Shown here: positions 1 through 64,000 of the stretch, piece by piece
Layout: the number at the start of each line of letters is the position of its first letter
Position numbering within the stretch: the first letter of the stretch is position 1
From: a virus
Lineage: Duplodnaviria; Caudoviricetes
IMG/VR virus record: IMGVR_UViG_3300027996_003878
Reading direction: 5' to 3' (one strand)
DNA length: 64,000 nucleotides
Program-made: the position numbers and the translations under genes
The notes under the pieces: model-generated
Databases searched by the model: none
Seen by the model: the letters and a program-made list of their open reading frames with translations, nothing else
Told to the model about the DNA's origin: nothing

Positions 1-187
1 ACATTAAACTTATTTCCTTCTTTGTTTTTTTTCATTTTTTTTTATCAGGGGAAGGTCAGAAATTTTGCGCTTTTTCGGCGCGGTTTTTTTCGGGCGGTTT
101 CTTTTTTGCTACGAATTTTTTTTTTTTAGCACATTTTGAATACGTAATTATTATTTATTGTAAAGCCACGCGGTGTTTTAAATAAAT

Positions 188-655
188 CTACTTATCTTTA
201 AATACTGGAATATATAATTCATTTACTTCACTAATTGGTCCATACCAGGCAAAGTCATTAATTTCACGCAAGCTTACCTCCAAGTCATTTTGAATAATTA
301 TCTCTGTAAATATTGTTTCTACGCTACAATATTTCCAGCTATCGACAATTACATCAGGCATAACCGGATCCCACTCCGACCAGCTGGTATCAAGAACAAA
401 AAGCTCTTTCTTGCTCTTACTCCATCGAACAAGAAACCCCTCATCTTTATGCTCCTTCCAAATAAGACCATGCCACATACACCCCGTCCACCTGCCCAGT
501 TTGGATGGAATAAGGCTGGACAACAAAATACTGCCCACAGCTTTTGATCTGCTGTAAGGGCCTTGTATCTGCCAAATAAAATCACCCTCTTCATAAATGG
601 GAATATTATTATCGGGCTTCTGCATCATAATATATTCTTTAAAGGGTTTATACAA
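188..655 (-). CDS. hypothetical protein
   Basis: 155-aa ORF, co-oriented with neighbours; no family recognised. Confidence 0.6.
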   Translation of the reverse strand: MYKPFKEYIMMQKPDNNIPIYEEGDFIWQIQGPYSRSKAVGSILLSSLIPSKLGRWTGCMWHGLIWKEHKDEGFLVRWSKSKKELFVLDTSWSEWDPVMPDVIVDSWKYCSVETIFTEIIIQNDLEVSLREINDFAWYGPISEVNELYIPVFKDK

Positions 656-809
656 ACAATCGAATTTTATGTGAATTTAAACTATAAATATATAATACTA
701 TGCAATAAAAAAAAACGCTTAGATTATTTTAATCTAAGCGTTTTTCAACCGTGCAATTTGAACTAGTTCAAATTCTTTAAAGAAGCTGGTTTGATATTGT
801 TGGTATGAT

Positions 810-1043
810 TTAATATACTTTTAATTGCTTCTTGTCCAATTTTACCTTGGACTTTACTTGGACTTTATTTACAATTTTCTGTCTGATCTTTTTTAGTTTG
901 GCTTCTTCTATCTTTAAATCGTTTTTTGCTAGCTCAAACTCATCCAAAAGTTCTTTAGAGATCAATCCAGATAAAGCTAGAATTTTAACGAATTCATCAG
1001 CCATAATATCGCCTACATGAGTTAGATCAGATTTATTTTTCAT
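810..1043 (-). CDS. hypothetical coiled-coil protein
   Basis: 77-aa ORF; start overlaps the end of the upstream small ORF. Confidence 0.6.
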   Translation of the reverse strand: MKNKSDLTHVGDIMADEFVKILALSGLISKELLDEFELAKNDLKIEEAKLKKIRQKIVNKVQVKSKVKLDKKQLKVY

Positions 1044-1044
1044 C

Positions 1045-1215
1045 TTAACTTTCTTCTACATCAAAATGCGTGACAATTTTATTTTCTTGCCCCACACGAT
1101 CTCCGTCCATCATTGCAGTATAAATAACAATCTGCCCTTGATCGTCCTCACTGACTTCAGCGTGCGGGAGGAATGTTTGTAGCTTCTTAAAAAACATATT
1201 CTTTGTTAGATTCAT
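1045..1215 (-). CDS. small hypothetical protein (56 aa, not in ORF track)
   Basis: Manual translation MNLTKNMFFKKLQTFLPHAEV...FDVEES; GGAG upstream. Confidence 0.55.
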   Translation of the reverse strand: MNLTKNMFFKKLQTFLPHAEVSEDDQGQIVIYTAMMDGDRVGQENKIVTHFDVEES

Positions 1216-1297
1216 TTTCTTACTCCATTTTACAAATTTAACCTTTAAATCAAGGCTATACTTACAATAATGTTTTAAGTTGATTATCTCGAATGAA

Positions 1298-2242
1298 TCA
1301 ATTTTTGTAATTATCTGAAAAGTCTTTTAAGTATTTAAATAGCGCTCGTTCTTTTTGCTTACACTCCAGAACAACATCCACACCTTCTCCATAGTTTTCA
1401 AAGGGGGTATAGTACCAGCTTGAATGAGAAGGCGGAGGTACTTTTGGGTCTTCATACTTCTTTTTTGAGTTTGAGTGATGGCACTGCTGTTTAATATTTA
1501 ATCGGCTCCAGGTCTCACGTGCTAAATAAAATGCGTCGTGATAATCTAAGTCTTGCGGCCCCAATTCATGATGGTGCGAGTCAAAAACAACAGGAATGCC
1601 AATTTTGTTAGACACACCTTCGACAAGCATCTTTGTGGAATACAACGATGCTTTGTCATCATTTTCAACGGTTAGTCTTTTTTGACAATTGCTAGAAAGC
1701 TTTTTAAAATTATTACAAAACCTAAACAAAGCCTCTTCGCGATCATTGTATGAGCCGCCAACATGAATATTTATCTTTGCCCATTGCGATTCCGGCAGAT
1801 TCATTAAATCCATTTGAATCGAATGATCGTTTAATTCTTTGATGGTTTTCTCTACAACGCTTTCATTGGGCGATGCAAGGCAGTTAAACGGCCCTGGATG
1901 AAAGCTTAACCTTTGACCGGCCTCTGATGCAATACGACCCGCTTCAGCCATTACAGCGGCAATCTCGTCGATCTGAGGCAAATCAAAAATATCATACTCA
2001 GAGCACCAGGGGAATAAACATGAAGTCATTCTATAGACTTTTATTTGTTTTTGATTATTCCATTCAATAATTCGCTTTAAAGCATTTACATTACTTAAAG
2101 CCAATTGACTTGCATAATTAACACCTTTCGCTAGGAATGTTCTTTTAATCATTCCTCGATTGGAGCTAACCTTTTCTTCCTCTTGAAGTGTTGCGTTAAT
2201 GCAAGCATATCCAAGTCTTACAGGTATTTCAGCGTATGTCAT
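1298..2242 (-). CDS. uvsE: UV DNA damage repair endonuclease (UVDE/UvsE)
   Basis: RLGYACIN, YRMTSCLFP, RLSFHPGPF, NIHVGG, RLTVENDD, VVFDSHHH, VLECKQKE motifs of the UvsE family. Confidence 0.95.
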   Translation of the reverse strand: MTYAEIPVRLGYACINATLQEEEKVSSNRGMIKRTFLAKGVNYASQLALSNVNALKRIIEWNNQKQIKVYRMTSCLFPWCSEYDIFDLPQIDEIAAVMAEAGRIASEAGQRLSFHPGPFNCLASPNESVVEKTIKELNDHSIQMDLMNLPESQWAKINIHVGGSYNDREEALFRFCNNFKKLSSNCQKRLTVENDDKASLYSTKMLVEGVSNKIGIPVVFDSHHHELGPQDLDYHDAFYLARETWSRLNIKQQCHHSNSKKKYEDPKVPPPSHSSWYYTPFENYGEGVDVVLECKQKERALFKYLKDFSDNYKN

Positions 2243-2354
2243 TTAATATTAAGCCAATAACGATAATTACAAAAATTATAAACATTTATTGTGGATCTGT
2301 ATTTAGATTTTGCTATGAATGAAGTTGAGCGTAGCGTAATTGATTAAAGTATAA

Positions 2355-2531
2355 CTACGAATTTGATGCGCCTGATCGAATCCAAACATCAACTTCTTCT
2401 TTTTTGAATCTTAGGAGCCGCCCAACGCGATGGGCTGGCATTCCAAGCTCATGCACATATCTATAAACAGTATCCTTGCTAATTCCAACATACTTTGCGA
2501 TTTCTTCTACGGAAACCCACTTTGAAGCCAT
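2355..2531 (-). CDS. excisionase-like helix-turn-helix DNA-binding protein (HTH_17/MerR-like)
   Basis: WVSVEEIAKYVGISKDTVYRYV...MPAHRVGRLLRFKKEEVDVWI. Confidence 0.9.
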   Translation of the reverse strand: MASKWVSVEEIAKYVGISKDTVYRYVHELGMPAHRVGRLLRFKKEEVDVWIRSGASNS

Positions 2532-2555
2532 GATTAACAATGCAAGTAGTTTAAT

Positions 2556-2723
2556 TTAATCGCTTTTTACAACCCAACCGGCCATAAGCAGCGAGCAAGC
2601 AACCAAGCCCCAATTTGGAAGAACAATATCTGCTTCCAATGAGGCTAGGACAGGATTCGCCATAGCCATTGTAATAAAGAAAACAATAATCGCAAAAATA
2701 AATTTAAATGCTCCACCAATCAT
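2556..2723 (-). CDS. small membrane protein (55 aa, not in ORF track)
   Basis: MIGGAFKFIFAIIVFFITMAMANP... with two hydrophobic stretches; AAGGAG SD; early promoter at 2744-2771. Confidence 0.65.
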   Translation of the reverse strand: MIGGAFKFIFAIIVFFITMAMANPVLASLEADIVLPNWGLVACSLLMAGWVVKSD

Positions 2724-3282
2724 AACTAACTCCTTATAATGTAAACATAACCACTATAGAGCTTATGTCAAATAGTAATCTCATAATAATATATAGAATA
2801 ATAAAATAAGGGAATAAAGGGAAGAAGCGTGAGCAGGAGATCGAACTCTTAAGAAGTAACTCAGGACAATTGATTTACTTCTTCGCTTTACTTCCCCTTA
2901 TTCCCAAATGGTGTGTCATTGCTGGGGGGAAAACAACTTCACAGCCATAAAGTAAGTTTCGTTTAAGGAAAGGTCAACCCTTTTGTAAGGAAAAATGTTT
3001 TGATTTATTTCAAATGGCTGAAATAATTAGAAAAACTCTGGGTAAACGCGCCAAACGAGATTGCAGAAGGCAGTTGCAGCTGTGCCTGGCAGCGGTGTAT
3101 ATTCTTTCTGACCTTCATGCTCAATGCACCATTTAATTGCGAGCCCACGGCCGATTATTGGATAGACATATGTGCGCGCGTGACAATATGAGTTTCCTCT
3201 AGAAATGCCCTTAGAGGTTAGGATGACTGCATATGAATATTTATTAAAAATAACTTCCTAATCAATTAGATAGCTGCTTCGC

Positions 3283-3870
3283 TCAATCAAGCAATCTATT
3301 TCTTGCTTCTTCTATTGCTTCGTATCGTATTTCTCCTTCAAGATCATCTAATCTTTGTAGATGATCCTTTAGCCATTTATCTTGATTGTCGAAAATATAA
3401 TCAGTCAAAGCGGATTCAAGCTTTTCTTTATCTTTTTTGTTTTCAATATTGAGACCGTCGAAGCTTACAAGGTGGAAGTTCTCCAGCTCCCAGCCGCCAG
3501 AGATTCCAACTTCAGGATCTTTGGGCTCATGATACCAATCAGCATCAAAAGAAAATGAGTGACTTGTTGAATCACTGTATTCCTCCCAATTCTCCGGCTC
3601 CTCTCCAAACGTATCCATAACCTCAAGCCAGAATGCATCGCCATCAATCGCTCCTCCGGCGGGTGTAAAATGCTTATCGCTTATGATACGGGGGCCTTTA
3701 ATGCGAAACCCAAGCTCCACATCATCTACCTCAATCGTTTCATCGGAATATCGATCTCGCTCCGCTTGTGAAAAAGGCCCTTTAAGCTCCAAGGTCATAC
3801 CAAGCGCATCTTGAGCTTTCTTCTCAAACATTGAAGCGAATTTACTGATTTTATCTATTAAGTTAGTCAT
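3283..3870 (-). CDS. acidic hypothetical protein with shared N-terminal leader
   Basis: ORF; likely start MTNLIDKISKFASMFEKKAQ. Confidence 0.7.
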   Translation of the reverse strand: MTNLIDKISKFASMFEKKAQDALGMTLELKGPFSQAERDRYSDETIEVDDVELGFRIKGPRIISDKHFTPAGGAIDGDAFWLEVMDTFGEEPENWEEYSDSTSHSFSFDADWYHEPKDPEVGISGGWELENFHLVSFDGLNIENKKDKEKLESALTDYIFDNQDKWLKDHLQRLDDLEGEIRYEAIEEARNRLLD

Positions 3871-3964
3871 TTTTTTCCCTAAAGACACACACGTACACGC
3901 AGTATGTTCGTTAAACTCATCCTCTAAAGATATTAAATTATGACCACTTAAACAAATATTCTTG

Positions 3965-4423
3965 TTATTGAATTTTGATTTTCATAAAGGATTTTGTTAG
4001 TTTAATTAGTTTAACCAAGCTTCTTTCCAAATCATCAAACAAAACAAAACCCTCCTCTTTATCACTGTGCCAGCAACGTAAACCATTGATATCTTTAATT
4101 ACATCGTCACAATGATTTAATAAATTCAAAAAGATAGCTTCAGCTGCTTCTTGAGAGCCTTCAATTTTGGGTAGAATCTTTTCAAAGCAAGCAAGCTCAT
4201 GTGCGTGTGTGAATTCGTGCTTTACTCGCTCAATCTTATCTTCAAGAAAAGACAAGCGGTTATGTGTGTCTTTGAATGATGCCCTAAGAGTAGATTCATT
4301 TTTGTAATCTAAATGACTTACATCATCCTTGTAAATATTCAAAAAATGATTTAGTTCAGAATGATGTTCTTTGAAGTTAATAACATTATTCATAATTAAC
4401 CTGCCATTACCTTGTCTTTCCAA
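3965..4423 (-). CDS. hypothetical protein
   Basis: ORF; true start probably the internal MNNVINF. Confidence 0.65.
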   Translation of the reverse strand: MERQGNGRLIMNNVINFKEHHSELNHFLNIYKDDVSHLDYKNESTLRASFKDTHNRLSFLEDKIERVKHEFTHAHELACFEKILPKIEGSQEAAEAIFLNLLNHCDDVIKDINGLRCWHSDKEEGFVLFDDLERSLVKLIKLTKSFMKIKIQ

Positions 4424-4950
4424 AAATCAAACCCTTCACGCAAAAGCTTTAAAAACTCTGCGTCACTTAGGTTTGTTTCTGTTCCTCCATCACTCCCAAA
4501 ATGATTATGCATGAGAGTTTCAGGATCCATTGGAACATCGCCTTCAACAGGAGAAGCATTAATTGAAACAACCTCCCAATGGCTCTTATCGGGCTCAAGT
4601 GAATTATCTCCACCTTCAGCCAAAACATCCGAACGATAAAGAATAACCTCAACTCGCTTTGCCGGAGCCTTTCTCGCGCCCTTTGCCAATACCTGCTTTC
4701 TAGGAACCTCACCTTCCCTTCTAGACGTGTATGCGCCTGTAAGCTCTGCTCCGGACTCTAAGGAAACAACGCCGCTAAAAAAGCCCTCATGGTTTATCGT
4801 TACAGAAATAACCCCATCTCTGTAACCTGGCTCTTGATTGCTCCAAAAGTTCATAACCATTTTTGGAACTTCTTCAATATTTCCCGCAAAATAAGAAAAA
4901 GGGCTTTCTTTGGTCTGACGAAGTACAAAGGGGTTGTTTACAATTTTCAT
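4396..4950 (-). CDS. hypothetical phage protein
   Basis: 184-aa ORF in operon. Confidence 0.75.
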   Translation of the reverse strand: MKIVNNPFVLRQTKESPFSYFAGNIEEVPKMVMNFWSNQEPGYRDGVISVTINHEGFFSGVVSLESGAELTGAYTSRREGEVPRKQVLAKGARKAPAKRVEVILYRSDVLAEGGDNSLEPDKSHWEVVSINASPVEGDVPMDPETLMHNHFGSDGGTETNLSDAEFLKLLREGFDFWKDKVMAG

Positions 4951-5087
4951 TATTCTTTAATTCCTTTCCAATGGCTTTATTGCCGCCTCTAACTACAAGA
5001 CGCTCTCAGTTGCTCTTTTCTGACAGTAAGCTTCAACTTTTTTTTAAGCGGCCAAGGAAGTTCATGATTTATTTGATTAAAATAATG

Positions 5088-5348
5088 TTAAACGTTCAGC
5101 GTAACAATCCCAAACCCTGAGTGCTCGTCACCCCAAGTAAGAAAAAAATCATCATCATGCAGGGTCGCAAAGTCTAAGCCTTCCGACTCATTGATTTCAT
5201 AAATTTCGCTATAACTCTCACCTTCATATGCGCCCTCTACCATCTTACGAAATTGGTCTTTGGCGCTTTGCTCATCAGTAAAGCTGGAAACAACCTTCAT
5301 GCCCCAGGAAGACTCAACAGATACAATTAAATAAAGTTTATTTGACAT
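5088..5348 (-). CDS. hypothetical protein
   Basis: 86-aa acidic ORF. Confidence 0.7.
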   Translation of the reverse strand: MSNKLYLIVSVESSWGMKVVSSFTDEQSAKDQFRKMVEGAYEGESYSEIYEINESEGLDFATLHDDDFFLTWGDEHSGFGIVTLNV

Positions 5349-5396
5349 AATATTTCTTTCTTTGTTTGATTCGTTTTGTTTTAATTGTTTAAAAAA

Positions 5397-5594
5397 TTAT
5401 GACGCACTTACCAAGCTCAAACACTTCAACGGTGTTCTGGCGTTCATGCCATCTGGAAACCTTACCCAAACTTGCTGTGAGAAAATGTAATCGGCCAATC
5501 GTCTTGCCGGAATAACCCGAACCACTTCTCCTACAGCACCATCATCAGAATGCCTTACCCTATCACCAACTTTAAAAGGATTTTTCATTTTCAT
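5397..5594 (-). CDS. small SH3/KOW-like beta-barrel protein
   Basis: FKVGDRVRH...GEVVRV...VWVRF; paralog of 13150-13350. Confidence 0.65.
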   Translation of the reverse strand: MKMKNPFKVGDRVRHSDDGAVGEVVRVIPARRLADYIFSQQVWVRFPDGMNARTPLKCLSLVSAS

Positions 5595-5884
5595 GTTTCG
5601 AACCTCTTGTTTAAAACTTCTTCAATAGAATTAGCTAATTGTTGCGCAGAATTAAGGCTTTGAATAAAATCGGTTGTAACCTTTGGATTGACCGTACCAA
5701 GGGAAGCCCAATTTACACCTACATTCCACTCCTCACGCCAACAGGAATGAACCACCCTAACTTCAATATGCCTCCCAAACTTCCAGATAGCCGAACTAGA
5801 GCTTGTGTGGGACTCAAGCTTAGCAAACTCAGGGTTCTCGCCATTGACCCGATCAATCAATTCCTTCATAGTCATTGCACTCAT
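5591..5884 (-). CDS. hypothetical protein, paralog family A
   Basis: Similar to 5967-6257 and 10963-11286; AGGAGG SD. Confidence 0.75.
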   Translation of the reverse strand: MSAMTMKELIDRVNGENPEFAKLESHTSSSSAIWKFGRHIEVRVVHSCWREEWNVGVNWASLGTVNPKVTTDFIQSLNSAQQLANSIEEVLNKRFET

Positions 5885-5966
5885 AATCAACCCCCTCCTT
5901 TCATATTACTAACATAACCACCCCAATGGCTTTGTCAAGGGATTCTTTTTTTTATAATTTAATAAT

Positions 5967-6257
5967 CTAATTACTTGCATTTAGAGCATTGTCAATAAAA
6001 TCCACCAGCTCTTTTGCTTGTCTTAAATCATTGGAAAATTCTTCGCATCGTAATGAATCAACCATCCACAATGAAGGCCAGCTAATACCAACCCTCCATG
6101 TTTTTCGCCAAGTAGAATATTGCGCCTTAACTTCTACTTGATTAAAATACCATAAAGCTGCATCTTCATATTTCTTTAAATTTGCATCTGCCAAATTTGC
6201 ATCTGCCCATATAAGATTAAAGCCATTAACCTTATCAATTAAATCCTTAATAGTCAT
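5967..6257 (-). CDS. hypothetical protein, paralog family A
   Basis: MTIKDLIDKVNG vs MTMKELIDRVNG; W..V.V.W.SL core. Confidence 0.75.
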   Translation of the reverse strand: MTIKDLIDKVNGFNLIWADANLADANLKKYEDAALWYFNQVEVKAQYSTWRKTWRVGISWPSLWMVDSLRCEEFSNDLRQAKELVDFIDNALNASN

Positions 6258-6447
6258 TGGCTAAAGCTATGCGCTCCCTTCGCCTTCTCGTGATTTAATT
6301 GCCTTAATTATTTAAATCATTATTATTTTATAAATTAAAATTACGATGAGATGAGAGGGCAAGAGAGCCATATATTGGACAGCAGCTATACAAAAGCTCA
6401 ACAATAACAATTAAGTCTTTTATTTTAAACAACAAAGGAAGATAATT

Positions 6448-6627
6448 ATGAATAAATCAAAAGTATGTTTTATCGCCAGCCTTGCATCCGTTGCGGCTTC
6501 AATTGGAATTTGGGTATACGCAGGAGGTCAGCTTGGTGACGCACACGCACACGCAGAGCGATGGGGACTCTTTGTGGGCTTATGGGCGCCTACGCTCATG
6601 GGTATGGAAAACCACTTGAAGAAATAA
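6448..6627 (+). CDS. small membrane protein (59 aa, not in ORF track)
   Basis: MNKSKVCFIASLASVAASIGIW...ERWGLFVGLWAPTLM; AAGGA SD; opposite strand to neighbours. Confidence 0.75.
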   Translation: MNKSKVCFIASLASVAASIGIWVYAGGQLGDAHAHAERWGLFVGLWAPTLMGMENHLKK

Positions 6628-6719
6628 TTAAAGATAATATTGATTAGGTAGTTATAATAAAGTGCCCCTGTCTGTATTCTTTAAATAAAAAGAAGGGCAG
6701 CGGGGCATCAGTATTATTT

Positions 6720-6947
6720 TCAATTGAACTCTCTTTTAATTACATTATTTACAGCGTTCTCAAGAGCTTTTGCAGGTGTAGGGCCGGTGCCTTCATAAAA
6801 ATCCTTCCAGCTGCTTGTAATATAAGCAATATAGCCAAGGTCTTTTGAACCATTGTTTGGCTTAATGTCCTTGATAGATATCCCCATATTTTTCAAATCT
6901 TCAATTGTTTGAGACATTACATCATCATCATTTATTTCAATTCTCAT
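6720..6947 (-). CDS. hypothetical protein
   Basis: 75-aa ORF with GGAG SD. Confidence 0.7.
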   Translation of the reverse strand: MRIEINDDDVMSQTIEDLKNMGISIKDIKPNNGSKDLGYIAYITSSWKDFYEGTGPTPAKALENAVNNVIKREFN

Positions 6948-6964
6948 AAATACTCCAGATTTTA

Positions 6965-7714
6965 TTAGTTTAGTTGTTTGACCTTTTCTTTACTAGAACC
7001 CGTCATTCCGCTGTGAAATTGAATGCTTCGTCCAGCTTTTCGACCAGCATTTCTTGCATTATTGTCGTGTGCATGTCCAGACGCGCGGTAGTTCTTTGCA
7101 TTCCCCACGAGACATTGCAGGACCTCATTTACGGAATCCATTCGATTATTTAAAAGAACCATAGCTGAAACTTTGCCTTCTTCTTTATATCGCGCCATTT
7201 CTTCATTCTTTGCATCTTGAAGCATTTTGCTTACACTTTCAACTGAACCATGCTTAAAGTTATTTGAAAAACTTTTACCAGAGCCAATGCCAGAAAGAAT
7301 TGCTTGCTTACACAGTCTTTCAATTTCGCGCTCGGCAAAAGAAAATAGGTAGCGGACAACTGCTACGTCCGACTTTCGACCAATAATCTGAATTTCGGCA
7401 TTCTGATTAAAAGAACGGTTGCCTTGGCGAATAACAACTTTACAATCGTTTGGATGAGCAATTCCAACCGCCAAAGAAACACGCCAATTAGAGATACTTT
7501 TTGAAGAATAAAGAGAAGAATCTCCTGCAAAGTACTGAGCTTCTTCATCTACGTTATTGTTAGCGGCCTCTAGTTCAGCTTGTTCAATGCGATGCTTGTC
7601 CATCAACCTTTGAGCTTGAGCCGCTGCGGTTGCTGCCTCTGCTTCTGTTGCACCCTTGCCTTCTGCTAGATTTAGAAGTTTTTGAATCTTTTCGATAATT
7701 GATTTATTGCTCAT
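6965..7714 (-). CDS. DUF2786 domain protein
   Basis: IIEKIQKLLNLAEGKGATEAEAATAAAQAQRLMDKH N-terminus with the typical C-terminal domain. Confidence 0.9.
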   Translation of the reverse strand: MSNKSIIEKIQKLLNLAEGKGATEAEAATAAAQAQRLMDKHRIEQAELEAANNNVDEEAQYFAGDSSLYSSKSISNWRVSLAVGIAHPNDCKVVIRQGNRSFNQNAEIQIIGRKSDVAVVRYLFSFAEREIERLCKQAILSGIGSGKSFSNNFKHGSVESVSKMLQDAKNEEMARYKEEGKVSAMVLLNNRMDSVNEVLQCLVGNAKNYRASGHAHDNNARNAGRKAGRSIQFHSGMTGSSKEKVKQLN

Positions 7715-7825
7715 TTGAATTTATTCCTAATCGTACATGTATGCGTGTAGAAGCATCAAGCTCAATACTAATGTAACCACTTATGACTTCTTGTCAACAT
7801 TAAAATTTACATATGTTTTGTTTGA

Positions 7826-7933
7826 TTATTTAAGATTTGCAATAACAACAAAGGCAACGATAAGGAGGAACCAAAACCAACCTCCGCCACCTTCTTCTTC
7901 AACCACTTCTTCAACAATAAATTTTTTACCCAT
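7826..7933 (-). CDS. small membrane peptide (35 aa)
   Basis: MGKKFIVEEVVEEEGGGGWFWFLLIVAFVVIANLK; AAGGA SD. Confidence 0.6.
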   Translation of the reverse strand: MGKKFIVEEVVEEEGGGGWFWFLLIVAFVVIANLK

Positions 7934-8138
7934 TTTTAATTCCTTTATAAAAGACAATAAGGCTCCCAACTTCCTTATTTAAGTGCGGCCTACGACAGCA
8001 CATGTAAATACGTACTTGCCACGCTTACGCAATCATAATCTTGGCTTCAATCAGCTCCCGGCGATCTGTCCAAGTATTATGATCCACACTCCCCACAATA
8101 TTATTATAATCACTTTTTAATAATTATCAAGTCTTTCT

Positions 8139-8813
8139 TTAAGCAACCATTGGCAATCGAACCACAAACCCGCTTTTATCCGTTTGTGCGCGTCCCTTTG
8201 CTTTAAGACCTACAATGCAGCCCTTGGGGTCTAGGAATCGAAGGTCGTCCTCATCCCCGCTTACTACGAGCTTTCCCCAATACTCTTTCGGCATCTCACC
8301 ACGAAAAACTACGGCTACATTGCCACCACGATCCAACCATTCTCTTGCTTGTTTTTGATTAAGTTCAGTTTCTGCGCGTGAAAAAGTAAGATGATAGTTA
8401 TCAGGAGCATGACGATCATTGTATTTTGTGTAATCGAAAAAAATCTGATCGGAAAACTTTTGAGGAATTCCAAAGGCCTCCCAAGGAATATCACTTGTTA
8501 GATTAAGACGAAATGCAGGAGTCAAACGCATTTTTCTTGCATGAATAATTGCCTTCTCAATATCAAATTCTAAAGTACGAAGAAACTCAGGAAGATCTTT
8601 CCAAAAGAATTGAGTCTTCCTTGAGCGTGACTTTTGAACATTAGGGTAACTGCCATTGCCAACAGTATTCAAGCAACTCCTTAGACAGCCTGAGGTGGCC
8701 CTGGCGCATACTTTACCAGGGAGCAAATGAAGGCCGAAGACAATATAGCCTCGATCACGGCCCTTCATGATTTTTTTGTTATTGGTTGTAAGTAGGTCAA
8801 ACATCTTGCTCAT
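8139..8813 (-). CDS. phage Gp88-like Cys-cluster protein
   Basis: C-x6-C-x3-C, RLNLTSDIPW, FFDYTK, NYHLTFS, GDEDDLRFLD, VGLKAKG motifs; ATG at promoter +1. Confidence 0.8.
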   Translation of the reverse strand: MSKMFDLLTTNNKKIMKGRDRGYIVFGLHLLPGKVCARATSGCLRSCLNTVGNGSYPNVQKSRSRKTQFFWKDLPEFLRTLEFDIEKAIIHARKMRLTPAFRLNLTSDIPWEAFGIPQKFSDQIFFDYTKYNDRHAPDNYHLTFSRAETELNQKQAREWLDRGGNVAVVFRGEMPKEYWGKLVVSGDEDDLRFLDPKGCIVGLKAKGRAQTDKSGFVVRLPMVA

Positions 8814-8865
8814 GATACTAACATAATCACCCATAAACCAATGTCAACCCTTTATCAGTCTTATT

Positions 8866-9237
8866 TTAATTTAGGAATTTAGTAAATTTCTTTTCGTGGG
8901 CTAGTTTGGTCAAGTAAAGAACCCAAAGTCGATTGCCATGAAAAAGAGCAACATGAGTGCCAAACGCATTGCTTGAGCTTACATGTCCGTCACTTGTTAG
9001 TTCGTCAAAGTTATTTTTTACTTTAGTAATAATAGATTTGACTTGGCGATCATTAACTTCTTTTGCTTCTAGCTCATAGCCGCGATCTTTTGAAGCCTCA
9101 TCAGCGTGCTTTGAAGCATAGCGGTGATTTCCAGAGCACCCACAACAACAACACCCCCTACATCCACTGTACACACTTCGGACATCATTCACACTAATTG
9201 AATTAAGAATGTTGTTAGTCAATTTAATTTGCGACAT
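8866..9237 (-). CDS. Cys-rich hypothetical protein
   Basis: VYSGCRGCCCGCSGNHRY motif. Confidence 0.75.
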   Translation of the reverse strand: MSQIKLTNNILNSISVNDVRSVYSGCRGCCCCGCSGNHRYASKHADEASKDRGYELEAKEVNDRQVKSIITKVKNNFDELTSDGHVSSSNAFGTHVALFHGNRLWVLYLTKLAHEKKFTKFLN

Positions 9238-9348
9238 AATATTTACCCAATCTTAAAAATTGCCAATGAGGTATATTGCAACCTCAACATACTACTAATA
9301 TAATCATCCACTACAGGCAGTCAAGGGGTTATTTTGATAAAGTTTTAT

Positions 9349-9903
9349 TTAATTATTTTGTTCTTTTACTCGTTCAGAAAAACGATCCATAAGTTTTTTA
9401 GTTGCGCTGAACACTGCATCTGCAATGTCTTTATCTACTGAGTCATAAACACTAATGTATTCATTTAATTGATCTTCTAACGCTTGATTTCCTACCTCCC
9501 TTACCGCCTCTCGAAAGCAATACCATTCAAAAGAATCAAGGGCCAACCAAGCCTTCATTACTTGAGCAGCCTCCTCTCCCCATGGATGCTCAGAGCCATA
9601 GCGCTTTGCCCATTCAGAATCACTTTCAAGCATCTCTTTATGATCTTCTAAGGTTAAAAATTCATAATACTCAAATGCTTCTTTGATTAAATCAATAGAA
9701 GGATTGTGTTGAATATTACAAAGCTCAGGGCTTGCGCCAGGACAATTCCCTGTATTATCAAGAAGGTAAAACAATCCTGCAATACAAGACTTTGCTAGCT
9801 CACATTCTCTCCCTCCTTTTCGCTGCTTTTCGCTGCTTATGTGCTTGATATTTACAAACAATCTCCTTAACTGCACTATTGGACTTGGTAGGTATGCCAT
9901 CAA
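9349..9903 (-). CDS. hypothetical protein
   Basis: 184-aa ORF. Confidence 0.65.
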   Translation of the reverse strand: MMAYLPSPIVQLRRLFVNIKHISSEKQRKGGRECELAKSCIAGLFYLLDNTGNCPGASPELCNIQHNPSIDLIKEAFEYYEFLTLEDHKEMLESDSEWAKRYGSEHPWGEEAAQVMKAWLALDSFEWYCFREAVREVGNQALEDQLNEYISVYDSVDKDIADAVFSATKKLMDRFSERVKEQNN

Positions 9904-9961
9904 CTCGCCAATTATTAAATAGTTCTAAATTTGTGCTTGACTTTGACATTGCTTTAATTGC

Positions 9962-10381
9962 TTAGGAGGTTTTTTCTGAATCATGAAACCAATCAGCCGG
10001 AAGAGTATAGCAAGTTACCCCATCTTCTTCTTGATTATCTAGATCTCCTGCACCCGGAATACAGGGAGAACATTTTCTTGCTTGAGTAGTATGCGGTGAC
10101 TCAAAAACCCAAACCAAAGGAGCGCCCCCTAAGTAAGACATTCCCAGCTTCATATCATTAGTAGTTAGACCATACTCATCCTCTTCGCCTAGCCAGTTTT
10201 CGGCAAATTCCTGCTCATCTTCGTCCGTTGCATCAGGATTTTCATTTCTCCAATCAGTTAAGGCTGCGGCATAACTTAGATTTTCTCCGTAATTAAAAAA
10301 TTCTTCGAACACCCAATCTTTTAGATTATTAAGAGCAACAACACCATAAGCAATTCCAGTTTCGGGGTTATAATTAGGCAT
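9962..10381 (-). CDS. acidic hypothetical phage protein
   Basis: 139-aa ORF behind promoter 10448-10475; CSPCIPGAGDLD motif. Confidence 0.75.
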   Translation of the reverse strand: MPNYNPETGIAYGVVALNNLKDWVFEEFFNYGENLSYAAALTDWRNENPDATDEDEQEFAENWLGEEDEYGLTTNDMKLGMSYLGGAPLVWVFESPHTTQARKCSPCIPGAGDLDNQEEDGVTCYTLPADWFHDSEKTS

Positions 10382-10531
10382 CTTTATCTTCTTTCACTTT
10401 TAGAATAATAATTACAAACCGCGATTAGCGCTGCGGACTGTGATACTAATATAATCACCCATAACTGCCTGTCAATGGGTTTTTAAGAATAATACAGATC
10501 TATATCTATGTAGAACGATGATTCTATTTTA

Positions 10532-10813
10532 TTAGAACGGCCATTCTACTTTTGTAATCTTTTTGAATCCGCTTCTGGTTGTGTTAAGCAGCCCAAGCTT
10601 TTCAACAACACTTTCCGGGGTGGCTCCAGGCTTAGACATTTCACTCTGCCAAACGGGACTGGCCTCTAACGCCGAGGCTAAGATCTCTACAGCTCCAGGC
10701 TGCTCCAAATCCCTTCGCATTTGATTTTGGTCGCGCATAGTTTTGGCGACTTTATAAGCAAAACCACCAATGAGCAACTTGCCGGCCCAATCTATTTTGT
10801 AATCTTTAAACAT
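10532..10813 (-). CDS. hypothetical protein
   Basis: 93-aa ORF. Confidence 0.65.
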   Translation of the reverse strand: MFKDYKIDWAGKLLIGGFAYKVAKTMRDQNQMRRDLEQPGAVEILASALEASPVWQSEMSKPGATPESVVEKLGLLNTTRSGFKKITKVEWPF

Positions 10814-10879
10814 TTTTTTGCCTCTTTCAAGATTAAAAGCAGCATATCTTTGAAAGAATAGATATAACTAATTATATAG

Positions 10880-10952
10880 GCCAATGTAGCTCAATAGGCA
10901 GAGCAGGACATTTGTAATGTCAAGGTTGTAGGTTCGATTCCTATCATTGGCT
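10880..10952 (+). tRNA. tRNA-Thr(UGU)
   Basis: Acceptor GCCAATG/CATTGGC, anticodon loop TT TGT AA, GGTTCGATTCC T-arm; CCA not encoded. Confidence 0.93.
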
Positions 10953-10962
10953 CTACTTTTAT

Positions 10963-11286
10963 TTATTCAGCTAATTCTTCTTTAATTTTTTTCGCAAATG
11001 TTGTTGCGAGTTTTAAATTATTTGAAAAGATGGATGCTTGTTCTGGATTGATTGGCTCTAGATCTAACCAATCAACAGAAACATTCCACTTTTGTTCGTT
11101 ATAATCATATGCCGCTGTTACTTCAATTTGGGGAGTAAAGTACCAAGTCATTGCAGTACGATGTCTACCAAGCCCCATATCTGTATAAGGAACTTTCCAT
11201 GAATCCACTGTATCTTTTAAAGTAAGAAGAGTATGCATGGATAACGAAACTTTAAACGATTTTGCTACTTTTTGAAGCTTGCTCAT
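10963..11286 (-). CDS. paralog family A protein with shared N-terminal leader
   Basis: C-terminal WYF..IEV..Y...W.V.V.W core like 5591 and 5967; N-terminus KVAKSFKVSL. Confidence 0.75.
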   Translation of the reverse strand: MSKLQKVAKSFKVSLSMHTLLTLKDTVDSWKVPYTDMGLGRHRTAMTWYFTPQIEVTAAYDYNEQKWNVSVDWLDLEPINPEQASIFSNNLKLATTFAKKIKEELAE

Positions 11287-11323
11287 GTTTATTATATTAT
11301 TTTATTGAGCGTAATAGTTAAAT

Positions 11324-11629
11324 CTAATCATTACCCGCAGTGCCGTATGTATCAATCCAATCTAGAAAATCTTCCACAGGGGTTTCTGGAAGAGCCCCAA
11401 CACGCATTGAGCCATAACGTCGATAGCAATTGTATAGCCTCCCCTCACCGTCTTCAAACGTCCACTGACACTCATCATAGCCCTTGTCAGGAGCAACCCA
11501 CCCATCCAATGAAGGCTGAAAGAATGTTTCAACAATGGACTGCTGTTTTGAAGAAAGAATATTTCTTAGCGCTAATCCAATTATGTTTGCGTTTTTGATT
11601 AGCTTGTATTTTTGTGTCGTGTCGGTCAT
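11324..11629 (-). CDS. hypothetical protein (leaderless start)
   Basis: ATG 7 nt after -10 box; track extension MSDYISI is the promoter. Confidence 0.7.
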   Translation of the reverse strand: MTDTTQKYKLIKNANIIGLALRNILSSKQQSIVETFFQPSLDGWVAPDKGYDECQWTFEDGEGRLYNCYRRYGSMRVGALPETPVEDFLDWIDTYGTAGND

Positions 11630-11678
11630 GATACTAATATAATCACTCACTAGAGCGTGCCAATATAAAACACATATT

Positions 11679-11754
11679 TGGTAGGGCGAGAGGGATTCGA
11701 ACCCTCACTTTAAGGGTTTTAAGCCCTCTTCCTCTGCCGTTGGGATACCGCCCC
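11679..11754 (-). tRNA. tRNA-Leu(UAA) with short variable loop
   Basis: GGGGCGG/TCGCCCT-A-CCA, GAGGG CT TAA AA CCCTT, variable region only AAAGT. Confidence 0.9.
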
Positions 11755-11816
11755 ATATTATTATTTTACGTTAATTGCAGTTGCAGCTTTGAGCAAAGCA
11801 TATGCCAACTCTTCTG

Positions 11817-11853
11817 CTGAGCCTGCTGCGTATACCAATTTCGCCATATCCGC
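11817..11853 (-). pseudogene. orphan 5' half of tRNA-Leu(CAG)
   Basis: GCGGATATGGCGAAATTGGTATACGCAGCAGGCTCAG matches a tRNA-Leu 5' half up to the anticodon; no complementary 3' half follows. Confidence 0.55.
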
Positions 11854-11894
11854 ATATATTGCTTTCTTAATTATTTAATTTATCTCTCAATTTG

Positions 11895-12216
11895 CTCCGG
11901 CTGTTGGACTCGAACCAACGACCTAGTGGTTACTTACTACTACAGCTTTCACTGCCACAAAAGTGTTTGTAGTCTGGACTATATCATCACCCTCGGCTTT
12001 ACGTTAGGGTGTCCGGCGCTAATGTGGTAATTAAGAGGACTTTACCTCTCCACTAGCCTCTGCACCTTCCAGCGGTGTACTGCTGGCTTGGCTCAGGATT
12101 AGCATATCTGCCACGCAAACTTAGCCTTCCCTGAATTCACCGGATTTACATCATAAAGTTTCCTCCATGAGCTGCTAACTCACAGCCACTTGCTCTACCA
12201 ACTGAGCTAAGCCGGA
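11895..12216 (-). tRNA. tRNA-Asn(GUU) split by group I intron at 35/36
   Basis: Exon1 12216-12182 ends AGTGGCTGT; exon2 11932-11895 begins TAACCACT; spliced loop CT GTT AA. Confidence 0.92.
11933..12181 (-). mobile_element. group I intron (249 nt, no ORF)
   Basis: P AATTCAGGGAA, Q AATCCTGAGC, R CAGAGGCTA, S GATATAGTCC; follows U, ends in G. Confidence 0.92.
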
Positions 12217-12435
12217 ATGGTGTGCCTCTAGCTACAATAACCAACTTAGCTATCTTGCATGTCGGAGGCACACTTAATTTTATTTAACAAAAAAACTTCT
12301 CTCGAAATAATTAATATGTGGGCTTAAAAATAACTATTTGATAAAATATTAATAATTACAAAGCCATCACAAACGTCTTGTAATTGTTCGTGTAATATAA
12401 TCATGTCGATACAAAGGTCAACATCTTCTTGCTTG

Positions 12436-12765
12436 CTACCTTAAGCTCTTGGTTGGAATCACCGCAACAGCGCCAACGATAGGTTTTCCAGCCAAAATCG
12501 TTGCAACTAGATTAATCCTAAGTCGTTTTAGCAGGCCCTCTTCGTTCACGATCATCATAAAATCATTATCTTCTTTCACAGGAACAAGCTCAATTAGACC
12601 GCCCACAGCATTCTGAAGTACTTTCAAGCCGTAAGAGCCATCATCATTATCAGGCAACATTTCTGTTACGCCAATGGCTTTGGTCGCATCTTGAAAGAAC
12701 TCATCAGGGCTTGTCTCTGGGCTAATCCTAAGTCCGTGTGCGTATGTGCGGCTAGTTGCTTCCAT
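12436..12765 (-). CDS. DUF3846-like protein
   Basis: LQNAVGGLIELV, MIVNEEGLL, N..AT.LAG.PIVG motifs. Confidence 0.8.
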   Translation of the reverse strand: MEATSRTYAHGLRISPETSPDEFFQDATKAIGVTEMLPDNDDGSYGLKVLQNAVGGLIELVPVKEDNDFMMIVNEEGLLKRLRINLVATILAGKPIVGAVAVIPTKSLR

Positions 12766-12770
12766 TGTGA

Positions 12771-12920
12771 TTACTTTAAATTCTTTTTTCTGTTTAACAA
12801 AAACTGCTTAACGGTAATATCTTCTTGTTTAAATTGTTTTACCGCATATTTAAATTGCTTTGACTTTCCTGTAAATATAAAGCCGTTGTTGTAAATATTT
12901 AAAATAGCTTGATTTGTCAT
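12771..12920 (-). CDS. MciZ-like peptide (49 aa, not in ORF track), candidate FtsZ inhibitor
   Basis: MTNQAILNIYNNGFIFTGKSKQFKYAVKQFKQEDITVKQFLLNRKKNLK; ATGA overlap with upstream stop; pattern resembles Bacillus MciZ. Confidence 0.5.
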   Translation of the reverse strand: MTNQAILNIYNNGFIFTGKSKQFKYAVKQFKQEDITVKQFLLNRKKNLK

Positions 12921-13153
12921 TCTTCCATCTTATACAGGACGTGCTTTAGGTCAACTTTTTGCCATTTATCAGGAACTCCCCATCCTTCAGGAAGAGGCTC
13001 GCAGCATGAAAACTTCCCTGACAATTCATTGGGTGAACATTTTATACATTGAACGTAAATATCACCATAATGATTGGTTGAAATCCATGCAACATAACCG
13101 CAGCTATTGCACTTATATCGCTTTGCTTTAATCTTGCCAGTTTTTTTAATCAC
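12917..13153 (-). CDS. zinc-ribbon hypothetical protein
   Basis: CNSC...CIKC...CC. Confidence 0.7.
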   Translation of the reverse strand: MIKKTGKIKAKRYKCNSCGYVAWISTNHYGDIYVQCIKCSPNELSGKFSCCEPLPEGWGVPDKWQKVDLKHVLYKMEE

Positions 13154-13350
13154 GGATCTTGCAACCTTAGATGAGCTGATTGAACCCAGCCCACAAGCTT
13201 CTCCGGCTCAAAAGAATTAAATGGGGTTTCGAACTTTACCTGAACCTGAAATGCCAGCTTGTTGTAATCAGTAGCAACAACGACTCCGGGCGCATTGTCA
13301 TCGGTATGAATAACTCTATCATTTACGGAAAACCTCATGACATACCTCAA
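13150..13350 (-). CDS. small SH3/KOW-like protein
   Basis: FSVNDRVIH...GVVV...VQVKF; paralog of 5397-5594. Confidence 0.65.
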   Translation of the reverse strand: MRYVMRFSVNDRVIHTDDNAPGVVVATDYNKLAFQVQVKFETPFNSFEPEKLVGWVQSAHLRLQDP

Positions 13351-13367
13351 TTCAACATCCTCTCATT

Positions 13368-13607
13368 TTAACGAATTACGATCCAGCCACCCTTGGACTC
13401 TACGTAACAAGTTCCCACATTTGAGTAAATACAACAATAAACGCGACGCCACCTATTGTTATCAGGTAATTTAACCATTTTAGAAGTTGGAATCTTCTTG
13501 CCATACCCGGTCCTTGTGTAACTAAGGCCTTTTTCTTGCCACCAAAGAGGCTCTTCCTTGCTTTCGAGTTCAGACAAGTCGTATCGCTTAATAATGTTCT
13601 TCTTCAT
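13368..13607 (-). CDS. hypothetical phage protein (leaderless start)
   Basis: ATG at promoter +1; WWQ..GLS.T.TGYG.KIPT, RWRRVYC..YSN.GT motifs. Confidence 0.75.
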   Translation of the reverse strand: MKKNIIKRYDLSELESKEEPLWWQEKGLSYTRTGYGKKIPTSKMVKLPDNNRWRRVYCCIYSNVGTCYVESKGGWIVIR

Positions 13608-13666
13608 AATACTAATATAATCACTCACTGGGTGGCGTCAAGTGTTACCGCTAAAATATTTTATTA

Positions 13667-13942
13667 TTAAAGGATACGTTTTTCTTTTCGTCCATGCAGT
13701 TCAGGGAAATGAACCTTCCATGTTTTTCCTGTTTTTAAATCAGTGGCAAGCGTATCCCACACCCCGTCTGGATTATCGCCGGATTGCCCTGGTATAGCCG
13801 AGCAATAACGACAACTGCATCGATCATCGTCTGCCCCATGGCCAAACTCGCTCTTAGGTAGAGGATTAAAGCCCGTGTTATTAAAGACACAAGCGTAGGA
13901 TACACCGTCAACAACTTTTGGCTCTAGCTTCATTTTTTTCAT
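13667..13942 (-). CDS. hypothetical zinc-binding protein
   Basis: Likely start MKKMKLEPK; CSCRYC motif. Confidence 0.65.
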   Translation of the reverse strand: MKKMKLEPKVVDGVSYACVFNNTGFNPLPKSEFGHGADDDRCSCRYCSAIPGQSGDNPDGVWDTLATDLKTGKTWKVHFPELHGRKEKRIL

Positions 13943-13943
13943 C

Positions 13944-14150
13944 CTAACAAGTGAATTGAACAAAAGACTCATCTTTAAGCTGCTCTTGAAGATGATCAAT
14001 AATACAATCAATGCTCTCAAGCGTCTCTTTAATAGTAAACTTCTTCTTGGCCTTTTGCCACTCAATAATTTGATCTTTAAGATCTTGAATCCGCTCTTGC
14101 TTCATAGCATCGACCAAACAGGCTAGTGGTTTTGTTGTCTTTATCATCAT
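13944..14150 (-). CDS. hypothetical protein (leaderless start)
   Basis: ATG 7 nt after -10 box. Confidence 0.7.
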   Translation of the reverse strand: MMIKTTKPLACLVDAMKQERIQDLKDQIIEWQKAKKKFTIKETLESIDCIIDHLQEQLKDESFVQFTC

Positions 14151-14220
14151 GATACTAATATAATCACTCACGCATACGTGTCAATAGTGTACGTGCTCTT
14201 TTTTCTTAATATTAAATTTG

Positions 14221-14661
14221 TTATTTAAATAATCCAGCCTCATGCATGCTCACATGCTCATCTTCTGTTAGGACAATATGATCTAAAAGTTTAATTCCTA
14301 AAATTTCAGCCGCGTTTTTAACTCGTTTTGTAAAATCAATATCGCTTTGAGATGGCTTTACACTTCCAGATGGATGATTGTGCCCCAAAATAATTCCTGT
14401 TGCTGCTGATAGGACCGCCCCTCGCAAGACATCAGATGCAGTTACGCCACACGATCCCAAACCACCTACAGCTACAACTTCACAACCTACTGGATTAAGT
14501 TGATTATTACAGTAAACAATGGAAAGCACCTCACGATCTCCGCGCTCTGAACAACACAATTGGCGCAAAACATCAACCGCAATACTTGGAGTGTTAACGC
14601 TGTACTTACAACGCTTTTCTCGAACAAGCTTTACTCTATATCGTGGCAATGCATATTTCAT
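14221..14661 (-). CDS. radC: RadC-like JAB domain protein
   Basis: DREVLSIV..., IILGHNHPSG...PSQSD...LLDHIV. Confidence 0.92.
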   Translation of the reverse strand: MKYALPRYRVKLVREKRCKYSVNTPSIAVDVLRQLCCSERGDREVLSIVYCNNQLNPVGCEVVAVGGLGSCGVTASDVLRGAVLSAATGIILGHNHPSGSVKPSQSDIDFTKRVKNAAEILGIKLLDHIVLTEDEHVSMHEAGLFK

Positions 14662-14818
14662 ACTTCAAAACTTTCAGCAGGAGACAAGGTTATGAATTCA
14701 ATAAGATCTTCAGAGTCTTTTTCTTCAACCCTTTCATTTAAAAGGTAATCATTAATATTTTCCAAATCAATTGTCTTAGATGAAAAATCAATATTTGAAA
14801 TACTTTGAAACTTAATAA

Positions 14819-15208
14819 TCATTTAATTACCTCAACCTCTTCGCCTTTTTCATTAACGTAAACAAGGCGTGATGCATTCTTAGAGCACGGGAACAAGCAG
14901 CCGCCATAGACTGGGTTTGAAAAATAACCCATCAAGCTGGTTAGGGGCTTTGCCGTACCGCTCTTGTCGAGTCGCGCTTTCTTTACTGTCGCCTTCATAC
15001 TACTAATATAACCACCATGAAGGATGGCGCAAGGGCAATTTCTGACAAAAAACTCTATGAAGTATTTCTCGCCGCTTTGAAGGTGCTCCACACAGGCGGA
15101 GGTTTCCTCATCTCGAAGGCGACTGAGAAAAACTCGTAGGGCCGCCTCCGGTGAACTTGCCTTTATTTCGTCAGTTAATTGAACTTGGTATGTTTCTTCT
15201 GCTTCCAT
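14819..15208 (-). CDS. hypothetical ORF containing an internal promoter; 14819-14998 is a probable separate leaderless gene
   Basis: GGYISSM in the ORF is the promoter motif read in frame. Confidence 0.6.
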   Translation of the reverse strand: MEAEETYQVQLTDEIKASSPEAALRVFLSRLRDEETSACVEHLQSGEKYFIEFFVRNCPCAILHGGYISSMKATVKKARLDKSGTAKPLTSLMGYFSNPVYGGCLFPCSKNASRLVYVNEKGEEVEVIK

Positions 15209-15308
15209 TATTTACACTCCAGCCAGTTGTCCCCATACTTGCTCGACGTTTCCAAGGGAACCGCCAAGTCAAAGTCAAAGGGGTGCATCTTTATTGTTTT
15301 AAAAGTTT

Positions 15309-15384
15309 TGGTGGGTCCACTCGGATTCGAACCGAGGGCCTACTGGTTAAAAGCCCGCAGCTCTACCGACTGAGCTATGGACCC
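15309..15384 (-). tRNA. tRNA-Lys(UUU)
   Basis: GGGTCCA/TGGACCC-A-CCA; loop CT TTT AA; one mismatch in the anticodon stem. Confidence 0.92.
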
Positions 15385-15429
15385 TTACTGCCGGCCTTGG
15401 GGCGCCACCTGCGCCCCAAGGCCAACCTA

Positions 15430-15756
15430 TCAAACTTTGTAGATGGCTGAATACCATGAAGTGCATTGCTCGGCGTAGTAGCCAATTTCAAACAATGCTT
15501 CAGTCATTTCCTCAACTGATTTATAATCCATGTAATCCATGTTGAAGTACCGTGCATGGTCGCCGCCGTCATGAACCACGATCAACTCTGAACTTGTACC
15601 ATATTGCTCCCCTCGGTCCTCCCACTCTTCAACTGAGTAAAACGGTCGGCAGCCTCCAGCCTTGGCTCCCTCAAACAAAACGCTCACGATCTTGTCAGCG
15701 ATCTTTTTTTCAGTTCCTTCAAGATGTGAGGTGTCAAATTTATCGTGGAATTTCAT
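15430..15756 (-). CDS. hypothetical protein
   Basis: AAGGAG SD; promoter 15795-15822. Confidence 0.75.
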   Translation of the reverse strand: MKFHDKFDTSHLEGTEKKIADKIVSVLFEGAKAGGCRPFYSVEEWEDRGEQYGTSSELIVVHDGGDHARYFNMDYMDYKSVEEMTEALFEIGYYAEQCTSWYSAIYKV

Positions 15757-15801
15757 AGTAATCTCCTTGCGGTTTAGCTCCTCGCTACAATACTAATATA
15801 A

Positions 15802-16389
15802 TCACCCAATCAATGATGTCAACACCCAGCCGCCTTCTTTTTTCTTTGGCAGGTGATTTCGCAAGCTAAAGAAAAGCTCACAAATCTCAAGGGCATCATT
15901 TTGTTGTTTTGTTAGTTTTGTGCAGTCAATATGGCCTTTTTCATTTTTAAAGGTTTCTACAATAACATCGGCAAGGCAGTTCTTTGGCTCAAATGAAATA
16001 AAGTTCTCGCTGCAATAATCAAGAAGTTTGCAATCAAGACGAAGCATGTAATATCGAACGCTTTGAACTTCCCAGCTTTTTCCTGTTTTAGCAAGAACTC
16101 CAAAAGGCTTCCCAGGAACATCATCGTAATCGAAATAAACCCCTACTCCTTTTTCTTGCTTATATACAACTTGACCCTCCATGTCGCCGCCTTCATAGTC
16201 CATGGCAACCAAGCAATTTTCAACTTTAGCAAAAGCCTCATTGCATCGGTCAAGTTTACGCTGATAAGCATCGCTCCTTGGCCTCGTTGACCATGCGCTC
16301 GACCGACCGCTGAACCTGTAACAATAGACAGGGCCACGAAGGGTTTTGACAGGCCGAGTTTTTCGCAGTGTATAGATGTATGTTCCCAT
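15802..16389 (-). CDS. hypothetical protein
   Basis: AAGGAG SD; promoter 16410-16437; stop codon lies inside the next promoter. Confidence 0.75.
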   Translation of the reverse strand: MGTYIYTLRKTRPVKTLRGPVYCYRFSGRSSAWSTRPRSDAYQRKLDRCNEAFAKVENCLVAMDYEGGDMEGQVVYKQEKGVGVYFDYDDVPGKPFGVLAKTGKSWEVQSVRYYMLRLDCKLLDYCSENFISFEPKNCLADVIVETFKNEKGHIDCTKLTKQQNDALEICELFFSLRNHLPKKKEGGWVLTSLIG

Positions 16390-16466
16390 AGTGCTCTCCT
16401 TACACTACTAATATAATCACTACATGCCCTGCGTCAATCCCATTATTGCTTTTTTCTTATTATTAA

Positions 16467-16658
16467 TTAAAAAGCTTTTGACCTCACATGCAGGCTTAAT
16501 TCGTTTAAATTTACAGATGTTTTAATTACTTGATTATTAAGGTTAACCCAAACATTAACCTCTTTGTTAATCATAGAATTAAAAATTTCTTTGGCGGAAA
16601 GAAATGCCAATCCAATATTAGAGCCCCAATTAGGATGCCCAACTTCAACCCATTTCAT
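16467..16658 (-). CDS. hypothetical protein
   Basis: AGGAGG SD; promoter 16696-16724. Confidence 0.65.
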   Translation of the reverse strand: MKWVEVGHPNWGSNIGLAFLSAKEIFNSMINKEVNVWVNLNNQVIKTSVNLNELSLHVRSKAF

Positions 16659-16743
16659 TATTATTTCTGCCTCCTGTGCAGATCAATATAGTATAAACAT
16701 AATCACTTTAATGCAAAAAGTCAAGATAATATAAAATGCTTAT

Positions 16744-16944
16744 TTAATCTGATCCTTCTTCGTCAGATACAATATTGTAACAATTGCAATTTTTAAATTG
16801 AGATGATTCGCCGCTTATCTCTTTTAATTCAATAATTACAGGCTCTCCCTGCCTCTCACACTCTTCATGAACAATCCTTCCAAATTGAACGGCATTTGAT
16901 TGTACCCAAGAGCCGTTCTTCCATGCCACATATATAATCCACAT
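16744..16944 (-). CDS. hypothetical protein
   Basis: 66-aa ORF. Confidence 0.55.
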   Translation of the reverse strand: MWIIYVAWKNGSWVQSNAVQFGRIVHEECERQGEPVIIELKEISGESSQFKNCNCYNIVSDEEGSD

Positions 16945-17053
16945 AATAAGTCCAATTATAATAATTAATAAGAAGTCTTGCTTTAAGGTAATCTTGCATT
17001 AACTGTATATTAAATTATTATAATTGAATCTTATATTTATATTTTACGAATAA

Positions 17054-17215
17054 TCACTCTAACCTGTAAACAATGTCGCTTGTAATCCGCCTCACGGCTT
17101 GAAGTTTTTCTGAGACGAATTTTACATCATTGGGCTGATTCTCTTCAAGAAGAACCAGCATGTTAAAGAGATCTTCATGTATTTGATTATACAATGTTCG
17201 AATATCTGATTTCAT
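17054..17215 (-). CDS. small hypothetical protein (53 aa)
   Basis: Manual translation MKSDIRTLYNQIHEDLFNML... Confidence 0.5.
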   Translation of the reverse strand: MKSDIRTLYNQIHEDLFNMLVLLEENQPNDVKFVSEKLQAVRRITSDIVYRLE

Positions 17216-17302
17216 TTAATAACCTATTAAAGATTTATTTATAAACATATCACTTGCGCTTGGTACCCTCGGCAGGATTCGAACCTGCGACCATCGGCTT
17301 AG

Positions 17303-17970
17303 CATACTAACTACAGCTTTCGCTGCCAGCCGAAGCTGTTTGTAGTCTGGACTATCTCTTCACCATTTCAGGCGCAGCACGTATAGTCTCTACGGAACCT
17401 CACGATAATCAGAAGCTAAGTTTACACTTTTCTTTTGATTATTCTTTGGAGTCTCTACCCTAAGCGTAACGCTTTTTCCAAAATCAGATGGGTTAAGATA
17501 GTAACAATTATCAGTCTGAGGACAGTAGATACAATAGATGTCTATAAAAGATTTATCTACTGGCACTGTATGAGTGCCGTTTTTATCTGTCCAACAAGAA
17601 CTGAACTTAACTTCTAATCTACCATTAGAAGCATCACGATACTTAACCTGAACAGTTTTAAACTGTCCATCTTTCCATAGAACCAAATCAAATGGCGCAT
17701 GTTCTGTTTCTGGACTAAGTGTTAAGTAACCTTTCTGAAAAAGGTCACACTTAGCCTTTAAGACTCCTAGATCACCCTTGTTTTTAGTATGATGATTTAT
17801 CATGGTGGCATTATTTTACCATAAGATCAACATACGGATTAATCGTAAGTTTCCACGGGATTGTCATCAGCACTACCTGTTAAGAGTTCCCCGTTATGGT
17901 GCTGTCCGTTTTATAGGTTTCTGTTTTCCTATAAAGGCTCCTATGTAGCAGCAGAGTTGCTGCAATGCTA
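17303..17970 (-). mobile_element. group I intron (668 nt) with homing endonuclease ORF
   Basis: P ATAACGGGGAA, Q GACAATCCCGTGG, R GTAGAGACTA, S GAGATAGTCC; terminal G; 3' end nearly identical to the tRNA-Asn intron. Confidence 0.92.
17390..17803 (-). CDS. group I intron-associated PD-(D/E)XK homing endonuclease (PDDEXK_5, I-Ssp6803I-like)
   Basis: KGDLG..., PFDLV, TVQVKY, DIYCIYCP motifs; located inside the intron. Confidence 0.88.
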   Translation of the reverse strand: MINHHTKNKGDLGVLKAKCDLFQKGYLTLSPETEHAPFDLVLWKDGQFKTVQVKYRDASNGRLEVKFSSCWTDKNGTHTVPVDKSFIDIYCIYCPQTDNCYYLNPSDFGKSVTLRVETPKNNQKKSVNLASDYREVP

Positions 17971-18092
17971 AAGGCCACTGCTCTATCCGGCTGAGCTACG
18001 AGGGCGTGATTTTTTTTGATTTCCTTCCTTTCAATTGCTCTCGACAAATCAAGATTTAAGAAAAAGACCTGTCTAAGTTATTAAATTTACTT

Positions 18093-18341
18093 CTAAACTT
18101 TATAATTAAATGGCGGTTGAACATTCGCCCACTTAAAAAAAGCATCCATCCAACATGTGTGTCCAGGCATTTTATCCCAAGTCACATTTACTTCTTTAAA
18201 TTCTTCCTTCGTTAGCACCTTTTCAATAAAGCCAAGCACTCCAGGACCAAAGCCATGCTCATCAGCAAAGTCTTCGCTCATCTTTTTTGCAGTTAAGATG
18301 ATTTCTTCAACCCTCTTGTTCTTTACAATCACCTGCATCAT
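18093..18341 (-). CDS. hypothetical protein
   Basis: 82-aa ORF overlapping the upstream stop. Confidence 0.65.
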   Translation of the reverse strand: MMQVIVKNKRVEEIILTAKKMSEDFADEHGFGPGVLGFIEKVLTKEEFKEVNVTWDKMPGHTCWMDAFFKWANVQPPFNYKV

Positions 18342-18583
18342 TCCTGCTCACTTTCTTCCTTGCGCAATTCAGACCAATCCGCCCACGCGCTCAAAAGCGG
18401 CTCTTCTTGCTCAATCGAATCAAAAGACCACATGTCAATAGAAATGCCGTCACCGTTTACGAGAATACCTACATCGCCAGACACTTTACCATCGGGGCTT
18501 GTTACTTTTATCCAAACTCGACCGCCCTCGCTCTCAGATAGCTTGTACTCGTAAGCAGAAACTTTTTCAATTTTACAGCTCAT
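18338..18583 (-). CDS. hypothetical protein
   Basis: True start MSCKIEK after GGAGG; promoter 18601-18628. Confidence 0.7.
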   Translation of the reverse strand: MSCKIEKVSAYEYKLSESEGGRVWIKVTSPDGKVSGDVGILVNGDGISIDMWSFDSIEQEEPLLSAWADWSELRKEESEQE

Positions 18584-18654
18584 TTTTCCTCCGTAATACC
18601 AACATAACCATACAAGTACAGATGTCAAGCTCTATAATGCATTGCTCTATAACT

Positions 18655-18864
18655 TTATTTTGAAATTGGCGCTTTTACGCAATGTCCTTTTTCGCATTTA
18701 AGATTAACTTTTGCGCAAACAATCCCGGCTCCAGGAATAAATTGATACGTTTTAAAGTGCCAGTCCTTCACCTCATTTGGAAATACACACACGTCCGCAG
18801 TTACCGCTTGTGACTTAGAACCCGCACACCCGCACACAAGTAGCGCTATAGCTATGCCCCTCAT
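18655..18864 (-). CDS. putative small lipoprotein
   Basis: MRGIAIALLVCGC signal with lipobox-like Cys. Confidence 0.65.
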   Translation of the reverse strand: MRGIAIALLVCGCAGSKSQAVTADVCVFPNEVKDWHFKTYQFIPGAGIVCAKVNLKCEKGHCVKAPISK

Positions 18865-18873
18865 AATAAACTC

Positions 18874-19068
18874 CTAAACTAGATAATTAGGTACTTTTTT
18901 CCAAAACTCACAAACAACTTGCTTTTTCTTTACATCCATCGACTTAGCAATCTCACTGTTTAAAAACAACTCCCATGCTTCTGATTGGTAATCAGCTCGA
19001 ATGTAAAACCCACCAACGTCACTTGCTTTTTGACTTCCGCTGATAATTGCAAACCTATATTCATTCAT
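18874..19068 (-). CDS. hypothetical protein
   Basis: 64-aa ORF. Confidence 0.6.
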   Translation of the reverse strand: MNEYRFAIISGSQKASDVGGFYIRADYQSEAWELFLNSEIAKSMDVKKKQVVCEFWKKVPNYLV

Positions 19069-19141
19069 AGTAAAACTCTTGTCTTTGATTAAAATGTTTA
19101 AGGGCGAGGGGGCGAGCTTAACCCGCCCCCAGGGTTATGCT

Positions 19142-19435
19142 CTAATCATCACCCCACTCTTCAATAACTTCATTGTGATTTTCGTCTAGCTCCATAACCA
19201 CATCCGGCCTCACAAACGTCTTGTTGTAGTCAATCTCGGGCTCATATTCAGGATCGATTGAAAGATTTCGCCCATCGCTTAGTCGAATGTTCAGAGTTCC
19301 CCATTTTACATAAAAACCCTCCACATCTTTCGCCCAAGAAAATTTATGATCTTCTTCGAGCTTTTGAACATCCCACTCAACATTCACACTGTACTTCGCG
19401 TTTAAAAACATCACTTGACGATTTTTCGCATTCAT
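19142..19435 (-). CDS. hypothetical protein
   Basis: 97-aa ORF followed by a GC-rich hairpin near 19107-19131. Confidence 0.7.
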   Translation of the reverse strand: MNAKNRQVMFLNAKYSVNVEWDVQKLEEDHKFSWAKDVEGFYVKWGTLNIRLSDGRNLSIDPEYEPEIDYNKTFVRPDVVMELDENHNEVIEEWGDD

Positions 19436-19445
19436 AATAAACCTC

Positions 19446-19745
19446 TTAACTTTGGGCGATTTTAACCAATTGATTAGAATGTTTGAGGGCGATCTTTCTA
19501 GCTCGCTCCAAATGATGTCCCGTCAAGTGCCGACCGCTTTCTACCCACTTAGCATAATAACCGCCCTTTCTCGCAGCCCAAGAGCAAAAGCCTTTGTTGT
19601 TGCTGTGGCGCGTCTGGTCGTCTCGCTGCTCATCCTCCGTCTGCAACTTGAACAGAGCAACCATAGCCCGCTCAACAGCTCGGGAGGATGTATGCAACAA
19701 AGTATCAATCTTGTCTCGGGTCCAGGTGGTTTCTGTCTTGTTCAT
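19446..19745 (-). CDS. hypothetical phage protein (leaderless start)
   Basis: ATG at promoter +1; QTEDEQ..., HSNNKGF motif. Confidence 0.8.
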   Translation of the reverse strand: MNKTETTWTRDKIDTLLHTSSRAVERAMVALFKLQTEDEQRDDQTRHSNNKGFCSWAARKGGYYAKWVESGRHLTGHHLERARKIALKHSNQLVKIAQS

Positions 19746-19795
19746 GATACTAATATAACCACCCAGACCCCTCCGTCAACCCCTTTGATTGGGAA

Positions 19796-20224
19796 TTATT
19801 CTTTTAGATTAACAAACATTTTCGCGCGCCCACAATGAACAAACATGCGAACTTCTTTTGCCTCATAAACTGGTTTAAGAAGATCTCTGGTAACAAAACT
19901 TTCAAATTTATAAGGATTGTACGTGACTTCTACCCAATCTTTATCTTTTAACAATTCCTCAAATGTTTTAAAAGTTGTTTCTGGGCCAACTTCATTCCAT
20001 TTAAAACGTTTCCCACGCACAAACGCATGAACGTTCTTTACTTTTTCTTTAAGTACTTTCTTCCTTCCAGCGGGTTGAACTGCGAACTTAACATCTCTTA
20101 AATTCACAACTCGCGAATGGTCCACAACTCGACCACGCTCAGGGCCAGACAAAGCACGAACCGAATAAGTATCTTTATGCAGATTCCAGTAAACTTCTAC
20201 GCGCGCACTCATGGCTAACTCCAT
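19796..20224 (-). CDS. conserved hypothetical phage protein
   Basis: VEVYWNLHK..YSV, KEKVKNVHAFV, VTYNPYK motifs. Confidence 0.8.
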   Translation of the reverse strand: MELAMSARVEVYWNLHKDTYSVRALSGPERGRVVDHSRVVNLRDVKFAVQPAGRKKVLKEKVKNVHAFVRGKRFKWNEVGPETTFKTFEELLKDKDWVEVTYNPYKFESFVTRDLLKPVYEAKEVRMFVHCGRAKMFVNLKE

Positions 20225-20640
20225 TCTATATGAGTAAAATCATTCTCTTTTGCCCAATCAACCAAATTAGACAACAAGTTAATCTTTTCAATCAAGTAGT
20301 TTTCATCAATTCCATGCTCAACCATACGCACAGGACGCATCTCAATCACACCATCTCGCATGCATGGCTTTCCATGAACAATTTTTTGCTTACGCACATG
20401 CTTGGATAGATGGTTCGTATTGTTTGATTTAATCTTTGCCCGGTTAATAAGAGCCATCATCTCAGAAAGACTCAACTCACCACAAAGATCTTCTGAATCA
20501 ATATCCAAGCTCGCAAGCACACGCCTACAGTTGGAATTTGCCAAGTTAAGCTCTTTCTCATCTGAAGAGCGAAAAATCTCCCAATCACGAACCTTACGGA
20601 CAACAACTTTTTTGTCAATTGCTTTAAACACAACGCTCAT
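20215..20640 (-). CDS. hypothetical protein
   Basis: 141-aa ORF in operon. Confidence 0.7.
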   Translation of the reverse strand: MSVVFKAIDKKVVVRKVRDWEIFRSSDEKELNLANSNCRRVLASLDIDSEDLCGELSLSEMMALINRAKIKSNNTNHLSKHVRKQKIVHGKPCMRDGVIEMRPVRMVEHGIDENYLIEKINLLSNLVDWAKENDFTHIEWS

Positions 20641-20652
20641 AACTATACCCCC

Positions 20653-20889
20653 TCACACATCATCGAATTCATCTTGAGCATCTAGAAACTCATACTCACG
20701 TGTGTATGACTCAGGCTTACACTCATTCTCCACAATTGAGTAATAACAACTACCATGAGCCCTATACTTCGCCTTGGATTGAACCGCCTCCGAAAAGCTA
20801 TCAATTGGACCATCAATTGCCTCAGCAGATTGAATCCCCCGAACCATGCCAAGAATAGCATCATCACGCTTCTTCATTATCCAATACAT
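20653..20889 (-). CDS. hypothetical protein
   Basis: Promoter 20908-20935; AAGGGG SD. Confidence 0.7.
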   Translation of the reverse strand: MYWIMKKRDDAILGMVRGIQSAEAIDGPIDSFSEAVQSKAKYRAHGSCYYSIVENECKPESYTREYEFLDAQDEFDDV

Positions 20890-20980
20890 TGCTGCCCCTT
20901 CAAAACTAATATAACCACTTTGGATAGTGAGTCAAGGTGCGTGCAGGCCTTTTTACCCACACGCACCCACATGTTCTCAA

Positions 20981-21694
20981 TTAAACAACTTCTACTCGCT
21001 CCAAACCACCCAGCTTAATGATAGGCTTTTGCTCATCCAACAAAGTCAAAGTAACGAACCGACTCACAGGCAGACGCTTACGCATCAACTTCTTCGCAAT
21101 TACTTTTGCGCTTGACTTGCTTGGAGGTACAGGACCGTTTTTTGCTGGAATAATAACTTTCTGGGAGATCATTAGTCCAGACAAGTAGATCGAACCAGGG
21201 ACAGGCGCCTTTCGATCTTCTGGATTGCACTCTCGGCATCCACAATCATCCGACAAGTCAGAGGTGCAAAGGTAAACTTTTGAACCACGAACAACTTTAT
21301 CGTCAACAATTAGTTGTTCAAAAACATGATCGTGAGTTGCCTTGTTTTCTCCGCGTGAACTCAACACCAAAGACTCACGCAATTCTTCTCGGGCAAGAAG
21401 AACATCCTCAACCCCAACAAGCTCACCTGTTTTTGAATCACGAAGATCACGCTCATGTGCTTCCGTAAGAATCTCCGAATTAGAAAGATTGTCCAGAACT
21501 TTGACGGACCTCTCACAAAGCGAGAGGTAAGAGAATCCGGTAATCATGATGATCTTGCTGCGATCATCTCCAAAGATCTTCTTGCTTTCTCCCCTTCCTC
21601 TTGGCTTTCCTTTCTTTGTGTATTCGACGCTTGTAAACACAGCGCCTTTGGCCTGATTCGAAATGTAATCTTCAAGTTTCATTAGATCGGGCAT
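20981..21694 (-). CDS. hypothetical protein
   Basis: 237 aa; AGGAAG SD; promoter 21743-21770. Confidence 0.75.
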   Translation of the reverse strand: MPDLMKLEDYISNQAKGAVFTSVEYTKKGKPRGRGESKKIFGDDRSKIIMITGFSYLSLCERSVKVLDNLSNSEILTEAHERDLRDSKTGELVGVEDVLLAREELRESLVLSSRGENKATHDHVFEQLIVDDKVVRGSKVYLCTSDLSDDCGCRECNPEDRKAPVPGSIYLSGLMISQKVIIPAKNGPVPPSKSSAKVIAKKLMRKRLPVSRFVTLTLLDEQKPIIKLGGLERVEVV

Positions 21695-21939
21695 GGTTGA
21701 CTTCCTTTCTTGTTATGACCGTTTGCTCCCGGTCACAATACTAATATAATCACTCAAGCCGACCTGTCAACCGATCCGTCAAAAAAAACCAAACCAATAC
21801 GCACGCATGTTTTTGATTGAGAAAAAAAACTCAGCCTTTGAACACTGGACAAGTCCTCACACGCGCGCATATTAAAACAGCCCTAAGAGCCCTCGGAGGT
21901 TTTCTTTGATTAACATCTTGTTCTTCTTTTTGTCAGGAC

Positions 21940-22200
21940 AAGTCCCGCAACCTTTCTCCTTTTTTTTCTTTGAAAGAAAGAAAGAAAGAAAGAAAGAAAG
22001 AACCTACCTTTTTCTCAAAGAAAAAGAATTCCTTTTTTCTTTGAAAAAAAGAAAGAACCTTCTACTCCTTTTTTTTCTTTGAAAAAAAAAGAAGGTATTG
22101 GAAAACTACGTTTTCCAACCTCGCCCTGACACACACATGTGCGTCAGCCCTTTTTGCTGATTAAAAAAAAGGCAAAAAAAATTAAACAAAAAAAAAGACA
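21940..22200 (+). repeat. low-complexity A/T tracts and (GAAA)n microsatellite with repeated TTTTTTCTTTGAAA units
   Basis: Seen directly in the sequence. Confidence 0.85.
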
Positions 22201-22237
22201 AAAAAAAAGCTCCCCGCCGTAGCGGGGAGCTTTTTTC
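22201..22237. terminator. bidirectional intrinsic terminator
   Basis: AAAAAAAAGCTCCCCGC-CGTA-GCGGGGAGCTTTTTT. Confidence 0.9.
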
Positions 22238-23323
22238 TTATTCGAGCATTGATTCGAGGATGTTGGAGCCAAGCTGCTCCGACTCGACGCCCGCCTCGGT
22301 TGCCTCGGGCACGCTCATGTACTCGCTCGTTCCATCGGCCAACATGACCTCGACCAGGTATTCCACTGTTTCGAGGTGCTGGGCTGCCTTGGCAGCCCGC
22401 GACCCATACATGGCCTCCAGCCGGGTCGTGCCTTTACGGGTGCCTCGCTCGCTGCCGTCCACGTGCCTGTCTAGCAGGAACGTGGCTGCATTCCAAAGCG
22501 TAGCAAGGTTCTGACCGTCCCCGATTCTATTGATCGGATTGGCCATGGCTTGCTCGAACTCAGTCACGCGCTTATGATATCGCGTGACCGCGTTTTTTGA
22601 AGCGTCCTCGCCAACTGGCGAGATGAACGTATCGAATGCCGTACGCGCTTGCGTCCACGTCAGGCGCTTGCTTGTCGTTTCGAGCAACGCTGCCATACTG
22701 CCGCCTTCAGCGACGATCTTGGGCAGCGCATCCTTAATCGCACGGACCTTGCCATCAAGCCCGCGAGTATGTTTGATCTTGGCCCATTCCGCGCCATCTT
22801 GGTCAAGCGCGGCTTTGAGCGTGTTTGCGCACACGACTCGGATCGACGTGCCGCCCATGCAAAGGCGCAGCGAGCCGTCGAAGCTATCGGCAATGGTTAG
22901 GTACTGATGTACCCCGCCGATCTCTCCAAGGGAAAAGACGGCAACCTGGCGCTTGCCGTCGTGCAAGCTGAACATGCCAGCCGGCTTGGCTCCGGCCAAG
23001 GTGGCAGCTATGCAAAGCTGCCGGAAGTCTTCAGGAAGGAGCGGGTTATACCGCGCCCCATTAAGACCCACCACAATGGGCGGGGCGGTGTCGTAAAGCG
23101 CAATTAGCGCTTTTTTGTCATCGGCTTGGATCTCCAAGCCGCCATCGGTCACAAAGACCGGCGTGTGAACTTCCAACGCGGTAGCTACCGCGTTGAGTCT
23201 TGTGCCATGGGTGAACATCTGCTCGCCTGTCTGGCACTCCTCGTCTGGAATTAGGGTTTCAGCGCCGTGCCACGTCCGGCCAGAAGATTCGACGAAAAAA
23301 CCACGATTGAAACATGCAGGCAT
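22238..23323 (-). CDS. DUF932 family protein (GC-rich gene)
   Basis: WHG, AGMFSLHDGKR, YLTIADSFDGS, TSIRVVCANTL, TLWNA motifs; start MPACF after GGAG SD; tandem promoters upstream. Confidence 0.85.
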   Translation of the reverse strand: MPACFNRGFFVESSGRTWHGAETLIPDEECQTGEQMFTHGTRLNAVATALEVHTPVFVTDGGLEIQADDKKALIALYDTAPPIVVGLNGARYNPLLPEDFRQLCIAATLAGAKPAGMFSLHDGKRQVAVFSLGEIGGVHQYLTIADSFDGSLRLCMGGTSIRVVCANTLKAALDQDGAEWAKIKHTRGLDGKVRAIKDALPKIVAEGGSMAALLETTSKRLTWTQARTAFDTFISPVGEDASKNAVTRYHKRVTEFEQAMANPINRIGDGQNLATLWNAATFLLDRHVDGSERGTRKGTTRLEAMYGSRAAKAAQHLETVEYLVEVMLADGTSEYMSVPEATEAGVESEQLGSNILESMLE

Positions 23324-23640
23324 AATTGACTTCTCCAATATTTTTTGGAATCGGACTGTCCGACTCACTACTAATGTAATCACGCTACTTGGAACGTCAA
23401 GGACTTTTGTTTAATCCTTGTTTTGTCTCGCCCCGTTCACATTGTTAATATAATCACGCTGCTCCCCTTGTCAATTATTCAAACGAAAAAAAGCCCGTTT
23501 TGCCGCTTTTTTCCAAAAAGCGCCGAAAACTGACAAAAAAGGAAAGAAAGCGCCAGATCCCGCGAGTTTCTGAGAAAAGCTCCCGGCAATATTGCGCGCC
23601 CGCTCCGCGTGGCCCCGGCAAAACCCCACTTATGGCTCAA

Positions 23641-24290
23641 AATAAGCCCAATATATCCAATAAGCCCAATATATCTAATATATCTAATATATCTAATATA
23701 TCTAATATCTCTAGCGTAGCTTTATATTAGCGTAGCTTTAGATTGACACATCTTTATATTGAGCAAGGTGGCTTTACTTTGATTTAATAAAAGGGGCGGG
23801 AGAATAAACAGGAGAGAATAAGCAAGGGAAATAAACAGGAGGGAGAGGTAAATAGCTAAATTGAATTGAGCGAAGCTTTATATTATTGAATTGAGCGTAG
23901 CGAAGCTTTACATTAGCGAAGCAGCTATTGAATTGGGGGCAAATAAAAAAAAGGCGGAAGAAAATATATTTACCTCTTTACCTCTTTAGCGTAGCGTAGC
24001 TTTATATTAGCGTAGCTTTATATTAGCAGAGAAAACCTGTCTTTACTTTAATCCTTTCCCTTACCTCTATCTTTACCTTAGAGAAGCTTTATGCTATCTT
24101 TTAATTTATAACCATGCAAAAACAAATAAAAAGAATAGATAAGTTTATATCTTCTTCTGTACCTAGAGGATTACATATACCTTTAGGACTTATATTGGGA
24201 TTTACATTAAGCTTTGTTTTACTTACTCTTATAAAAGCAGCTTTACATTAGCGAAGCTTTACATTAGCGAAGCAGCTATTGAATTGAATT
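23641..24290 (+). repeat. iteron-like repeat cluster
   Basis: AATAAGCCCAATATATC x2, AATATATCT tandem x4-5, 16-bp TAGCGWAGCTTTAYAT at 23712, 23728, 23868, 23898, 23992, 24008, 24249; inverted repeat AGAGGTAAATA/TATTTACCTCT. Confidence 0.85.
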
Positions 24291-24851
24291 ATACTTATTT
24301 GAGTTTCTTTTTATTTATATTTTGCGCCCGAAAAAAAGGGAGATATTTAAATATATGATTTCAGCTATTTATAATAAATTATCCCAATTTGACCCACTAT
24401 TTCCCATTATTTCCCACAAAGATCCACTTTAACTTTAATATTGGCAAAAAAAGGATAATAAAAAATTTAAAAATAATACTTATTGTCATTATTAAAAATA
24501 ACAGTGAAATGGGGATAAAAAGGGGAGCGCTTTATACTCCTTTAAAATAGCTCTGCATACTTATAGAATGGGGGCGCTTTTAAGGAAACAAATCCTCATC
24601 ATTCTCTAAGTCATTGTTTTCTGGTATTTGATCAATCTTATTCACCCAAGCATAAGAAAGAATGAAGCAAAAAAGAGTCATGATGGCAATTAGCAAAGAA
24701 GAGCTAACCCAGATTAAATCATTGTAAATAACTTGATTTTGTTGCAGCGGCATATCAAACTCGTGTCTTTTGCAGAATAAAATAATAAAGCGTGATGGCG
24801 GAAAATAAAACGAGGAATAACTTTATCACTTTGAATGTAAGCGGAGGCACA

Positions 24852-25049
24852 TCAATCCTTATGCTTATGATGGCTTGAATCAATGAAGGCTCCGGCTATC
24901 ATTAAAAGTCCGGCGAAAAGACTAAGGGTGGCGCTCATATAAGCTTTCTCATACAAATTAAGAGCCGTCTCAAGAACATGAATGGATCCATGTATTCCTA
25001 AAGCCCAACGAATAAATTTATGAAATAAATCTTTTCTCATTGCGTTCAT
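24852..25049 (-). CDS. small membrane protein
   Basis: Two hydrophobic segments. Confidence 0.65.
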   Translation of the reverse strand: MNAMRKDLFHKFIRWALGIHGSIHVLETALNLYEKAYMSATLSLFAGLLMIAGAFIDSSHHKHKD

Positions 25050-25279
25050 TTTGATTGGATTTCGATGCAGATATTTTTTTCTTTTAATTTGGATACAATG
25101 TAGTCAAAGTGTATTTTGGATTGTCCGATTTGCTCTGGAGAATAAGATCCAGGTTTATTCCAAATCTCTGATCTTTGTTTCATAATTTTTGGACAGATCT
25201 TGGGCGATGACTTTTCCCATCTGACCTCCACCCAAAACCAATACCTTCTTACCCATGGTTTTATTGTCTTACATGCCAA
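25046..25279 (-). CDS. hypothetical protein
   Basis: 77-aa ORF. Confidence 0.5.
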   Translation of the reverse strand: MACKTIKPWVRRYWFWVEVRWEKSSPKICPKIMKQRSEIWNKPGSYSPEQIGQSKIHFDYIVSKLKEKNICIEIQSK

Positions 25280-25354
25280 TTAATGATTGGACTGATAATG
25301 AAATAAATAAATTAACACATAAAAATAAAAACAATAAAAATAAAGCTTGCTTAT

Positions 25355-26128
25355 CTATATTTTCAAAACCAAACATCTTGCTGATCCGCCTGACTTTAAA
25401 AACTCAGAGGTATCGACTTCAATATGATTAATATTATTTACTTGTAGCACATTCTTTAATTCGCTGGATATTTTTGTGGAAATAATGTTGTTATTTATTT
25501 TAACACCATTGCAAGCAAATCTTTTGGCATCGTCTTCTGAAATGGGGATCATCTTAAAGGGCAGCTTTTTAATTTCATCTGAATCAAAGGCGCCCGGATA
25601 ATATAAGCATAATCCGTTTATTTCTAACATGCATGTATCAAGATGGTAAAATCGCTCATCCTGAAGTTTTAACGTGATGCATTTTAAATTAAGCAGTTCG
25701 GCTGTTCTCTCAACTGCTTTTTCATCACTTCGAAAACCCCAACCCGCGATAAGATGATCGTTCCAAATAAAACAATCGCCACCGCCCTCAAATGTTAAAT
25801 TTTTTGATAAGGTATGTGTGTTATAATTATTTTTTAAAAACCAATCTTTAAATTGATCATGCTCCGGCTGACGCTCTGGGTGCTTAAAATTTGATATTAC
25901 AACATGATTCTTGTGAGCAATTCCGGCGTTGGCTGCAAATACCATATCGGGAAGATCTTTGTGCTGATCTAAAAATAAAACCTGGACGCCAAGATCTTCA
26001 ATTGTAGACCTTAACTCTTTCCATTGATATTTTGCCAGCTCTAAATTAACTGGGTCATCCGTATTCATCCATGGATTTATTGAATAATTAACCGAAAAAT
26101 TTGTTGGGCGGCACATTAATATTTTCAT
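25355..26128 (-). CDS. amidinotransferase / dimethylarginine dimethylaminohydrolase family protein
   Basis: INPWM, LPDMVFAANAG, FEGGGD, FYHLDTC, EFLKSGGSARCL. Confidence 0.92.
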   Translation of the reverse strand: MKILMCRPTNFSVNYSINPWMNTDDPVNLELAKYQWKELRSTIEDLGVQVLFLDQHKDLPDMVFAANAGIAHKNHVVISNFKHPERQPEHDQFKDWFLKNNYNTHTLSKNLTFEGGGDCFIWNDHLIAGWGFRSDEKAVERTAELLNLKCITLKLQDERFYHLDTCMLEINGLCLYYPGAFDSDEIKKLPFKMIPISEDDAKRFACNGVKINNNIISTKISSELKNVLQVNNINHIEVDTSEFLKSGGSARCLVLKI

Positions 26129-26204
26129 ATAATTATTTATACCGAGAGGTATAAGTAATTTTTAAATATATTATATTTTTATAAATTGAAAATATTATTT
26201 ATTA

Positions 26205-27344
26205 TTATCCTGCGTGTTCTCTTAAAATATTAAGCATGCGTCGAAGCGGTTCTGCCGCTCCCCAAAGAAGCTGATCTCCAACGCTAAATGCTCCCAGATA
26301 AGTTGGACCCATTTTTAATTTATGAATCCTTCCAATTGGTATATTTAATGTTCCGGTTGTTGCTGCCGGGCTGAGTTGGCGTATTGTATCTTCTTTATTA
26401 TTATCAACTGCGGTAACCCATTGATTCGCTTGATCAATAACTTCAACAATCTCATCCAACGGAATATCCTTGCGAAGCTTAATTGTAAAAGCTTGGCTGT
26501 GGCAACGCATGGCTCCGATTCGAACGCATATTCCATCGATGGGAATTGCATTATTCTTGGTGTCAAGGATTTTGTTTGTTTCCGAGTGTCCTTTCCACTC
26601 CTCTCTTGTCTGACCGCCTTCAACCTTTCGATCAATCCAAGGAATCAAAGAAGCAGCCAAAGGAGCGCCAATCATAGAAGTGGGGTGATTATTTGATCGA
26701 ATTGCCTCAGTAACAGCGCGATCAATATGCAAGACTGAACTTGATGGATCACGAAGGAGATCTTGATTATAAGTATCAATACTACTGGAAGCCAAGTGAC
26801 TCATTTGAGATACAAGCTCTTTTAGCTGCTTTGCGCCCGCTCCGCTTGCTGCCTGATAGGTCATTGAACTAAGCCACTCAACCCAACCTTCTCGAAAAAG
26901 GCCGTGAAGAGAAAGCAACATCAAACTAACAGTACAATTCCCACCAATAAAGTCCAAAATGCCATTTTTGATGCCGCTATCAATGGCTTCTCTATTGATT
27001 GGATCAAGAGCAATCAATGCATCGTCATCCATACGCCGAGCGCTAGCTGCATCAATCCAAAAGCCCTTCCAACCAGCTTTTCGCAGTGGCCCTAACACCT
27101 CACGTGTATAATCACCGCCTTGACAGCTTATAATGACGTCATTTATTTTCAACGCATCTATACTCTTTGCATCATCAAGTTTGCCGCAATCCCTTCCTAC
27201 GTCAGGAGCAGGCATTCCCACTTGTGAGGTTGAGTAAAACCGAGGCTCAAGACCTTCAAAGTCTTTTTCAACACGCATGCGATCCATCAACACCGAGCCG
27301 ACCATGCCGCGCCATCCAACCATACCGAGTTTTTTTATTTTCAT
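26205..27344 (-). CDS. asd: aspartate-semialdehyde dehydrogenase
   Basis: GWRGMVGSVL, GGNCTVSLML, TYQAASGAGA, CVRIGAMRCHSQ, GDQLLWGAAEP. Confidence 0.98.
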   Translation of the reverse strand: MKIKKLGMVGWRGMVGSVLMDRMRVEKDFEGLEPRFYSTSQVGMPAPDVGRDCGKLDDAKSIDALKINDVIISCQGGDYTREVLGPLRKAGWKGFWIDAASARRMDDDALIALDPINREAIDSGIKNGILDFIGGNCTVSLMLLSLHGLFREGWVEWLSSMTYQAASGAGAKQLKELVSQMSHLASSSIDTYNQDLLRDPSSSVLHIDRAVTEAIRSNNHPTSMIGAPLAASLIPWIDRKVEGGQTREEWKGHSETNKILDTKNNAIPIDGICVRIGAMRCHSQAFTIKLRKDIPLDEIVEVIDQANQWVTAVDNNKEDTIRQLSPAATTGTLNIPIGRIHKLKMGPTYLGAFSVGDQLLWGAAEPLRRMLNILREHAG

Positions 27345-27347
27345 TTT

Positions 27348-27782
27348 TTAATTAATTGAATTTGACTTATCCGAGCGTGGCAGTCCAAGCATATCCCACG
27401 TCTCGTCACTAATAAAAGCCATACGCTTGTTCAAAATAGCATTCCGCAAATCAACTGGCTCCACAACACGCTCAACAAACAGATCGCGCACAACAACCCA
27501 GCCACCTGTTCGATAAGGATTACTCATATCACCTTTGGACTTTTCCTCATCAATGGAAATAAGAATAATTCCCTTATTCATAAATTCTTCACATTTGTCA
27601 CAATGATTTCCTAAGCAAGTATTAGTAGGCGCCTTCCAATCCAATTGACCCCTCTGAGACTGATGTCCAAATAAAATAACGGACATGTTTTTTTGACACA
27701 AAAAACATATTTCAACGCTAGGATTTACACCATGACTAGGGCTGAGGCGTATACTTTGATTTAATTTTTTTGTTTTGTACAT
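27348..27782 (-). CDS. zinc-finger hypothetical protein
   Basis: LSP.HGVNPS..IC..C...CLG..CDKC; tandem paralog of the next ORF. Confidence 0.75.
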   Translation of the reverse strand: MYKTKKLNQSIRLSPSHGVNPSVEICFLCQKNMSVILFGHQSQRGQLDWKAPTNTCLGNHCDKCEEFMNKGIILISIDEEKSKGDMSNPYRTGGWVVVRDLFVERVVEPVDLRNAILNKRMAFISDETWDMLGLPRSDKSNSIN

Positions 27783-27997
27783 TTATCGCATTTATTTCCG
27801 AGGCAAATGCGTTTCGGGGCTCTCACCTCACGCATAACGCCGTCTTCTGCTTCTTCGTAAATAAGACCAAGAATAGCTATGTCCATGCCCTGCTGACATC
27901 GCTCACACACTTCTATGCTTGAATTTACGCCATACACTGGACTTAATTGGACCTCACCTCGAATGTAAGATCCTTTATATACTTTCCAAGTCTTCAT
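27761..27997 (-). CDS. zinc-finger hypothetical protein (short paralog)
   Basis: LSPVYGVNSS..VC..C...CLGNKCDKC. Confidence 0.7.
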   Translation of the reverse strand: MKTWKVYKGSYIRGEVQLSPVYGVNSSIEVCERCQQGMDIAILGLIYEEAEDGVMREVRAPKRICLGNKCDKCTKQKN

Positions 27998-28006
27998 TGC
28001 TCATAC

Positions 28007-28053
28007 TAAATTGGGTTTAAGCGATCAAGGCCAGATCACTTAAACCCAATTTA
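28007..28053. terminator. long intergenic hairpin (terminator or processing site)
   Basis: TAAATTGGGTTTAAG...CTTAAACCCAATTTA, perfect 15-bp arms. Confidence 0.65.
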
Positions 28054-28372
28054 TAAATTTATACCGAAACTAGCTACCCTGAGAGTATATTTTGTTAAAC
28101 TTATCTCGAATCATCCAATCGTACTTAAAAGGCTTTGCGTGCTTTACCACATGCCCCATCGCCTCTTCTGCGGTTTTAAAGCTCCCACGGTAACTATTTT
28201 TGATATAAACTTTAAACATTTTAAATGTTAACCTTTATTTGATTATTTAACAACTTACCTTTGGCTAAATTTTAAAATAAAGCCATGCATAACTATAAAG
28301 TAAGAATCAAAAATCAAAAGTCAACTAAATGTTTAAAACACATATGACAATTTTAATTTTATTAAATGAAAA

Positions 28373-29080
28373 TTAGATAGGAGAAATACTCTTGGCCCTC
28401 AAAGCATTGCCTTCCTTGTAAGCGCTCACTAAAATAAAGAGGCCAACAAGACCAAGAAGAACAGCTTTAAGATAGAAAGCCCCCACAATTGCAACGATAG
28501 AGAAGAAGTATGCAAAATAGCTGCTTATTTTTACAGCCCTTTCTTCATTTATATACATTCTCAAAAATGCACGCAATACCCTCCCACCATCCATAGGGTA
28601 TGCCGGCACAAGATTGAAAATCCCCATGAATAGGTTTAAACATGCAAAATAAGAAAAAAAGAAAGTCCAAAAATGATTTGGAAGGTAGAAAAAAAGCAAT
28701 CTTGCATTAAATAAAAATACAAGTGGTATAATAGAAATAATTGCTAGAACAAAATTGGACAACGGCCCGGCGGCGGCAATCATCATTTCCTTTTTTGGGT
28801 CAATATCCTCCGGCACATTTATCTCAGCCAGGCCTCCGAGCGCCCAAAAGTATAAATTAGAACTTTCTTCAGATTTATAAAATAAATTTGCCGCTCGAAT
28901 GTGGGCGCATTCGTGAACAAATAAAGAAAACATCATTTGAAAGAAAACTATAAATGATGTGATTAAAGTAATTCTAATATCTTTCAATACTTGCAGGTAA
29001 CTGCAAAAGATGAGGCCTAAAACAATAAGAAAACTAGGATGAAGGTGGATATTAACGTTTTTTAATTTTAAAATTTGCAT
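28373..29080 (-). CDS. site-2 protease (peptidase M50)
   Basis: HECAH, AAAGPLSN, FNLVPAYPMDGGR. Confidence 0.93.
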   Translation of the reverse strand: MQILKLKNVNIHLHPSFLIVLGLIFCSYLQVLKDIRITLITSFIVFFQMMFSLFVHECAHIRAANLFYKSEESSNLYFWALGGLAEINVPEDIDPKKEMMIAAAGPLSNFVLAIISIIPLVFLFNARLLFFYLPNHFWTFFFSYFACLNLFMGIFNLVPAYPMDGGRVLRAFLRMYINEERAVKISSYFAYFFSIVAIVGAFYLKAVLLGLVGLFILVSAYKEGNALRAKSISPI

Positions 29081-29157
29081 ATTTTCCGCATAATTAATAA
29101 TTAGCCTTTCTGTTATGCGGAAAAATAATTAGTTTATTTAAAATAATTAATAATTAA

Positions 29158-30183
29158 TTAAATTTTTTCATTTTGTTTAATTAATTCCTCGCGAGTTTTG
29201 GCTCCCACAATTCCGTCTGCTGTTAAATTATTTTTACTCTGAAAAAGTAGAACCTGATCTCTAGTCACCGACCCAAAGTCCCCATCAGCGCCATAAGGGT
29301 TAAGGTTGTAATTAAGATTTAAAAGAATTTCTTGCATTTCTCTAACATCGCTGCCTTTCATTGAATATTTTAGCACTCTCCAGTCGTAATCTGGCTGATC
29401 TGGCTTATCAGGATTGCAAGGCGAAGGCCCATGCGTTGATGTTCTTGGATAAATGGTATCAATAAGAGGCCCCTCGCTGGATATGATTTTACATAATTCG
29501 TTATCCTTTAATAAATCACGAATATCTGACTCACAACCATTTAAATAACATTTCTTTTTAACTAAACCTGTAATGAGTTGTGAGTAATCTGTAAATGTAT
29601 CTACATGAGCTGTAGCTAAAGGTTGAAGGACATAACTGTTTTTAGAAACAGATGGGTAGGGCGAGGATGCGACATGCCATCCATAATTTGCAGCTTTTCC
29701 TTCATTTTGACCAAAAATACGGTTTGATAAAACAAAAGACTTGCCAACCGTCCACAACAAGCCGGCTCTGCCGGCCCTCTCAGACTCAATCGCTTCACTG
29801 TGCTTTACAAAACGGCTTGTGTAAGCCATTTGAGAGTCAGGCGTTTGAGTGTGAGGTTTTAGTGTAAAATTTTTACGCCTAGCTTCATCCCAAATAAGGT
29901 CACATATTTTTGCAGTAGGTAAAATACAACCAAGATGCTCAGCTATAGCGCACGCAGTCAATGCGCTTGCAGCCACACGAACAGAGTCATCAGATTGCCC
30001 AACCTGAAGCGCATCTTCAGCTACATCCATGTGAAGTAAATTATCGCCATAATTAATTTCGATAGGTGTAAAATTTAATACATAATTACCATCAAGAACT
30101 GCTTGATATATTTTATCTTCTCTTTCTTGCGTTGGTTGCTCGGGTAAAGTTTTAAGCCACTCACTTGCCTTCATAACTAGCAC
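29158..30183 (-). CDS. protein with C-terminal peptidoglycan-binding domain
   Basis: LKYSMKGSDV..MQ..L...ADGDFG..T...V..FQ...LTADGIVG..T. Confidence 0.85.
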   Translation of the reverse strand: MLVMKASEWLKTLPEQPTQEREDKIYQAVLDGNYVLNFTPIEINYGDNLLHMDVAEDALQVGQSDDSVRVAASALTACAIAEHLGCILPTAKICDLIWDEARRKNFTLKPHTQTPDSQMAYTSRFVKHSEAIESERAGRAGLLWTVGKSFVLSNRIFGQNEGKAANYGWHVASSPYPSVSKNSYVLQPLATAHVDTFTDYSQLITGLVKKKCYLNGCESDIRDLLKDNELCKIISSEGPLIDTIYPRTSTHGPSPCNPDKPDQPDYDWRVLKYSMKGSDVREMQEILLNLNYNLNPYGADGDFGSVTRDQVLLFQSKNNLTADGIVGAKTREELIKQNEKI

Positions 30184-30266
30184 CTTTTCGTTTTAGAAAT
30201 TATGATAATAAAATTGAATCAAGTTATATATAACGATGATTTTGGATTAAATGTTTAAGGCCCTGT

Positions 30267-31019
30267 ATGAAATTGCACGAAGGTTATGAAAAAAGGCCCG
30301 GTTCTATATATTTTCTGGACTGTGAAGACACACCATTAACTGAAGCCGAGGCCACATACTATTTAAAAGAAGCGTGGCGGAAGATTTATGGAGAATACCC
30401 AAGCTTAGATTCACTGGCGTTATTATGGGCTCAATCAGCCGGAGAGACTGGTCGTTGGAAAAGTCTTCGTAATTACAATTGGGGTAATATAAAGCGCCTT
30501 AAGGATGGCTACTGGACGTCTTACGTTGCTGGTGAGGTTATTCGCGGACGCCATCAGATGTTTTACCCTTATCATCCAGAAACATATTTTGCAGCCTGGA
30601 AGACGGCTCTAGAGGGTGCTGAAGGTTACATTCGTTTCTTATCAACACGGCAGCGGTATAGATTAGCATGGGAGGAAATTAGAAAAGGAGATCCTGTTGC
30701 TTATTGCACTGAATTAAAATTAGCAGGTTACTTTACAGCAGATTTAGGTCATTATACTCGCGGTGTAGTAAGTCTAGTAAAAGAATTTAAAAATCGCTCT
30801 GAGGAATTAGTTACCTATCACCCTCCGATTAAAGATATAGAGGTAGAAGTAAAGATTGAAAGGTTTGAAAAAGTTAAGTCCCTAGAAGCAGGGCAAGAAG
30901 AAGAATCAAAAGAAAAAGAGCAAGTAGCATTAACTTTAAAGCCATCAATAAGAGCCCATATATTTAATTTTATTATAAATTTTATAAAAAAAATCGCCTC
31001 ACTAATGAAGTTAAAATAG
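30267..31019 (+). CDS. glucosaminidase-like (GH73/lysozyme-fold) peptidoglycan hydrolase
   Basis: AQSAGETG...NYNWGNIK, L..AGYFTA...Y. Confidence 0.75.
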   Translation: MKLHEGYEKRPGSIYFLDCEDTPLTEAEATYYLKEAWRKIYGEYPSLDSLALLWAQSAGETGRWKSLRNYNWGNIKRLKDGYWTSYVAGEVIRGRHQMFYPYHPETYFAAWKTALEGAEGYIRFLSTRQRYRLAWEEIRKGDPVAYCTELKLAGYFTADLGHYTRGVVSLVKEFKNRSEELVTYHPPIKDIEVEVKIERFEKVKSLEAGQEEESKEKEQVALTLKPSIRAHIFNFIINFIKKIASLMKLK

Positions 31020-31082
31020 TAATATAACTTAATTAATGTAGGAAGAAATTATTGTAAATTAATAATCTTATTGAGGTACTTA

Positions 31083-31775
31083 ATGGCAAATTGCAATCAC
31101 TCAACATGCAGAAATCACCCAGTTTGTGGGCAAATTAACAAAATTGATGATAAAAAGCCAGGTGGCAACATTTATAAAATGGGCCAAACTCATATCCACA
31201 AAGGACATAAAGTTTTTGGCTGGCACTCAGGTGACGAATCAAGGTTTTATAATAATTTAATTAAAAATTTAAAGAATGGAACTATTATAGAAATAGGCGT
31301 TTATGGTGGCGCTAGTTTATTAGGCGTCGCTGATACCTTGAAAAAAACAAATAGTCATTTGTATGAAATTGATCCTTGGGAGAAGGTGGTCAATGCAAAC
31401 GGCACTCCAATGTCTAATGAACAGCGCGACATACATAGAAATAAATTGAAAAAACTTCGCCTTCATTTAGATAGTATTATAAAAAAAGAAAATTATGACA
31501 AAAACATAACGTTAGTTTGTGATTTTGCTAGCAACTTCGCTTCACAATTCAAAGAAAAGTCAGTTGATATTGTATTTGTAGATGGCGATCATTCTTATGA
31601 TTCAGTTTATGATGATATTACAACCTGGCTGCCTAAAATTAAAGATGGCGGAGTGATGTGGGGAGATGATTTTGTATGGGGCTCTGTTGCAAAGGCAGTA
31701 AAAGACTATTGTAAAAATAATAACTTAAAGTTTGAAGTAGTTTGCGGAAATCGAGCTTGGAAGATAGTTAAATAA
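31083..31775 (+). CDS. class I SAM-dependent methyltransferase (Methyltransf_24-like)
   Basis: IIEIGVYGGAS, EIDPW, VDIVFVDGDHSYD, GGVMWGDD. Confidence 0.9.
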   Translation: MANCNHSTCRNHPVCGQINKIDDKKPGGNIYKMGQTHIHKGHKVFGWHSGDESRFYNNLIKNLKNGTIIEIGVYGGASLLGVADTLKKTNSHLYEIDPWEKVVNANGTPMSNEQRDIHRNKLKKLRLHLDSIIKKENYDKNITLVCDFASNFASQFKEKSVDIVFVDGDHSYDSVYDDITTWLPKIKDGGVMWGDDFVWGSVAKAVKDYCKNNNLKFEVVCGNRAWKIVK

Positions 31776-31781
31776 AAAGTC

Positions 31782-32141
31782 ATGAGTCTTTTAAATGAAT
31801 ATATAAAAGAACTTTCAAAAGAGAAAAGTAAAGCCGTCACCGCTTATCATGGCAGCAACGTGCCGATTAAAAAGTTTAGCAGAGAGCACGGGGCGCAAGG
31901 GGTAATGTGGTTTTCAGAGGACAAAGATAAAATCATAAGGGGGGAGAGTGGCGCTCTTTCTTCCAAATATATAATGAAAGTACAACTAAACGTAGAAAAT
32001 ACAGCCGGTTGGGAAGACTATGAAAAGAAGTATCTTAAACAAATTGAAGATGAAGGGTTTGACAGTATTAAGCTAGATGACGATTGGATAATATTCGAAC
32101 CAAGCAGAGTTAAAGTAATTGAAATTGAAAAAAATTTTTAA
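31782..32141 (+). CDS. ADP-ribosyltransferase-like protein (ART-PolyVal-like)
   Basis: AYHGS...F...G.MWFS...GFDSI...WIIFEPSRVK. Confidence 0.7.
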   Translation: MSLLNEYIKELSKEKSKAVTAYHGSNVPIKKFSREHGAQGVMWFSEDKDKIIRGESGALSSKYIMKVQLNVENTAGWEDYEKKYLKQIEDEGFDSIKLDDDWIIFEPSRVKVIEIEKNF

Positions 32142-32149
32142 AGGACATT

Positions 32150-33205
32150 ATGAAACGCCAAAACATACTTATAAATTCAATCAGTAAGCTTGCAAGTAAA
32201 TTTTTGAAGCTTGCCAAGGCTCCCAGTGGAATTGTTACGTATCATGGTACAAATGCGCGGTTTTTGAATAATATGCTTCAAGAAGGAATTCTTTCAAAAG
32301 TACCTCCAGGATCTTATCACAAAGACAAGGCAGTTTATCTAACGAATGACATAAGCCAGGCTGCAAGATACACTCTAAAAGAAGATTTACCCATGATTTT
32401 AGAGCTGTATTTATCAACACCGAAGCGGTTAAAAAAAATAAAACATGATTTGCTTGATCGGTATGATTGGGGCGACTTTGAATCAGAATGGCAGGAAGAG
32501 CTAATATATTTATCTAAAGATCTAAGTGAAGTTCTAGGAGGCTGGGAAAGAGAGATCGAACAAGCCCTTGTAACTGACAATGAGATTCATGAAATTATAG
32601 GTATGAATGTTTACAAACTTATATTATCAATAGCAAGAGAAAATAATTTAAACATTCAAGATGTAAAAAATAAACTTAAAAAACTTCCAAAAAGTGATCC
32701 AAATAATTTCTTTTTTTACATATCACATGATGGTACGCTCCAACCTACCAAATATTATTATGATTGGATGCACCAAATGAAGTATCCAACCACATTGCCT
32801 CCTTCTGTTATAAAATATGTTTGGCTGCCTGAACGTAATTTAAAAAATGAGCATAAAAATAATGCGCTAAATGCCAATCAAATCTATAGCAACTATTTGC
32901 CGGGCGATTTGGACCACATAAGAAGCTCCATAGAAAATGCATTTAAGGGTATCTATGGCACGGAGACGAGCGAGGAGGACAAAGAGCGCTTGTTAGTCGA
33001 TTTAAAAGATATAAATGATGATTTTAAAGATTCAACTAAAGAGCTGTTAGAGGAAGTTAAAGGCACGGCTCCTGAGGAATTGAGCGATATTGATTATTAT
33101 GAATTTATTCCTCAGGAAGGCGAGCAGGCTCTAAGCGACAATTACCTTAGATTTGACATTGATTATGTCAAATCTAAGGGAATAAGCTCAATGTTAAAAA
33201 GCTAG
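32150..33205 (+). CDS. ART-fold protein with shared leader
   Basis: YHGT..FL..M..EGI...VYLT.D...A.RY. Confidence 0.65.
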   Translation: MKRQNILINSISKLASKFLKLAKAPSGIVTYHGTNARFLNNMLQEGILSKVPPGSYHKDKAVYLTNDISQAARYTLKEDLPMILELYLSTPKRLKKIKHDLLDRYDWGDFESEWQEELIYLSKDLSEVLGGWEREIEQALVTDNEIHEIIGMNVYKLILSIARENNLNIQDVKNKLKKLPKSDPNNFFFYISHDGTLQPTKYYYDWMHQMKYPTTLPPSVIKYVWLPERNLKNEHKNNALNANQIYSNYLPGDLDHIRSSIENAFKGIYGTETSEEDKERLLVDLKDINDDFKDSTKELLEEVKGTAPEELSDIDYYEFIPQEGEQALSDNYLRFDIDYVKSKGISSMLKS

Positions 33206-33320
33206 TCTATAAAATTCAACAAATGATTAAGAATTAATAATACAAAGAAGAAGAATAATAGAGTTAACTTAAAAATCACATATATATACAAAAAAAAGTA
33301 TATTTCAAGAGGAAGAAAAA

Positions 33321-33971
33321 ATGAAAAAATCTTCAGTGAAAAAAATTGAAAGCAATAAAGTCCACAAGCTGGCGGTAAAATTTGAAAGAAAGATATTTAA
33401 AATATCCACTCAAGAGCAGATTAGAATTTATAGAGCACAGCCTGCTTGGACAACCGATCTAGAGTCGGATTCATATGTAACTAAATCAAGAAAATTTGCA
33501 CTTGATCACGCTATAACATCCTCATTATATAATGACACTGATTTTTGCATAATTATGGCGAAAGTTAACAAAGACCAAATTGAAGAGGCAAATAATCCTG
33601 GTGAATATATTTACAAGGGCGGCAAGATTAAGGCAATTCCAATTCAAGCCATTAACTCTGAGGGCGATGTGATGCCTTATTCAAAATGGTTGGAAAATGA
33701 TGAGGTTGTGCTTTATCATAGAACAAGCCCGGAAATTGCTGAAGAAATAAATAGAAGCGGAGAATTTAAATCAAAAATTAAAACAAACCTTGGAAAAGAG
33801 CTTTATTTCAGCAATCGTCGTGATGGGCAAATATCTGGATACGGAGAGGGGCTTGTAGTTGTAAAAATAAACAAAAAATATTTAAATTTAGATGATCAGT
33901 TTTCAAGTGGCGAAAAGCATTACATGATAACCTTGAATGATTTTAATAATTATGGAAAAGTAGTCAGTTAA
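33321..33971 (+). CDS. protein with two ART-like modules and shared leader
   Basis: IYRA...SYVT..., then LYHRTS..I..SG.F...ELYFS. Confidence 0.55.
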   Translation: MKKSSVKKIESNKVHKLAVKFERKIFKISTQEQIRIYRAQPAWTTDLESDSYVTKSRKFALDHAITSSLYNDTDFCIIMAKVNKDQIEEANNPGEYIYKGGKIKAIPIQAINSEGDVMPYSKWLENDEVVLYHRTSPEIAEEINRSGEFKSKIKTNLGKELYFSNRRDGQISGYGEGLVVVKINKKYLNLDDQFSSGEKHYMITLNDFNNYGKVVS

Positions 33972-34055
33972 TTTTATTTCCTTCGATAGGCGGGTAGATA
34001 ACCAGCAAGAATTATCATATTAAAATTTTAATTAACAAAGAATTATTTAAATAAT

Positions 34056-34298
34056 ATGAAGGTCAAGAGTAGAAGCACCTATAAACTTGACCTGCATGGG
34101 CTGACCTATGAAGAGGCTGAAGGGCAATGTCATAAGTTTATCAACAAATATTGGCTATCAAATTGTGAGGGGCAAATAATAACTGGTAATAGCATTTCTA
34201 TGAAAGAAGTTGTAATTAAAATTATTAACCAGTACAAATTAGACTTTCAAGTAGGCTCTTTGAACAATTTTGGAATTATTAGAGTTTGGTTTGAATGA
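34056..34298 (+). CDS. Smr/MutS2-like domain protein
   Basis: LDLHGLTYEEA...IITGNS. Confidence 0.85.
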   Translation: MKVKSRSTYKLDLHGLTYEEAEGQCHKFINKYWLSNCEGQIITGNSISMKEVVIKIINQYKLDFQVGSLNNFGIIRVWFE

Positions 34299-34342
34299 TT
34301 AGCTATAATTTGTCATTATTTTTATAACCATAAGGATTTTAA

Positions 34343-34738
34343 ATGATTATCAATTGCAATAATATTCTAAATCTTTCAAATGTATTTTTTAAATTAGCAT
34401 CATCAAATGATGATGATGATGCTTTTGTATTAAATTTAAGTGAATATGACTTGAAGGCACTTGACCCTGATAAGCTAGAAGAGGGAAAGAAAGAATATAG
34501 AATAACGGTTACACCAGAAGAGTTAAGTCAATATTTGGAAAAATCGATGAGCGACAACAATTTGTCGCCTGTCGGCGTTCGAATTATGGAACAAGTCCCA
34601 GATCTAAAAGAATTTAATAAGCTTTTAGAAAAAGCAATAAGCAATAAAGAAGAAGAAAAGGAAAAAGCAAAAGACCTACTTTCGGAAGAGCTTAGCGATC
34701 AAGAGTTCCAAGAAAGCCTAAGAAAATTTTTATTTTAA
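34343..34738 (+). CDS. acidic hypothetical protein with shared leader
   Basis: NLSNVFFKLAS. Confidence 0.7.
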   Translation: MIINCNNILNLSNVFFKLASSNDDDDAFVLNLSEYDLKALDPDKLEEGKKEYRITVTPEELSQYLEKSMSDNNLSPVGVRIMEQVPDLKEFNKLLEKAISNKEEEKEKAKDLLSEELSDQEFQESLRKFLF

Positions 34739-34905
34739 GAAAATGGTAAAACAATTAATAAAAGAAATTAAAAAGCGTCTTGTTGATTATTGGACTCTCA
34801 ACATTACAAGCGCTGATTTTGTAATAATAATGGTGGTTAAGTTAATATTTTTCTCTGCCGGATTCTTAACTTGCCATTTATTTTTTTAATTTTTAAAGGG
34901 CCTTA

Positions 34906-35229
34906 ATGTATGAATACAAAGCGGTTGTAATTAAAGTTTATGATGGGGATACTGTAACAGTCGATGTTGATTTGGGGTGGTCGGTCGTGATTAAAAAACA
35001 AAAAATAAGATTACTAGGTATCAACGCGCCAGAGGTTAGAGGCAAGTCAAAGCAAGCAGGAAAAGAGTCTCGCGATAGACTTAAAGAAAAAATTCTAGAT
35101 CAAGAAATAACTCTTAAAACCTTTAAAGATAAGAAAGGTAAATACGGTAGATGGCTTGGTATAATTATACTAGATGATATGAATATTAATGATTGGATGG
35201 TTGAGAACAACCTTGCTGTAAAGTATTAA
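34906..35229 (+). CDS. thermonuclease (SNase-like)
   Basis: VYDGDT, IRLLGINAPE, KGKYGRWLG. Confidence 0.93.
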   Translation: MYEYKAVVIKVYDGDTVTVDVDLGWSVVIKKQKIRLLGINAPEVRGKSKQAGKESRDRLKEKILDQEITLKTFKDKKGKYGRWLGIIILDDMNINDWMVENNLAVKY

Positions 35230-35253
35230 ATTGTAATATTAAAACATTTATTT

Positions 35254-35631
35254 GTGATGAATAAAAGATTAGATCAAGCAGCACATAAAATCAATTTAAA
35301 GCTCACAAAAAGAGCCCAGGACCTTTTTTCTGAATTCAAAAAAACCGTTGATAGGCGCGGTAGTGACGAATATGACTTTAGTAATGGATTTAGCGCCTTA
35401 GTGACACGTCCATTCAAAGGGACATCCCTTGAAAAAGAGCTAAAGGGCATCTACGAGCTAGAAATATTTTCAAATGGCGACAAATGCAATGACAATGACT
35501 GCGAAGTAATAAAAGAAAATGTAATAACACCATTTTTAGAAAAATCAACTGATCCAACTGTTTATAAATTGCAATATTTAGACTGGAATGAAGTATCAAA
35601 GCTTCTTCTTTCAATACAAAGTCAAGATTAA
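35254..35631 (+). CDS. hypothetical protein with leader-like N-terminus
   Basis: AAHKINLKLTKRAQD. Confidence 0.65.
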   Translation: MMNKRLDQAAHKINLKLTKRAQDLFSEFKKTVDRRGSDEYDFSNGFSALVTRPFKGTSLEKELKGIYELEIFSNGDKCNDNDCEVIKENVITPFLEKSTDPTVYKLQYLDWNEVSKLLLSIQSQD

Positions 35632-35648
35632 AAAGATTAAAGGCACAT

Positions 35649-36314
35649 ATGTATAGTTTTGATAAGTTTTTAAAAAAATTACAAGAAGACACTCCTAAAT
35701 TTAATATTAAATATAAGAATGAATCTAAATTCATGAAATTTTTAGGCGCTTTGTTATTTTTCAACAAAGGCTTTATGACAAAGTACGTAACTACCATTGG
35801 CAGTACTGTATATTATCCTGATAAATTATTTATTGAAAAGGAGAAGGTGGCTATAGAAATTTTAGCTCATGAGTTTGTTCATACAAAAGATTCTAACAAA
35901 TCATTTTCGTTTAGTCCTTTGTATCTTTTTCCCCAAATTTTAGCACCTTTTATGTTGTTTTTTATGTTTGCTTCAATTTGGCTGGGTTTGGGTTTATTTG
36001 TTCTTTTCATATTACCATTACCGGCGCCTTTTAGAATGCATTATGAGGTACGGGGTTATACAATGTCTCTTTTTATGATAAATAAATTTTTGGTTGATCA
36101 AAATAAAGACCAGGAAGAGAGAAGAAAAGTTTTATATGATATCGCAGGCAATATAAATAAAAACTTTACCTCATTTGCTTATTACTTAATGTGGCCATTT
36201 GGTGTCACCAAAAAATTAAAACAAAATATTGACAAAATAGTAAGTAATAAAATTTTAGAAGAAGACCAAAATTATAAGTTAGCCGAAGTCGCGTTTAATT
36301 ATTGCAAAGAGTAA
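35649..36314 (+). CDS. putative membrane HExxH metallopeptidase
   Basis: LAHEFVH, TM segments, downstream YEVRGY. Confidence 0.7.
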   Translation: MYSFDKFLKKLQEDTPKFNIKYKNESKFMKFLGALLFFNKGFMTKYVTTIGSTVYYPDKLFIEKEKVAIEILAHEFVHTKDSNKSFSFSPLYLFPQILAPFMLFFMFASIWLGLGLFVLFILPLPAPFRMHYEVRGYTMSLFMINKFLVDQNKDQEERRKVLYDIAGNINKNFTSFAYYLMWPFGVTKKLKQNIDKIVSNKILEEDQNYKLAEVAFNYCKE

Positions 36315-36317
36315 TCT

Positions 36318-36761
36318 TTAAAGGTTATCTAGGCTGTCTTCAACATCTTCAATGCAACCTGCAATGCATTCGGTAAAGCCGTCCGGTCCTCCCAGACAGC
36401 TTTCCTTATACTTAACCTCATCTTTGACACAAGATTCCGTTATATTAAAACACTGTCTAATTTTTTGGGCGCAAGAGTTAGCCATGTCGCCACATGCATT
36501 TCTGCAATCATCTTCACTGGCACATGTATACATCTCTTCGCACCCTTGGCAGGAATGATTGCAGCTATTGGCATTATCAAAGCACTTTTCTAAATCATTA
36601 AAGCATTGATCGCCTTCAGGGCACTTATGCTCGGCTCCTAAGCATAAATTATTTATTTCATTACATTCCCTTATACAGCCTGAAGTATCGGGAAAGCTTA
36701 AATTAAAAGAACATCCGGTAGTTAATATAATATAAATAGTAAGAATTTTTTTTATATTCAT
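36318..36761 (-). CDS. Cys-rich putative lipoprotein
   Basis: ILTTGC lipobox-like; about 18 regularly spaced Cys. Confidence 0.75.
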   Translation of the reverse strand: MNIKKILTIYIILTTGCSFNLSFPDTSGCIRECNEINNLCLGAEHKCPEGDQCFNDLEKCFDNANSCNHSCQGCEEMYTCASEDDCRNACGDMANSCAQKIRQCFNITESCVKDEVKYKESCLGGPDGFTECIAGCIEDVEDSLDNL

Positions 36762-36892
36762 AGATCCTTATTTTTTTTGAGTTTTTACCTTCTTACCTTA
36801 ATAATTTGTGATTTATAAAAAACAATCACTCGATAAAAAATAATATTAAACAATTGTTATATTTAATATTGGGGCTTTAAATAAAAAAAATT

Positions 36893-38002
36893 ATGTTATA
36901 TAAAAATTTAATCTGGCTATTAATTATTATTTCTTTTGCTATAAATTGCGCTTCTGGGGGCGAAGAAGGTGAAAATCTTCAGTCAGAGAGCGCGGGAGGG
37001 AATTCGGGAGCAAGTGAGCCTGGGTTTTATTTTGAGGACCCGGATGAGGAGCCGCCTCCTTTGATATCAGAAGTTGACGATCTTTGCTTTGTAGAAAAGA
37101 TTGAAAGCACTTTAGCTAATTATGACATCATCATATTGCTTGATAGATCCGGCAGCATGGATTCCCCTTACAGATGGCAGGTTGTTATAAATTCTCTAAA
37201 TATTTTTTTTGAAAACAAGCAATCCGAAGGACTAAATATTGGATTGAACTTCTTCCCTCCAGAGCCCATATATGACGAAAATTTAATTATAAAATATGAA
37301 AAAGATCAATGTGATCCAAATAGCTATTCTCCAACTCATGTGCCACTTGACTCACTTCCACAGCATGTCAGCACTTTAAAAGATGCATTGCTTAATGCGT
37401 CACCTGAGGGAGACGCAACTCCCTTGTACGGAGCACTACAAGGCACCTATTTGGCATCAAAGACGCTTAAATCAGCTAGTACAAATGATTCTATTGTAAT
37501 TTTAGCAACAGATGGGATGCCTTCCGCATGCAATACTTCGTATTTAGAAATAACTAAACTTGCGGATGATGCTTATAAAAATGATAACATAAAAACGTAT
37601 GTGATTGGCCTATCAGGCTCCGACTTTTCACTTTTGAATGGAATTGCTTTTGTTGGAGGTACAGAGAACGCCTTTGATATCAGCTCTAACAGCACATTAT
37701 TTTTAGATAAAATGAAAGAAATAAGAAATAGCTTTAAGTGTCAATACAAAGTGTTAGATGATAATTTAGATCTTGCTAGCGGGATAGTTGAATATCACTC
37801 TAGCATTGGCTTTCCCGACTGGTCCATCCCACAAGTAGAAAAAAAATCTGATTGTCATAATACTATGGGTTGGTATTATGACATCAGCTCAAAGCCTTAT
37901 GCGATAGTGTTGTGCGATCAAGTTTGCGATTTAGTAACTAGCGATCCAAATCCTGAAATATACATTGGGTTTCAATGTTTAGAGAGCGATAATTTAAAAT
38001 AA
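36893..38002 (+). CDS. secreted vWA domain protein (myxobacterial type)
   Basis: Signal peptide, DRSGSM MIDAS, TPL..AL, ILATDGMP, KTYVIG, C-terminal C..GWYYD..C...C. Confidence 0.88.
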   Translation: MLYKNLIWLLIIISFAINCASGGEEGENLQSESAGGNSGASEPGFYFEDPDEEPPPLISEVDDLCFVEKIESTLANYDIIILLDRSGSMDSPYRWQVVINSLNIFFENKQSEGLNIGLNFFPPEPIYDENLIIKYEKDQCDPNSYSPTHVPLDSLPQHVSTLKDALLNASPEGDATPLYGALQGTYLASKTLKSASTNDSIVILATDGMPSACNTSYLEITKLADDAYKNDNIKTYVIGLSGSDFSLLNGIAFVGGTENAFDISSNSTLFLDKMKEIRNSFKCQYKVLDDNLDLASGIVEYHSSIGFPDWSIPQVEKKSDCHNTMGWYYDISSKPYAIVLCDQVCDLVTSDPNPEIYIGFQCLESDNLK

Positions 38003-38098
38003 AAGAAGAACAATCGATAGTCAGTACATTTATTTAAAATAAAGGCTTATAAGGATATTTTTATATCTATTTTGAAACACTTAAGTCTGATTTTTATT

Positions 38099-40996
38099 AT
38101 GAATGATTACAAAAAAGATAGCGCTGCGATTCAGTTAAAGAAAAAAATCTCTGCATCAAGAAAGCATGCGATAGAGCTTCATGCAGTAAGTCCCTATAAC
38201 TTTACAAAAGTTGCAGACATCATTGATAGCCTGTCAAAGGCATGGAATTGGATAACAGATCCAGAATTTAGATTGGATTTAAAAAAACTAAATGTAAAAA
38301 CTGTAAAAACTGAGAAGTTAATTAAAGAATTAAAAGATAAAACCAATACTTTACTCAGAGCAATTGATGCTGGCAATTTAGTCGGCTATGACAGCGCCCT
38401 TAAAGAGGTTAAACGTCTATCTACTGAACTAAACCGAGCGACATCTGAGGCCCAATCTATACAAAGAAATATGGGCGAAACGGTTATTGATGAAGTAGAG
38501 CAAAGGTACACAGAAACAAAACCAGTTGATAAGGCTGAACCAAAAAAACCAAAACCAAAGACAAAGCCAAAGACAACGCCAAAGACAAAGGCAAGAGCGC
38601 CCTCAGCGCCGCCTAAGGAGCGCGGGGAGGAGCGCGGGGAGGAGAACGGCGAGAGCATCACCCAAGAGCCAAAGAAGCCCTCAGAGGCGCCAGAGCCACC
38701 TGCAAAGACGGATAAGGAGTCTCCCCAAGAGGAGCAAGATAGCGCAAGTTTAATTCAAGCTATAGATCGTCAAATTGAATCGCTAAAAGAGCCAGAGATA
38801 GTACCTGAAACTAAGCAAAAAATAACAAGAAATTTAAGAAAGAAAATATTAGGACTTTATGCGTTAACTCAAAGAGGTGAGCGTGGCGAAGCTACGGCTG
38901 CTGAAAACGTTCTAAAGACTATCTTGCAAAAGATTAAAACAGAAGATCAGGACATACCACTTCTCGGAAGTTCGATTCCATCTTATGAAGACTTTTTAAA
39001 CCGAGCGCCTTTTTACTTATCGAAAATGCCCGCTCCAGAAAGTGATATCGAAGGAAAGCCTGAGTCCAAAGAAGAGGCCAAAAAGGAGCCGATCAAAAAA
39101 AGAAGAATCGTTCAGCTGCCCATGCCGCCGGAAGAAGCGACAAAAGAGCTTGAGCTGGTGGAAGAAAAAACAATTAAAGAGAACTCTAATGATGGTAATG
39201 TCGAGCTTATAGAGGATGCCTTGAGCAATATTAGTGTTGCCCAGCCGGAAGGTATGTTTGATAATTTTGCAAGCGGACTTAGCGGTAAAGGTTTAAAAGG
39301 AATTAGAGTTATTGGAAATAAACTTATAGGAGACGCAGAAGATCCAAATACGAAAGATCCTATGAGTAGAGGTAAAGATTTAGATGATTACGAAGATTTT
39401 TCAAACAAATCAAGCGGCATTGGATTTGACTACATACTATACTCACCGAAAGGCAACGTAAATAAATTCAATGTTGTGCCATTTTCAAAAAAAGCTATAA
39501 AAATATTGGGAGAGCTGAAAGGACTGGAGAAACTTCAACCATCGGCGGCTTTGGTCATTGAAAAAGAGTTACAGAAAAAAAGCCCAACAAAAGTATCAGA
39601 AAAACCGTCTCAAGAAAAAGAAACCGCTTTTGATGAAGGCAATTACGAAGAACCCGAAGAAGTTGTATTAAAAGACAAAAGTAAAAAAGAAAAAGCTCTT
39701 ACAGAAAAGATAAAGCAAGAATTTGATGACAAAGGCTTAGATGTTCCAGATTGGTTGCTAGATTCTATGAGAATGAGTTCAAAAGTCACAAAGCCATACT
39801 TCCCAACGACTTATAACTTAAATTATTTGATTTTTAAAGCTGAAAAAGATTTTTTTACAGATAAAATACAGAGTGAATTTGATGTCAACAATGCAGACAT
39901 GCCGTCACTGCTTGAACCACTTAACCCAGGCACATCCGTTAACACCAAGGCTAAAGAAAGCGAGTCAGAGGACACTCAAGACGAAGATTCGGCGGAAGAG
40001 TTAAGTGAGGGAAAAGTAAGAAAACAAATGAGAGGCTTGTATTTTAGCAAAGGTAAGACAAAGCAAGATTTTTCAACTACAAAAGAGGATATCAGAAAAC
40101 TTCGTGATGTCGGCATCACTGATGCTGACATTTATAATTTTAAAAAAATACCAGCAAAATCATCGCCTGCATCGGTTCCATATGCAAAAAGATCGGGTGA
40201 AATATATAAATGGGTAGCAAAAACAAAAGCAACAATGTCGGATGCGGAACTTGAGCTAATATTAGATAATGTAAAATCAGAAATATTAAAAGATTCAGAA
40301 AAATATCCAGAATTTAAAGGCCTTAATAGAGAAGCTTTAGATAAGCAGGGCTGGCTGTCTCATTATATAATTAAATCTATAAGAGAAGATCTTCCGATTC
40401 ATTGGAAAGGTAAAGATCAAAACATTGTAAGCGCACAATGGATTTATGGTCTAGCTAATATCTTTTTAAAATTGGCAATGCCCAGATTAAAAGTTGCAGG
40501 CGACAAAAATAAGGCGTCCGAAGCCGATTATATGTATCACGTTACCTACTACAAGGATCTTGGATCCATAGCAGACTCGGGATTGAACCCAGGGGGCGGC
40601 TCCGCTATGGGAAAGGGAGGGCACTCCGGACATAGCCGGGGGCGCACCTTTATGACCGAAAAGGACGGCCTTTCCTTCTGGTTCGGCAGAATGGAAGAAC
40701 ACGCGGAGGCCGACAGCGACGATCCGCTGGGCGAAGGATACGTTCCGGTCTCACTACGGTTCCCGAAGCCCAAGGGCCTGGAGGAGGACGAGGCCGGAAC
40801 CTCCGACGCAATGGCAGAATCTTACTTTCTCGAAGGTTCGGTTCCTCCTGGCGAGGTCGAACTCTGGGATGGTAATTCCTGGATCGCGCTAACCTCCTGG
40901 GAGAGCGTGAACCCGGAGGAATCCTTCGACGTGGACGAGTACGACGGGGAGAAATGGCACATCTTCAAGGGTGATAACCCTCTTTATCCCGGTTAG
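38099..40996 (+). CDS. large multidomain protein: K/P-rich linker, DUF2786-like hairpin, C-terminal ART-like domain
   Basis: KKILGLYAL.QRGERGEATAAENVL; YMYHVTY...I..SGL.P...FMT. Confidence 0.75.
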   Translation: MNDYKKDSAAIQLKKKISASRKHAIELHAVSPYNFTKVADIIDSLSKAWNWITDPEFRLDLKKLNVKTVKTEKLIKELKDKTNTLLRAIDAGNLVGYDSALKEVKRLSTELNRATSEAQSIQRNMGETVIDEVEQRYTETKPVDKAEPKKPKPKTKPKTTPKTKARAPSAPPKERGEERGEENGESITQEPKKPSEAPEPPAKTDKESPQEEQDSASLIQAIDRQIESLKEPEIVPETKQKITRNLRKKILGLYALTQRGERGEATAAENVLKTILQKIKTEDQDIPLLGSSIPSYEDFLNRAPFYLSKMPAPESDIEGKPESKEEAKKEPIKKRRIVQLPMPPEEATKELELVEEKTIKENSNDGNVELIEDALSNISVAQPEGMFDNFASGLSGKGLKGIRVIGNKLIGDAEDPNTKDPMSRGKDLDDYEDFSNKSSGIGFDYILYSPKGNVNKFNVVPFSKKAIKILGELKGLEKLQPSAALVIEKELQKKSPTKVSEKPSQEKETAFDEGNYEEPEEVVLKDKSKKEKALTEKIKQEFDDKGLDVPDWLLDSMRMSSKVTKPYFPTTYNLNYLIFKAEKDFFTDKIQSEFDVNNADMPSLLEPLNPGTSVNTKAKESESEDTQDEDSAEELSEGKVRKQMRGLYFSKGKTKQDFSTTKEDIRKLRDVGITDADIYNFKKIPAKSSPASVPYAKRSGEIYKWVAKTKATMSDAELELILDNVKSEILKDSEKYPEFKGLNREALDKQGWLSHYIIKSIREDLPIHWKGKDQNIVSAQWIYGLANIFLKLAMPRLKVAGDKNKASEADYMYHVTYYKDLGSIADSGLNPGGGSAMGKGGHSGHSRGRTFMTEKDGLSFWFGRMEEHAEADSDDPLGEGYVPVSLRFPKPKGLEEDEAGTSDAMAESYFLEGSVPPGEVELWDGNSWIALTSWESVNPEESFDVDEYDGEKWHIFKGDNPLYPG

Positions 40997-41074
40997 TCTC
41001 GGGTCGCTTATCGCGGATTCAGGGCATAGCTGATATTTTATGAAGCTGACAAACTAAAGTGAAGGGAATATACA

Positions 41075-41209
41075 ATGAAACTGATCTCATGGCACAAAGA
41101 AACACTAAATAAATTTAAGTCAAAATTTAATTTGACAGATTATCAAGTTGCTTGGATATCTTTCGCTAAAGGAATCGCAGTTGGTCTTTTAATATGCCAT
41201 CTTCTATAG
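41075..41209 (+). CDS. small membrane protein (44 aa)
   Basis: MKLISWHKETLNKFKSKFNLTDYQVAWISFAKGIAVGLLICHLL. Confidence 0.6.
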   Translation: MKLISWHKETLNKFKSKFNLTDYQVAWISFAKGIAVGLLICHLL

Positions 41210-41300
41210 GCGCTCGTGTGCAATTCGGCTTGCACAGCTAAATAGCCATCCACAAAAGGATGATCAGTTATAAATCTTTTTTTAACCTTAACTTCACTTT

Positions 41301-42173
41301 TCATTGGCAATTTTTTGCGTCACTGTACCCACGATCAATCATTTTACTAATATCACTAGAGTCAAAATTAAACAGATCGTCATTTAACGAAACGCTTGGC
41401 CTAATAATTCGTATTTTTATATCGCTATACTTACTTACAACTAAATCATTGTCCAAGCCAATTGAATGAAAGTCAGCTGCCATAATTCTATCGGTCATTA
41501 AGTCTAAGCTACGATAAGCAATATCTAAAACTGACCACCATCTCCCAGAAGGACGCCACTCTTTTGTATAAGAATTACCGGGAGAGCATGAAATTACATC
41601 AATATATTTGGCCCCAAGCCTTATTGCCTGACCAATTGGCGTACTAACTTTTATTCCACCATCAATCCACCACTTACCATTGATTATTTTCGGCTTCATA
41701 ATAACAGGCAAGCTTGCTGAAGCTACCGCCCATTCATCAAGATTAAAATCATTTTCACTAGAAAAATATTTTTCTCCAGTATTTAGACAAACAGCTCCAA
41801 TTCTAACATTTTTATTAGAATTTCTTATTTTCTCTATATCAAAGTCTGACTTTATTAACTTTATTAGCGGGCTTGAGTCAAATATAGACCATTTCCATAG
41901 CGCAGATATTTTTCCAAAAGGCTTCCAACCGCAAAATATTCTGGAAACTGTCAAGTCATGCCAAATATTATATAAATTATCATAAGCTTCAGAAGAATCA
42001 CCCAAGGGAATTGCGGCAAGCTTTAAAGCATTTAAAGCGCCAACGCTCACACCACATAAAATGTCGTAATCTAAGCCGTCCTCTTTAAGCCATTTTTTTA
42101 AAACGCCAACTTGGTAGGCGCCCTTTATACCTCCACCAGAAAGGACCAATGCTCGCTTGTTAGATTCTTTCAT
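41301..42173 (-). CDS. patatin-like phospholipase
   Basis: LSGGGIKGAYQ, GVSVG, DGG. Confidence 0.95.
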   Translation of the reverse strand: MKESNKRALVLSGGGIKGAYQVGVLKKWLKEDGLDYDILCGVSVGALNALKLAAIPLGDSSEAYDNLYNIWHDLTVSRIFCGWKPFGKISALWKWSIFDSSPLIKLIKSDFDIEKIRNSNKNVRIGAVCLNTGEKYFSSENDFNLDEWAVASASLPVIMKPKIINGKWWIDGGIKVSTPIGQAIRLGAKYIDVISCSPGNSYTKEWRPSGRWWSVLDIAYRSLDLMTDRIMAADFHSIGLDNDLVVSKYSDIKIRIIRPSVSLNDDLFNFDSSDISKMIDRGYSDAKNCQ

Positions 42174-42236
42174 TAAAGTAAAAAAAATGATGCATATAAC
42201 TATATAGCATCATTTTAATTTTTTTTACTTTAAAGT

Positions 42237-42551
42237 TTATTTCGCGTCTGTCATCTGCGCCACTGTCTTTTTAAATTCATCGTTGTCTCTCAGCCACTTG
42301 TAAACTTTTCTTAAAATTTCTGCATTTTTATTATCAGATGTGCTTAAATTTGAAGCCGACTCAGGCTCACAATTATCGCACCAATGCATGATAAATATTT
42401 TAAATTCAAAAAGGTTAGAAGAATCTCTGGTTGCCGGCATATTGCATACCATGCACTTGGGCTTGATCTTTTCTAAATTGATCAACAGCTCATTTTCATA
42501 TGATTCGTTTTTTTTTGCCAGTTCTAGTATTGATTCAAGTTTCTTTAACAT
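42237..42551 (-). CDS. hypothetical zinc-finger protein
   Basis: CMVC...WCDNC. Confidence 0.6.
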   Translation of the reverse strand: MLKKLESILELAKKNESYENELLINLEKIKPKCMVCNMPATRDSSNLFEFKIFIMHWCDNCEPESASNLSTSDNKNAEILRKVYKWLRDNDEFKKTVAQMTDAK

Positions 42552-42694
42552 TAATTAAATTTAATTTTATTATTAGAATAATATTGAATTTAATTAATCT
42601 ATAAAGAAATAACTTTAGTGAATCTTAAATATCTATACTTATAATTCCAAAGCCCAGCGCAGTTATATCATTTTCCGCCGTCAATCACCAACTT

Positions 42695-42889
42695 TCATTG
42701 TTCACCATCATCAATCTCGCCATCAATGCTAACAAGAAACTCTTTGCCGTCTTGTCCCCAAACCATCTCACACTCGTTATTATGGAGATGTTGTGCAAGT
42801 TCTTCGTGTTCCTTTTCAAGATATTCCACGATTGCTTGTTTTAACTCATCTGCCGTGAGGTAGATTGTTTTGAGTGATGTAGTTTTCAT
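42695..42889 (-). CDS. hypothetical protein
   Basis: 64-aa ORF. Confidence 0.65.
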   Translation of the reverse strand: MKTTSLKTIYLTADELKQAIVEYLEKEHEELAQHLHNNECEMVWGQDGKEFLVSIDGEIDDGEQ

Positions 42890-42970
42890 TCTTTATTCTC
42901 CAACCAACTTTGTAATGTGCTCGCAAAACTCTAAAATCATTTCAGTTCTTTTTTGAGTTCTTTGATTTTG

Positions 42971-43448
42971 TCAGCCATTTTCTTTCTCCTCACAGGTACA
43001 TTCTTGGTCTGGATAACCGGCATCGTGATGAGCACAGTTATACCACTTTGAGTTATCAAATTGATAATGCCCGTCAAGAACTTTCATTTCTAAATGCAGG
43101 TCTTCATAGTTCTCAACATAACCACCGCTAGTTCGTCCATCCAGTCGGTTCAGAAGGTTGATTGATGCTTCGCCTGCCCATAGGTCATCTTCGTTCTTCT
43201 GAGGAAAAGCATTACCTTCAACAAAATCAATAATAATGCTGTCTAAATCTCTAATCTCATCTGCTGCTCTGCGACAAAGAGATTTCAAGCGAATGATTTC
43301 TTTTTTTAACTCTCGCTGATAATCAAGTCGCTCTTGTGGAACACCAGTATCAAGAAAATTATGAACTGATAACTCTCGTTGTAGTTCTGTATTCTCTTTT
43401 TTTGAGTTCTTCTACTTGCTTTTTGAGTTCTTTGATTTCGTTAGTCAT
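42971..43448 (-). pseudogene. hypothetical protein split by a frameshift in an A7 run
   Basis: MTNEIKELKKQVEELKK joins ENTELQRELSV...LKSLCRR if one A is removed at 43397-43403. Confidence 0.6.
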
Positions 43449-43580
43449 TCTCTTCTCTCTCAAAAAGGTGTTAGGCAACCAGACCACCTAACTGACTGTT
43501 TCCAGTCCCACCCGCAGATTAGCAATCATGGAGTTTATCCCTCTCCCGCTTCATCCTTACAATCGGGGTAACTTCATTTG

Positions 43581-43697
43581 AAGGAGTGGCAGGATTTTCA
43601 CCTGCAAGCGACCAAGTGTTCCCTTGTAAGATTCTTATTCCTTGGTCCGGGTCGTGTATCATCTCAGTAGAACCCTGCGTAATGCCGCCTCACTCCT
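43581..43697 (-). ncRNA. tRNA-like cloverleaf RNA with enlarged arms
   Basis: AGGAGTG/CACTCCT, GCG/CGC, GGGT/ACCC, GACCAAG/CTTGGTC, GCAGG-TGAAAAT-CCTGC. Confidence 0.6.
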
Positions 43698-43716
43698 AGA
43701 ATCAATATAAGTCGCT

Positions 43717-43971
43717 TTATTTTTCTTTCAAGCCTTTTCGGCAAAGGTAATTTTTATGAAAGTCGAAATCATCTGAATAATCTTTTTCTATTGAGTTAGT
43801 ACTTGGGGTGAAAAAAAATACGGGGGGAAATAAATCACCCTTATCAAAACTTCTAGCTGAAAAATTTTCGATATTATTAATATATCTTTCACTTCTTTGT
43901 TTATGCCACGGATCAGTTCTTGGTAAAGTTGCAAAAAAAATTAAAGACATATATATAAAAAATATTTTCAT
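43717..43971 (-). CDS. hypothetical protein with signal-like N-terminus
   Basis: 84-aa ORF. Confidence 0.5.
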   Translation of the reverse strand: MKIFFIYMSLIFFATLPRTDPWHKQRSERYINNIENFSARSFDKGDLFPPVFFFTPSTNSIEKDYSDDFDFHKNYLCRKGLKEK

Positions 43972-43997
43972 GCAAATATATTTTTAAATGCGTAATT

Positions 43998-44420
43998 TTA
44001 AAATATATACTCCCAGTTAAGATAAACATTTGGAGACAAACCAAATGTTTTTTGAAACTTACTAACGCTTGATGGATATTCGAAGTCCTTGAAGTTACAA
44101 ACCATCAATAACTCAATTTCTTTTTTTAATTTATTTTCACAAATATTTGCAGGTGCAGAGGTTATCTCAAACGAATAAGGAAAAGCCGCCCTCTGATCAA
44201 GCACATCACTTATTACATTCGCATTACTTAAGATAGCAGAGATTTCAATTTTAAAATCATTAAGACGAAAAGAGGGGTACGTAGAGGAGATATAATCAGA
44301 AATAATTTTGTAAATTTTATCTAAATTAATTAGATCGTTAGAAATTAACGTATCACCTTTAATGGTAAAATTTATGCAATCGACTTCTAGTCGCATTCTG
44401 TAATGTACGTCATCAAACAT
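43998..44420 (-). CDS. hypothetical protein
   Basis: 140-aa ORF. Confidence 0.6.
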   Translation of the reverse strand: MFDDVHYRMRLEVDCINFTIKGDTLISNDLINLDKIYKIISDYISSTYPSFRLNDFKIEISAILSNANVISDVLDQRAAFPYSFEITSAPANICENKLKKEIELLMVCNFKDFEYPSSVSKFQKTFGLSPNVYLNWEYIF

Positions 44421-44839
44421 TTCATTTTTATCCTTTCAAAATCATCTCTATCAATAAATATATTCATCTTTTTTGCCAAAATCAAGGCCTTACGCCAAGC
44501 TGCAAATTCCTCGTCTAGAGTAATAATATTTTCAAAACTGTTTTTCTTTTTTATTTTTTTCTCACAAAATCTATGTTGATAAACATAATCATAGTAAGTT
44601 CCTCGCGCAACTAAAATATGCCCAATTTCGTGCAGCAAGCAATAAACTTTATTCTTTGCAGATCTTCTTTTGTTTATAAAGATATGATTTAAATCTAAAG
44701 AAACAAAATCAGTTATATTATATTTTTCAGTAACTTTCCAATTGTATTTTTTACAATACTTAATCAGTTTTTTATATTGAAATTCGTAATATTCGTTAGA
44801 TCCAATTTTAAGCCGTCCCATATGAATCCGATTATTCAA
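44387..44839 (-). CDS. ImmA/IrrE-like HExxH metallopeptidase
   Basis: LLHEIGH...EEFAAW. Confidence 0.75.
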   Translation of the reverse strand: MNNRIHMGRLKIGSNEYYEFQYKKLIKYCKKYNWKVTEKYNITDFVSLDLNHIFINKRRSAKNKVYCLLHEIGHILVARGTYYDYVYQHRFCEKKIKKKNSFENIITLDEEFAAWRKALILAKKMNIFIDRDDFERIKMKCLMTYITECD

Positions 44840-44875
44840 TAATCATTGTCACTCGACGATTGCATTAAGATTGAT

Positions 44876-45532
44876 TCACTCAGGTAAATTAAAGACACTT
44901 ACAACCGACCTAAGTGCTATCTTTCTGAAAGTCCGTGTTAAAGCAAATCTTTTAAACTCAAACGGAGGAGGTTCTTTTTGCTCTGAAAAGAACTTCCGCC
45001 TAGCCTCATCCTCTTTTTCAGCCTGTATTTTTACTAACTCTTGAATTAATTTAATTGCATTCTGCTTGCTTAATATTAAATCATTTTTTTCAGACCAACT
45101 AATATCTGACATCATTAAGACTGGCGCCAATCGAGAGTTCCAAAGGTCATAATCCTTTATATTAATTTTTTTAAGGTCATTTTTTAAGAAATTAATGTGA
45201 TAATCACCTGTTCTAATGTTATATTTCAACTCAACAAACAAAGGGATATCAACAAACTGCAAAAGACTGGTATTATCTTTACTAAAATAATCAATGCCTT
45301 TGCTTATTTCCTCACCAGCATCACCTTCCAATATTTTTTTTGGATCAATTTGAAACTCAACGTCCAAATCATATTCAGCCTCGACCGCACCAGGCTCCAT
45401 TTCACTTGAACGCTCACTTGGACGCTCATTATCTACCTCAGCAAGAGGCAGCGCCCTCTCAACTCTAGTTTCATCGCTAGCAACAAGCACATCAAATAAG
45501 CTTGAGAATTTTAAAATGTCTACAATTTTCAT
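44876..45532 (-). CDS. hypothetical protein with leader-like N-terminus
   Basis: ILKFSSLFDVLVAS. Confidence 0.7.
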   Translation of the reverse strand: MKIVDILKFSSLFDVLVASDETRVERALPLAEVDNERPSERSSEMEPGAVEAEYDLDVEFQIDPKKILEGDAGEEISKGIDYFSKDNTSLLQFVDIPLFVELKYNIRTGDYHINFLKNDLKKINIKDYDLWNSRLAPVLMMSDISWSEKNDLILSKQNAIKLIQELVKIQAEKEDEARRKFFSEQKEPPPFEFKRFALTRTFRKIALRSVVSVFNLPE

Positions 45533-45593
45533 CCTGTATATATGTTAATAATTTACCATAGAATCGAAATGATTTTTCATCAGGGAATATGGA

Positions 45594-45944
45594 ATGAATA
45601 GTAAAATTATTAACAATATCAATAAACTAGCTAATATATTTCTTTTAAAGACTGCGGCAAAAAAAAAGAAAGAAGAATTAGATCCAAAGGCAAAGGTAAG
45701 AAACAGAGGTGTAGTTGTTTTTCCAGCCGAAAGTGATAAAGTATTAGATAATAAAGATCATTTTCCAATTAATAATTTAAGACAAGCTAGAAACGCTTTA
45801 TCCAGAGCAAATCAATACGATAAATCGCCCGATTGGTATAAGGGATCTTTAAAATCATTGGTAAAAGAAGTGGCGAATGCTGTAAAAAATAAATTTAAAA
45901 GCATTAACGTCACCAAAGCATCCGAAAAGCCAGGGAAAGGCTGA
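45594..45944 (+). CDS. basic phage protein with shared leader
   Basis: INKLANIFLLKTAA; FPI...ARNALSRA.Q motif. Confidence 0.75.
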   Translation: MNSKIINNINKLANIFLLKTAAKKKKEELDPKAKVRNRGVVVFPAESDKVLDNKDHFPINNLRQARNALSRANQYDKSPDWYKGSLKSLVKEVANAVKNKFKSINVTKASEKPGKG

Positions 45945-45946
45945 AA

Positions 45947-46216
45947 ATGTCATTCAGCATTTGCAGCACCCAACAGCTAAGCGATGAATTAGAGGCGTGG
46001 CTGGCATGTGAAGAGAATAAAAATAAATTATCCAAACATGCAGGTCAATTTGTAATGATAAGTTTCAAATATGGAATTATTGAATTCGGTCCCACAAAAA
46101 AATCCGTAATAAATAAAGTCAGAAAGTCATTTACAAGAAATAAATATTCTAAAGAGCGACTATTGGATCCTACTGTAATTATCTTTGTGGACTTTGTTTC
46201 TTGGCCAACATCTTAA
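45947..46216 (+). CDS. hypothetical protein
   Basis: 89-aa ORF. Confidence 0.55.
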   Translation: MSFSICSTQQLSDELEAWLACEENKNKLSKHAGQFVMISFKYGIIEFGPTKKSVINKVRKSFTRNKYSKERLLDPTVIIFVDFVSWPTS

Positions 46217-46599
46217 CCATTAACGACTTCTTCTGCCCACATAATAGCCTCATTTAAATAATTCGTAACCTTTTCTTTCGCCTCGGGTATTGACATCCAT
46301 TCGAAACTATCATGCTCATATATTCCCGATTTAGGATTTTTAGTTATTTTGGGCGTCTGCTCTGTAGTTGCAATAAAGAAAATTAAATTAGAAAGTCTTT
46401 TACTTTTTTTGCCCCATATAAAGTCTAGCTTAGTAATTCCTGCCTCTTCCTTAGTCTCACGTAGAGCTGTGGCAAACGGCTTCTCGCCTTGATCCACTCT
46501 TCCTTTGGGCAGATCGCACAAGCCTTTGTTGTGCAAAATCAAAATTTTCCAATCACCTTTAATCCTTTTTAGAACAACAATACCAGCGCCATTTATCAT
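46213..46599 (-). CDS. NUDIX hydrolase
   Basis: LPKGRVDQGEKPFATALRETKEEAG Nudix box; likely start MINGAGIV. Confidence 0.92.
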   Translation of the reverse strand: MINGAGIVVLKRIKGDWKILILHNKGLCDLPKGRVDQGEKPFATALRETKEEAGITKLDFIWGKKSKRLSNLIFFIATTEQTPKITKNPKSGIYEHDSFEWMSIPEAKEKVTNYLNEAIMWAEEVVNG

Positions 46600-46689
46600 A
46601 TTTTTATTTTCTCTACCAAGCCTCTTCAACAAAAGCCCTGCCATAGCCAAGCGAACGTCTCTCATATAAATATATGTAAGTATGTTAAG

Positions 46690-47043
46690 ATGGCTGTAAA
46701 AAAGCATAAAAATATGATCTCCCTTACAGCAAAAGCTATTAATAAAATCAAAGAAATAGCCAAAGAAGAAGATATAAATGATCTGTGTCTAAGAATGAAA
46801 ATAATAGGCGGCGGATGTGCTGGATTTTCATATGATGTTTTTTTTGAACATTTAGAGAACGTTACAGATTTTGACGAGACGTTTAAAAATGAAGATATAA
46901 CTATTTGCATTGACCCATTAAGTTTTCAATATTTAAGTGGTTGTGAGATGGATTTTGTTACATCAAACTTCGGAGCAGGATTTAAATTTAAAAACCCAAA
47001 TGTGACATCTACATGCGGATGCGGGTCTTCAGTTTCATTTTAA
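46690..47043 (+). CDS. iscA: HesB/IscA/ErpA iron-sulfur cluster assembly protein
   Basis: GGGCAGFSY, NPNVTSTCGCGSS. Confidence 0.95.
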   Translation: MAVKKHKNMISLTAKAINKIKEIAKEEDINDLCLRMKIIGGGCAGFSYDVFFEHLENVTDFDETFKNEDITICIDPLSFQYLSGCEMDFVTSNFGAGFKFKNPNVTSTCGCGSSVSF

Positions 47044-47262
47044 ACAGCAGAGTTAAGGGTAAATTAATTCATTTTCAATCGAGAGTTCGCCTTGGCTTCG
47101 ATTGCCTGCAAAAGCAAGGTAGAAAACCCTTATGGAGTTTTTATCTCTGCAACTACGGTCATTTAAGGACCTAGCTTGCTTGTTTATTTTTTCATGTGCT
47201 TTTCGATATAAATTAAAGCCATCACAAATGGTTAAAAGAGACAAATTTAAAAGGTAACTAAA

Positions 47263-48498
47263 ATGGAAGATCGTTGGACAGATATCGTGCGCCCGTATTC
47301 TTTGGAAGATGTTAAAAGAATACGAGGCAGTATAAGAATAGACCAAACTTGGGCAAAATTAGCTTCAGAAAAACTTTGGCGTTTGATGAAGCAAAACGCC
47401 CCAGTTCGCGCACTTGGCGCAATGACTGGAAACCAAGCGATACAGCAAGTGCGCGCTGGCCTTAAGGCAATTTATGTAAGTGGCTGGCAGACGGCAGCGG
47501 ATGCAAATAGTGGTCGTCAGATGTACCCAGATCAAAGCTTATATCCTGTAAATGCTGTCCCATTGCTGATTGAAAGAATTAATAATGCACTTCAAAGATC
47601 AGACGAAATAGACGTCGCAGAAGAAAAATCAGACATTGATTGGCTTGTGCCACTTGTGGCGGATGCAGAGGCCGGATTCGGCGGTGTATTAAATGCATAC
47701 GAATTAATGAAATCAATGATTAAAGCGGGCGCTGCGGGCGTTCACTTTGAAGATCAATTAAGCAGCGAAAAAAAATGTGGTCATCTAAATTCCAAAACTT
47801 TAGTGCCTACGTCTAGCTTCATTAGAACCCTAACTGCTGCAAGATTAGCCGCAGATGTTTTAGAGGTTCCTACGGTTTTGATTGCAAGAACAGATGCAGA
47901 AAGCGCTGGATTTATAACTAGCGACGTAGACCCCCGCGATCATGATTTTATTGACAAATCAGAAAGAACTCCTGAAGGTTTTTTTAAGTTATGTGGAGAT
48001 CCTATGGAAAGATGCATACGAAGGGGACTTGCTTACGCACCCTACTCAGATCTAATTTGGATGGAAACATCCACTCCTAACCTAGGGCAGGCTAAAAAAT
48101 TTGCAGATGCAATTCATGAAAAATACCCAAATAAAAAATTAGCATACAATTGCAGTCCAAGCTTTCATTGGAAGAAATTCTTATCCTCCAACGAAATGAA
48201 AGACTTTCAAACGGAACTTGGAAAATTAAATTATACTTTTCAATTTATAACTTTAGCAGGTTTTCATGCCTTAAACTTTAGCATGTTTGAGTTAAGTCAG
48301 AATTATAAAAATAGCGAAATGTTGGGGTATTCTTCTTTGCAGGAAAAAGAATTTGAAGCCTATTCGCAGGGATACACCGCAATAAGGCACCAACATGAAG
48401 TTGGCGTTTCCTATTTTGATGAAGTTCGCAAGGTTATAAATGGTGGAGATGATAGCATGTCTGCTCTTACCGGCAGCACCGAAGACGACCAATTTTAA
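47263..48498 (+). CDS. aceA: isocitrate lyase
   Basis: [55 protein letters not shown]. Confidence 0.98.
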
Positions 48499-48513
48499 TA
48501 GGAAACAATTAAT

Positions 48514-49287
48514 ATGAAAGTTTTAAGAAAAGGCGCTAAAGGTCCAGGCGTAAAGGCTTGGCAAATTTTTTTACGAGGGCAAGGCTACCATATTATAGCT
48601 GATGCTGACTTTGGAAAAAAGACAGTGTCAGCCACTAAGGCTTTTCAAAAAAAGAAAAGACTTGTCGCTGACGGTGTTGTTGGCAATGCAACCTACGCCG
48701 TTGCAATGCTATTGGGGTTCGAGGTCATAAAAGATGATGAGTCTGACATTTACAGCGCCAACTGGCCTCCAAAGCCAGATTTTAAGCCAATAGTTGGAAC
48801 CGCTGCACGTCAAAGAATTTTTGGAAAATTCAATTTCAAGCGGATGAGAGTTAAAGGCAACCCAGAGGCGATTAGAATATTAGATAATTGGGTTGAAGAA
48901 AATATAGTTTATGTAAAAATCCCACAATTAATAGGCGTCAAAGGCACTTATAGAAGAAAAACATTCGCATTTCATAAGTTAGTCGCAGAGCCTGTTAAAG
49001 ATTTATTTCAGGCCTGGGATGATGAGGGATTGTCTGATCTTATTCTTTCGTGGGGAGGTTCTTTCGTACCTAGATTTATAAGAGGATCAAACACAAGCTT
49101 AAGCAATCACAGCTTTGGAAGTGCGTTTGATATAAATGTTCCATGGAATTATTTAGGAGCACGGCCGGCTTTAGTCGGTAAAAAGGGATCAGTAAGAAAG
49201 CTTGTGCCAATTGCCAATGAATTAGGATTCTATTGGGGCGGTCATTTCCGACGCAAAGATGGAATGCACTTTGAGTTCTGCGGATAA
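48514..49287 (+). CDS. peptidoglycan-binding domain + M15 family peptidase (endolysin-like)
   Basis: PGBD (ADADFG..T..A..AFQ...ADGVVG); SNHSFGSAFDIN, DGMHFE. Confidence 0.9.
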   Translation: MKVLRKGAKGPGVKAWQIFLRGQGYHIIADADFGKKTVSATKAFQKKKRLVADGVVGNATYAVAMLLGFEVIKDDESDIYSANWPPKPDFKPIVGTAARQRIFGKFNFKRMRVKGNPEAIRILDNWVEENIVYVKIPQLIGVKGTYRRKTFAFHKLVAEPVKDLFQAWDDEGLSDLILSWGGSFVPRFIRGSNTSLSNHSFGSAFDINVPWNYLGARPALVGKKGSVRKLVPIANELGFYWGGHFRRKDGMHFEFCG

Positions 49288-49324
49288 AAACTAAAAAATT
49301 CAATAAAAAAAAGCTACAAATTAA

Positions 49325-50920
49325 ATGAATAAAATATTATTTCCAGAATTAAAAAACGAAAACGAGAAAAAAATACTTTCTCCAGAAGCGCTTAACTTTC
49401 TAAAAGATTTATTTAATGAGTTTAATGGCAAAATAAAAAATTTATTAAAGCTAAGAGTTCGAGATGCTAAATTAATTTCAGATGGTCAGCTGCCAAATTT
49501 TCTAGAAGAGACAGAGGGTATTAGAAATTCCACTTGGCAAATCTCTTCGGTACCAAAAGACCTTCAAGATCGTAGAGTAGAAATTACAGGTCCGGTTGGA
49601 AGAAAAATCATAATTAACGCCCTTAACTCTGGCGCTAATGTTTTCATGGCTGATTTTGAAGATTCAAACTCACCGACCTGGAAAAACACTTTAGATGGAC
49701 AGATAAATCTCTTTGATGCTGTAAGAGAAGAAATAAGTTTATTTGATAAAGTAAAAAATAAAGAATATAAATTAAATAAAGATCACGCAACCTTGATGGT
49801 AAGACCTCGTGGCCTTCACTTACTTGAAAAAAATATTCTCATAGAAGACGAACCAATCCACGGCTCTTTAGTTGATTTTGGCTTGTACTTTTTTCACAAC
49901 GCACAAGAGCTTTTAGACAAAGGCTCCGGGCCTTACTTTTACTTACCAAAAATAGAGCACTTTAGAGAAGCTGCTCTATGGAATGAAGTATTTAATTTCT
50001 CACAAGATAAGTTAAATATTAAAAGAGGTACAATAAAAGCTACTGTTTTAATCGAAACTTTACCAGCTGCATTTCAGATGAATGAAATATTGTATCAGCT
50101 TAAAGATCATTCCGCCGGGCTGAACTGTGGAAGATGGGATTACATTTTTAGTTTTATAAAAACGCTAAAAGATCACGAGCAATTTACCCTTCCAAATCGA
50201 AGTGATTTGACAATGGATAAGCATTTTATGAGATCTTATACGCAATTGTTGATTCAAACATGTCACAAAAGAAAAGCACACGCTATGGGCGGCATGTCTG
50301 CATTTATACCAATTAAAAACGATGAAATGGCAAATAACGCTGCATTAGATGCCGTGAAAAAAGACAAAATGCGCGAAGTAAAAGACGGTCATGATGGAAC
50401 ATGGGTTGCGCACCCTGGATTAGTTGAAATGACAAGAAAAATCTTTGACGAGTACATGCCGACAAAGAATCAAATCAATAATAAAAGAGAAGACGTAAGC
50501 ATAACTGCAAATGATTTACTTCAAACCCCTCAAGGCGAGAGAACTGAAGATGATATTAGAAAAAATATAAACGTGTCATTGCAGTATATAAATTCCTGGC
50601 TATCAGGGACTGGCTGCGTTCCCATTAACAATTTAATGGAAGACGCAGCGACCGTTGAAATATCTAGAGCGTTAATATGGCAATGGATAAAATTTAAGGT
50701 AAAAACCGACAGCGGTATAATTGTAAGTAAAGAAAAAATTCAAAAATTACTGCTTGACGAAGTCGCCAAATTAAAAACAGATAAAAATATCAAAGAAAAC
50801 AACGAGACATTTAAAAAAGCAATTGAAATATTCTCAAATGTTTCAATGAATACAAGTAATTTTAATAATTTCCTAACAACCGATGCTTATGAAGAGCTAA
50901 TCAAAATATCCCAAACATGA
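49325..50920 (+). CDS. aceB: malate synthase A
   Basis: DRRVEITGP, ADFEDS, VRPRGLHL, GLNCGRWDYIFS, AMGGMSA, DGTWVAHP, MEDAATVEISR. Confidence 0.98.
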   Translation: MNKILFPELKNENEKKILSPEALNFLKDLFNEFNGKIKNLLKLRVRDAKLISDGQLPNFLEETEGIRNSTWQISSVPKDLQDRRVEITGPVGRKIIINALNSGANVFMADFEDSNSPTWKNTLDGQINLFDAVREEISLFDKVKNKEYKLNKDHATLMVRPRGLHLLEKNILIEDEPIHGSLVDFGLYFFHNAQELLDKGSGPYFYLPKIEHFREAALWNEVFNFSQDKLNIKRGTIKATVLIETLPAAFQMNEILYQLKDHSAGLNCGRWDYIFSFIKTLKDHEQFTLPNRSDLTMDKHFMRSYTQLLIQTCHKRKAHAMGGMSAFIPIKNDEMANNAALDAVKKDKMREVKDGHDGTWVAHPGLVEMTRKIFDEYMPTKNQINNKREDVSITANDLLQTPQGERTEDDIRKNINVSLQYINSWLSGTGCVPINNLMEDAATVEISRALIWQWIKFKVKTDSGIIVSKEKIQKLLLDEVAKLKTDKNIKENNETFKKAIEIFSNVSMNTSNFNNFLTTDAYEELIKISQT

Positions 50921-51249
50921 AAAAAGAAAAAAAACAATTAGAAGAATCTTTATACGAGCTACAGCAAAATGTTCCATTTAACTTCCTTCTATTACTTTGT
51001 GTCATATTAATGATTCTTGGTAATATAATCAGCGGAGCCATGACAGCTGGTTTGTTTATCTGGAACGCTGTTTTATTGTACTTTTCACTTAATTTCTTTA
51101 TAAATTCAATAAAGTTAAGGGCGAAAAATTTACAGGAAATTTTAGAGTCCCAAGAGGCATTTGAATTTCATGACTATGAAGAATCATCGCCTAAAAAGAA
51201 AGAGACAGGGGAGGAGGGGAGAGCAGAGAAAGATGACTCAGAGAAATGA
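50917..51249 (+). CDS. membrane protein
   Basis: Two TM segments and a charged tail. Confidence 0.7.
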   Translation: MKKEKKQLEESLYELQQNVPFNFLLLLCVILMILGNIISGAMTAGLFIWNAVLLYFSLNFFINSIKLRAKNLQEILESQEAFEFHDYEESSPKKKETGEEGRAEKDDSEK

Positions 51250-52262
51250 AGATAATTTATAGTGCAGGCAACAGAGTCGGGTCAAGCTCGCAATTATTTA
51301 GATTCTTTAATAAAGTATCAAATGAGCATAATATAAAAATAGCTGCATATATAAATTCTAGTGATCATTTTTCGCATATTAATTGGACATTAGACTCTTT
51401 TTATAACAAATATTCTGACAAGAAAGTATCCAAATTAAAAAAGATTATTGAATCAAAACATATGCCAAGAATAAGTGTGAAAGAAGCAATAAATTTCTTG
51501 GAGGATGTTGATCGGTTTGAGCCTGATCTGATAATTTCGGATGGCGAGCAAATATCCGCATTGATAGCGGCCTCATTAGGGGTAAGGCTTTGGTACTGTA
51601 GCCCTTTGCTTTTGCTAGTCAACATGAATTGCAATGAAATAGAAACAAAATATAGACACTCATTAGAAAATACAAAAAGAATAATTTCAGAACTACCAGA
51701 TGCCGAAAGAAACTTTATATACTCTCCATTTGAACTAGTAAAAGAAAGATTTTCAACAAAAGAAAATTATGAATGGATTACCCCTTACCATCATTCAGTT
51801 GAAAGTTTAGAAAAAGATGAAACGTCTTATTTAGCTGTTGTTCCTGACAGCCAACGGCAGCTTAAAATTCAAAAAACATTAAAATGCTCATTAGACAACT
51901 TTTCATTATATAATAATAGCTTCGAGTCAAGTAAAGAAAAAAAATTAAAATATACAAAGCAACTATCAGTTGCAAGCTGGGTGTTCACGACGGGCGAGAC
52001 CAGCTATCTTAGTGATGCTATTTATAATAATGTAGATAAGATGTGTATATCGCCATGTATGAAAGATTCAGAATCACTATTGAACGCATCATTGGTAAGA
52101 GCCTTTGGTTTAGGCTATGAGGCGGGTCAAATAGAGCTTTTAGATAAGTATTCAGTGTGCGAAATACAGCGATCTTTAGAGCGTGGTTATAATCATTTAA
52201 ATACAAACAAATTAAGAGTCCAAAATACTTTAGACGAAAAGGTTAAAGAAATATGCATATAG
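51246..52262 (+). CDS. degenerate GT-B glycosyltransferase-like protein (MJ1255-like)
   Basis: MKIIYS, FEPDLIISD.E, TTGETS.LSDAIY. Confidence 0.6.
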   Translation: MKIIYSAGNRVGSSSQLFRFFNKVSNEHNIKIAAYINSSDHFSHINWTLDSFYNKYSDKKVSKLKKIIESKHMPRISVKEAINFLEDVDRFEPDLIISDGEQISALIAASLGVRLWYCSPLLLLVNMNCNEIETKYRHSLENTKRIISELPDAERNFIYSPFELVKERFSTKENYEWITPYHHSVESLEKDETSYLAVVPDSQRQLKIQKTLKCSLDNFSLYNNSFESSKEKKLKYTKQLSVASWVFTTGETSYLSDAIYNNVDKMCISPCMKDSESLLNASLVRAFGLGYEAGQIELLDKYSVCEIQRSLERGYNHLNTNKLRVQNTLDEKVKEICI

Positions 52263-52918
52263 CATTTGATATAGGTAACGTTTTCTTTGAGTTAGAATTG
52301 GGCAATTTTACAGAGGAATTTGACGCTTACTTTAAAGGTAGATATGATTCAATTTTATTCTTAAAAGAACTGCAAGGTCCTCAAGATACCGGCTTAACAA
52401 ATATAAGAAGAAACTTAGAGATATTAATACATAAAATTTATCCTAAAGAAAGCTCAAGCTCAATAAACGAATCAATTGACAAGCTGTGCGGGGCTTGGTG
52501 TAATATTTTGAAACCATCAGAGATAATGTTAGAATTCTCTGAAGAATTAAAAAATGATGGGATTAAGGTTGCATTGCTAAGCAACGTTGGGCAAGAGCAT
52601 GCAGAATATTTAAGTAACAATTATTCCAATCTTTTTAATAATGCCACCTTGCATTTAAGCTATGAAGTTGGGGCTAGGAAGCCCAGCGATTTATACTTCA
52701 AAAGCTTTTTGTCGGATCATCCTGATTTTAAAAATTGCATATACTTAGATGATTTAAAAGAAAATGTAGATAAAGGATTAAAATATAAATTTGACGCTCG
52801 TGTGTTTAATATTAACGATTTTAAAAGCGCTGAAAATAAATTAAAAGAATATATTAAAAAAATCAAAGAAGATATAAAAGTCTCCAGAAATATGGCTGGA
52901 TGTGATTTTTATATATAA
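52253..52918 (+). CDS. HAD-superfamily phosphatase
   Basis: FDIGNV, LLSN, RKPS, YLDD..ENV. Confidence 0.9.
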   Translation: MHIAFDIGNVFFELELGNFTEEFDAYFKGRYDSILFLKELQGPQDTGLTNIRRNLEILIHKIYPKESSSSINESIDKLCGAWCNILKPSEIMLEFSEELKNDGIKVALLSNVGQEHAEYLSNNYSNLFNNATLHLSYEVGARKPSDLYFKSFLSDHPDFKNCIYLDDLKENVDKGLKYKFDARVFNINDFKSAENKLKEYIKKIKEDIKVSRNMAGCDFYI

Positions 52919-52954
52919 TTACGCCGGCCTTGTTATATACAATACAGGACCATA

Positions 52955-53125
52955 ATGATCTTTTATAAGAAATTAACGCAGGAAGAGGTTTTGGAGGCAA
53001 TAGCTCATTTGACCGTGCAAACTTTACCTGAAGATGTAAAAGGTGAAATAATTTTACATGCTTACGATGATGGATCTATTGAAATAACAGTGGTTGAGGA
53101 CGCTAAAGGCACTTCATTAAATTAA
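52955..53125 (+). CDS. small hypothetical protein (56 aa)
   Basis: MIFYKKLTQEEVLEAIAHL...; AGGA SD. Confidence 0.55.
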   Translation: MIFYKKLTQEEVLEAIAHLTVQTLPEDVKGEIILHAYDDGSIEITVVEDAKGTSLN

Positions 53126-53149
53126 ATATTTCTTATAAAATATCCCACT

Positions 53150-53178
53150 TGACTTGCGAAAAATTGATACCTATTATC
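53150..53178 (+). promoter_or_regulatory. sigma70-like promoter upstream of Hsp20
   Basis: TTGACT-N17-TATTAT. Confidence 0.55.
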
Positions 53179-53185
53179 ACGCAGC

Positions 53186-53692
53186 ATGCTAATGGCGTGC
53201 CTAACAAAAAAAAGGTGTCAAATGATGAATCCATATTTTACAAACCCAATAGCCAGCCTCTTTGATGAATTAACCAATATTAGCAATAATTGGGATACAA
53301 AAGATGCAAGCGCTTATGCTAATAATATATTAAATTCAAAGTCACTAACGGTAAGGTTTAGTAGCGTAGAGGATAATGATTATTATTATATAAGAGTTTT
53401 GTCTCCTGGATTTAAAGAGGATGAATTAAATATCTCAATTCAGCAAAATCGCCTCACGGTTACCGCAAAGAAGGGTGAAAAAGTAGTAAATAACTACAAT
53501 CAGCTGTTTTGCTCTGAAGTAAATGGCTTTGAAAAGTCATTTTTAATTCCGCAAAACATTGACACTGCAAAAATAACAGCAGAATATAGATCTGGCATTC
53601 TTGTTGTTTCAATTCCAAAGCAAAACATTAATAAAGAAGAGCCGCAAAATATAAAAATATCATTTGGCGATAAAGCTGCAATTCAAAATTAG
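53186..53692 (+). CDS. Hsp20/alpha-crystallin small heat shock protein
   Basis: PGFKEDELNI, FEKSF.IP..ID..KI.AEY.SGILVVSIPK; start may be the later MMNPYF. Confidence 0.92.
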   Translation: MLMACLTKKRCQMMNPYFTNPIASLFDELTNISNNWDTKDASAYANNILNSKSLTVRFSSVEDNDYYYIRVLSPGFKEDELNISIQQNRLTVTAKKGEKVVNNYNQLFCSEVNGFEKSFLIPQNIDTAKITAEYRSGILVVSIPKQNINKEEPQNIKISFGDKAAIQN

Positions 53693-53712
53693 CTCATCAT
53701 ACATTTGTCGAT

Positions 53713-53751
53713 AATCCCCACTGCTCTATGTTAGTAGTGGGGATTCTTTTT
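53713..53751 (+). terminator. intrinsic terminator
   Basis: ATCCCCACTGCT-loop-AGTAGTGGGGAT-TCTTTTT. Confidence 0.85.
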
Positions 53752-53761
53752 AATTAACTAT

Positions 53762-54805
53762 TTGGATGAAAGTATGAACGTTACCAAAGGCCTTACATTT
53801 GATGATGTCTTGCTTGTACCGAAACACAGCAAAATATCTAGTAGAAAATTAATTAATTTAGATTTAAATTTAAGCAATGATGTAAAATTAAATATTCCTG
53901 TCGTTTCAGCTAATATGAAAAATGTTACTGAGGCAGAAATGGCAACGGCAATATCCAATCAAGGCGGCCTTGCACTGCTGCATCGCTTTTGCTCTATAGA
54001 AAAGCAAATTAAAATGTTCACAGAATCAACTCAAGGGGGACAGCAGAACGTAGGATGCTCTGTTGGTGTTGGCAAGGAAGATTCTGAAAAGGCTGATTTG
54101 CTTTATGATAAGGGCTGCAAGATTTTTTGTGTCGATGTAGCTCACGGAGATCATGAAAATTGCTGCCGCACAACTAATTACCTAGCAAATAAATTTGACG
54201 ATTGTCTTATAATCTCAGGGAACGTTTGCACTGGTGAGGGGGCTAAAAGGCTTTTCAATTCGGGTGCTAAAGTGATTAAGGTCGGAGTGGGGCCTGGAAG
54301 TCTTTGCACTACACGGATTGACACCGGCAACGGTTATCCTCAGCTTACAGCCCTAGAGAGCGTTTTTAATGAGAGTAGATCTTGGAATTATGCCTTAAAG
54401 CATGAGAGAAATAGAAAATTCAAGATTATAGCTGATGGCGGCATTAGGAATGGCGGCGACATTATTAAAGCTTTGTGCTTTTCAGATTCAGTAATGCTTG
54501 GCAGCTTGCTTGCAGGAACTGACGAAGCGCCCGGCAACATAATTAAATTAGACGGCAAAACTTACAAAGAGTATGCGGGCAGCAGTACTCATAAAAATAA
54601 TTACATTGAAGGTGTAAAAGCAATAGTTCCAATAAAAGGCCCTGTTACGAGCATAATTACAAGGTTAATGGAAGGATTGAGGAGCGGCCTTTCCTATCAG
54701 GGTTGCACCGATCTAGAGGAGCTTAAAGTACATCCAGAATTTGTATCCATCAGCAACGCCGGCTTAATCGAAAGCCGGCCGCACGATGTTATAATATCTT
54801 CTTAA
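53762..54805 (+). CDS. IMP dehydrogenase / GMP reductase family (no CBS domains)
   Basis: LTFDDVLLVP, DVAHG, GVGPGSLCTTR, IIADGGI, EGV. Confidence 0.93.
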   Translation: MDESMNVTKGLTFDDVLLVPKHSKISSRKLINLDLNLSNDVKLNIPVVSANMKNVTEAEMATAISNQGGLALLHRFCSIEKQIKMFTESTQGGQQNVGCSVGVGKEDSEKADLLYDKGCKIFCVDVAHGDHENCCRTTNYLANKFDDCLIISGNVCTGEGAKRLFNSGAKVIKVGVGPGSLCTTRIDTGNGYPQLTALESVFNESRSWNYALKHERNRKFKIIADGGIRNGGDIIKALCFSDSVMLGSLLAGTDEAPGNIIKLDGKTYKEYAGSSTHKNNYIEGVKAIVPIKGPVTSIITRLMEGLRSGLSYQGCTDLEELKVHPEFVSISNAGLIESRPHDVIISS

Positions 54806-54850
54806 AATATTATAATAAATAATTAAGCTCAACTTAGAAGGAGTGCTGTT

Positions 54851-55702
54851 GTGTATATTATGCAGGAATACGACGAGGCTCTGAGGCACATTATTAAAAA
54901 TGGAGTTAGAAGATCAAATCGTACAAATATAGATACGATATCTGTATTTGGATATCAGGCTAGATACTCAATATCTGAACATTTCCCAATTTTAACAAAA
55001 AGGAAAATGTTTTACAAATCTATATTTAAAGAATTATTATGGATTCTTTCAGGCTCTACAAATGTTAATGAGCTAGAGTCAATGGGATCAAAAATTTGGT
55101 CCGCATGGCGAGATAAAGGATTTGAAAATAGCAATGGGTATGACGATGGTGATTTAGGTCCAATTTACGGCTGGCAATTAAGGCATTTTGGCGGCGATTA
55201 CAAAGACAAAAAGTCGGGCTTTGATCAGCTAAAATATGTGGCTAATGAGTTAAAAAATAATAAATTCTCTCGTAGAATTTTATTCACTTACTGGAATGCC
55301 CCCGATGTAACCAGCAATCGAGTAAAACTACCGCCGTGCCATCACACATTTCAACTTTATGTTGATAATAATGACAGATTAAGCGGAATGCTGTATCAAA
55401 GATCTGCGGACTATCCAATTGGAGTTCCAGCAAATATTCAATTCTACTCCGCCTTAATATATATGCTAGCTCAGCAGTGTGGAAATCAATTTACACCTCA
55501 TGAGCTTATTCACTCTACAGGTGATAGCCATATTTACCTCAATCAAGTTGACGCGGTTGAAGAATACTTAAACAGAGAAAAAACAAACTCCCCTAAATTA
55601 ATATTAAATAAAGCTAAAGATATTTTCTCTTATTCTATAAATGACTTTGAAGTAATTAATTATAATCCACAAGGAAAAATAAAAATACCTGTAGAAGTGT
55701 AG
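54851..55702 (+). CDS. thyA: thymidylate synthase
   Basis: LGPIYGWQLR, LPPCH, YQRSAD...GVPAN. Confidence 0.97.
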   Translation: MYIMQEYDEALRHIIKNGVRRSNRTNIDTISVFGYQARYSISEHFPILTKRKMFYKSIFKELLWILSGSTNVNELESMGSKIWSAWRDKGFENSNGYDDGDLGPIYGWQLRHFGGDYKDKKSGFDQLKYVANELKNNKFSRRILFTYWNAPDVTSNRVKLPPCHHTFQLYVDNNDRLSGMLYQRSADYPIGVPANIQFYSALIYMLAQQCGNQFTPHELIHSTGDSHIYLNQVDAVEEYLNREKTNSPKLILNKAKDIFSYSINDFEVINYNPQGKIKIPVEV

Positions 55703-55708
55703 TAAAAA

Positions 55709-56224
55709 ATGTTTAATATCATTGTTGCTACTGACAAAAACCAGGGTATCGGTAAAAATGGAAAATTACCATGGAAGCTAAGGGCTGACATGCAATTTTT
55801 CAAAAAAACAACCACGTTTTGTCCAGAAAGTAATATGAAAAATGCAGTCATTATGGGCAGAAAAACTTATGAGTCAATTCCCTTAAAATTTAGACCGCTG
55901 AATAATCGTTTAAATATAGTATTGACAAAAAATCATGAATATAAGCAAGATAATGTCATTACTGCACATCAGTTTGATGAGGTTTTAGAAATGTTAGACA
56001 AAAAGTCTGATATATATAACGTTTTTATAATAGGCGGAGGTGAAATATACAAAGAAGCTATATTTCACAGCCAATGCAAGCGAGTATATAGAACTGTAAT
56101 AAATAAAAATTTCAATTGCGATACGTTTTTTCCAAAATTCGAAAGTAAATTCTACCTAGAAAACGAATCAAATTTAAAATTTGAAAATGAAATAAGTTAT
56201 CAGTTTCAAACTTGGAGTAAATAA
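55709..56224 (+). CDS. folA: dihydrofolate reductase
   Basis: GIGKNGKLPW, IMGRKT, RPL.NR.NIV, IIGGGEIY, CDTFFP. Confidence 0.97.
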   Translation: MFNIIVATDKNQGIGKNGKLPWKLRADMQFFKKTTTFCPESNMKNAVIMGRKTYESIPLKFRPLNNRLNIVLTKNHEYKQDNVITAHQFDEVLEMLDKKSDIYNVFIIGGGEIYKEAIFHSQCKRVYRTVINKNFNCDTFFPKFESKFYLENESNLKFENEISYQFQTWSK

Positions 56225-56238
56225 AATGGAGAGTTAAT

Positions 56239-56922
56239 ATGTTAAGTTTTATAAAATTTATTCAAATTCCTGTAATTTCAACATCATTTCTAGTGCTGGC
56301 AAATGCTGGCAATTTAAAAAAACCAACATGTCCAGCCGATATGGTGGCTGTAAATAACAATACATGCATAGACAAATACGAATGGCCAAATAAAAAGGGA
56401 GAGCTGCCCTTAGTTGGGGCTAGCGGCTTGCCAGAGCCACGAGACATTAAGAATAAAGAGACTTGGGATGCAGACTCTTTTTGCAAAAGTGTTGGAAAAA
56501 GAGTTTGCTGGGCCGATGAGTGGGTTAAGGCTTGTAAAGGAAAAAACAACTCGCCCTATCCATGGGGAAGTCAAGTTCCAAAGTACATTCCAGGTGAGTT
56601 TGACTCGCATTTGGCTTGTAACTTTGGAAAGCAATATATTGGACCAGATGAGTATAAGATATACCTGAGGGATAAGAAGGAGATGGCTAGGCTTGATCTC
56701 CGAGAGCCTAGTGGCGAGCGCAATCAGTGCAAAAGCGAAGTAGGCGCCTTTGATATGGTAGGAAATGTCGAAGAGTGGGTTCGATGTCGCAGTAAAACTG
56801 GCTGGTGCTTAGCGGGAAGGTATTGGTCTGAATTGTACAGATGCGATCAGCTAATTGGCTCACACGCACCAAAATGGCACTATTATCAATCAGGATTTAG
56901 GTGCTGCAAAGATTTGAATTAA
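56239..56922 (+). CDS. FGE-sulfatase (SUMF1/EgtB/PvdO) domain secreted protein
   Basis: CPADMV, CIDKYE, EW.KAC, YPWG, DMVGNVEEW, GFRCC. Confidence 0.88.
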   Translation: MLSFIKFIQIPVISTSFLVLANAGNLKKPTCPADMVAVNNNTCIDKYEWPNKKGELPLVGASGLPEPRDIKNKETWDADSFCKSVGKRVCWADEWVKACKGKNNSPYPWGSQVPKYIPGEFDSHLACNFGKQYIGPDEYKIYLRDKKEMARLDLREPSGERNQCKSEVGAFDMVGNVEEWVRCRSKTGWCLAGRYWSELYRCDQLIGSHAPKWHYYQSGFRCCKDLN

Positions 56923-56959
56923 ATAAACGTAAAATAAATAGATAGATATAGAGTAAAAA

Positions 56960-57577
56960 ATGTTTAAAGAAGCCCTTATAATTACAATGATATCTGTACT
57001 TTCACGAGAAATGCCGGATATTAACACTAAAAAAAGAACACAGCGTCGCGAATCCGTAGTAACACTAAGCAAGTTAGCCTACAAGGTGGCAGAGCGTGAG
57101 GCCCTTATTAGCAGAAAAGTTGATTCTGCGTTGCTTTTGGCAACTATGTACCGCGAAAGCAGGCTTAATATCAAAACCCCTGATGGTGACTGTAAAGCTA
57201 CAGGCTGGGGAAGTTCGCTGAGAAAAAGCTGTCCCGCAAAAGGCGTTATGCAAATAATGTCAACTAATCGTAAAATATTTAATAAACTACCTCAATCGAA
57301 ATTAGACCCTAAAATACCAAATAAAATTTCGATTAAAATGCTTTATGAACCTGAGTTGAACATAAGGTTAGGCTATGTTGCTTTGCACTATTGGAAAGAC
57401 ACATGTGGCGGCCCTCCTGGAGTTTGGATGACTGCATACCGTCGCGGCAAATGCTCTAGAAAATTTAAAATTAATCGAATTGATAAAGAGGCAAAAATTC
57501 GATGCAAAATAGCAACTATTATTCTTAAAAAGACAAATTCTTTACCAAAGAACTGGAAATGTTCAAGTGAGAATTAA
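56960..57577 (+). CDS. lytic transglycosylase (SLT-like)
   Basis: MYRES, GVMQI, LYEPELNIRLG. Confidence 0.8.
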   Translation: MFKEALIITMISVLSREMPDINTKKRTQRRESVVTLSKLAYKVAEREALISRKVDSALLLATMYRESRLNIKTPDGDCKATGWGSSLRKSCPAKGVMQIMSTNRKIFNKLPQSKLDPKIPNKISIKMLYEPELNIRLGYVALHYWKDTCGGPPGVWMTAYRRGKCSRKFKINRIDKEAKIRCKIATIILKKTNSLPKNWKCSSEN

Positions 57578-57593
57578 AAAATAGAGTAACCAT

Positions 57594-57624
57594 AAAAAAG
57601 CCACTTTAAAGTGGCTTTTTTTTT
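57594..57624. terminator. bidirectional intrinsic terminator
   Basis: AAAAAAGCCAC-TTTAAA-GTGGCTTTTTTTTT. Confidence 0.85.
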
Positions 57625-57656
57625 ATATGGTTATAATATTAAAATATAAAAGTGAT

Positions 57657-58154
57657 ATGAAAAAAATTCACAAAATAGCTCAATCATTTAAAGTCTCATT
57701 AGGCAGCCATGAATGCCTTTCAGACTTATTAGCATGCATGCGCGCCGTGGCTGACCTACACCAAACTCACCACTGGCAGACTAGAGGTAGTAGCTATTAT
57801 GGCGATCACTTGTTATTTGAAAGAATATACAATGAAAGCCAAAGCTTTGTTGATCAACTTGCAGAAAAAGCAATTGGCTTAGGCAATGCTGATTTGGTAG
57901 ATTTGTGCAAACAAAGCGAACTTAGACATAAAAAAATATTAGAGATGTGTGGAGAAACTTCAAATGTTTCTCCGCAAGAGATGGTCGAGCGATCTCTCAA
58001 GGCAGAAAAAAAATTAATTGAAATGACAAAGAACTCAATCAGCTCCCTTGAGAGCTGCAATCAATTGACACATGGATTAAGCAACCTACTAGAAGGAATT
58101 GCTGACGCACATGAAGGTTTTGTATATTTGTTAAAACAACGTGAAGAGGGTTAG
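57657..58154 (+). CDS. Dps/ferritin-like protein with shared leader
   Basis: HQTHHWQTRG..YYGDHLLFE.IY...VD.LAEK; final H..VYLL; N-terminus KIAQSFKVSL. Confidence 0.8.
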   Translation: MKKIHKIAQSFKVSLGSHECLSDLLACMRAVADLHQTHHWQTRGSSYYGDHLLFERIYNESQSFVDQLAEKAIGLGNADLVDLCKQSELRHKKILEMCGETSNVSPQEMVERSLKAEKKLIEMTKNSISSLESCNQLTHGLSNLLEGIADAHEGFVYLLKQREEG

Positions 58155-58339
58155 CCAGAAATAGCTTCCTCTTCCTCGCCCTCGTCTTTGGGGCTTGCTA
58201 TTTTTACAAAAACGTCAACTGCATGCTCCTCCCCAACCTCTCCAATCATTTCATTTAAATTTCGCAAAGCCTCACTGAAGGTTAATTTTCCTAATTCATA
58301 ATCTACACATATAATACACATAATTTATTAAACTGCCTT

Positions 58340-58846
58340 TCAATTAATACTTTTGCCAAATATAGATGTTGGATTAATTAAGCTTCCACCAGAGCGCACT
58401 TCAAAGTGCAAATGAGGAGATGTCCCTTTTGCGTTTCCTGTGTCTCCAACATAACCAATAACATCATTCATGCCAACCTCATCGCCAACATTAAATTTAC
58501 CAAATGAGTCCAAGTGCATATACGATGAGCGAACGTCATTGTTGTCTTGGATAATGATCATTTTTCCAGATTTACTCCCTGTCATTTTTTTAATTATTTT
58601 GCCAGGTCCTAATGGGTAGACAGGAGTACCGCGAGGGGCGAACAGATCTATCCCCCTGTGCCCGGTTGGATGTCGAGGATCAGTTGCCATATTTGGAGAA
58701 TAATCTCCAGGGTACTTGTGCTCACCAGCCCCTCTAGTGGGGTCTTGGTAGCGCTCAGCTTGCCCCTCATCAGAGCCGGAAGAAGGGAGAGTTACGCCAA
58801 GCAAATCAGCTATTGCATTAACTAGATCTTGAGTATCATTCATCAC
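58340..58846 (-). CDS. M23 family peptidase
   Basis: HRGIDL, YMHL, IGYVGDTG, PHLHFEVR. Confidence 0.93.
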   Translation of the reverse strand: MMNDTQDLVNAIADLLGVTLPSSGSDEGQAERYQDPTRGAGEHKYPGDYSPNMATDPRHPTGHRGIDLFAPRGTPVYPLGPGKIIKKMTGSKSGKMIIIQDNNDVRSSYMHLDSFGKFNVGDEVGMNDVIGYVGDTGNAKGTSPHLHFEVRSGGSLINPTSIFGKSIN

Positions 58847-58927
58847 ATAAGCCTTTAAATAAGTTTTAATAATATATTTGATTAATGATACATATCGAGT
58901 TAAACCCCGACACCATTTTAGAAGATC

Positions 58928-59149
58928 ATGATGGATGATTTAAAATATTATACAATAAAACTAGAGGCATTTGTCCCTACAGAAATTGAATATCGAGTCC
59001 TCGCCAGCAATCCCGAAGAAGCATTAGAGTTGATTGCGAAAAAAGCACCCAACAATAGGCCGAAACAAAGATTATCAAGAATGAAAAAAATAAAGGCGCA
59101 AGTTTATCTGGCCGGAACAACAATAATTAAACTATCAAGAAAATTTTAA
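58928..59149 (+). CDS. hypothetical protein
   Basis: 73-aa ORF. Confidence 0.6.
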   Translation: MMDDLKYYTIKLEAFVPTEIEYRVLASNPEEALELIAKKAPNNRPKQRLSRMKKIKAQVYLAGTTIIKLSRKF

Positions 59150-59728
59150 ATGTTAAATTATTACGTAATAGACACGGAAACAACCGGACTAACACCGGGA
59201 CACCATGAAGTAGTGGAAATTTCCATCATCCGCTGTTCAGACAGACATCAGTTAACAAAATTCATAAAAGCGGAGCACCCAGACAGAAGCTCACCTTACG
59301 CATTAAAAATAACAAAAAAAAGTATGGCAGATTTGAAAGTAGGCGAGTCAAAAGAAGATGTCGTCAGCGCTTGCAATAACTTTTTCAATCAAGATAATAA
59401 AACCCCAGAACACCGCTGTATCGTTGCCCATAATGCAAAATTTGATAAGAACTTTTGCCATGCGTTATGGCAAAGTGTTAATCAGGAATTTCCAGCTGTA
59501 TGCTGGCTAGACACAATGTCATTAGCGAAAAAATGGGCAAAAAAGAACGGCATAAATCGACCAAAACTAAGCCTGGCATCAGTTATAAATTTTACAGGCG
59601 TCATGCCCGTCCCTGGAGAGCACACTGCAAAGGCAGATGCGCGAAATACATATTTAGTATGGAAGAAAAATATGGACGAAAATATTGACTATCTGACTTC
59701 AATTAAAAGATATCCTCATATTTTTTAA
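59150..59728 (+). CDS. DEDDh 3'-5' exonuclease (DnaQ-like)
   Basis: IDTETTG, VAHNAKFD, H.A..D. Confidence 0.93.
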   Translation: MLNYYVIDTETTGLTPGHHEVVEISIIRCSDRHQLTKFIKAEHPDRSSPYALKITKKSMADLKVGESKEDVVSACNNFFNQDNKTPEHRCIVAHNAKFDKNFCHALWQSVNQEFPAVCWLDTMSLAKKWAKKNGINRPKLSLASVINFTGVMPVPGEHTAKADARNTYLVWKKNMDENIDYLTSIKRYPHIF

Positions 59729-59800
59729 TAACGACAAGGTAAGTTTGCAATAAATAATTATTATATAGAACGATAACAATCCATTAGAAAAGGAAACAAA

Positions 59801-59977
59801 ATGACTTACGAATATAGATGCAAAAAGTGTGATCATCAGTGGGAGGCTCAGCAAAAAATAACCGAGGAGCCCATCACACATTGCCCTGAGTGTAACACGG
59901 AAAACGCTGAGAGATTAATCTCGTGCAAAAATGGCTTCATACTCAAAGGTGGAGGCTGGTTTAGACAGGGGTACTAA
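59801..59977 (+). CDS. FmdB family zinc-ribbon protein (58 aa, not in ORF track)
   Basis: MTYEYRCKKC...CPEC...FILKGGGW. Confidence 0.88.
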   Translation: MTYEYRCKKCDHQWEAQQKITEEPITHCPECNTENAERLISCKNGFILKGGGWFRQGY

Positions 59978-59982
59978 TCTGA

Positions 59983-60762
59983 ATGACAATTTTAGATAAC
60001 GATCAAGCAATTTATTATCTTGCTAAGTGGCTGATCGAAAGAAAAAATGAGGTAAATAAAAATGGATTTCTGATTGAGTTAGCCAACAGAAACAGCTTAT
60101 TGGCTGCAAAAATTTGTGAAAAGACAAAATCGAAAACCTACCTAGTAATAAATAAAAACAATAAAGATAAAGATAAAAAATTAAAATTAATTAAAGAAAA
60201 TATAAAATTAAAAAATTTTAAAATAATTCAAATCGATGATGCAAAGGCATTAGGCGGCTCAAAAGACTTGCTTGCCAGTGCAGGCGTTAACTTAAATGAA
60301 AATCGTTTAAAATATTTTTTAAAGCCTGTAATTTCCTTTATAGCGAAGGATGAAAATTTGCTTATTATAAATTGCCTTAGCCGAAATCACTACAGATTAA
60401 TTAGAGATTATAAAAAAGACCTTGATGTTCACGGTGATTTATTATTATTTTCAGATATATATCAAAGTGAATTGGATGAATTGTATTTCTATGCAACTAA
60501 AGAGAGCAATAATATTAATGAGTGTTTTTTCAATTTAAATATCACACATAGTGAAGTTGAGTGGTTAGACAGAAAAGATGTAAAAACAAATGTAGTAACT
60601 AATTGTACAGATCCAGCAAAATCAAGAGAGTGGCCGTCATTTACAGGTCGCCAAAAGCAAATAATATCCTACATTCATCAAGTTGAAAAATCATCAAGGC
60701 ACAGGCAAATATTCAACGTACCAGAATGTAAGATAAGAAATAAAGAAGGGCTCATAAAATGA
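59983..60762 (+). CDS. hypothetical protein
   Basis: 259-aa ORF. Confidence 0.65.
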   Translation: MTILDNDQAIYYLAKWLIERKNEVNKNGFLIELANRNSLLAAKICEKTKSKTYLVINKNNKDKDKKLKLIKENIKLKNFKIIQIDDAKALGGSKDLLASAGVNLNENRLKYFLKPVISFIAKDENLLIINCLSRNHYRLIRDYKKDLDVHGDLLLFSDIYQSELDELYFYATKESNNINECFFNLNITHSEVEWLDRKDVKTNVVTNCTDPAKSREWPSFTGRQKQIISYIHQVEKSSRHRQIFNVPECKIRNKEGLIK

Positions 60763-61229
60763 AAAGACAGATAATATTCATATTAAATATATTATTAATA
60801 TTTTTAATATCAGCGTGCGGTGCATCTAGCCCTCCAGAGGCTAAATTTTTAATTCCGAATCACTATTCAAAGTTTGAGTGGTATCCACTTACACAAAATA
60901 CCATTTCAAAAGCATTAATGAATGATAAGCTTATGCTTCTTTATATATACAAAGATGAATGTGAGTCATGCACGAATTTTAAAAAGACAACGCTCACTAG
61001 CCCATGCTTGTATGAATTGATGGACGAAGAGTATTTATTTGTTGCAATAAATGCTAAAAAAATTCCTAGCATTCTTCTGAAAGTGTCAGACTTTGACAAA
61101 AAAGAAATTACAATGCCACTGACCGCCTTCTACAATCCAAGAAAAGGGATAATTCCGTTTCGACTGTACGGATCTGTGAGTTCAGAAAATTATTGTGAAG
61201 TGCTAAAGTTAGTAAGAAAAAACTATTGA
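60759..61229 (+). CDS. thioredoxin-fold lipoprotein
   Basis: LISAC lipobox; CESC motif. Confidence 0.75.
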   Translation: MKRQIIFILNILLIFLISACGASSPPEAKFLIPNHYSKFEWYPLTQNTISKALMNDKLMLLYIYKDECESCTNFKKTTLTSPCLYELMDEEYLFVAINAKKIPSILLKVSDFDKKEITMPLTAFYNPRKGIIPFRLYGSVSSENYCEVLKLVRKNY

Positions 61230-61233
61230 TAAA

Positions 61234-61800
61234 TTGAATAAGAAAAAGGCAATAATAAGTCTAAAGGCATTCTTAAAAGATGAAGATCTAATAAATATTA
61301 TAAACACATGCGATCTAGAGCCTGAAAGTAACTGGAGATGTTGGTCCGACGGTTTTGGTCATAAAATAAAATTTAATAATAAAAAAATATCTTACTCTTT
61401 TAAGAGTGATAATAAATTTATTATTAAAGACATATACTTTAAAGCACACCCGCTAGATCTGCTAAAAAATGGAAAATATTGCCTTTTATCACTTTCAAAA
61501 AGTAAAGATTATCTAGTTTTATGGATTCTTGGAAGAGACAATATATTAAGATGCTGTAATTTACAAAATGGAATTTGGAAAGAAAATATACCTCCATTAA
61601 GCTTTGGCATAGAGCCAGTAATGAGGTTGATAAAAAATATAAAAGTCGATTCTCATGTGACAAACGAAGATGTTTATTTTAATGGCCAAAAGAAGGGTTT
61701 ATTTGATTATTTAATCTTTACGAAATGGCCTCCAAAAATAAATATAAAAGAAAAAATCAAACAGATAAATACAAATATATATAGAGAAATTATAAAATGA
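61234..61800 (+). CDS. hypothetical protein
   Basis: 188-aa ORF. Confidence 0.6.
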   Translation: MNKKKAIISLKAFLKDEDLINIINTCDLEPESNWRCWSDGFGHKIKFNNKKISYSFKSDNKFIIKDIYFKAHPLDLLKNGKYCLLSLSKSKDYLVLWILGRDNILRCCNLQNGIWKENIPPLSFGIEPVMRLIKNIKVDSHVTNEDVYFNGQKKGLFDYLIFTKWPPKINIKEKIKQINTNIYREIIK

Positions 61801-62291
61801 GACCAAGCAATTTTATTATACCTGGTAGTTTGTCATACAGATTTGGCTCTGCAACAGTGCCAAATGCCGCAGGCCACAGGATAATAGTTCAACCAATTCG
61901 TGATAATGGTAAATATGAGGAGTCTTTTAACAAGTTAATCTCTAAAAGATGGCCTCTGGTTGAGCGCGAATATAAAAGATGGTACAGAAGCCAAAAGAAT
62001 TTTAAATTAGGCGAAATACAGGCTATAAATGTACAGAGCGATACAACAATTATAAATATGCTTTGCGAAAAGGCTAAAAAAAGAGCTTTTCCGTTGTGCT
62101 ATCAATCCTTACAAATGTGTTTAGAAAAGGTAGGGCTAATTGCTATTGATCAAGGAAGCAGCATTCACGCCCCCATGATTGGAAAGCGCTTTAAAAAGAA
62201 TAATTGGGATAAAATAGAAAGCATTATAACGCATGAAATTATAAAAAGGGGTATAAATATGACTTTTTATAATGAAGAATTAGATTCATAA
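61797..62291 (+). CDS. degenerate macrodomain (Appr-1''-p processing/Poa1p-like) protein
   Basis: GSAT.P...G.RII, IS.RWP..E.EY..W, FKLG.IQ, SIHAPMIG, W..IE.II. Confidence 0.7.
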   Translation: MRPSNFIIPGSLSYRFGSATVPNAAGHRIIVQPIRDNGKYEESFNKLISKRWPLVEREYKRWYRSQKNFKLGEIQAINVQSDTTIINMLCEKAKKRAFPLCYQSLQMCLEKVGLIAIDQGSSIHAPMIGKRFKKNNWDKIESIITHEIIKRGINMTFYNEELDS

Positions 62292-62293
62292 AA

Positions 62294-63367
62294 ATGATAG
62301 AACGTAATGTTATTATAACGGTATATGCGAACTCTTCAAAAGCCCCCGCGTCCAAGTGGGCAGAGGATTTTTTTGAAGACACTCCTATTGTTCTAAACGT
62401 ACCAGGCGCTGGGGGCTCATCTTTTCGAAGAAAAGCGATACAATGGGCGTCAACAGGCGATCTGTTTCAAGCAGCATTAAATGAGCTAAGAAAAGACGCT
62501 GCAAACATAAAAATAAAAAACAGAGGCCTGGTGACATTTTCTGTCGGGTGGTCTTTCGCTGATGAATTATTAAAATTTACCAGGGAAAGAAAGGCATTAG
62601 ACTGCTATATATTACTAGACGGCTGTCACACAAAAAATTTAACCCATTGGAAAGAATTTGCAAAAACCGCATTTGAATCTAATAAATTTTTTATAATGGC
62701 ACATTCCAATATAAACCCGCCATTCATAAGCGCAAAAGATTCAAATACTATAATATTCAATTCTGTAAAAAATAATCCATCGCTTGATAAAAGCAAATTT
62801 AAAAATATAAATATTCCAGATTGCGTTCTAAACGCCAAGCTCCCTGACGAGGGTGTAAAAATATCACTTGGCGCGGCTGGAAATCTGCCACCTATATCCA
62901 AAATTTGGAAACGAGACGCACTGATTGATTTTGAGACGGTGGGCAATATTGTAAGGCTCAACTATCAAGGGAACGACAGACCGGATCATGTTTACATAGC
63001 CTGGCACGTAAGCGAGCGATTATGGATGTGGCTCGGTAAATTTTGGACCGAGCTAGCTCCCAGCACAAGGCCAGAGCCATTTGTCAGCAAAAAGACACTT
63101 GCCCCCGGAGCTGAGGTCGAAGCGCCCACAGCCAGCGAATTAGGGCGCCCGGAGTCTACAGAAAACAAGGCAAGTCTTGAAGGAAAACCCGAAGGCTCAG
63201 ATAATAAAGATAATATTAAGACTGATGCCAGATTAACAGAGACTCAAGATGGCAAAGAAAATAACTCAATAATACTATCCGGTAAAAATAATATTATTAA
63301 AAGTATATTTAATTTATTAAGCATCGTCTTTTCTTGGATTATAAATAAAATTAAAAAGAGCCAATAA
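62294..63367 (+). CDS. alpha/beta-hydrolase-like hypothetical protein
   Basis: TFSVGW nucleophile-elbow-like segment, LLDGCH; P/E-rich C-terminal linker. Confidence 0.5.
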   Translation: MIERNVIITVYANSSKAPASKWAEDFFEDTPIVLNVPGAGGSSFRRKAIQWASTGDLFQAALNELRKDAANIKIKNRGLVTFSVGWSFADELLKFTRERKALDCYILLDGCHTKNLTHWKEFAKTAFESNKFFIMAHSNINPPFISAKDSNTIIFNSVKNNPSLDKSKFKNINIPDCVLNAKLPDEGVKISLGAAGNLPPISKIWKRDALIDFETVGNIVRLNYQGNDRPDHVYIAWHVSERLWMWLGKFWTELAPSTRPEPFVSKKTLAPGAEVEAPTASELGRPESTENKASLEGKPEGSDNKDNIKTDARLTETQDGKENNSIILSGKNNIIKSIFNLLSIVFSWIINKIKKSQ

Positions 63368-63384
63368 TTATTTATTAATAATAT

Positions 63385-63786
63385 ATGGATGGCTCGTCCA
63401 AGCTTAAAGTTGGTGATGAAATAAAAGTTTTACTTGATTCAAGACGAAACATCACTGACGACAAAAGACAATACAAAGATATTGTAAAATTACAAATTAT
63501 TAAAAGAAAGCAAACATCAAGCGTTTGCTTTGTCCCAAACTATATATTTGTTAAACACACCAAGAAGTGTAATTCAAAATTAATAAATGAGCTAGATTTA
63601 GATAATAAATGGCTTAATACTGACATCATCATTGTATGCGACTCAGCCATAATTGAAGTTGTAAAGCGTCAAGACGGAGCAGTGTGCGACAACTGTAATC
63701 ATTTCTACAGTTACGCGGAATATGACGAAAATGAGGGCTTTACGTGCTATTTATGCAAGCAAAATCCATACAGATGCAAATTTTAA
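63385..63786 (+). CDS. hypothetical protein with C-terminal zinc finger
   Basis: CDNC...CYLC. Confidence 0.65.
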   Translation: MDGSSKLKVGDEIKVLLDSRRNITDDKRQYKDIVKLQIIKRKQTSSVCFVPNYIFVKHTKKCNSKLINELDLDNKWLNTDIIIVCDSAIIEVVKRQDGAVCDNCNHFYSYAEYDENEGFTCYLCKQNPYRCKF

Positions 63787-64000
63787 ATAATTAATTATTA
63801 ATTACATCGACATTTTTATATTAAAAATAAACAATATTTTATGAAAATTAAAAGTAAAATAATAAAAATAAAAATAAAAATAATGTCAGTATTATTATTG
63901 TCTTTATTTTTTTTGACAGTAGGTGTTTCTTTAAAAAATAGAGCTTCAATGCGAGTAAAGACAGTTCGCACTCCCATATCAGAATTAAATCTAGCCAGAG

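What the first reader, a model, noticed from the sequence alone, without database searches (positions are those of the whole stretch)
2744..23474. Array of at least 21 co-oriented early promoters ending abruptly at a non-coding block
Seen: TTGACN-N16-TATRTT-AGTANN with a conserved G(T/A)GRT spacer end, roughly one per kb, all on the minus strand. I found none right of 23474. The 16-nt spacer is nearly invariant. Known: SPO1 and T7/T5 early regions use repeated strong host-RNAP promoters ahead of small host-takeover genes. Inference: this is the first-transcribed host-takeover region, built from promoter-plus-gene cassettes. The repeat may also mediate cassette shuffling.
Basis: partly seen in the sequence, partly recalled or inferred. 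Interest (0 to 1): 0.75.

Follow-up and report, generated by a model that had tools for sequence, protein, structure and literature searches.

The report
Early promoter array of marine jumbo phage
A 21-kb block of small genes in an uncultured ~296-kb marine phage carries 21 near-identical, same-direction bacterial-type promoters, the kind of strong early-gene promoter array known from phages such as T4; about a third of them should start the message exactly at the start codon.

Summary
A weight-matrix scan finds 21 sites (18 strong, 3 weak) of TTGACa-N16-TATRTT, with GTGRT before the -10 box and AGTAty after it. All lie on the minus strand between 2738 and 23474. None lies elsewhere in the 64-kb window or in 8.7 kb beyond its left edge.

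They are almost certainly real housekeeping-sigma promoters:
- The predicted +1 is a purine in 21 of 21 sites.
- Six genes start with ATG exactly at +1 and have no ribosome-binding site.
- Other transcripts begin with a 5' hairpin or a Shine-Dalgarno sequence.
- The sites are kept in relatives at 95% nucleotide, 92% protein and 54% protein identity.

The genome is a widespread uncultured marine jumbo phage. The block holds about 55 mostly orphan genes and 5 tRNAs. "Early, read by host RNA polymerase" is the best reading but remains an inference: no RNA data exist and the host is unknown.

"Promoter-plus-gene cassettes" is only partly right, because there is one promoter per 2-3 genes and almost no terminators. 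Cassette shuffling is unsupported: strains are collinear and the sites lack a PeSL-type stem-loop.

The motif carries about 34 bits, far more than needed, and an unrelated T4-like phage shares it. The closest known cases are T4, T5 and SPO1 early promoters. This scan has already reported similar leaderless promoter arrays in other phage genomes.

The parts
23441..23474 (-). Promoter 1, the upstream member of a tandem pair: TTGACA-N16-TATATT, followed by aacaat. Predicted +1 is G at 23440.
   Evidence: Kept in the 92% relative L040 with TATGTT.
23367..23400 (-). Promoter 2: TTGACG-N16-TACATT-agtagt. The transcript starts with a 5' hairpin, and a 43-nt leader runs to the DUF932 ATG at 23323.
   Evidence: In L040 the hairpin is kept through a compensatory change.
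21737..21770 (-). Promoter with the top matrix score. A 5' hairpin GTGACCG..CGGTCA starts at +1, and a 42-nt leader runs to the 237-aa gene.
   Evidence: Kept in L019 (95% nt). A degenerate orthologue with the same hairpin is present in L017 (54% aa).
20902..20935 (-). Promoter with a 12-nt leader containing a Shine-Dalgarno sequence, ahead of a 78-aa gene.
19746..19779 (-). Promoter with the ATG of a 99-aa gene exactly at +1 (leaderless).
18595..18628 (-). Promoter (ATGGT/ggtatt variant) with an 11-nt leader containing a Shine-Dalgarno sequence.
16690..16724 (-). Promoter, the only site with a 17-nt spacer. A 31-nt leader begins with a 5' hairpin.
16404..16437 (-). Promoter with a 14-nt leader containing a Shine-Dalgarno sequence, ahead of a 195-aa gene.
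15789..15822 (-). Promoter with a 32-nt leader. It serves a 108-aa gene followed by tRNA-Lys.
14999..15032 (-). Weak site: poor -35 (TTGCGC) but a perfect downstream half. ATG lies at +1 of a 59-aa frame, inside a longer automatically called ORF.
14151..14184 (-). Promoter with the ATG of a 68-aa gene at +1 (leaderless).
13608..13641 (-). Promoter with the ATG of a 79-aa gene at +1 (leaderless).
12388..12421 (-). Weak site (ATGAT, acacga) ahead of the intron-containing tRNA and tRNA-Leu. Probably a tRNA promoter.
11630..11663 (-). Promoter (TTGGCA) with the ATG of a 101-aa gene at +1 (leaderless).
10442..10475 (-). Promoter with a 60-nt leader that begins with a 5' hairpin, ahead of a 139-aa gene.
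9291..9324 (-). Promoter with ATG at +1 but only a short frame. A 5' hairpin is followed by a 53-nt leader to a 123-aa gene.
8814..8847 (-). Promoter with the ATG of the GP88-family gene (224 aa) at +1 (leaderless).
8097..8130 (-). Weak site: TTGATA-N16-TATAAT-aatatt. It is followed by about 130 nt with no clear gene.
7764..7797 (-). Promoter (TACATT) with a 49-nt leader to the DUF2786/DUF7168 gene.
5905..5938 (-). Promoter. A 5-codon mini-frame starts at +1, followed by GGAGG and a 97-aa gene.
2738..2771 (-). Last promoter (tacatt variant) with a 14-nt leader containing a Shine-Dalgarno sequence. It serves small genes and then UvdE.
22198..22241 (-). Strong intrinsic terminator (20-pair stem plus T run) that closes the first unit, DUF932.
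710..746 (-). Intrinsic terminator (17 pairs plus T run) downstream of the array.
23475..24523 (.). Repeat-rich block without a convincing ORF, upstream of the first promoter. The preceding minus-strand gene ends with a terminator at 24524-24540.
2738..23474 (-). The whole promoter-bearing block: about 55 small genes, mostly orphans, plus five tRNA genes. Of the three found by ARAGORN, one (tRNA-Thr) is on the plus strand. One group I intron is confirmed by Rfam. The other two tRNAs, both intron-split, are taken from scan notes.

Best explanation
The 21 sites are genuine promoters of the housekeeping-sigma (sigma-70/sigma-A) class. They drive the pre-replicative ('early') gene block of an uncultured ~296-kb marine jumbo phage, most likely through the host's own RNA polymerase holoenzyme. 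Sigma region 4 would read TTGACa. Sigma region 2 would read TATRTT, with A at -11 and T at -7. The invariant G at -5 inside AGTA is where sigma region 1.2 contact gives long-lived open complexes. Transcription starts at the purine 7 nt after the -10 box. Three kinds of message follow: leaderless (ATG at +1, 6 genes), short leaders that begin with a Shine-Dalgarno sequence (5), and 30-60-nt leaders that begin with a protective 5' hairpin (about 7). Two sites probably serve tRNAs or non-coding RNA. Terminators are almost absent after the first unit, so transcripts overlap and each promoter re-boosts transcription along the block. Shown: the motif, its strand and regional restriction, its geometry relative to genes, and its conservation in relatives. 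Inferred: which polymerase and sigma reads it, the timing, the promoter strength, and any host-takeover role of the genes.
For: 1. Statistics: 15 exact matches against 0.2 expected, and 21 matrix sites, all on one strand within 20.7 kb.
2. Only functional positions are conserved: -35 8.6 bits, first 11 spacer positions 1.0 bit, GTGRT 7.9, -10 9.9, AGTAty 6.3. Flanks are unconserved, so this is selection and not duplication.
3. Start-site geometry: +1 is a purine in 21/21 sites (P=3e-6) and -1 a pyrimidine in 20/21. ATG lies at +1 in 8/20 sites (P=6e-9), six of them opening 59-224-aa frames with no Shine-Dalgarno sequence.
4. Those leaderless 5' ends are unstructured, whereas long leaders start with hairpins at +1 to +3.
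5. Conservation: L019 (95% nt) keeps the 21770 site. L040 (92% aa) keeps both tandem sites, changes only degenerate -10 positions, and keeps the hairpin by a compensatory change, while the upstream DNA diverges with indels. The TARA relative L017 (54% aa, no nucleotide similarity) has a full site plus a degenerate orthologous one with the same 5' hairpin.
6. An unrelated T4-like phage (Pfam gp20, gp21, gp22, gp23) carries at least 4 same-strand sites TTGACA-N16/17-TGAT-TATATT-AGTATT. Twenty-five IMG/VR contigs hold the form, which fits reading by bacterial polymerase rather than a private factor of this lineage.
7. Gene content is typical of phage early regions: orphans plus DUF932, L5 gp82, RadC, DUF3846, GP88 and DUF2786.
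8. Literature: T4 early promoters are likewise 'uber' promoters with consensus beyond the hexamers (PMC2988021). The -5G/sigma 1.2 contact, the hexamer consensus and the spacer rules are reviewed in PMC2613000.
Against: There is no transcript evidence at all. The host is unknown, so 'host sigma-70' cannot be checked against host promoters. The TG lies at -16/-15, one position upstream of the canonical TGn at -15/-14, and the fixed spacer of 16 is not the 17-bp optimum of E. coli (PMC2613000). The motif holds about 34 bits against about 15 needed to be found in the genome, which leaves room for a second reader. The strict motif is at chance level in 596 Gb of bacterial genomes (2 hits), so it is not a common bacterial promoter form. 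Unverified scan notes say the phage encodes RpoD-like and RpoH-like sigma factors. Only a quarter of the genome was scanned.
Confidence: 0.65

Rival explanations
1. The sites are a phage-private promoter class. They would be read by host core polymerase carrying the phage's own RpoD-like sigma, or by polymerase altered by a virion-delivered protein such as one of the capsid-tagged ADP-ribosyltransferases. The block would then be delayed-early or middle rather than immediate-early. The extra blocks GTGRT and AGTA would be what distinguishes phage promoters from host promoters.
For: There are 19 bits of excess information, 14 of them in the two non-canonical blocks. The TG is displaced by one position and the spacer is rigid at 16 nt. 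The strict motif is essentially absent from 596 Gb of bacterial genomes. Scan notes report phage sigma genes and head-targeted ART genes (unverified). T4 Alt raises the activity of some T4 early promoters (PMC2988021).
Against: The -35 and -10 hexamers are near-perfect housekeeping consensus, which needs no new factor. The same extended form occurs in an unrelated T4-like phage and in other IMG/VR contigs. Strong phage early promoters usually exceed host promoters in information content (PMC2988021).
Confidence: 0.2
2. The conserved bases flanking the -10 box double as an operator. A phage or host DNA-binding protein would bind GTGRT...AGTA, and also the TATATTAG words repeated in the adjacent repeat-rich block, to shut off all early promoters at once. 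This does not exclude the main explanation.
For: Excess information sits around the -10 box. The 9-mer TTATATTAG occurs only in the promoters (11 times) and in the repeats of the block at 23.7-24.0 kb (3 times, opposite strand), and nowhere else in 64 kb. How T4 shuts off early transcription is still unexplained (PMC2988021).
Against: The flanks have no dyad symmetry (read directly from the sequence). No candidate regulator was identified. G at -5 and Y(-1)R(+1) are already explained by polymerase contacts (PMC2613000). Three block copies against about 2 expected by chance is weak.
Confidence: 0.12
3. The repeats act mainly as recombination substrates, like the PeSL cassettes of T4-type phages, moving promoter-plus-gene modules within and between genomes.
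For: Identical 15-17-nt cores recur about every kb ahead of orphan genes. PeSL-mediated shuffling is documented in RB49/phi1 and other T4-like phages (PMC2839356, PMC4122927). Gene order around the 237-aa gene differs in the 54% relative L017.
Against: There is no stem-loop component (mean z -0.36 against shuffles). Ten assemblies of the phage are collinear, with only small indels. Homology is limited to about 16 nt. There is one promoter per 2-3 genes, not one per gene.
Confidence: 0.05

Closest known systems
Early promoters (Pe) of phage T4 and T4-like phages
   Same: There are dozens of strong sigma-70-type promoters, read without phage proteins, clustered before small non-essential genes of unknown function. 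The consensus extends beyond the two hexamers ('uber' promoters). Injected ADP-ribosyltransferase (Alt) modulates them (PMC2988021). This phage also carries head-tagged ART genes nearby, according to unverified scan notes.
   Different: There is no positionally conserved UP element. TG lies at -16/-15 instead of TGn at -15/-14. The spacer is fixed at 16 nt. A third of the transcripts are leaderless. The array sits in one 21-kb block on one strand. The virus belongs to a different lineage, said by scan notes to be related to Bacillus phage G.
PeSL (promoter-early stem-loop) cassettes of T4-type hyperplastic regions (Arbiol et al. 2010, PMC2839356; Comeau et al. 2014, PMC4122927)
   Same: A repeated strong sigma-70-like promoter lies immediately upstream of orphan genes in a plastic region.
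   Different: The defining stem-loop/terminator half is missing. No indel between strains ends at a promoter.
Host-takeover and early regions of SPO1, T5 and T7 (own knowledge; T5 temporal classes in PMC7472727)
   Same: Clustered, co-oriented strong host-polymerase promoters lie ahead of small early genes, next to a special non-coding or terminal region.
   Different: No evidence here for a terminal repeat or a fixed genome end. Three ~296-kb assemblies are cut at three different places. The promoter density, 21 in 21 kb, is higher.
Leaderless phage messages: lambda cI from PRM; middle and late genes of Thermus phage phiYS40 (Sevostyanova et al. 2007, own knowledge, paper not held); -10 box adjacent to ORFs in Deinococcus-Thermus (PMC12340547)
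   Same: The -10 box is placed so that +1 is the A of the ATG, with no Shine-Dalgarno sequence.
   Different: Here a full -35/-10 promoter is used. Leaderless and Shine-Dalgarno-led genes are mixed in one array. The other genes have strong Shine-Dalgarno sequences.

Membership tests
Housekeeping-sigma (sigma-70/sigma-A) -35/-10 promoter | -35 hexamer close to TTGACA | tested here: met
   TTGAC is exact in 18 of 21 sites; the block carries 8.6 bits.
Housekeeping-sigma (sigma-70/sigma-A) -35/-10 promoter | -10 hexamer TATAAT-like with A at -11 and T at -7 | tested here: met
   TATRTT or TAYRTT in all sites; 9.9 bits.
Housekeeping-sigma (sigma-70/sigma-A) -35/-10 promoter | Spacer of 17 +/- 1 bp | tested here: met
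   16 bp in 20 sites and 17 bp in one. This is within range but not the E. coli optimum (PMC2613000).
Housekeeping-sigma (sigma-70/sigma-A) -35/-10 promoter | Extended -10 TGn at -15/-14 (optional element) | tested here: not met
   The conserved TG is at -16/-15 (GTGRT-TATRTT), one position off the canonical register (PMC2613000).
Housekeeping-sigma (sigma-70/sigma-A) -35/-10 promoter | Start at a purine 6-8 nt after the -10 box, with pyrimidine at -1 | tested here: inconclusive
   Sequence geometry fits: 21/21 purine, 20/21 pyrimidine, ATG at +1, hairpins at +1. No 5' ends have been measured.
Housekeeping-sigma (sigma-70/sigma-A) -35/-10 promoter | Transcription by holoenzyme carrying the primary sigma | not testable with these tools
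   Needs in vitro transcription or infection data. The host is unknown.
Phage early (immediate, host-polymerase) promoter class | Clustered ahead of small pre-replicative genes and absent from other gene classes | tested here: met
   21 sites in 2.7-23.5 kb. None in 40.5 kb of other genes in the window or in 8.7 kb to the left. About 223 kb was not scanned.
Phage early (immediate, host-polymerase) promoter class | Active immediately after infection without phage protein synthesis | not testable with these tools
   No RNA holder was listed, and the laid runs were contigs only.
PeSL cassette (T4-type phages) | Stable stem-loop (terminator/attenuator) within or next to the promoter | tested here: not met
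   Folding of -60 to -13 gives a mean z of -0.36 against shuffles. Terminator-like sites in the block are no more frequent than in shuffles.
PeSL cassette (T4-type phages) | Indels between close relatives end at the motif | tested here: inconclusive
   All assemblies are >=99.6% identical and collinear. No long contig of a 70-95% relative was found.
Leaderless mRNA genes | Start codon at the transcript's 5' end, no Shine-Dalgarno sequence, unstructured 5' end | tested here: met
   Six frames start at predicted +1, the upstream sequence is the promoter itself, and folding energies are 0 to -2 kcal/mol. The +1 is predicted, not measured.

The most novel reading that the evidence does not exclude
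TTGACA-N16/17 with TG at -16/-15, TATATT and an AGTA discriminator may be a distinct promoter class confined to phages. It is shared by unrelated marine phages but is at chance level in 596 Gb of bacterial genomes. Its extra ~14 bits could be read by something other than plain host holoenzyme, for example polymerase modified by injected ADP-ribosyltransferases, or a phage sigma. That would give these phages a private channel of transcription at the moment of entry. Such a grammar could also link uncultured phages that share a host.
Probability: 0.18. Interest if true: 0.6.

Novelty: new member of a known kind. Interest (0 to 1): 0.35.

Why it matters
The array gives a ready-made transcription map for a widespread but uncultured marine jumbo phage: 21 predicted start sites, three types of 5' end, and one insulated first gene. 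It marks about 55 orphan genes as the likely first wave of expression, which is where anti-defence and host-takeover functions are usually found. The motif corrects automatic gene calls at the leaderless genes, where callers extend frames into the promoter. The promoters are candidates for very strong portable promoters. The displaced TG and the conserved AGTA offer a clean natural data set on how spacer and discriminator bases tune housekeeping-sigma promoters. As a phenomenon it is ordinary for large virulent phages, and this scan has already seen similar arrays.

Tried and rejected
- Whole-genome scan: no genome is held for this window, and the ENA record behind L026 cannot be searched.
- RNA evidence: no RNA holder was listed. 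The four runs laid were Logan contigs. One run of uncertain kind (RNA or DNA) held low-depth fragments of a ~95% relative. The other three matched only tRNA-like and poly-A stretches. Nothing on starts or expression could be read.
- Nucleotide search of cultured phages: only a tRNA-Thr match to Pseudomonas phages ZC03 and ZC08.
- Strict motif in public collections: 2 singletons in IMG/VR, 14 in JGI metagenomes and 2 in GTDB genomes. No arrays were found, and the singleton loci show no homology to the window apart from one small ORF in L007.
- Relatives through GP88: the next hits, at 58-69% identity (L020-L025), are other large phages without this motif or any rigid repeated promoter.
- Relatives through DUF932: the next hits, at <=44% identity, are small Mu-F-type phages. 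A viral-contig scan with DUF932 found none.
- Relatives through the 237-aa gene: only 1-2-kb contigs.
- PeSL-like stem-loops in the promoters: absent.
- Positional UP element: not seen, only general AT-richness.
- A second promoter class elsewhere in the window, sought by k-mer enrichment: none found.
- Core 16-mer alone in IMG/VR: more than 118 chance singletons, uninformative except for L104/L105.
- Host inference from the T4-like phage that shares the motif: its nearest cultured relatives, at 59-64% major capsid protein identity, infect several different hosts, so there is no answer.
- phiYS40 paper: not held.

Full report
**The observation**

The exact pattern TTGAC-N17-TATRTT occurs 15 times in the window, always on the minus strand. 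Dinucleotide-preserving shuffles give 0.2. A relaxed search and a weight matrix built from 18 seeds, run on both strands with spacers of 15-17, give 21 distinct sites between 2738 and 23474. Eighteen are strong (25-39 bits). Three are weak:
- 8130: TTGATA...TATAAT.
- 12421: ATGAT, acacga.
- 15032: poor -35.

No site lies on the plus strand, and none lies in 23.5-64 kb. Block shuffles give 0-1 hit at the threshold used. The spacer is 16 nt in 20 sites and 17 nt in one. Mean spacing between sites is 1035 bp. Assemblies of the same phage extend 8.7 kb beyond the window's left edge and hold no further site. The array therefore has two edges.

**Where it is**

The window belongs to a ~296-kb uncultured marine phage. 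It has been assembled many times: contigs of 295,897 and 296,205 bp, and 23-24 contigs were read for each of two genes. Ten loci from these assemblies are 99.6-99.98% identical to the window and collinear with it. No cultured phage is similar at the nucleotide level. Earlier notes of this scan call it a jumbo phage related to Bacillus phage G. I did not test that.

The promoter-bearing block holds about 55 small minus-strand genes and five tRNA genes. Three tRNAs were found by ARAGORN, one of them on the plus strand. One group I intron was confirmed by Rfam. The two intron-split tRNAs come from scan notes. Most proteins are orphans. The Pfam hits are DUF932, L5 gp82, RadC, DUF3846, GP88, DUF2786/DUF7168, DUF3228 and UvdE.

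Upstream of the first promoter lies a ~1-kb repeat-rich stretch without a convincing ORF. It follows the terminator of the preceding operon.

**Why these are promoters and not just repeats**

- *Conservation pattern.* Conservation is confined to the positions that polymerase reads. The -35 block carries 8.6 bits and the -10 block 9.9 bits. A GTGRT block at -17 to -13 carries 7.9 bits and AGTAty at -6 to -1 carries 6.3. The first 11 spacer positions together carry 1.0 bit, and the flanks are unconserved. Copies made by duplication would be similar throughout.
- *Start-site rule.* The base 7 nt after the -10 box is a purine in 21 of 21 sites, and the base before it is a pyrimidine in 20 of 21 (P about 3e-6 and 2e-6). 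This is the usual start-site preference.
- *ATG at +1.* ATG sits exactly at that position in 8 of 20 sites (P=6e-9). In six of them it opens a 59-224-aa frame with no Shine-Dalgarno sequence, because the upstream bases are the promoter itself.
- *5' end structure.* The six leaderless 5' ends are predicted to be unstructured. The 30-60-nt leaders at 23400, 21770, 16724, 12421, 10475 and 9324 begin with a hairpin within 3 nt of +1. Five further units have 11-14-nt leaders that start with the Shine-Dalgarno sequence.
- *Selection in relatives.* A 95% relative keeps the 21770 site, with changes only in unconserved spacer positions and at a degenerate -10 position. A relative with 92% identity in DUF932 keeps both tandem promoters, changes only degenerate -10 positions, and keeps the +1 hairpin through a compensatory change, while the DNA just upstream diverges with indels. 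A TARA Oceans relative has only 54% protein identity and no nucleotide similarity. It has a full-consensus site, a cut one at the contig end, and a degenerate orthologous promoter (TTGCAC-16-TAGATT) followed by the same GTGACC...GGTCAC hairpin.

**Who reads them**

The hexamers are near-perfect housekeeping-sigma consensus. The invariant G two bases after the -10 box is the position where sigma region 1.2 contact stabilises open complexes (PMC2613000).

Two features are not canonical. The conserved TG is one position further upstream than the usual TGn, and the spacer is rigidly 16 nt rather than 17.

The motif carries about 34 bits, against about 15 needed to specify 21 sites in the genome. 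The strict form occurs 9 times in this block. It occurs only twice in 596 Gb of bacterial and archaeal genomes, twice in IMG/VR and 14 times in JGI metagenome contigs.

This could mean a phage-specific reader. However, an unrelated T4-like phage from IMG/VR (portal gp20, protease gp21, scaffold gp22 and capsid gp23 by Pfam) has at least four same-strand sites TTGACA-N16/17-TGAT-TATATT-AGTATT. Twenty-five IMG/VR contigs carry the form, several of them twice. Two of those sites are again followed by ATG at +1.

A grammar shared across phage lineages is more simply explained by the polymerase of their hosts, pushed to its optimum, as with the T4 early 'uber' promoters (PMC2988021).

I therefore favour host holoenzyme at about 0.65. 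I keep a phage sigma or modified polymerase at about 0.2. Scan notes report RpoD-like and RpoH-like sigma genes and head-tagged ADP-ribosyltransferases in this genome; I did not verify them.

**Architecture**

The first unit is insulated: two tandem promoters, a 5' hairpin, the GC-rich DUF932 gene and a 20-pair terminator at 22198-22241. DUF932's next homologues, at <=44% identity, sit in small unrelated phages, so the gene was probably acquired horizontally.

After that unit, terminator-like sites are no more frequent than in shuffles. Twenty-one promoters serve about 55 genes, so 'one promoter, one gene' does not hold. The expected result is a set of overlapping read-through transcripts with a fresh start every kilobase. 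For the six genes without a Shine-Dalgarno sequence, their own leaderless transcript would be the only efficient route to translation.

**Shuffling**

The published precedent is the PeSL cassette of T4-type phages, a strong early promoter fused to a stem-loop terminator (PMC2839356, PMC4122927). Here the stem-loop is absent. The assemblies are collinear, but they are too similar for a real test. The idea is neither supported nor excluded.

**Comparison and novelty**

Dense, co-oriented arrays of very strong host-type promoters before small early genes are textbook for T4, T5 and SPO1. Leaderless phage messages are also known. This is a new member of that kind in an uncultured marine jumbo phage, with three particular features:
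- a displaced TG;
- an AGTA discriminator;
- a mixture of leaderless, short-leader and hairpin-leader units.

This scan has already reported similar leaderless promoter arrays in other uncultured phages.

**What is missing**

There is no RNA evidence, no host, and no scan of the other three quarters of the genome.

Noticed in passing
window 47263-50920 (+): The phage encodes both glyoxylate-shunt enzymes side by side: isocitrate lyase (411 aa, Pfam ICL 5.7e-101) and malate synthase (531 aa, 5.8e-114), separated by a 257-aa ORF at 48514-49287. GMP reductase/IMPDH-like (53762-54805) and thymidylate synthase (54851-55702) lie nearby.
   Followed up: no
window 10880-10953 (+): A strong tRNA-Thr(UGU) (67.6 bits) lies on the plus strand inside the otherwise minus-strand early block. 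It is 89% identical to the tRNA-Thr of Pseudomonas phages ZC03 and ZC08. No plus-strand promoter was obvious.
   Followed up: partly
window 21987-24009: Independent assemblies break in or near the repeat-rich block: contig ends map to about 24009, 23754, 23690 and 21987 of the window. The window's own contig starts elsewhere. Repeats probably break the assemblies, and a fixed genome end is not shown.
   Followed up: partly
L104, L105, L163, L178 (IMG/VR sample 3300038701): An uncultured T4-like phage (nearest cultured major capsid proteins at 59-64% identity include OM43 phage Melnitz and Pelagibacter phage HTVC008M) uses nearly the same extended promoter. Its sites are followed by a conserved leader GWAGGCARCGARAGGA.
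   Followed up: partly
window 22238-23323 (-): The first early gene (DUF932) lies in the only GC-rich part of the window (49% against about 37%). Its nearest non-strain homologues, at <=44% identity, are in small phages with Mu-F-type heads, next to a DUF2786/DUF7168 gene like the one at 6965-7714.
   Followed up: partly
window 8813-8834, 11629-11650, 13607-13628, 14150-14171: Automatic gene callers extend the leaderless genes by 7 codons to an in-frame ATG or GTG that lies inside the promoter spacer. For example, GP88 is called as 231 aa instead of 224 aa.
   Followed up: yes
window 5890-5904 (-): At promoter 5938 the predicted transcript starts with a 5-codon mini-frame (ATG AAA GGA GGG GGT TGA). 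The mini-frame contains the Shine-Dalgarno sequence of the real gene.
   Followed up: no
window 11955-12191 (-): Rfam confirms a group I intron (95.8 bits) in the early block, between the weak promoter 12421 and tRNA-Leu.
   Followed up: partly
window 6448-6627 (+); L007 4214-4369: A 59-aa plus-strand ORF inside the minus-strand block has a weak translated match in a metagenome contig. That contig itself carries two same-strand sites of the promoter type.
   Followed up: no
L022 10671-11396; L024 4812-5771: In other large phages, the neighbours of GP88 include Gad2 (anti-Gabija family), Ku, and ArdC-N/MPTase-PolyVal. This hints that such small-gene blocks carry anti-defence genes.
   Followed up: no

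Follow-up and report, generated by a model that had tools for sequence, protein, structure and literature searches.

A shared N-terminal Lys-x-Ala leader across unrelated proteins in an uncultured marine jumbo phage, a candidate cleavable capsid-targeting signal

A common short helical tag with two Lys-x-Ala units was found at the N-terminus of nine otherwise unrelated proteins encoded by an uncultured marine jumbo phage. The stretch of DNA analysed (the window) is 64,000 nucleotides long. The tag consensus is h-x-K-h-A-x-x-F-x-K-x-A, a tandem of h-x-K-x-A units seven residues apart; the variant of the cargo leaders is I-x-K-h-A-x-x-F-x-K-x-A, about 12 residues long and mostly an amphipathic predicted helix, which lies 2-13 residues from the start Met. 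A sequence-only reading of the window had proposed a shared leader on about ten unrelated proteins, and all nine N-terminal strings and one internal copy are indeed present; three starts were corrected. The leader is a portable protein-level module, N-terminal and independent of the folded body. On balance, it is probably a cleavable capsid-targeting propeptide, an analogue of the T4 capsid-targeting sequence (CTS) with a different motif and protease family, for which we infer cleavage, packaging and injection. Related phages have similar putative cut sites around their head-maturation protease, and the tag is thus most likely a label to load into the capsid and cut.

Leader copies in the window

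For the first gene (3283-3870, reverse strand), ATG 3870 is a more probable start than GTG 3888. Its product (195 aa) falls in no known family, and the leader (3814..3870) reads MTNLIDKISKFASMFEKKA↓Q, with the tandem units ISKFA and FEKKA (leave-one-out rank 8; 27.4 bits; arrows mark cuts, putative at all K-x-A-type sites). The gene at 10963-11286 (reverse strand, 107 aa) has the leader MSKLQKVAKSFKVSLS (11239..11286), with a canonical LQKVA and a degenerate second unit FKVSL. The next three leaders are on the forward strand. The first, MKRQNILINSISKLASKFLKLAKA↓PSG (32150..32221), has the tandem ISKLA and FLKLA and belongs to a 351-aa protein (gene 32150-33205) with weak PARP/ART-PolyVal likeness. 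The second, ..NKVHKLAVKFERKIFK (33321..33401), is found on a 216-aa protein of phrog_6170 (gene 33321-33971) and combines a canonical VHKLA with a non-canonical FERKI. The third, MIINCNNILNLSNVFFKLA↓SS (34343..34399; gene 34343-34738, 131 aa), lacks Lys in the first unit and has a canonical second unit FFKLA. The leader MNKRLDQAAHKINLKLTKRA↓Q (35257..35316, forward strand; gene 35257-35631, 124 aa), formerly placed at 35254, is a weak member with a terminal LTKRA, a helix part that matches poorly and a hydrophobic moment of 0.34. In the acidic 218-aa protein of gene 44876-45532 (reverse strand), the leader MKIVDILKFSSLFDVLVA↓S (45479..45532) shows the helix pattern, no K-x-A and a low hydrophobic moment; it is also more hydrophobic than most (mean 0.53). 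The tandem INKLA and LLKTA of MNSKIINNINKLANIFLLKTA↓A (45594..45656, forward strand; gene 45594-45944, 116 aa) contains a one-residue insertion. The ninth leader, MKKIHKIAQSFKVSLG↓S (57657..57704, forward strand), precedes a Dps/ferritin-like protein (gene 57657-58154), which most likely starts at ATG 57657 and not at 57627.

The internal copy, IYGLANIFLKLA↓MPRLKVA (40442..40477, forward strand), lies directly before the last ~170 residues (..YMYHVT..) of a 965/974-aa protein, whose ORF (38072-40996) opens at TTG 38072 and has its first ATG at 38099; it is a candidate internal processing site of this protein. A possible further member, absent from the earlier list, is VVTLSKLAYKVA↓E (57065..57100, forward strand), residues 36-47 of the product of gene 56960-57577, just before an SLT lytic-transglycosylase domain (residues 50-176; 30.4 bits, cut-off 21.3); it is weak, with shorter spacing and a hydrophobic stretch upstream. 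Gene 10963-11286 also has a C-terminal leader-like copy, NLKLATTFAKKI (10984..11019, reverse strand; residues 90-101 of 107; 9.1 bits).

The h-x-K-x-A unit ends six of the ten copies (nine leaders and the internal copy); the other four, without a canonical terminal K-x-A, are the 33321, 44876, 10963 and Dps leaders. The hydrophobic moment exceeds the 90th percentile of window 16-mers in 7/10 leaders, and most have a mean hydrophobicity of about 0, with Lys or a polar residue every 3-4 positions.

Enrichment, portability and tagged bodies

The strict pattern K[LIVF]A..F was run on the 124 ORFs of the window and gave eight matches, of which six lie within the first 30 residues (20% of all residues). 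Leave-one-out scoring used a 13-column PSSM over 17,260 positions, where the eight training instances rank on top by construction; seven of the nine held-out leaders came at ranks 8-11 (10 for the 44876 leader and 11 for the 34343 leader), the 33321 leader at rank 18 and the 35257 leader at rank 79, so that its earlier label 'weaker' was right. When 10963 was held out, its N-terminal leader was outscored by the C-terminal copy at residue 90. When all six frames of the window were scanned (65,295 stop-free positions), the best non-training match was the internal copy, which is outside the training set (17.2 bits); the next matches (at most 13.4 bits) fell in non-coding frames or signal peptides. 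N-terminal enrichment over background, on which the sequence-only reading had made its proposal depend, was found: 15 of the window's 34 h-x-K-x-A units begin within the first 30 residues vs 6.9 expected (p = 1.5e-3), an enrichment of just about twofold for this minimal 5-mer. The window is AT-rich (32-46% GC).

The bodies of the nine tagged proteins show no detectable mutual similarity. 10963 does have two untagged paralogs, the products of 5591-5890 and 5967-6257 (27-29% identical over the body); both miss the first 15-20 residues and thus the leader, as had been noticed earlier, and the leader is an add-on relative to them. The leaders of 10963 and Dps, described before as near-identical (KVAKSFKVSL and KIAQSFKVSL), share a 22-residue BLASTP match of 54.5% identity, and the 10963 leader scores 25.8 bits against a model built solely from Dps leaders of other phages. 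The DNA of the leaders differs at synonymous sites (for example GCA/GCT, TCG/TCA and GTT/GTC between these two). Since the codons differ under identical residues, selection acts on the protein level, and a DNA repeat as the source of the shared leader was ruled out. A shared promoter motif was looked for upstream of the tagged genes and was not found.

The product of 57657-58154 matches Pfam Ferritin (34.3 bits, cut-off 24.5; 209 homologs), and AlphaFold2 predicts the helices of its ferritin-like four-helix bundle, characteristic of Dps, at pLDDT ~95. The leader was modelled as a separate low-confidence helix (residues 2-13, pLDDT ~56) outside the bundle. Dps orthologs of related phages (46-75% identity) keep a ..K-h-A-x-x-F-x-x-K-L-A-Q leader, and their alignment shows this conserved island, followed by a variable-length linker (gaps up to 8 columns) ahead of the conserved bundle. 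Together with the unrelated bodies, this bears out the suggestion of a portable tag. The Dps N-terminal extension varies among huge-phage groups: the K-x-A type is found here, and 'MKRRLVETLE' and 'WHDPT..HGPPYLP' types elsewhere. The label 'ART-like' is based solely on Pfam scores under the curated cut-off: the scores among the candidates (32150, 31782 and the C-terminus of 38072) were 22.4 bits for PARP (cut-off 26.7) and 22.1 and 24.1 bits for ART-PolyVal (cut-off 31.2). The C-terminus of the 38072 protein had no Pfam match. The ART fold is marked by an H-x-T / S-T-S / E or H-Y-E catalytic pattern; in the alignment of the candidates with phage G look-alikes, a His is the sole invariant column. 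The AlphaFold2 model of an ART-like body has a pLDDT of 49.7, and the Atlas offers no more than a lead for the ART likeness. An M50 peptidase (28373-29080) and several enzymes lie in one gene cluster.

Protease junctions in related phages and known packaging signals

The head-maturation proteases of the phage G clade belong to phrog_18299 (E = 2.6e-19) and have no Pfam match. Eleven of them have L-V-K-T-A-A-K-V-V-K-I-A↓P-K-E before the catalytic domain and A-K-I-L-E-K-V-A↓S after it, with invariant K and A columns. The proposed cut after x-x-A would fit the unit that ends six leader copies, as h-x-K-x-A is invariant at these domain edges. Among 47 distinct proteases and protease-scaffold fusions of relatives, the 12-mer that precedes P-[KR]-x-x-[DE]-F-x-Y is F-x-K-h-[AV]-x-x-h-K-[KR]-h-A, in a register identical to that of the cargo leader. 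In the relative G004, the genes follow one another as TerL, portal, Tyr-phosphatase, protease-scaffold and MCP; its protease junction is FSKFAQTLKRIA↓P, its capsid N-terminus is ..TQIAKYA↓S, and the cargo-like N-termini MLLFKFASIFQIQA↓Q and MSLFFKAAIFQRLA↓N adjoin the capsid gene. At least eight ORFs of this head module have an N-terminal K-x-A. The capsid site h-x-[KR]-Y-A, a single K-x-A unit near the N-terminus, is kept in four MCP clusters. Other contigs with a leader-bearing Dps also have more tagged ORFs, namely MSQVQKVASRLESKLA↓Q and ..LSKRFIRKLA↓E in L134 and ..EKLSARLKVQA↓K in L136.

The culturable phage G has a shorter K-R-L-x-K-x-A tag on ~20 proteins, and 20 of the 22 matches to [KRS]RL.K.[AS] lie within the first 15 residues. 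Its H-G-T-S ART-like proteins bear at least four of those 20 tags, and three more of these ART-like proteins, gp53, 70899 and 163172, have variant leaders. Only six proteins are common to the window and phage G by BLASTP, so phage G is a distant model. With a PSSM from 25 polyprotein-type protease junctions, the window leaders did not score above shuffles (best leader 6.6 bits vs a mean shuffle maximum of 9.7), so the two are alike in pattern and not in residues. The window PSSM gave 23 matches of at least 10 bits on 150 protease representatives vs 13 in the phage G proteome, about twofold. We infer the tie between the tag and putative protease cut sites from the proteases of relatives.

Judged by its sequence, the tag falls outside the T4 CTS family and is an analogue of it. 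Like the T4 CTS, it is a short N-terminal peptide on unrelated, fast-evolving proteins of one phage (nine here), whose front half would target and whose end would be a protease site. T4 packages the ADP-ribosyltransferase Alt via a propeptide (PMC9026906). The T4 parallel drawn earlier thus covers the cargo type as well, if with a weak ART assignment, as an ADP-ribosyltransferase-like enzyme may be among the passengers; the polyprotein-like internal and terminal processing would also recall T4, where Alt is cut at both ends. The parallel does not extend to sequence membership: the leaders end in K-x-A or variants and never in h-x-E, and the related proteases are not of the gp21 type. The tag is a tandem h-x-K-x-A (Ala P1, Lys P3) with a ~12-residue predicted helix whose spacing from Met varies, whereas the T4 CTS ends in L/I-x-E and occupies the first 10 residues. 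By sequence, the relatives' protease belongs to the gp19 type of phage G, with a zinc-ribbon insert, and is scaffold-fused in closer relatives. Overall, the earlier interpretation was partly supported.

Other signals were compared as well. Sec, Tat and lipoprotein signal peptides have an uninterrupted hydrophobic core of ~10 or more residues behind a basic n-region, with a lipobox Cys in lipoproteins; inspection and hydrophobicity showed no such core, and these signals were rejected. N-termini with a real signal sequence or lipobox do occur in the window (36893, 56239, 60759) and are unlike the leaders. The Prp/L27-type leader of Firmicutes phages is an N-terminal L-x-L-Q-x-F↓A motif on capsid and scaffold proteins, cut at ..L-Q-x-F↓A-S. 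It was also rejected, as Q-x-F-A is in no leader and Phe lies 4-5 residues ahead of the terminal Ala. The HK97 protease gp4 has a C-terminal targeting tail and encapsulins have cargo-loading peptides, both short peptides that dock a passenger inside an HK97-fold shell. Encapsulins classically carry ferritin-like proteins, a parallel to the tagged Dps; however, such signals mostly sit at the C-terminus, have other sequences and stay on the protein, and encapsulins are not known to have a protease. The herpesvirus assemblin cuts at maturation and release sites of the type (V/L)-x-A↓S. It shares the P1 Ala, the upstream hydrophobic residue and a scaffold-fused capsid-maturation protease that cuts its own domain junctions; but it comes from a eukaryotic virus and is not known to have a conserved Lys at P3 or a tagged cargo family. 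In phage P1, the first 30 residues of DarB suffice for reporter loading (PMC9024508). As the leader would, this N-terminal signal brings its protein, a large anti-defence enzyme, into a capsid of the HK97 fold; whereas the Dar proteins share no consensus and signal cleavage is unreported, one consensus is found here on at least nine proteins and ends in a putative cut site. In phiKZ and SPN3US, gp175 and gp245 remove the propeptides of head and ejection proteins and cleave after (S/A/G)-x-E or A-x-E (PMC10052503, PMC5694885). These, too, are jumbo phages; they pack many proteins, remove N-terminal propeptides (20 to 254 residues) at a short motif and cut the protease itself at a domain edge; but their propeptides have no common sequence and P1 is Glu, whereas here the leader itself is shared and P1 would be Ala.

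Alternative explanations and proposed role

A processing signal without packaging is improbable. The head protease or another phage protease would remove a propeptide that holds enzymes in check up to a given moment, and once matured these would do their work in the infected cell and not travel in the capsid; the putative protease site at the end of the motif and the cluster of the M50 peptidase with several enzymes would suit this. However, head-maturation proteases act within closed procapsids (PMC9026906), the conserved 7-residue helix upstream of the site exceeds what a cut site needs, and G004 head-module ORFs bear the same leader. About equally improbable is targeting elsewhere, with an amphipathic helix as the proteins' anchor at the cell membrane or at some other assembly or compartment made by the phage, and an incidental likeness to K-x-A. 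The high hydrophobic moments and near-zero mean hydrophobicity resemble membrane-surface helices, and the SLT-domain protein and patatin-cluster neighbours could work at the envelope; but Dps, nuclease-type and ART-type enzymes are non-envelope proteins, the tandem K-x-A register is common to protease junctions, and the hydrophobic core of the real signal peptides (56239, 60759) is missing.

An N-terminal degradation tag for an AAA+ protease, which would time the turnover of early effectors, is very unlikely. It would agree with a tag that is N-terminal, basic-hydrophobic and portable, and E. coli Dps is an N-terminal ClpXP substrate. Yet endoproteolysis, not a terminal degron, would agree with the pattern at protease-domain edges and with the internal copy, which marks a domain boundary in the 974-aa protein, and the distance from Met varies. 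ClpP and ClpX are encoded by phage G (PMC12484599), but ClpXP genes are absent from the window. Least probable, and already disfavoured, is that the leaders have no common function and arose by chance in a Lys- and Ile-rich proteome, or as an unselected ancestral exon-like N-terminal piece spread by recombination. The low GC content of the window, the weak members 35257 and 44876, which could be chance, and the non-significant cross-PSSM tests between leaders and protease junctions in both directions would allow this; against it stand the leave-one-out ranks, the synonymous differences beneath conserved residues, the leader kept on Dps orthologs and its recurrence on other proteins in relatives.

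As a capsid-targeting propeptide, the helix would dock the cargo late in infection onto the assembling scaffold and protease core of the procapsid, through the same kind of sequence as precedes the catalytic domain of the phage's head-maturation protease. After the shell has closed, the protease would cut after the K-x-A alanine and leave the mature enzyme free in the head, from which it could exit along with the DNA. Candidate cargo includes Dps, the ART-like proteins, perhaps the lytic transglycosylase, and several proteins without a known family; the C-terminal domain of the 974-aa protein would be released the same way.

A more tentative and less likely proposal is that the tag duplicates the N-terminal propeptide junction of the protease itself, so that passengers would share its scaffold docking and its cut, and tag and specificity would drift together. 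The different Dps N-terminal extensions of huge-phage groups are consistent with such a joint drift. Literature searches found no description of such tags for huge phages. If the tag is a copy of the protease junction, the full injected protein set of an uncultured huge phage would be readable from its sequence.

The leader on proteins of the window

A short, portable Lys-x-Ala leader stands at the N-terminus of nine otherwise unrelated proteins of the window. All nine strings claimed by the sequence-only reading, and an internal copy (40442-40477) in a 974-residue protein, were confirmed in the sequence; ATG 3870, ATG 57657, and ATG 38099 (the gene with the internal copy) are likely the true gene starts. 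The leader consensus, aligned on the Phe residue, is [ILV]-x-K-[LIFV]-[AS]-x-x-F-x-[K]-x-[A]. It is composed of two h-x-K-x-A units (h, hydrophobic residue), as in ISKLA + FLKLA, ISKFA + FEKKA, and INKLA + LLKTA, which are spaced by seven residues, that is, two helical turns. The second unit is degenerate in four copies, namely FKVSL (gene 10963 and the Dps gene, 57657-58154), FERKI (33321), and DVLVA (44876). The helical hydrophobic moment is above the 90th percentile of the window 16-mers in seven of the ten leaders. The distance from Met to the leader varies between 2 and 13 residues, and the leader is therefore not read from a free N-terminus.

The strict pattern K[LIVF]A..F has eight matches in the 124 window ORFs, six of them at residues 1-30. 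This N-terminal range also contains the starts of 15 of the window's 34 h-x-K-x-A units, with 6.9 expected (p = 1.5e-3). A leave-one-out test was performed with a 13-column matrix on 17,260 positions, where the eight training copies outrank the held-out leader by construction; seven held-out leaders ranked 8-11, and those of 33321 and 35254 ranked 18 and 79, respectively. When 10963 was held out, its C-terminal copy (residue 90) gave the top match. All six frames of the window were also scanned; here the internal copy, which was outside the training set, was the top non-training match (17.2 bits), and the next ones, of at most 13.4 bits, were in non-coding frames or signal peptides. Synonymous sites vary between the leaders at positions of identical residues, indicating conservation of the peptide rather than of a DNA or RNA element. 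No promoter or RBS module common to the tagged genes was seen in their upstream regions.

The two paralogs of 10963 (5591-5890 and 5967-6257) lack the leader, as had been proposed, and their first residues align to residue 15-21 of 10963. The gene 10963-11286 carries, besides its N-terminal leader, the extra leader-like copy NLKLATTFAKKI at the C-terminus (10984-11019, minus strand). The Alt protein of phage T4 is trimmed at both ends.

The window (64 kb) is phage-like, both in its densely packed small ORFs and in its gene content, which includes thymidylate synthase, DHFR, Dps, isocitrate lyase, malate synthase, and an endolysin-like gene. The window DNA was found again on public contigs (the longest of 296 kb) and in seawater metagenomes from about 20 studies; at least 13 of these studies, with near-identical matches, cannot be its source. 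Neighbours of the tagged cluster (28373-31019 and 41301-42173) include an M50 peptidase (77.9 bits), a PG_binding_1 protein, a glucosaminidase-like protein and an Smr protein (both below the cut-off), a TylF-type methyltransferase, a staphylococcal-nuclease homologue, a VWA lipoprotein, and a patatin-like phospholipase; the leader is absent from each of these genes. At 47263-50920, a PG-binding/peptidase (endolysin-like) gene is flanked by isocitrate lyase-like and malate synthase genes, the latter with 70% DNA identity to Salmonella aceB across 158 bases.

Dps and head proteins of the relatives

The body of the window Dps has 209 homologues, for the most part on large contigs. The ten nearest (46-75% identity, from other assemblies) retain the leader M-x-K-[LI]-x-K-h-A-x-x-F-x-x-K-L-A-Q; since these leaders read F-x-x-K-L-A-Q, the FKVSLG of the window Dps is taken as a worn form of it. 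In the orthologs, a linker in which the alignment has gaps of as many as 8 columns separates the leader from the invariant bundle. AlphaFold2 on the Dps alignment predicted a helix at residues 2-13 (pLDDT about 56), separate from the bundle (about 95). Two relatives with a leader-bearing Dps have further leader ORFs, namely MSQVQKVASRLESKLA/Q and ..LSKRFIRKLA/E in L134, and ..EKLSARLKVQA/K in L136 (the slash marks a putative cut). A PSSM from the Dps-ortholog leaders alone was too narrow, and found 10963, Dps, and 45594 only. Two other extension classes are found on more distant phage Dps (among P0013-P0120; L005-L084): 'VVWHDPTxYDPxxHGPPYLP', often behind a Cys-rich start, and 'MKRRLVETLEM..VEPN..DNM..EWG'. 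Both are conserved and occur on Dps/ferritin-like proteins of many huge phages; within 10 kb on each side, 'MKRRL.E.LE' and 'HGPPYLP' extensions were found on no ORF besides the Dps gene itself.

The K-x-A pattern also recurs in head proteins of the relatives. The related IMG/VR contig G004 (63.6 kb, 36.7% GC) encodes TerL, portal, a Tyr-phosphatase, a 1,228-residue protease-scaffold, and a capsid protein (phrog_2522, E = 1.9e-77), and at least eight ORFs of this head module have an N-terminal K-x-A. Two ORFs adjoining the capsid gene start with MLLFKFASIFQIQA/Q and MSLFFKAAIFQRLA/N; FSKFAQTLKRIA/P is the sequence of the protease junction, and residues 22-28 of the capsid protein read ..TQIAKYA/S; this capsid site, h-x-[KR]-Y-A, is conserved across four capsid-protein clusters. 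The phosphatase gene of G004 (Y_phosphatase2, 41.2 bits; 24721-25500, minus strand; L172-L173) is located between the portal and the protease-scaffold.

The proteases were compared in relatives of the window's phage. The phage's own portal was not among the 120 best matches of the phage G portal, and the protease profile search gave relatives such as P0261, P0266, and P0282 but not its own polyprotein. The gp19 of phage G and ten homologues belong to the head-maturation protease family phrog_18299 (E = 2.6e-19). Ahead of their catalytic domain is L-V-K-T-A-A-K-V-V-K-I-A/P-K-E-D-D-F, and behind it A-K-I-L-E-K-V-A/S; at both domain edges K and A are invariant in the alignment, and the outer flanks are variable. 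The protease profile search revealed 4,593 relatives, many of which are protease-scaffold fusions of 800-2,000 residues; Y-F-Q-G-G-G-G repeats are common to the fusions P0261, P0266, and P0282. The 12-mer ahead of P-[KR]-x-x-[DE]-F-x-Y in 47 distinct proteins reads F-x-K-h-[AV]-x-x-h-K-[KR]-h-A, for example FSKFAQTLKRIA, FIKLAADLKKLA, and LNKFAQTIKAIA, and it shares its register with the cargo leaders ISKFASMFEKKA and ISKLASKFLKLA.

The likeness between leader and protease junction is one of pattern. With a matrix from 25 polyprotein-type protease junctions, the window leaders did not score above shuffles (best 6.6 bits, mean shuffle maximum 9.7). In protease-scaffold proteins, the window matrix gave 18.3 bits (P0283) and 17.8 bits (P0341) at the C-terminal protease-domain edge, and overall its protease matches are only about twice those in the phage G proteome. 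It also gave up to 19.1 bits, borderline given multiple testing, on a conserved scaffold element, G-S-I-N-K-A-A-S-x-F-E-V-F-A-G-x-K-L-V-I (ninth position K in one form), at about residue 600-613 of several fusions (L150, 5198-8623; L153, 9908-13402; L160, 9929-13375). This element may be a structural strand instead of a site; it could also be a scaffold segment imitated by the cargo leader, or else a coincidence.

The gp19-type proteases have a conserved Cys-rich insert within the catalytic domain, M-G-C-R-C ... C-S-x-C ... C-x-H (columns ~200-225 of their alignment A3; gp19 residues 183-206), which looks like a zinc ribbon; by sequence it has no Pfam or PDB match. The protease profile also had no match among the PDB sequences, and the literature search found no report of measured cleavage after K-x-A in any phage.

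Phage G and the ART-like proteins

Only six proteins were common to the window and Bacillus phage G by BLASTP, and the relation between them is therefore distant. The pattern [KRS]RL.K.[AS] has 22 matches in phage G, 20 of which are in the first 15 residues (such as MKRLIKKA and MKRLFKKA); the tagged proteins (L109-L133 of G001) include those at 28218-28733, 255160-255879, and 482110-482637. At least four of the 20 tagged proteins continue with (Y/F)-H-[GT]-[TS]-S (H-G-T-S, ART-like), 4-7 residues behind the leader, and the same continuation follows variant leaders in gp53, 70899, and 163172 of phage G. The window proteins 32150 and 31782 likewise carry it. PARP matches were below the Pfam cut-off for both gp53 and 32150; the homologue search with 32150 returned only itself, and the AlphaFold2 model from the ART-like alignment (pLDDT 49.7) was too poor for a fold search. 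A ferritin-like protein was detected in the particle proteome published for phage G (PMC12484599), which gives no N-termini or cleavage data. No paper was found on the [KRS]-R-L-x-K-x-[AS] protein set.

Possible function of the leader

In phage T4, the ten N-terminal residues of IPIII direct any protein to the core of the prohead and are later removed by gp21; T4 also packages and trims the ADP-ribosyltransferase Alt (PMC9026906). In phage P1, residues 1-30 of DarB are enough for packaging (PMC9024508). By these precedents, the K-x-A leader is proposed to act in docking and cutting. The leader helix would dock the cargo to the protease-scaffold core, and the protease, once the shell is closed, would cut inside it behind the alanine of K-x-A, so that packaged proteins might be injected; the internal copy would free the last ~170 residues of the 974-residue protein. 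The analysis shows the motif with its position and portability, and the recurrence of its pattern in the relatives' head proteins; docking, cutting, packaging, and injection are inferred from these.

Other explanations were also considered. The leader might be a timing propeptide without packaging, a helix for localisation at the membrane surface or elsewhere, or an AAA+ degron, and the likeness between the leaders might have arisen by chance or have spread neutrally. Signals of the Sec, Tat, or lipoprotein kind were excluded because most leaders have no hydrophobic core, and a Prp/L27-type leader was ruled out by sequence.

The docking-and-cutting proposal describes a candidate system like the T4 capsid targeting sequence (CTS), present in marine relatives and, in a shorter form, in the culturable phage G; in comparison with T4, it would have a tandem K-x-A tag and a different protease family. 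Among the papers listed in the literature search as mentioning capsid targeting sequences, none refers to megaphages or huge phages as well. Since phage G is culturable and its particle proteome is published, the idea is testable by ordinary methods. If true, it would define a head-protease specificity with Lys at P3 and Ala at P1, of which no report was found for tailed phages, and such tags would be natural handles for filling large capsids with foreign proteins, a use already made of the T4 and P1 signals. The tag would also be a sequence rule predicting injected proteins in the jumbo phages related to phage G, where two-thirds of the genes are without function. The phage would then deliver a set of ready-made enzymes with its DNA, comprising Dps for DNA protection, ART-like modifiers, several proteins outside any known family, and perhaps an enzyme that cuts the wall.

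Follow-up and report, generated by a model that had tools for sequence, protein, structure and literature searches.

Candidate leaderless early genes behind a repeated promoter in an uncultured marine jumbo phage

In an uncultured marine jumbo phage, six early genes are probably expressed as leaderless mRNAs from copies of one repeated promoter, and the other units behind the same promoter carry leaders. The start sites in this reading are predicted, and its probability is put at roughly two in three. The window is the whole stretch of phage DNA that was analyzed, 64,000 nucleotides (nt) long. The promoter copies and open reading frames (ORFs) described here lie on its minus strand, and each start codon is named by the coordinate of its first base.

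According to the proposed mechanism, about 20 near-identical strong sigma-70-type promoters would drive the early region, with the host RNA polymerase starting at the purine 7 nt past the -10 box. In six units, this starting purine would be the A of the gene’s ATG, so that the mRNA opens with AUG. A ribosome, presumably the host’s, would then bind the 5'-terminal AUG directly, without Shine-Dalgarno (SD) pairing. Transcripts of the remaining units would start with a leader, 11 nt or longer, and most of these leaders contain an SD-like run. On RNA reading through from upstream promoters, the same six ATGs would be internal and without an SD, so the output of these genes should track the firing of their own promoters.

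The repeated promoter and the codon at its predicted start site

The promoter follows the sigma-70-type pattern TTGACA-N16-TATATT and has the core GTGATTATATTAGTAT. There are 20 copies, found with a definition blind to the sequence past the -10 box. They lie between 2737 and 23440, without exception on the minus strand, and every one fits the pattern at 9 to 11 of 12 positions. The layout consists of an A/T-rich upstream stretch, the -35 box TTGACA, a 16-nt spacer ending in TGRT, the -10 box TATATT, and a 6-nt discriminator, AGTAT(C/T). In all 20, position -1 is a pyrimidine and position +1 a purine. The hexamers, a spacing in the range of 16–18 nt, and the purine 7 nt past the -10 box are the marks by which a strong early phage promoter of the sigma-70 type is predicted, and all of them are found here. 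The pattern itself had no match in a search of IMG/VR and only two single-copy chance matches, otherwise dissimilar, in JGI metagenome contigs, and the sole match in a nucleotide search of the phage collection was a tRNA. The asd gene of the phage has matches of about 60% identity spread over many phyla, which point to no host.

The preliminary description of this DNA placed an ATG or GTG at the seventh base after the -10 box (TATATT, TATGTT, or TATAAT) at 11 sites, and the codon is indeed there at every one. ATG occupies this offset in 8 of the 20 copies, compared to a background frequency of 0.022 (binomial p = 5e-9, a value that overstates independence since the copies are related), and it is found in none of the 20 at offsets 1–4, 6, 8, or 9. 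Part of the excess at +1 may have been inherited along with the cassette. All six +1 codons that open genes are ATG, and the three GTG sites (8096, 21736, and 23440) open no gene. This fits the preference of leaderless initiation for AUG and the fact that E. coli uses GUG poorly when the mRNA is leaderless (reviewed in PMC9031893).

The same regularity could be read as a property of transcription. RTG would then be the consensus of the promoter’s conserved initially transcribed sequence, and its use as a start codon would be incidental or partial. RTG does stand at +1 to +3 in 11 of the 20 copies, five of which are not gene starts and open just 5 to 23 codons. However, in six of the eight copies with ATG, this codon runs in frame and without a break into the sole sizeable downstream ORF, and three of the N-termini are backed by homologues. 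The split itself, with all GTG copies non-genic and all genic copies ATG, argues for selection at the level of translation, and the transcriptional reading is distinctly improbable.

Six candidate genes and five short reading frames

The preliminary description also held that none of the 11 sites leaves room for an SD. This is true of 19745, 14998, 14150, 13607, 11629, and 8813, where only the 6-nt discriminator separates the -10 box from the ATG, with no SD and no leader. The other five are mini-ORFs of 5 to 23 codons ahead of another gene. Within the six longer ORFs, no downstream in-frame start is preceded by an SD. Each candidate is the first cistron of its unit, and the later cistrons have an SD or coupling.

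Four of the candidates have relatives elsewhere. The 19745 gene (19446–19745; 99 codons) lies behind a promoter copy at 19752–19779 (-35 TTGACG, 16-nt spacer, -10 TATATT), and its +1 ATG is the earliest possible start codon of the ORF. Its product belongs to phrog_21015, with the alignment running from residue 4 at profile position 5, and its pN/pS compared to strain L046 is 0.08. The 13607 gene (13368–13607; 79 codons; promoter at 13614–13641, perfect core) belongs to phrog_3436, with homologues in 336 phage records. The 11629 gene (11324–11629; 101 codons) follows a promoter copy at 11636–11663 (-35 TTGGCA) that starts directly past a tRNA-Leu, and its homologues, at 59–64% identity, begin no more than 1–2 residues from its ATG. 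The 8813 gene (8139–8813; 224 codons; promoter at 8820–8847, -10 TATGTT) encodes a GP88 family protein (PF17338), and Met1 of the homologues aligns with its Met1 or Met4. Met4 is a possible true start here and would leave a leader of 9 nt. Taken by gene, the N-terminus agrees with homologues for 19745, 8813, and 11629 and nearly so for 13607.

Public gene calls give the 8813, 11629, and 14150 genes 231, 108, and 75 aa, placing the start 21 nt further upstream, at an in-frame GTG or ATG that falls within the promoter. If these were the true starts, the promoter-like sequence would be coding. The extension is, however, the same promoter-encoded heptapeptide on unrelated proteins. It has no SD ahead of it and is absent from homologues, including GP88 proteins of 214–219 aa, and 19745 does not have any such upstream start. 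The called starts can hardly be the true ones, and the automatic annotation can be corrected for three genes to which seven promoter-encoded residues had been added.

The remaining two candidates lack homologues beyond this phage, and their substitutions are too few for independent coding to be shown. The 14150 gene (13944–14150; 68 codons; promoter at 14157–14184, perfect core) is an ORFan whose only matches come from copies of the same phage, at 99% identity. The 14998 ORF (14819–14998; 59 codons) follows a copy with a weak -35 box, TTGCGC, at 15005–15032, which lies within a 129-codon ORF (14819–15208). In the window, an SD-led upstream gene (14999–15208) without a stop of its own continues in frame across the promoter into the 59-aa ORF, so that the two are fused. 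Residues 1–58 of the upstream product correspond to a family of stand-alone proteins of 61–66 aa. In strain L046, the 59-aa ORF stands alone, with an in-frame stop 16 codons upstream. A PHROGs search gave no match for 14998, 14150, 11629, or the extra genes of L046. Pooled over the six ORFs, pN/pS is 0.32, compared to 0.22 for the other early genes.

The five short reading frames are of two kinds. At 5904, the +1 ATG opens a 5-codon upstream ORF (uORF; 5887–5904) that covers the SD of the gene starting at 5884 and stops 2 nt before that start. At 9290, it opens a 15-codon uORF (9243–9290), whose stop lies 5 nt ahead of a gene that starts without an SD at 9237. Both uORFs have the same number of codons in L046, and the closeness of their stops to the main ATG suggests termination-reinitiation coupling. 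The GTG at 8096 opens 23 codons (8025–8096) and no gene; a 35-aa gene begins at 7933 behind AAAGGAA. The 7 codons from the GTG at 21736 (21713–21736) lie within a 5' hairpin, and the gene begins at 21694 behind the SD-like AAAGGAAG. Finally, the 9 codons from the GTG at 23440 (23411–23440) are followed by a second promoter and then by a DUF932 gene at 23323 behind the SD-like TGGAGAAG.

Leaders, strain differences, and read-through

The predicted leader lengths are bimodal: 0 (six times), 11, 12, 14, 14, 20, 31, 32, 42, 43, 49, 53, 60, and 163 nt, and never 1–10 nt. The earlier statement that short SD leaders follow most of the remaining copies is borne out, with GGAGG, AAGGGG, AAGGAG, AAGGAGG, or AGGAGG in the leaders of 11 to 32 nt. 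The SD-like run is absent at 9237 and weak at 10381. A division of the early genes into two initiation classes had also been proposed. It holds in that leaders measure either zero or no less than 11 nt, those of the second group mostly containing an SD-like run, and the leaderless class numbers six genes rather than eleven. Over the first 40 nt of the predicted mRNAs, the mean minimum free energy is -1.6 kcal/mol for the six leaderless 5' ends, compared to -5.2 for the leadered ones and -5.1 for the background.

Strain L046 is 92–98% identical to the window and keeps all six promoter-ATG junctions. It also has a seventh, at its position 10564, where the +1 ATG opens 108 codons whose stop overlaps the ATG of the next ORF. 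The differences between the two strains start and stop at promoter copies, so the promoter with its ATG looks like a recombination joint, and gene gain and loss at the strain level can be placed at these copies. A 45-nt leader with an SD-like run precedes the 11629 homologue of a related phage lineage, which means that the leaderless state is not intrinsic to the gene. The GP88 relatives, at 58–69% identity, lie in tightly packed operons with no promoter ahead and are uninformative on the conservation of leaderless starts. In two runs of metatranscriptome data and a further run that may be RNA, the only matches were tRNA-like fragments of other organisms and low-depth variant pieces, neither of which showed a readable 5' end.

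Read-through has to be considered when the role of the 5'-terminal AUG is judged. The number of terminators found is 16, compared to 16.3 expected by chance, and with terminators this scarce, transcripts in which the six ATGs are internal must exist. Many further genes of the phage have no SD (e.g., 12765, 11286, 6257, and 5348), so SD-independent internal initiation is possible in this phage. One sequence inside the promoter, GGTGAT (or AGTGAT), was considered as an SD for read-through transcripts and rejected, since a distance of 12 nt to the ATG is too great for pairing with the corresponding part of the anti-SD. With respect to the gene’s own promoter, it lies in DNA predicted to be untranscribed.

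These observations lend some weight to an alternative in which promoter and ATG adjoin as a side effect of cassette recombination and genome compaction. On this view, most of the protein would be made from long read-through RNA by SD-independent internal initiation, as with the other SD-less genes, and the 5'-terminal AUG would be irrelevant. The chance-level terminator count and the many SD-less internal genes favor this view, as do strain differences bounded by promoter copies and the in-frame fusion of the 14998 ORF in the window. Recombination alone, however, explains neither the absence of leaders of 1–10 nt nor the placement of seven different genes in exactly one register. In addition, the cassette of related marine phages has its own SD leader, a clear indication that selection acts on initiation signals. 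The by-product explanation is unlikely, and direct binding of the 5'-terminal AUG is preferred.

Any physiological purpose of the leaderless class would be a further step, and the one suggested earlier, continued translation through host shut-off or toxin activation, is speculative. Direct binding of a 5'-terminal AUG is marked by 70S binding, kasugamycin tolerance, and sensitivity to IF3, and excess IF3 inhibits leaderless initiation. One could consider the promoter with its ATG as a portable expression joint at which any ORF joined at the ATG would obtain both signals, and the leaderless set as separately switchable, turned off as a putative phage IF3 accumulates. A portable joint would explain why strain-specific gain and loss of genes fall exactly at the joints. 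This extended proposal is speculative and rather improbable. If the leaderless class is indeed linked to the IF3 and bS21 that phages encode, the unexplained translation-initiation genes of huge phages would become testable, and a switch acting through IF3 on this class would assign a specific role to such initiation factors.

Comparison with known systems

Leaderless mRNAs with a 5'-terminal AUG include lambda cI transcribed from PRM and the transcripts of many genes in Actinobacteria, Deinococcus, and Caulobacter, which are identified by a -10 box lying a few bases ahead of the start codon. The phage candidates resemble known leaderless genes (PMC9031893) in having the -10 box 6 nt before the start codon, no 5' untranslated region (UTR) or SD, strictly AUG, and a predicted 5' end that is unstructured. 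They differ in that a single conserved cassette, with predicted start sites, serves six or seven unrelated early genes and also occurs in SD-led copies alongside them. Among jumbo phages with mapped start sites, phiKZ has no leaderless transcripts (PMC8244752), and AR9 has UTRs of 26–491 nt, none of them leaderless (PMC5312081).

The closest promoter for comparison of layout is T5 N25, in which TATAATAGATTCAT covers -12 to +2 (PMC7472727), so that transcription starts at the A 7 nt past the -10 box. The cassette of the related marine phages contains exactly this 14-mer. The phage shares with the N25-type early promoters of T5 the -10 box, a 6-nt discriminator (AGATTC or AGTATC), and an A at +1. 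As in T5, many tandem strong promoters read one strand of the early region. Unlike N25, the phage promoter has the -35 box TTGACA and a fixed 16-nt spacer, and its TG lies one base further upstream than in the classical extended -10. N25 transcripts have an SD leader, whereas six phage copies have the gene’s ATG at +1.

The uORFs have a parallel in E. coli, in SD-containing mRNAs that carry an AUG at the 5' terminus (Beck, Fleming and Janssen 2016, as cited in PMC9031893). Like these mRNAs, as far as that review describes them, 5904 and 9290 have an ATG at the predicted +1 of a leadered mRNA and a short uORF just before the real start. Their stops 2 and 5 nt before the main ATG set them apart from the E. 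coli cases as presented there.

Phages of the T4 type carry mobile promoter cassettes, the promoter-early stem-loops, which mediate modular shuffling. As with these cassettes, the repeated early promoters of the phage border strain-specific insertions and replacements. The phage joint differs in having no associated stem-loop and in reaching the start codon itself, and the likeness is one of arrangement. Leaderless initiation is well known, and the phage is probably a clean and neatly organized new example of it. With either a start codon at +1 or a minimal SD leader behind one promoter cassette, it resembles a natural matched pair of initiation modes.

A repeated promoter in the early region

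The phage is uncultured and marine: 19 seawater or marine DNA runs contain half or more of the words sampled from a 10-kb stretch of the window. An asd gene and genes for isocitrate lyase and malate synthase are present at window 26205-27344 and 47263-50920. The asd protein does not point to a host; its best match is from a Polyangia MAG, and homologues about 60% identical to it come from many phyla. Between about 2.7 and 23.5 kb, the genes are small and lie on the minus strand, and the few that have family matches (DUF932, DUF2786/DUF7168, and GP88) belong to families without known function. Repeated along this strand is a promoter made up of TTGACA, a 16-nt spacer ending in TGRT, TATATT, and then AGTAT(C/T). 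When only the two hexamers and the end of the spacer between them are used to define it, there are 20 copies, all on the minus strand at 2737-23440, and none in the rest of the 64-kb window; an additional copy at 16689 has a 17-nt spacer.

After the -10, the sixth base is a pyrimidine and the seventh a purine in every one of the 20 copies. In the N25 promoter of coliphage T5, TATAATAGATTCAT spans -12 to +2, and transcription starts at an A, the seventh base after the hexamer (PMC7472727). From this pattern and by analogy with N25, transcription is predicted to start at the seventh base. The shortest leadered copies, at 18583 (ACGGAGGAAAA, then ATG), 20889 (GAAGGGGCAGCA, then ATG), and 16389 (GTAAGGAGAGCACT, then ATG), all on the minus strand, have a Shine-Dalgarno-type run (SD) at +2 or +3, which is workable only if transcription starts no later than that base. 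Counted from the seventh base, the predicted leaders are 0 nt in six cases and otherwise 11, 12, 14, 14, 20, 31, 32, 42, 43, 49, 53, 60, and 163 nt, with none of 1-10 nt. Such a gap is what two initiation modes would predict, rather than mere compaction.

Folding is weak over the first 40 nt of the six putative leaderless mRNAs (mean MFE -1.6 kcal/mol, compared to -5.2 for leadered 5' ends, -5.1 for background 40-mers, and -3.0 for other gene starts), and all but one of the six have an unpaired AUG. Several leadered early transcripts have stable predicted 5'-terminal hairpins (21713-21736, 23330-23366, 10400-10441, and 12350-12387, minus strand; -6.6 to -11 kcal/mol in the first 40 nt), which may protect the 5' end. 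Downstream of the promoter at 8096 and its 163-nt leader is a 35-aa ORF (7826-7933, minus strand). Its product is acidic at the N-terminus, contains a run of Gly, ends in a hydrophobic tail, and looks like a small membrane peptide.

Start codons at the predicted transcription start

The preliminary description placed a start codon 7 nt after the -10 hexamer at 11 sites, and each of its coordinates is indeed the first base of a minus-strand ATG or GTG in that register. Eight of the 20 copies have ATG at offset 7, compared with a background ATG frequency of 0.022 (binomial p 5e-9, which overstates independence because the copies are related), and none has it at offsets 1-4, 6, 8, or 9. The consensus RTG occupies +1 to +3 in 11 of 20, so part of the +1 signal travels with the cassette. 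Long ORFs are opened by only six of the ATGs, at 19745 (99 codons), 14998 (59), 14150 (68), 13607 (79), 11629 (101), and 8813 (224). The other five sites open only 5-23 codons: ATG 5904 (5 codons, with its stop 2 nt ahead of a gene at 5884 with SD AAGGAGG), ATG 9290 (15 codons, with its stop 5 nt ahead of an SD-less gene at 9237), and GTG 8096, 21736, and 23440 (23, 7, and 9 codons), each with a gene further downstream behind an SD-like run. The putative leaderless class described earlier is therefore real but has six members, not 11. The gene-opening copies are all ATG and the GTG copies all non-genic, which fits the preference of leaderless initiation for AUG (PMC9031893).

Homology places the N-termini of most of these ORFs at or near the promoter-linked ATG. 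At 19745, this ATG is the earliest start codon in the ORF, and the match to the PHROG profile begins at residue 4. For the GP88 gene at 8813, the Pfam model aligns from residue 8, and Met1 of 13 homologues falls at Met1 or Met4; a 7-residue extension proposed by the gene caller is found only in this same phage's copy and not in other homologues. Homologues of 11629 (59-64% identity) start within one or two residues of the ATG position. The 13607 family has 336 phage records, the best matches aligning from residue 4-9 of the window protein and the PHROG profile from residue 7. The search with 14150 gave only 99%-identical copies. In-frame start codons further into the six ORFs all lack an SD. 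Compared to a second strain of the phage (L046), pooled pN/pS is 0.32 for the six ORFs and 0.22 for other early genes.

The best reading, to which we give roughly two chances in three, is that six early transcription units (seven with L046) would yield mRNAs with a 5' AUG that are translated without a leader. The main rival is that the proteins are made when ribosomes initiate on read-through transcripts independently of an SD; in its favor, terminators in the window are no commoner than expected by chance, and an SD is absent from many internal genes. The purpose suggested in the preliminary description, continued translation during host shut-off or toxin activation, is neither supported nor contradicted by the sequence analysis. 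In E. coli, leaderless translation is inhibited by raised IF3 (PMC9031893).

Promoter copies at the edges of strain differences

The L046 ENA contig is syntenic with the window and 92-98% identical. All six promoter-ATG junctions are retained, with C or T at -1, and there is a seventh, in which a 108-codon ORF begins with an ATG at +1 (L046:10564) and has a stop that overlaps the ATG of the ORF after it. The 108-codon ORF lies within a GC-rich two-gene insert flanked by two promoter copies. L046 also has an extra 140-aa gene inserted ahead of the GP88 promoter, as well as a replaced segment that reaches as far as the upstream edge of the 14998 promoter. Since these large differences (window 15040-15290, 13602-13675, and 8809-8850 versus L046 8838-9130, 10569-11179, and 15966-16437) begin or end at promoter copies, promoter plus ATG, judged from sequence, behaves as a recombination joint.

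In the window, the 14998 ORF is continuous with upstream coding sequence that begins at an SD-led ATG at 15208, for a total of 129 aa (14819-15208, minus strand). Residues 1-58 match a family of stand-alone 61-66 aa proteins that terminate in CQTGE; the window has promoter-encoded residues there and then continues into the 59-aa ORF, the upstream part having lost its own tail and stop codon. In L046, a different 61-aa gene lies upstream and the frame is closed by a stop 16 codons ahead of the ATG, which makes the 59-aa ORF a module in its own right. The window phage could produce it both within the fusion protein and separately, from the ORF's own promoter, which has a weak -35 (TTGCGC). The candidate ORF differs between strains by two synonymous and five non-synonymous changes.

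Other strain differences were seen as well. A putative group I intron in tRNA-Arg that contains an endonuclease ORF (window 17302-17971) is missing in L046, where the alignment passes directly from 17971 to 17302, so the intron is polymorphic between strains. At 11703-11820, about 116 nt overlapping tRNA-Leu(UAA) are replaced by about 30 different bases in L046; the same replacement (116 nt skipped) is found in one metagenome contig.

Related phages and known systems

A related marine lineage (ENA and JGI contigs L037-L045) has three early genes in common with the window phage, at 55-64% identity. Nearly every small early gene there sits behind its own cassette (TGTGYAAG-N13-TGTGG, TATAAT, AGATWC, and leader ATCTTCAACGAAAGGAA), which has the same 14-mer, TATAATAGATTCAT, and is thus exactly the T5 N25 sequence from -12 to +2; the conserved leader that comes next contains AAAGGAA. 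Roughly 15 distinct cassettes were seen in this lineage, all of them leadered, including a 45-nt leader for the 11629 homologue. The leaderless arrangement is therefore peculiar to the lineage of the window phage.

A -10 box a few bases ahead of the AUG is the standard signature of a leaderless gene, and leaderless phage genes, such as lambda cI, are known. In two jumbo phages with mapped start sites, phiKZ has no leaderless transcripts (PMC8244752), and AR9 has UTRs of 26-491 nt, none leaderless (PMC5312081), whereas in the window phage leaderless starts are predicted from sequence. Leaderless initiation itself is thus already known; what would be distinctive here is one cassette serving two initiation modes, together with its role as a recombination joint.

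Follow-up and report, generated by a model that had tools for sequence, protein, structure and literature searches.

A phage tRNA-Asn(GUU) gene split within its anticodon by an ORF-less group I intron akin to those of bacterial tRNA genes

The tRNA-Asn(GUU) gene in the phage DNA analysed here is interrupted within its anticodon by an intact, ORF-less group I intron of the type known from bacterial tRNA genes, and this intron is very probably active, self-splicing and otherwise a neutral passenger. The whole stretch analysed, hereafter the window, comprises 64,000 nt of the IMG/VR record IMGVR_UViG_3300027996_003878 (Caudoviricetes); the putative viral status of the window, and of the IMG/VR contigs compared with it below, rests on classification and an endolysin match. 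The anatomy and homology of the intron, the covariation of its helices and its distribution can be read directly from the sequences; from these we infer its splicing, which is probably autocatalytic, its mode of spread and its neutrality, the last as an assumption. An earlier note on this DNA had placed exons of 35 and 38 nt around a 249-nt intron at site 35/36 of tRNA-Asn(GUU), and these coordinates and sizes proved exact. The gene is organized as follows.

12216-12182, minus strand: tRNA-Asn exon 1 (35 nt), with acceptor, D arm, 5' anticodon stem and C32 U33 G34 U35
12181-11933, minus strand: ORF-less group I intron (249 nt), supported by an Rfam score of 95.8 bits, the helix table and covariation
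11932-11895, minus strand: tRNA-Asn exon 2 (38 nt), with U36 A37 A38, 3' anticodon stem, variable loop, T arm, acceptor and discriminator G73
12394-12421, minus strand: candidate promoter upstream of the Asn gene (TTGACC, 16-nt spacer, TATATT), a consensus match only

The two exons are undamaged and, when joined in silico, give a standard 73-nt cloverleaf that ARAGORN identifies as tRNA-Asn with the anticodon GUU; the discriminator G73 follows directly on the acceptor stem and CCA is not encoded. The anticodon loop is split as CUGU/UAA, that is at 35/36, within the anticodon itself. When introns are allowed, ARAGORN reports the gene as tRNA-Asn(gtt) c[11894,12216] i(36,249), while neither this gene nor the split tRNA-Arg of the window is reported by ARAGORN in its default mode or by the Rfam tRNA model. 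Since split tRNAs are missed by such standard scans, phage tRNA inventories are incomplete, as are the arguments on codon usage and anti-defence that are built on them. A 9-bp inverted repeat (GTGTGCCTC/GAGGCACAC, 12219-12272) ends 3 nt upstream of the tRNA-Asn; inside it lies a second palindrome, TAGCTA...TAGCTA, whose loop resembles that of a D arm. The repeat may represent a processing signal or a tRNA remnant.

The identity of the intron is given by a match to Rfam RF00028 at 12191-11955, which covers the full length of the model (positions 1-253) and reaches 95.8 bits (E = 1.9e-23) against a gathering cut-off of 50 bits, values at which a chance match can be dismissed. No ORF lies inside the 249 nt, the only listed neighbour being a 41-aa GTG frame across an exon boundary, and the P, Q, R and S elements are all present (AAUUCAGGGAA, AAUCCUGAGCC, GUGCAGAGGCUA and AUGAUAUAGUCC), as had been proposed for an ORF-less group I intron from the letters alone. 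The intron starts with GAGUUAGCAGC and ends with ...GUAGUAAG, the terminal (omega) G being located at 11933. Every one of the helices P1 to P10 pairs, with zero mismatches. Their layout is given below, the window coordinate being 12182 minus the intron position.

12170-12179, minus strand: internal guide region (intron nt 3-12), with the partners for P1 and P10
12152-12169, minus strand: P2, 7 bp with a GAAA tetraloop, 7/7 pairs changed on both sides among relatives
12093-12144, minus strand: P3 5' strand (12144-12138), P4, P5, P5a and P4 3' strand
12064-12092, minus strand: P6/P6a, with the loop AGUACACC kept in the closest relatives
12054-12063, minus strand: J6/7 and P7 5' strand, GCAGAGGCUA
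12024-12053, minus strand: P7.1, an extra 30-nt hairpin between P7 and P3' (nt 129-158)
11976-12018, minus strand: P3 3' strand (12018-12012), P8 (12009-11990), J8/7 and P7 3' strand AUAGUCC
11933-11975, minus strand: P9 module, the stretch common to the Asn and Arg introns

P1 is formed by the last 6 nt of exon 1 (GGCUGU) with intron nt 7-12 (GCAGCU), all six pairs being made and U35·G7 being a wobble, and P10 by UAAC of exon 2 with intron nt 3-6 (GUUA; 4/4 pairs). P3 comprises 7 bp (U38-G44 with C164-A170), and P7 pairs G124-A128 with U201-C205 inside GCAGAGGCUA...AUAGUCC, where G124-C205, beside the bulged A123, is the presumed guanosine-binding pair. The P7.1 hairpin reads GUGG-AGAGG-UAAAGU-CCUCU-UAAUUA-CCAC. 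The P9 module consists of a closing stem (CUAC/GUAG), the hairpin P9a, a second hairpin P9b with a GAAA loop, and a tail UAAG with the terminal G249. Within P6a, the loop AGUACACC (12074-12081, intron nt 101-108) takes the form RGUACACY in four introns, those of the contigs L302, L246 and L239 and that of the window, a conservation that hints at a tertiary contact.

By motif inspection the intron carries the traits of subgroup IC3, that is GAAA at L2 and L9b, receptor-like motifs in P5 (GCUAAG/UAUGC, resembling the 11-nt receptor) and in P8 (CCCUAAC...GAGGG), and no P5abc. IC3 introns, whose J7/3 is compact, are not known to have a helix between P7 and P3'. In the window intron J7/3 measures 35 nt, the 30-nt hairpin included, as opposed to 3 nt in 23 relatives. 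On account of this helix the intron is called IC3-like with P7.1 rather than plain IC3.

The anatomy suggests a conventional splicing route. The precursor tRNA-Asn would be transcribed from the minus strand, and pairing of the exon sequence GGCUGU with the guide GCAGCU (P1) would present the U35·G7 wobble as the mark of the 5' splice site, which a free guanosine docked at G124-C205 of P7 would then cut. UAAC of exon 2 would pair with GUUA (P10), the terminal G249 would take the place of the cofactor, and the exons would be joined. The expected outcome is a tRNA-Asn of 73 nt ending in G73, and CCA would then be added by the cell. The GAAA loops L2 and L9b, together with the receptor-like motifs in P5 and P8, may brace the fold, and P7.1 would be an added peripheral element.

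This fold is supported both by energy and by covariation. Free-energy folding alone gives P2 to P6, P7.1 and P8 (z = -2.3). When the window intron was aligned with 24 relatives over nine helices and 46 pairs, 93.0% of the cells paired, compared with 27-49% when the partners were slid, and both sides had changed at 29 of the 46 pairs; the observed values were reached by none of 500 shuffles. P3 occurs in nine compensatory combinations at a fixed distance to P7, and P7.1 covaries among relatives (GUGG/CCAC, CUGG/CCAG, GCGG/CCGC). The guide covaries with the exon target among relatives, and the guide sequence of the window is also found in 14 other viral Asn 35/36 introns. The one exception concerns P7, where the window intron has G125·U204 and the 24 relatives have a nearly invariant A-U; this could weaken the core. 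Such a G·U pair would be expected if the intron were a decayed, non-splicing remnant and the tRNA-Asn a pseudogene, as would the absence of an endonuclease, and no other copy of the 249-nt variant is known. However, the helices, the guide, P10 and the terminal G are all intact, the exons are undamaged and the Rfam score of 95.8 bits equals that of the best Patescibacteria locus (95.7 bits), and we regard decay as very improbable. An intact, probably active intron remains the preferred reading.

The stretch that the Asn and Arg introns have in common opens with a 19-mer, which occurs in at least 79 viral contigs of IMG/VR. Split sites, mapped by ARAGORN on the exons together with a U(-1)/terminal-G rule, were distributed as follows.

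tRNA-Asn at 35/36: 16 viral contigs
tRNA-Leu(UAA) at 34/35: 12 viral contigs
UCA-anticodon tRNA at 34/35: 9 viral contigs
Leu at 33/34: 4 viral contigs
CAU tRNA at 33/34: 3 viral contigs
Thr, Phe, Ser, Asn at 33/34: few viral contigs each

With a split tRNA in about 50 of the 79 motif-bearing viral contigs, group I introns are no rarity in the tRNA genes of phages. The 16 viral Asn 35/36 introns have U(-1) and a terminal G as in the window copy. The nearest whole-length relatives of the latter are viral Asn 35/36 introns of 207-211 nt (in L003, L007, L011, L018 and others), with 68-69% identity over 199 columns. They share its site, guide, P9 module and tail and, like it, belong to tRNA clusters of phages, in some cases with a split Arg(UCU) as neighbour, but they are without P7.1, their P5a and P6a are shorter, and the genes flanking them are nearly all different from those of the window. 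PHROGs gave almost no matches on the genes flanking the viral relatives. A short frame at 6415-6624 of the window has 40-50% identity over 56-69 aa to frames in five contigs with 210-nt Asn introns, and is the sole protein link found between the window and these phages.

Neither the exact 5' junction nor a pattern for the P7.1 architecture had a match in IMG/VR, and hence no close relative of the 249-nt variant was recovered there. BLAST of the window gene and of a viral relative against 50,697 GenBank phages returned partial core matches and no split Asn gene, and no close relative of the window phage was found. Uninterrupted tRNA-Asn genes with an identical anticodon arm are present in 15 viral contigs, the whole tRNAs being identical at 38-58 of 73 positions, and empty target sites are thus available. 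The split tRNAs with a UCA anticodon (L001, L015, L025, L058-L061, L074 and L076) carry introns of the same family at 34/35; these tRNAs are either opal suppressors or tRNA-Trp of recoded phages, and if they are suppressors, the intron could set the time of a genetic-code switch. On the 330-kb viral contig L002 (5452-12057), a 202-nt intron placed as sister to the 35/36 clade interrupts a tRNA-Asn at 33/34; the neighbours of this gene are a CUA-anticodon tRNA, an RtcB-type tRNA ligase of 809 aa (phrog_1075) and a further two Asn genes, both uninterrupted. In the window itself, genes for isocitrate lyase, malate synthase and aspartate-semialdehyde dehydrogenase (47263-50920 and 26205-27344) occur together with a phage-like tRNA and early-gene region.

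The window holds a second split tRNA, whose intron had been proposed in the earlier note to share a single lineage with the Asn intron, one that had colonised both tRNAs. The loci relevant to this proposal are listed below.

17261-18005, minus strand: tRNA-Arg(UCU), split at 34/35 by a group I intron of 668 nt (17970-17303)
17803-17390, minus strand: PD-(D/E)XK endonuclease ORF in the Arg intron
L077:6273-6580, L018:154-460 and L044:6457-6766: split Arg(UCU) 34/35 loci with 231-nt ORF-less introns

With introns allowed, ARAGORN miscalls the split Arg(UCU) at 17261-18005 as tRNA-Stop(tta) i(37,649), and its junction is correct only by the U(-1)/terminal-G rule. The near-identity claimed for the 3' parts of the two introns does hold, at 46 of 53 positions, although 7 of 67 3' modules from unrelated viral contigs match the Asn module at least as closely as that of Arg does. 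A recent spread of one lineage from one tRNA to the other would account for the similarity of these modules, which so few foreign modules equal, and for the location of both introns within one tRNA cluster. It is, however, difficult to reconcile with the 5' two-thirds, which are identical at only 123 of 204 positions (60%), and with the 19-mer opening the shared module being present in at least 79 viral contigs. The proposal also fails by the yardstick set in the earlier note itself, for among 38 introns ordered by their identity to the Asn intron, that of Arg comes 32nd. An earlier AU test that included a long Arg branch gave p = 0.27; the addition of three ORF-less Arg 34/35 introns resolved the test, and sisterhood of the two window introns was rejected (delta lnL 36.7, AU p = 0.00075). 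In a core-only tree, from which P1 and P9 were left out, the two are found on opposite sides of a 93/99 split, and in a tree that includes the Arg 34/35 relatives the window Asn intron is placed with its viral Asn counterparts (87/82).

The nearest relatives of the window Arg intron, in turn, are the 231-nt ORF-less Arg(UCU) 34/35 introns of L077, L018 and L044 (63-64% identity), and each of these contigs also has an Asn 35/36 intron of its own. The three contigs have a syntenic cluster Asn-Glu-Gln-Thr...Arg. A recent transfer between the two tRNAs is accordingly very improbable, and what stands of the proposed kinship is membership of the same broad family. By trees and identities alike, the Asn intron and the Arg intron represent two lineages, each tied to its own site, which travel together in phage tRNA clusters; neither is a copy of the other. 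The 3' module, found in at least 79 viral contigs and in various tRNAs, is family-wide. That the Asn intron had taken this module from the co-resident Arg intron was also considered, and was dropped as equally close modules exist in unrelated contigs.

A pattern for the P7.1 class (GCAGAGRCUA, 20-48 nt, AGCGCC, 25-50 nt, AUAGUCC) matched at least 120 metagenome contigs, and in 67 of the 120 matches listed the intron interrupts a tRNA-Asn at 35/36, again with U(-1) and a terminal G. P7.1 is present in the metagenomic and bacterial Asn 35/36 class and absent from the 207-211-nt viral Asn introns. Among the 67 introns, 19 are 425-590 nt long, and most of these have a plus-strand ORF with an HNH-like motif; on five of the long-intron ORFs, Pfam matched HNH weakly in all five and just above the gathering score in two. 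The long HNH-ORF introns are located at L218:1850-2245, L271:550-942, L276:371-868 and 16 other metagenome loci, and in the three named the HNH-type ORF has its start at intron nt 16 and reads in the direction of the ribozyme core. Two long metagenome contigs encode PEPCK, NadA and sigma-54 regulators, which indicates that they derive from ordinary bacterial chromosomes.

In the core-only tree the window intron belongs to a starred clade (98/97*), itself inside the P7.1 clade, together with a Thr 34/35 intron (L302), two CAU 36/37 introns and a Ser 33/34 intron. Its identity to the L302 intron is 84% on 161 columns, and BLAST gives 80% for a stretch of 191 nt. To judge from the sequence, the window intron is a P7.1 core combined with a phage-type P9 module, a combination that may stem either from retention or from exchange. 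In Patescibacteria, RF00028 matches occur in 39 of 121 sampled genomes, and in eight of the best 30 loci it is a tRNA-Asn that is interrupted at 35/36, U(-1) and the terminal G included, in agreement with the mention of such introns from this group in the earlier note. The strict P7.1 pattern gave a single match in 401 Patescibacteria genomes, in a Thr gene, the Asn introns having surfaced by the Rfam-based search; a 15-mer of the 3' junction, compared with genome contigs, gave 119 listed matches, all due to chance and none in a split tRNA. Position 35/36 of tRNA-Asn is hence a recurrent target in phages, Patescibacteria and ordinary bacteria. This distribution would fit a lineage that is old, specific for the Asn 35/36 site and widespread among both bacteria and phages, with an HNH homing endonuclease in part of its members. 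As the window intron has no endonuclease, it would be a passive passenger, probably inherited with the tRNA cluster, and could spread only by way of a related endonuclease-bearing copy or by recombination.

It may also be asked whether the intron is kept because it is useful, either since guanosine-dependent splicing gates or times the supply of tRNA-Asn, or since the gene is made immune to homing endonucleases of rival phages or to insertion at the anticodon-loop site. The Asn 35/36 and Arg(UCU) 34/35 pair is kept in several divergent viral contigs and HNH-bearing relatives exist, and an intron-occupied site cannot be cut by the cognate endonuclease, as is familiar from the homing cycle. The same ordinary cycle, however, already predicts the persistence of ORF-less introns; moreover, no regulatory element and no link to a defence gene is seen, and anticodon nucleases act on the mature tRNA, which is identical after splicing. 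Usefulness of this kind is therefore unlikely. Nothing in this analysis supports gating of tRNA supply, escape from anticodon nucleases or escape from integration, all of which had been suggested at the outset. In more general terms, phage tRNA clusters might hold introns that are specific for their sites and conserved as a set (Asn 35/36 along with Arg(UCU) 34/35, a pair that recurs in three other viral contigs, and elsewhere introns in Leu, Thr, CAU and UCA tRNAs), retained since splicing times tRNA availability or an occupied site shields the gene. We consider this unlikely, but if true, the introns in phage tRNAs would have a function in infection, as a layer of their own, and would not be mere passengers. 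By itself the element would be an ordinary self-splicing intron, and its value is that of an entry point.

Compared with known systems, the window intron resembles the classical IC3 introns of cyanobacterial tRNA-Leu(UAA) (34/35) and, presumably, Azoarcus tRNA-Ile(CAU) in its location in the anticodon loop and in its size (~200-250 nt), as well as in the lack of P5abc, the GNRA loops of P2 and P9 and the receptor motifs of P8 and P5. It differs from them in the tRNA and site occupied and in the extra hairpin between P7 and P3'. The td, nrdB and sunY introns of T4 are likewise self-splicing, phage-borne group I introns, but are located inside protein-coding genes. According to the review by Hausner, Hafez and Edgell (2014), phage introns known to that date were all in protein-coding genes, despite the many phage tRNA genes, and in the literature searched here no intron in a phage tRNA has been described since.

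The closest counterpart is bacterial. Williams (2020; bioRxiv 10.1101/2020.01.27.920355) raised the number of bacterial tRNA intron types from 4 to 21, and the seed 'Pam37.Asn.4Ug' of the alignment has the site, guide, P7.1 and AGCGCC of the window intron. The features of the Asn.4Ug type are all found in the window, namely a tRNA-Asn(GUU) cut after the fourth nucleotide of the anticodon loop, U(-1) and a terminal G. The seed also shares the guide AGCAGC, the arrangement GCAGAGRCUA-hairpin-AGCGCC (P7.1) and the extended 7-bp P3; unlike the window copy, it has a long L1 insertion, no receptor-like UAAG in P5 and a simple P9 hairpin in place of the three-way P9 module of the phage family. The 3' design of the window, ...AGUCCAGAC-hairpin-GCAGYGAAAGCUGU-tail, is matched by the Leu.3Ug and Ser.3Ug seeds. 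The carrier of Asn.4Ug is there a bacterial chromosome, whereas that of the window intron is a phage. The window intron is a clear addition to the known Asn.4Ug type, unusual for its phage tRNA setting and, as a modest second point, for the combination of P7.1 with an extended P9.
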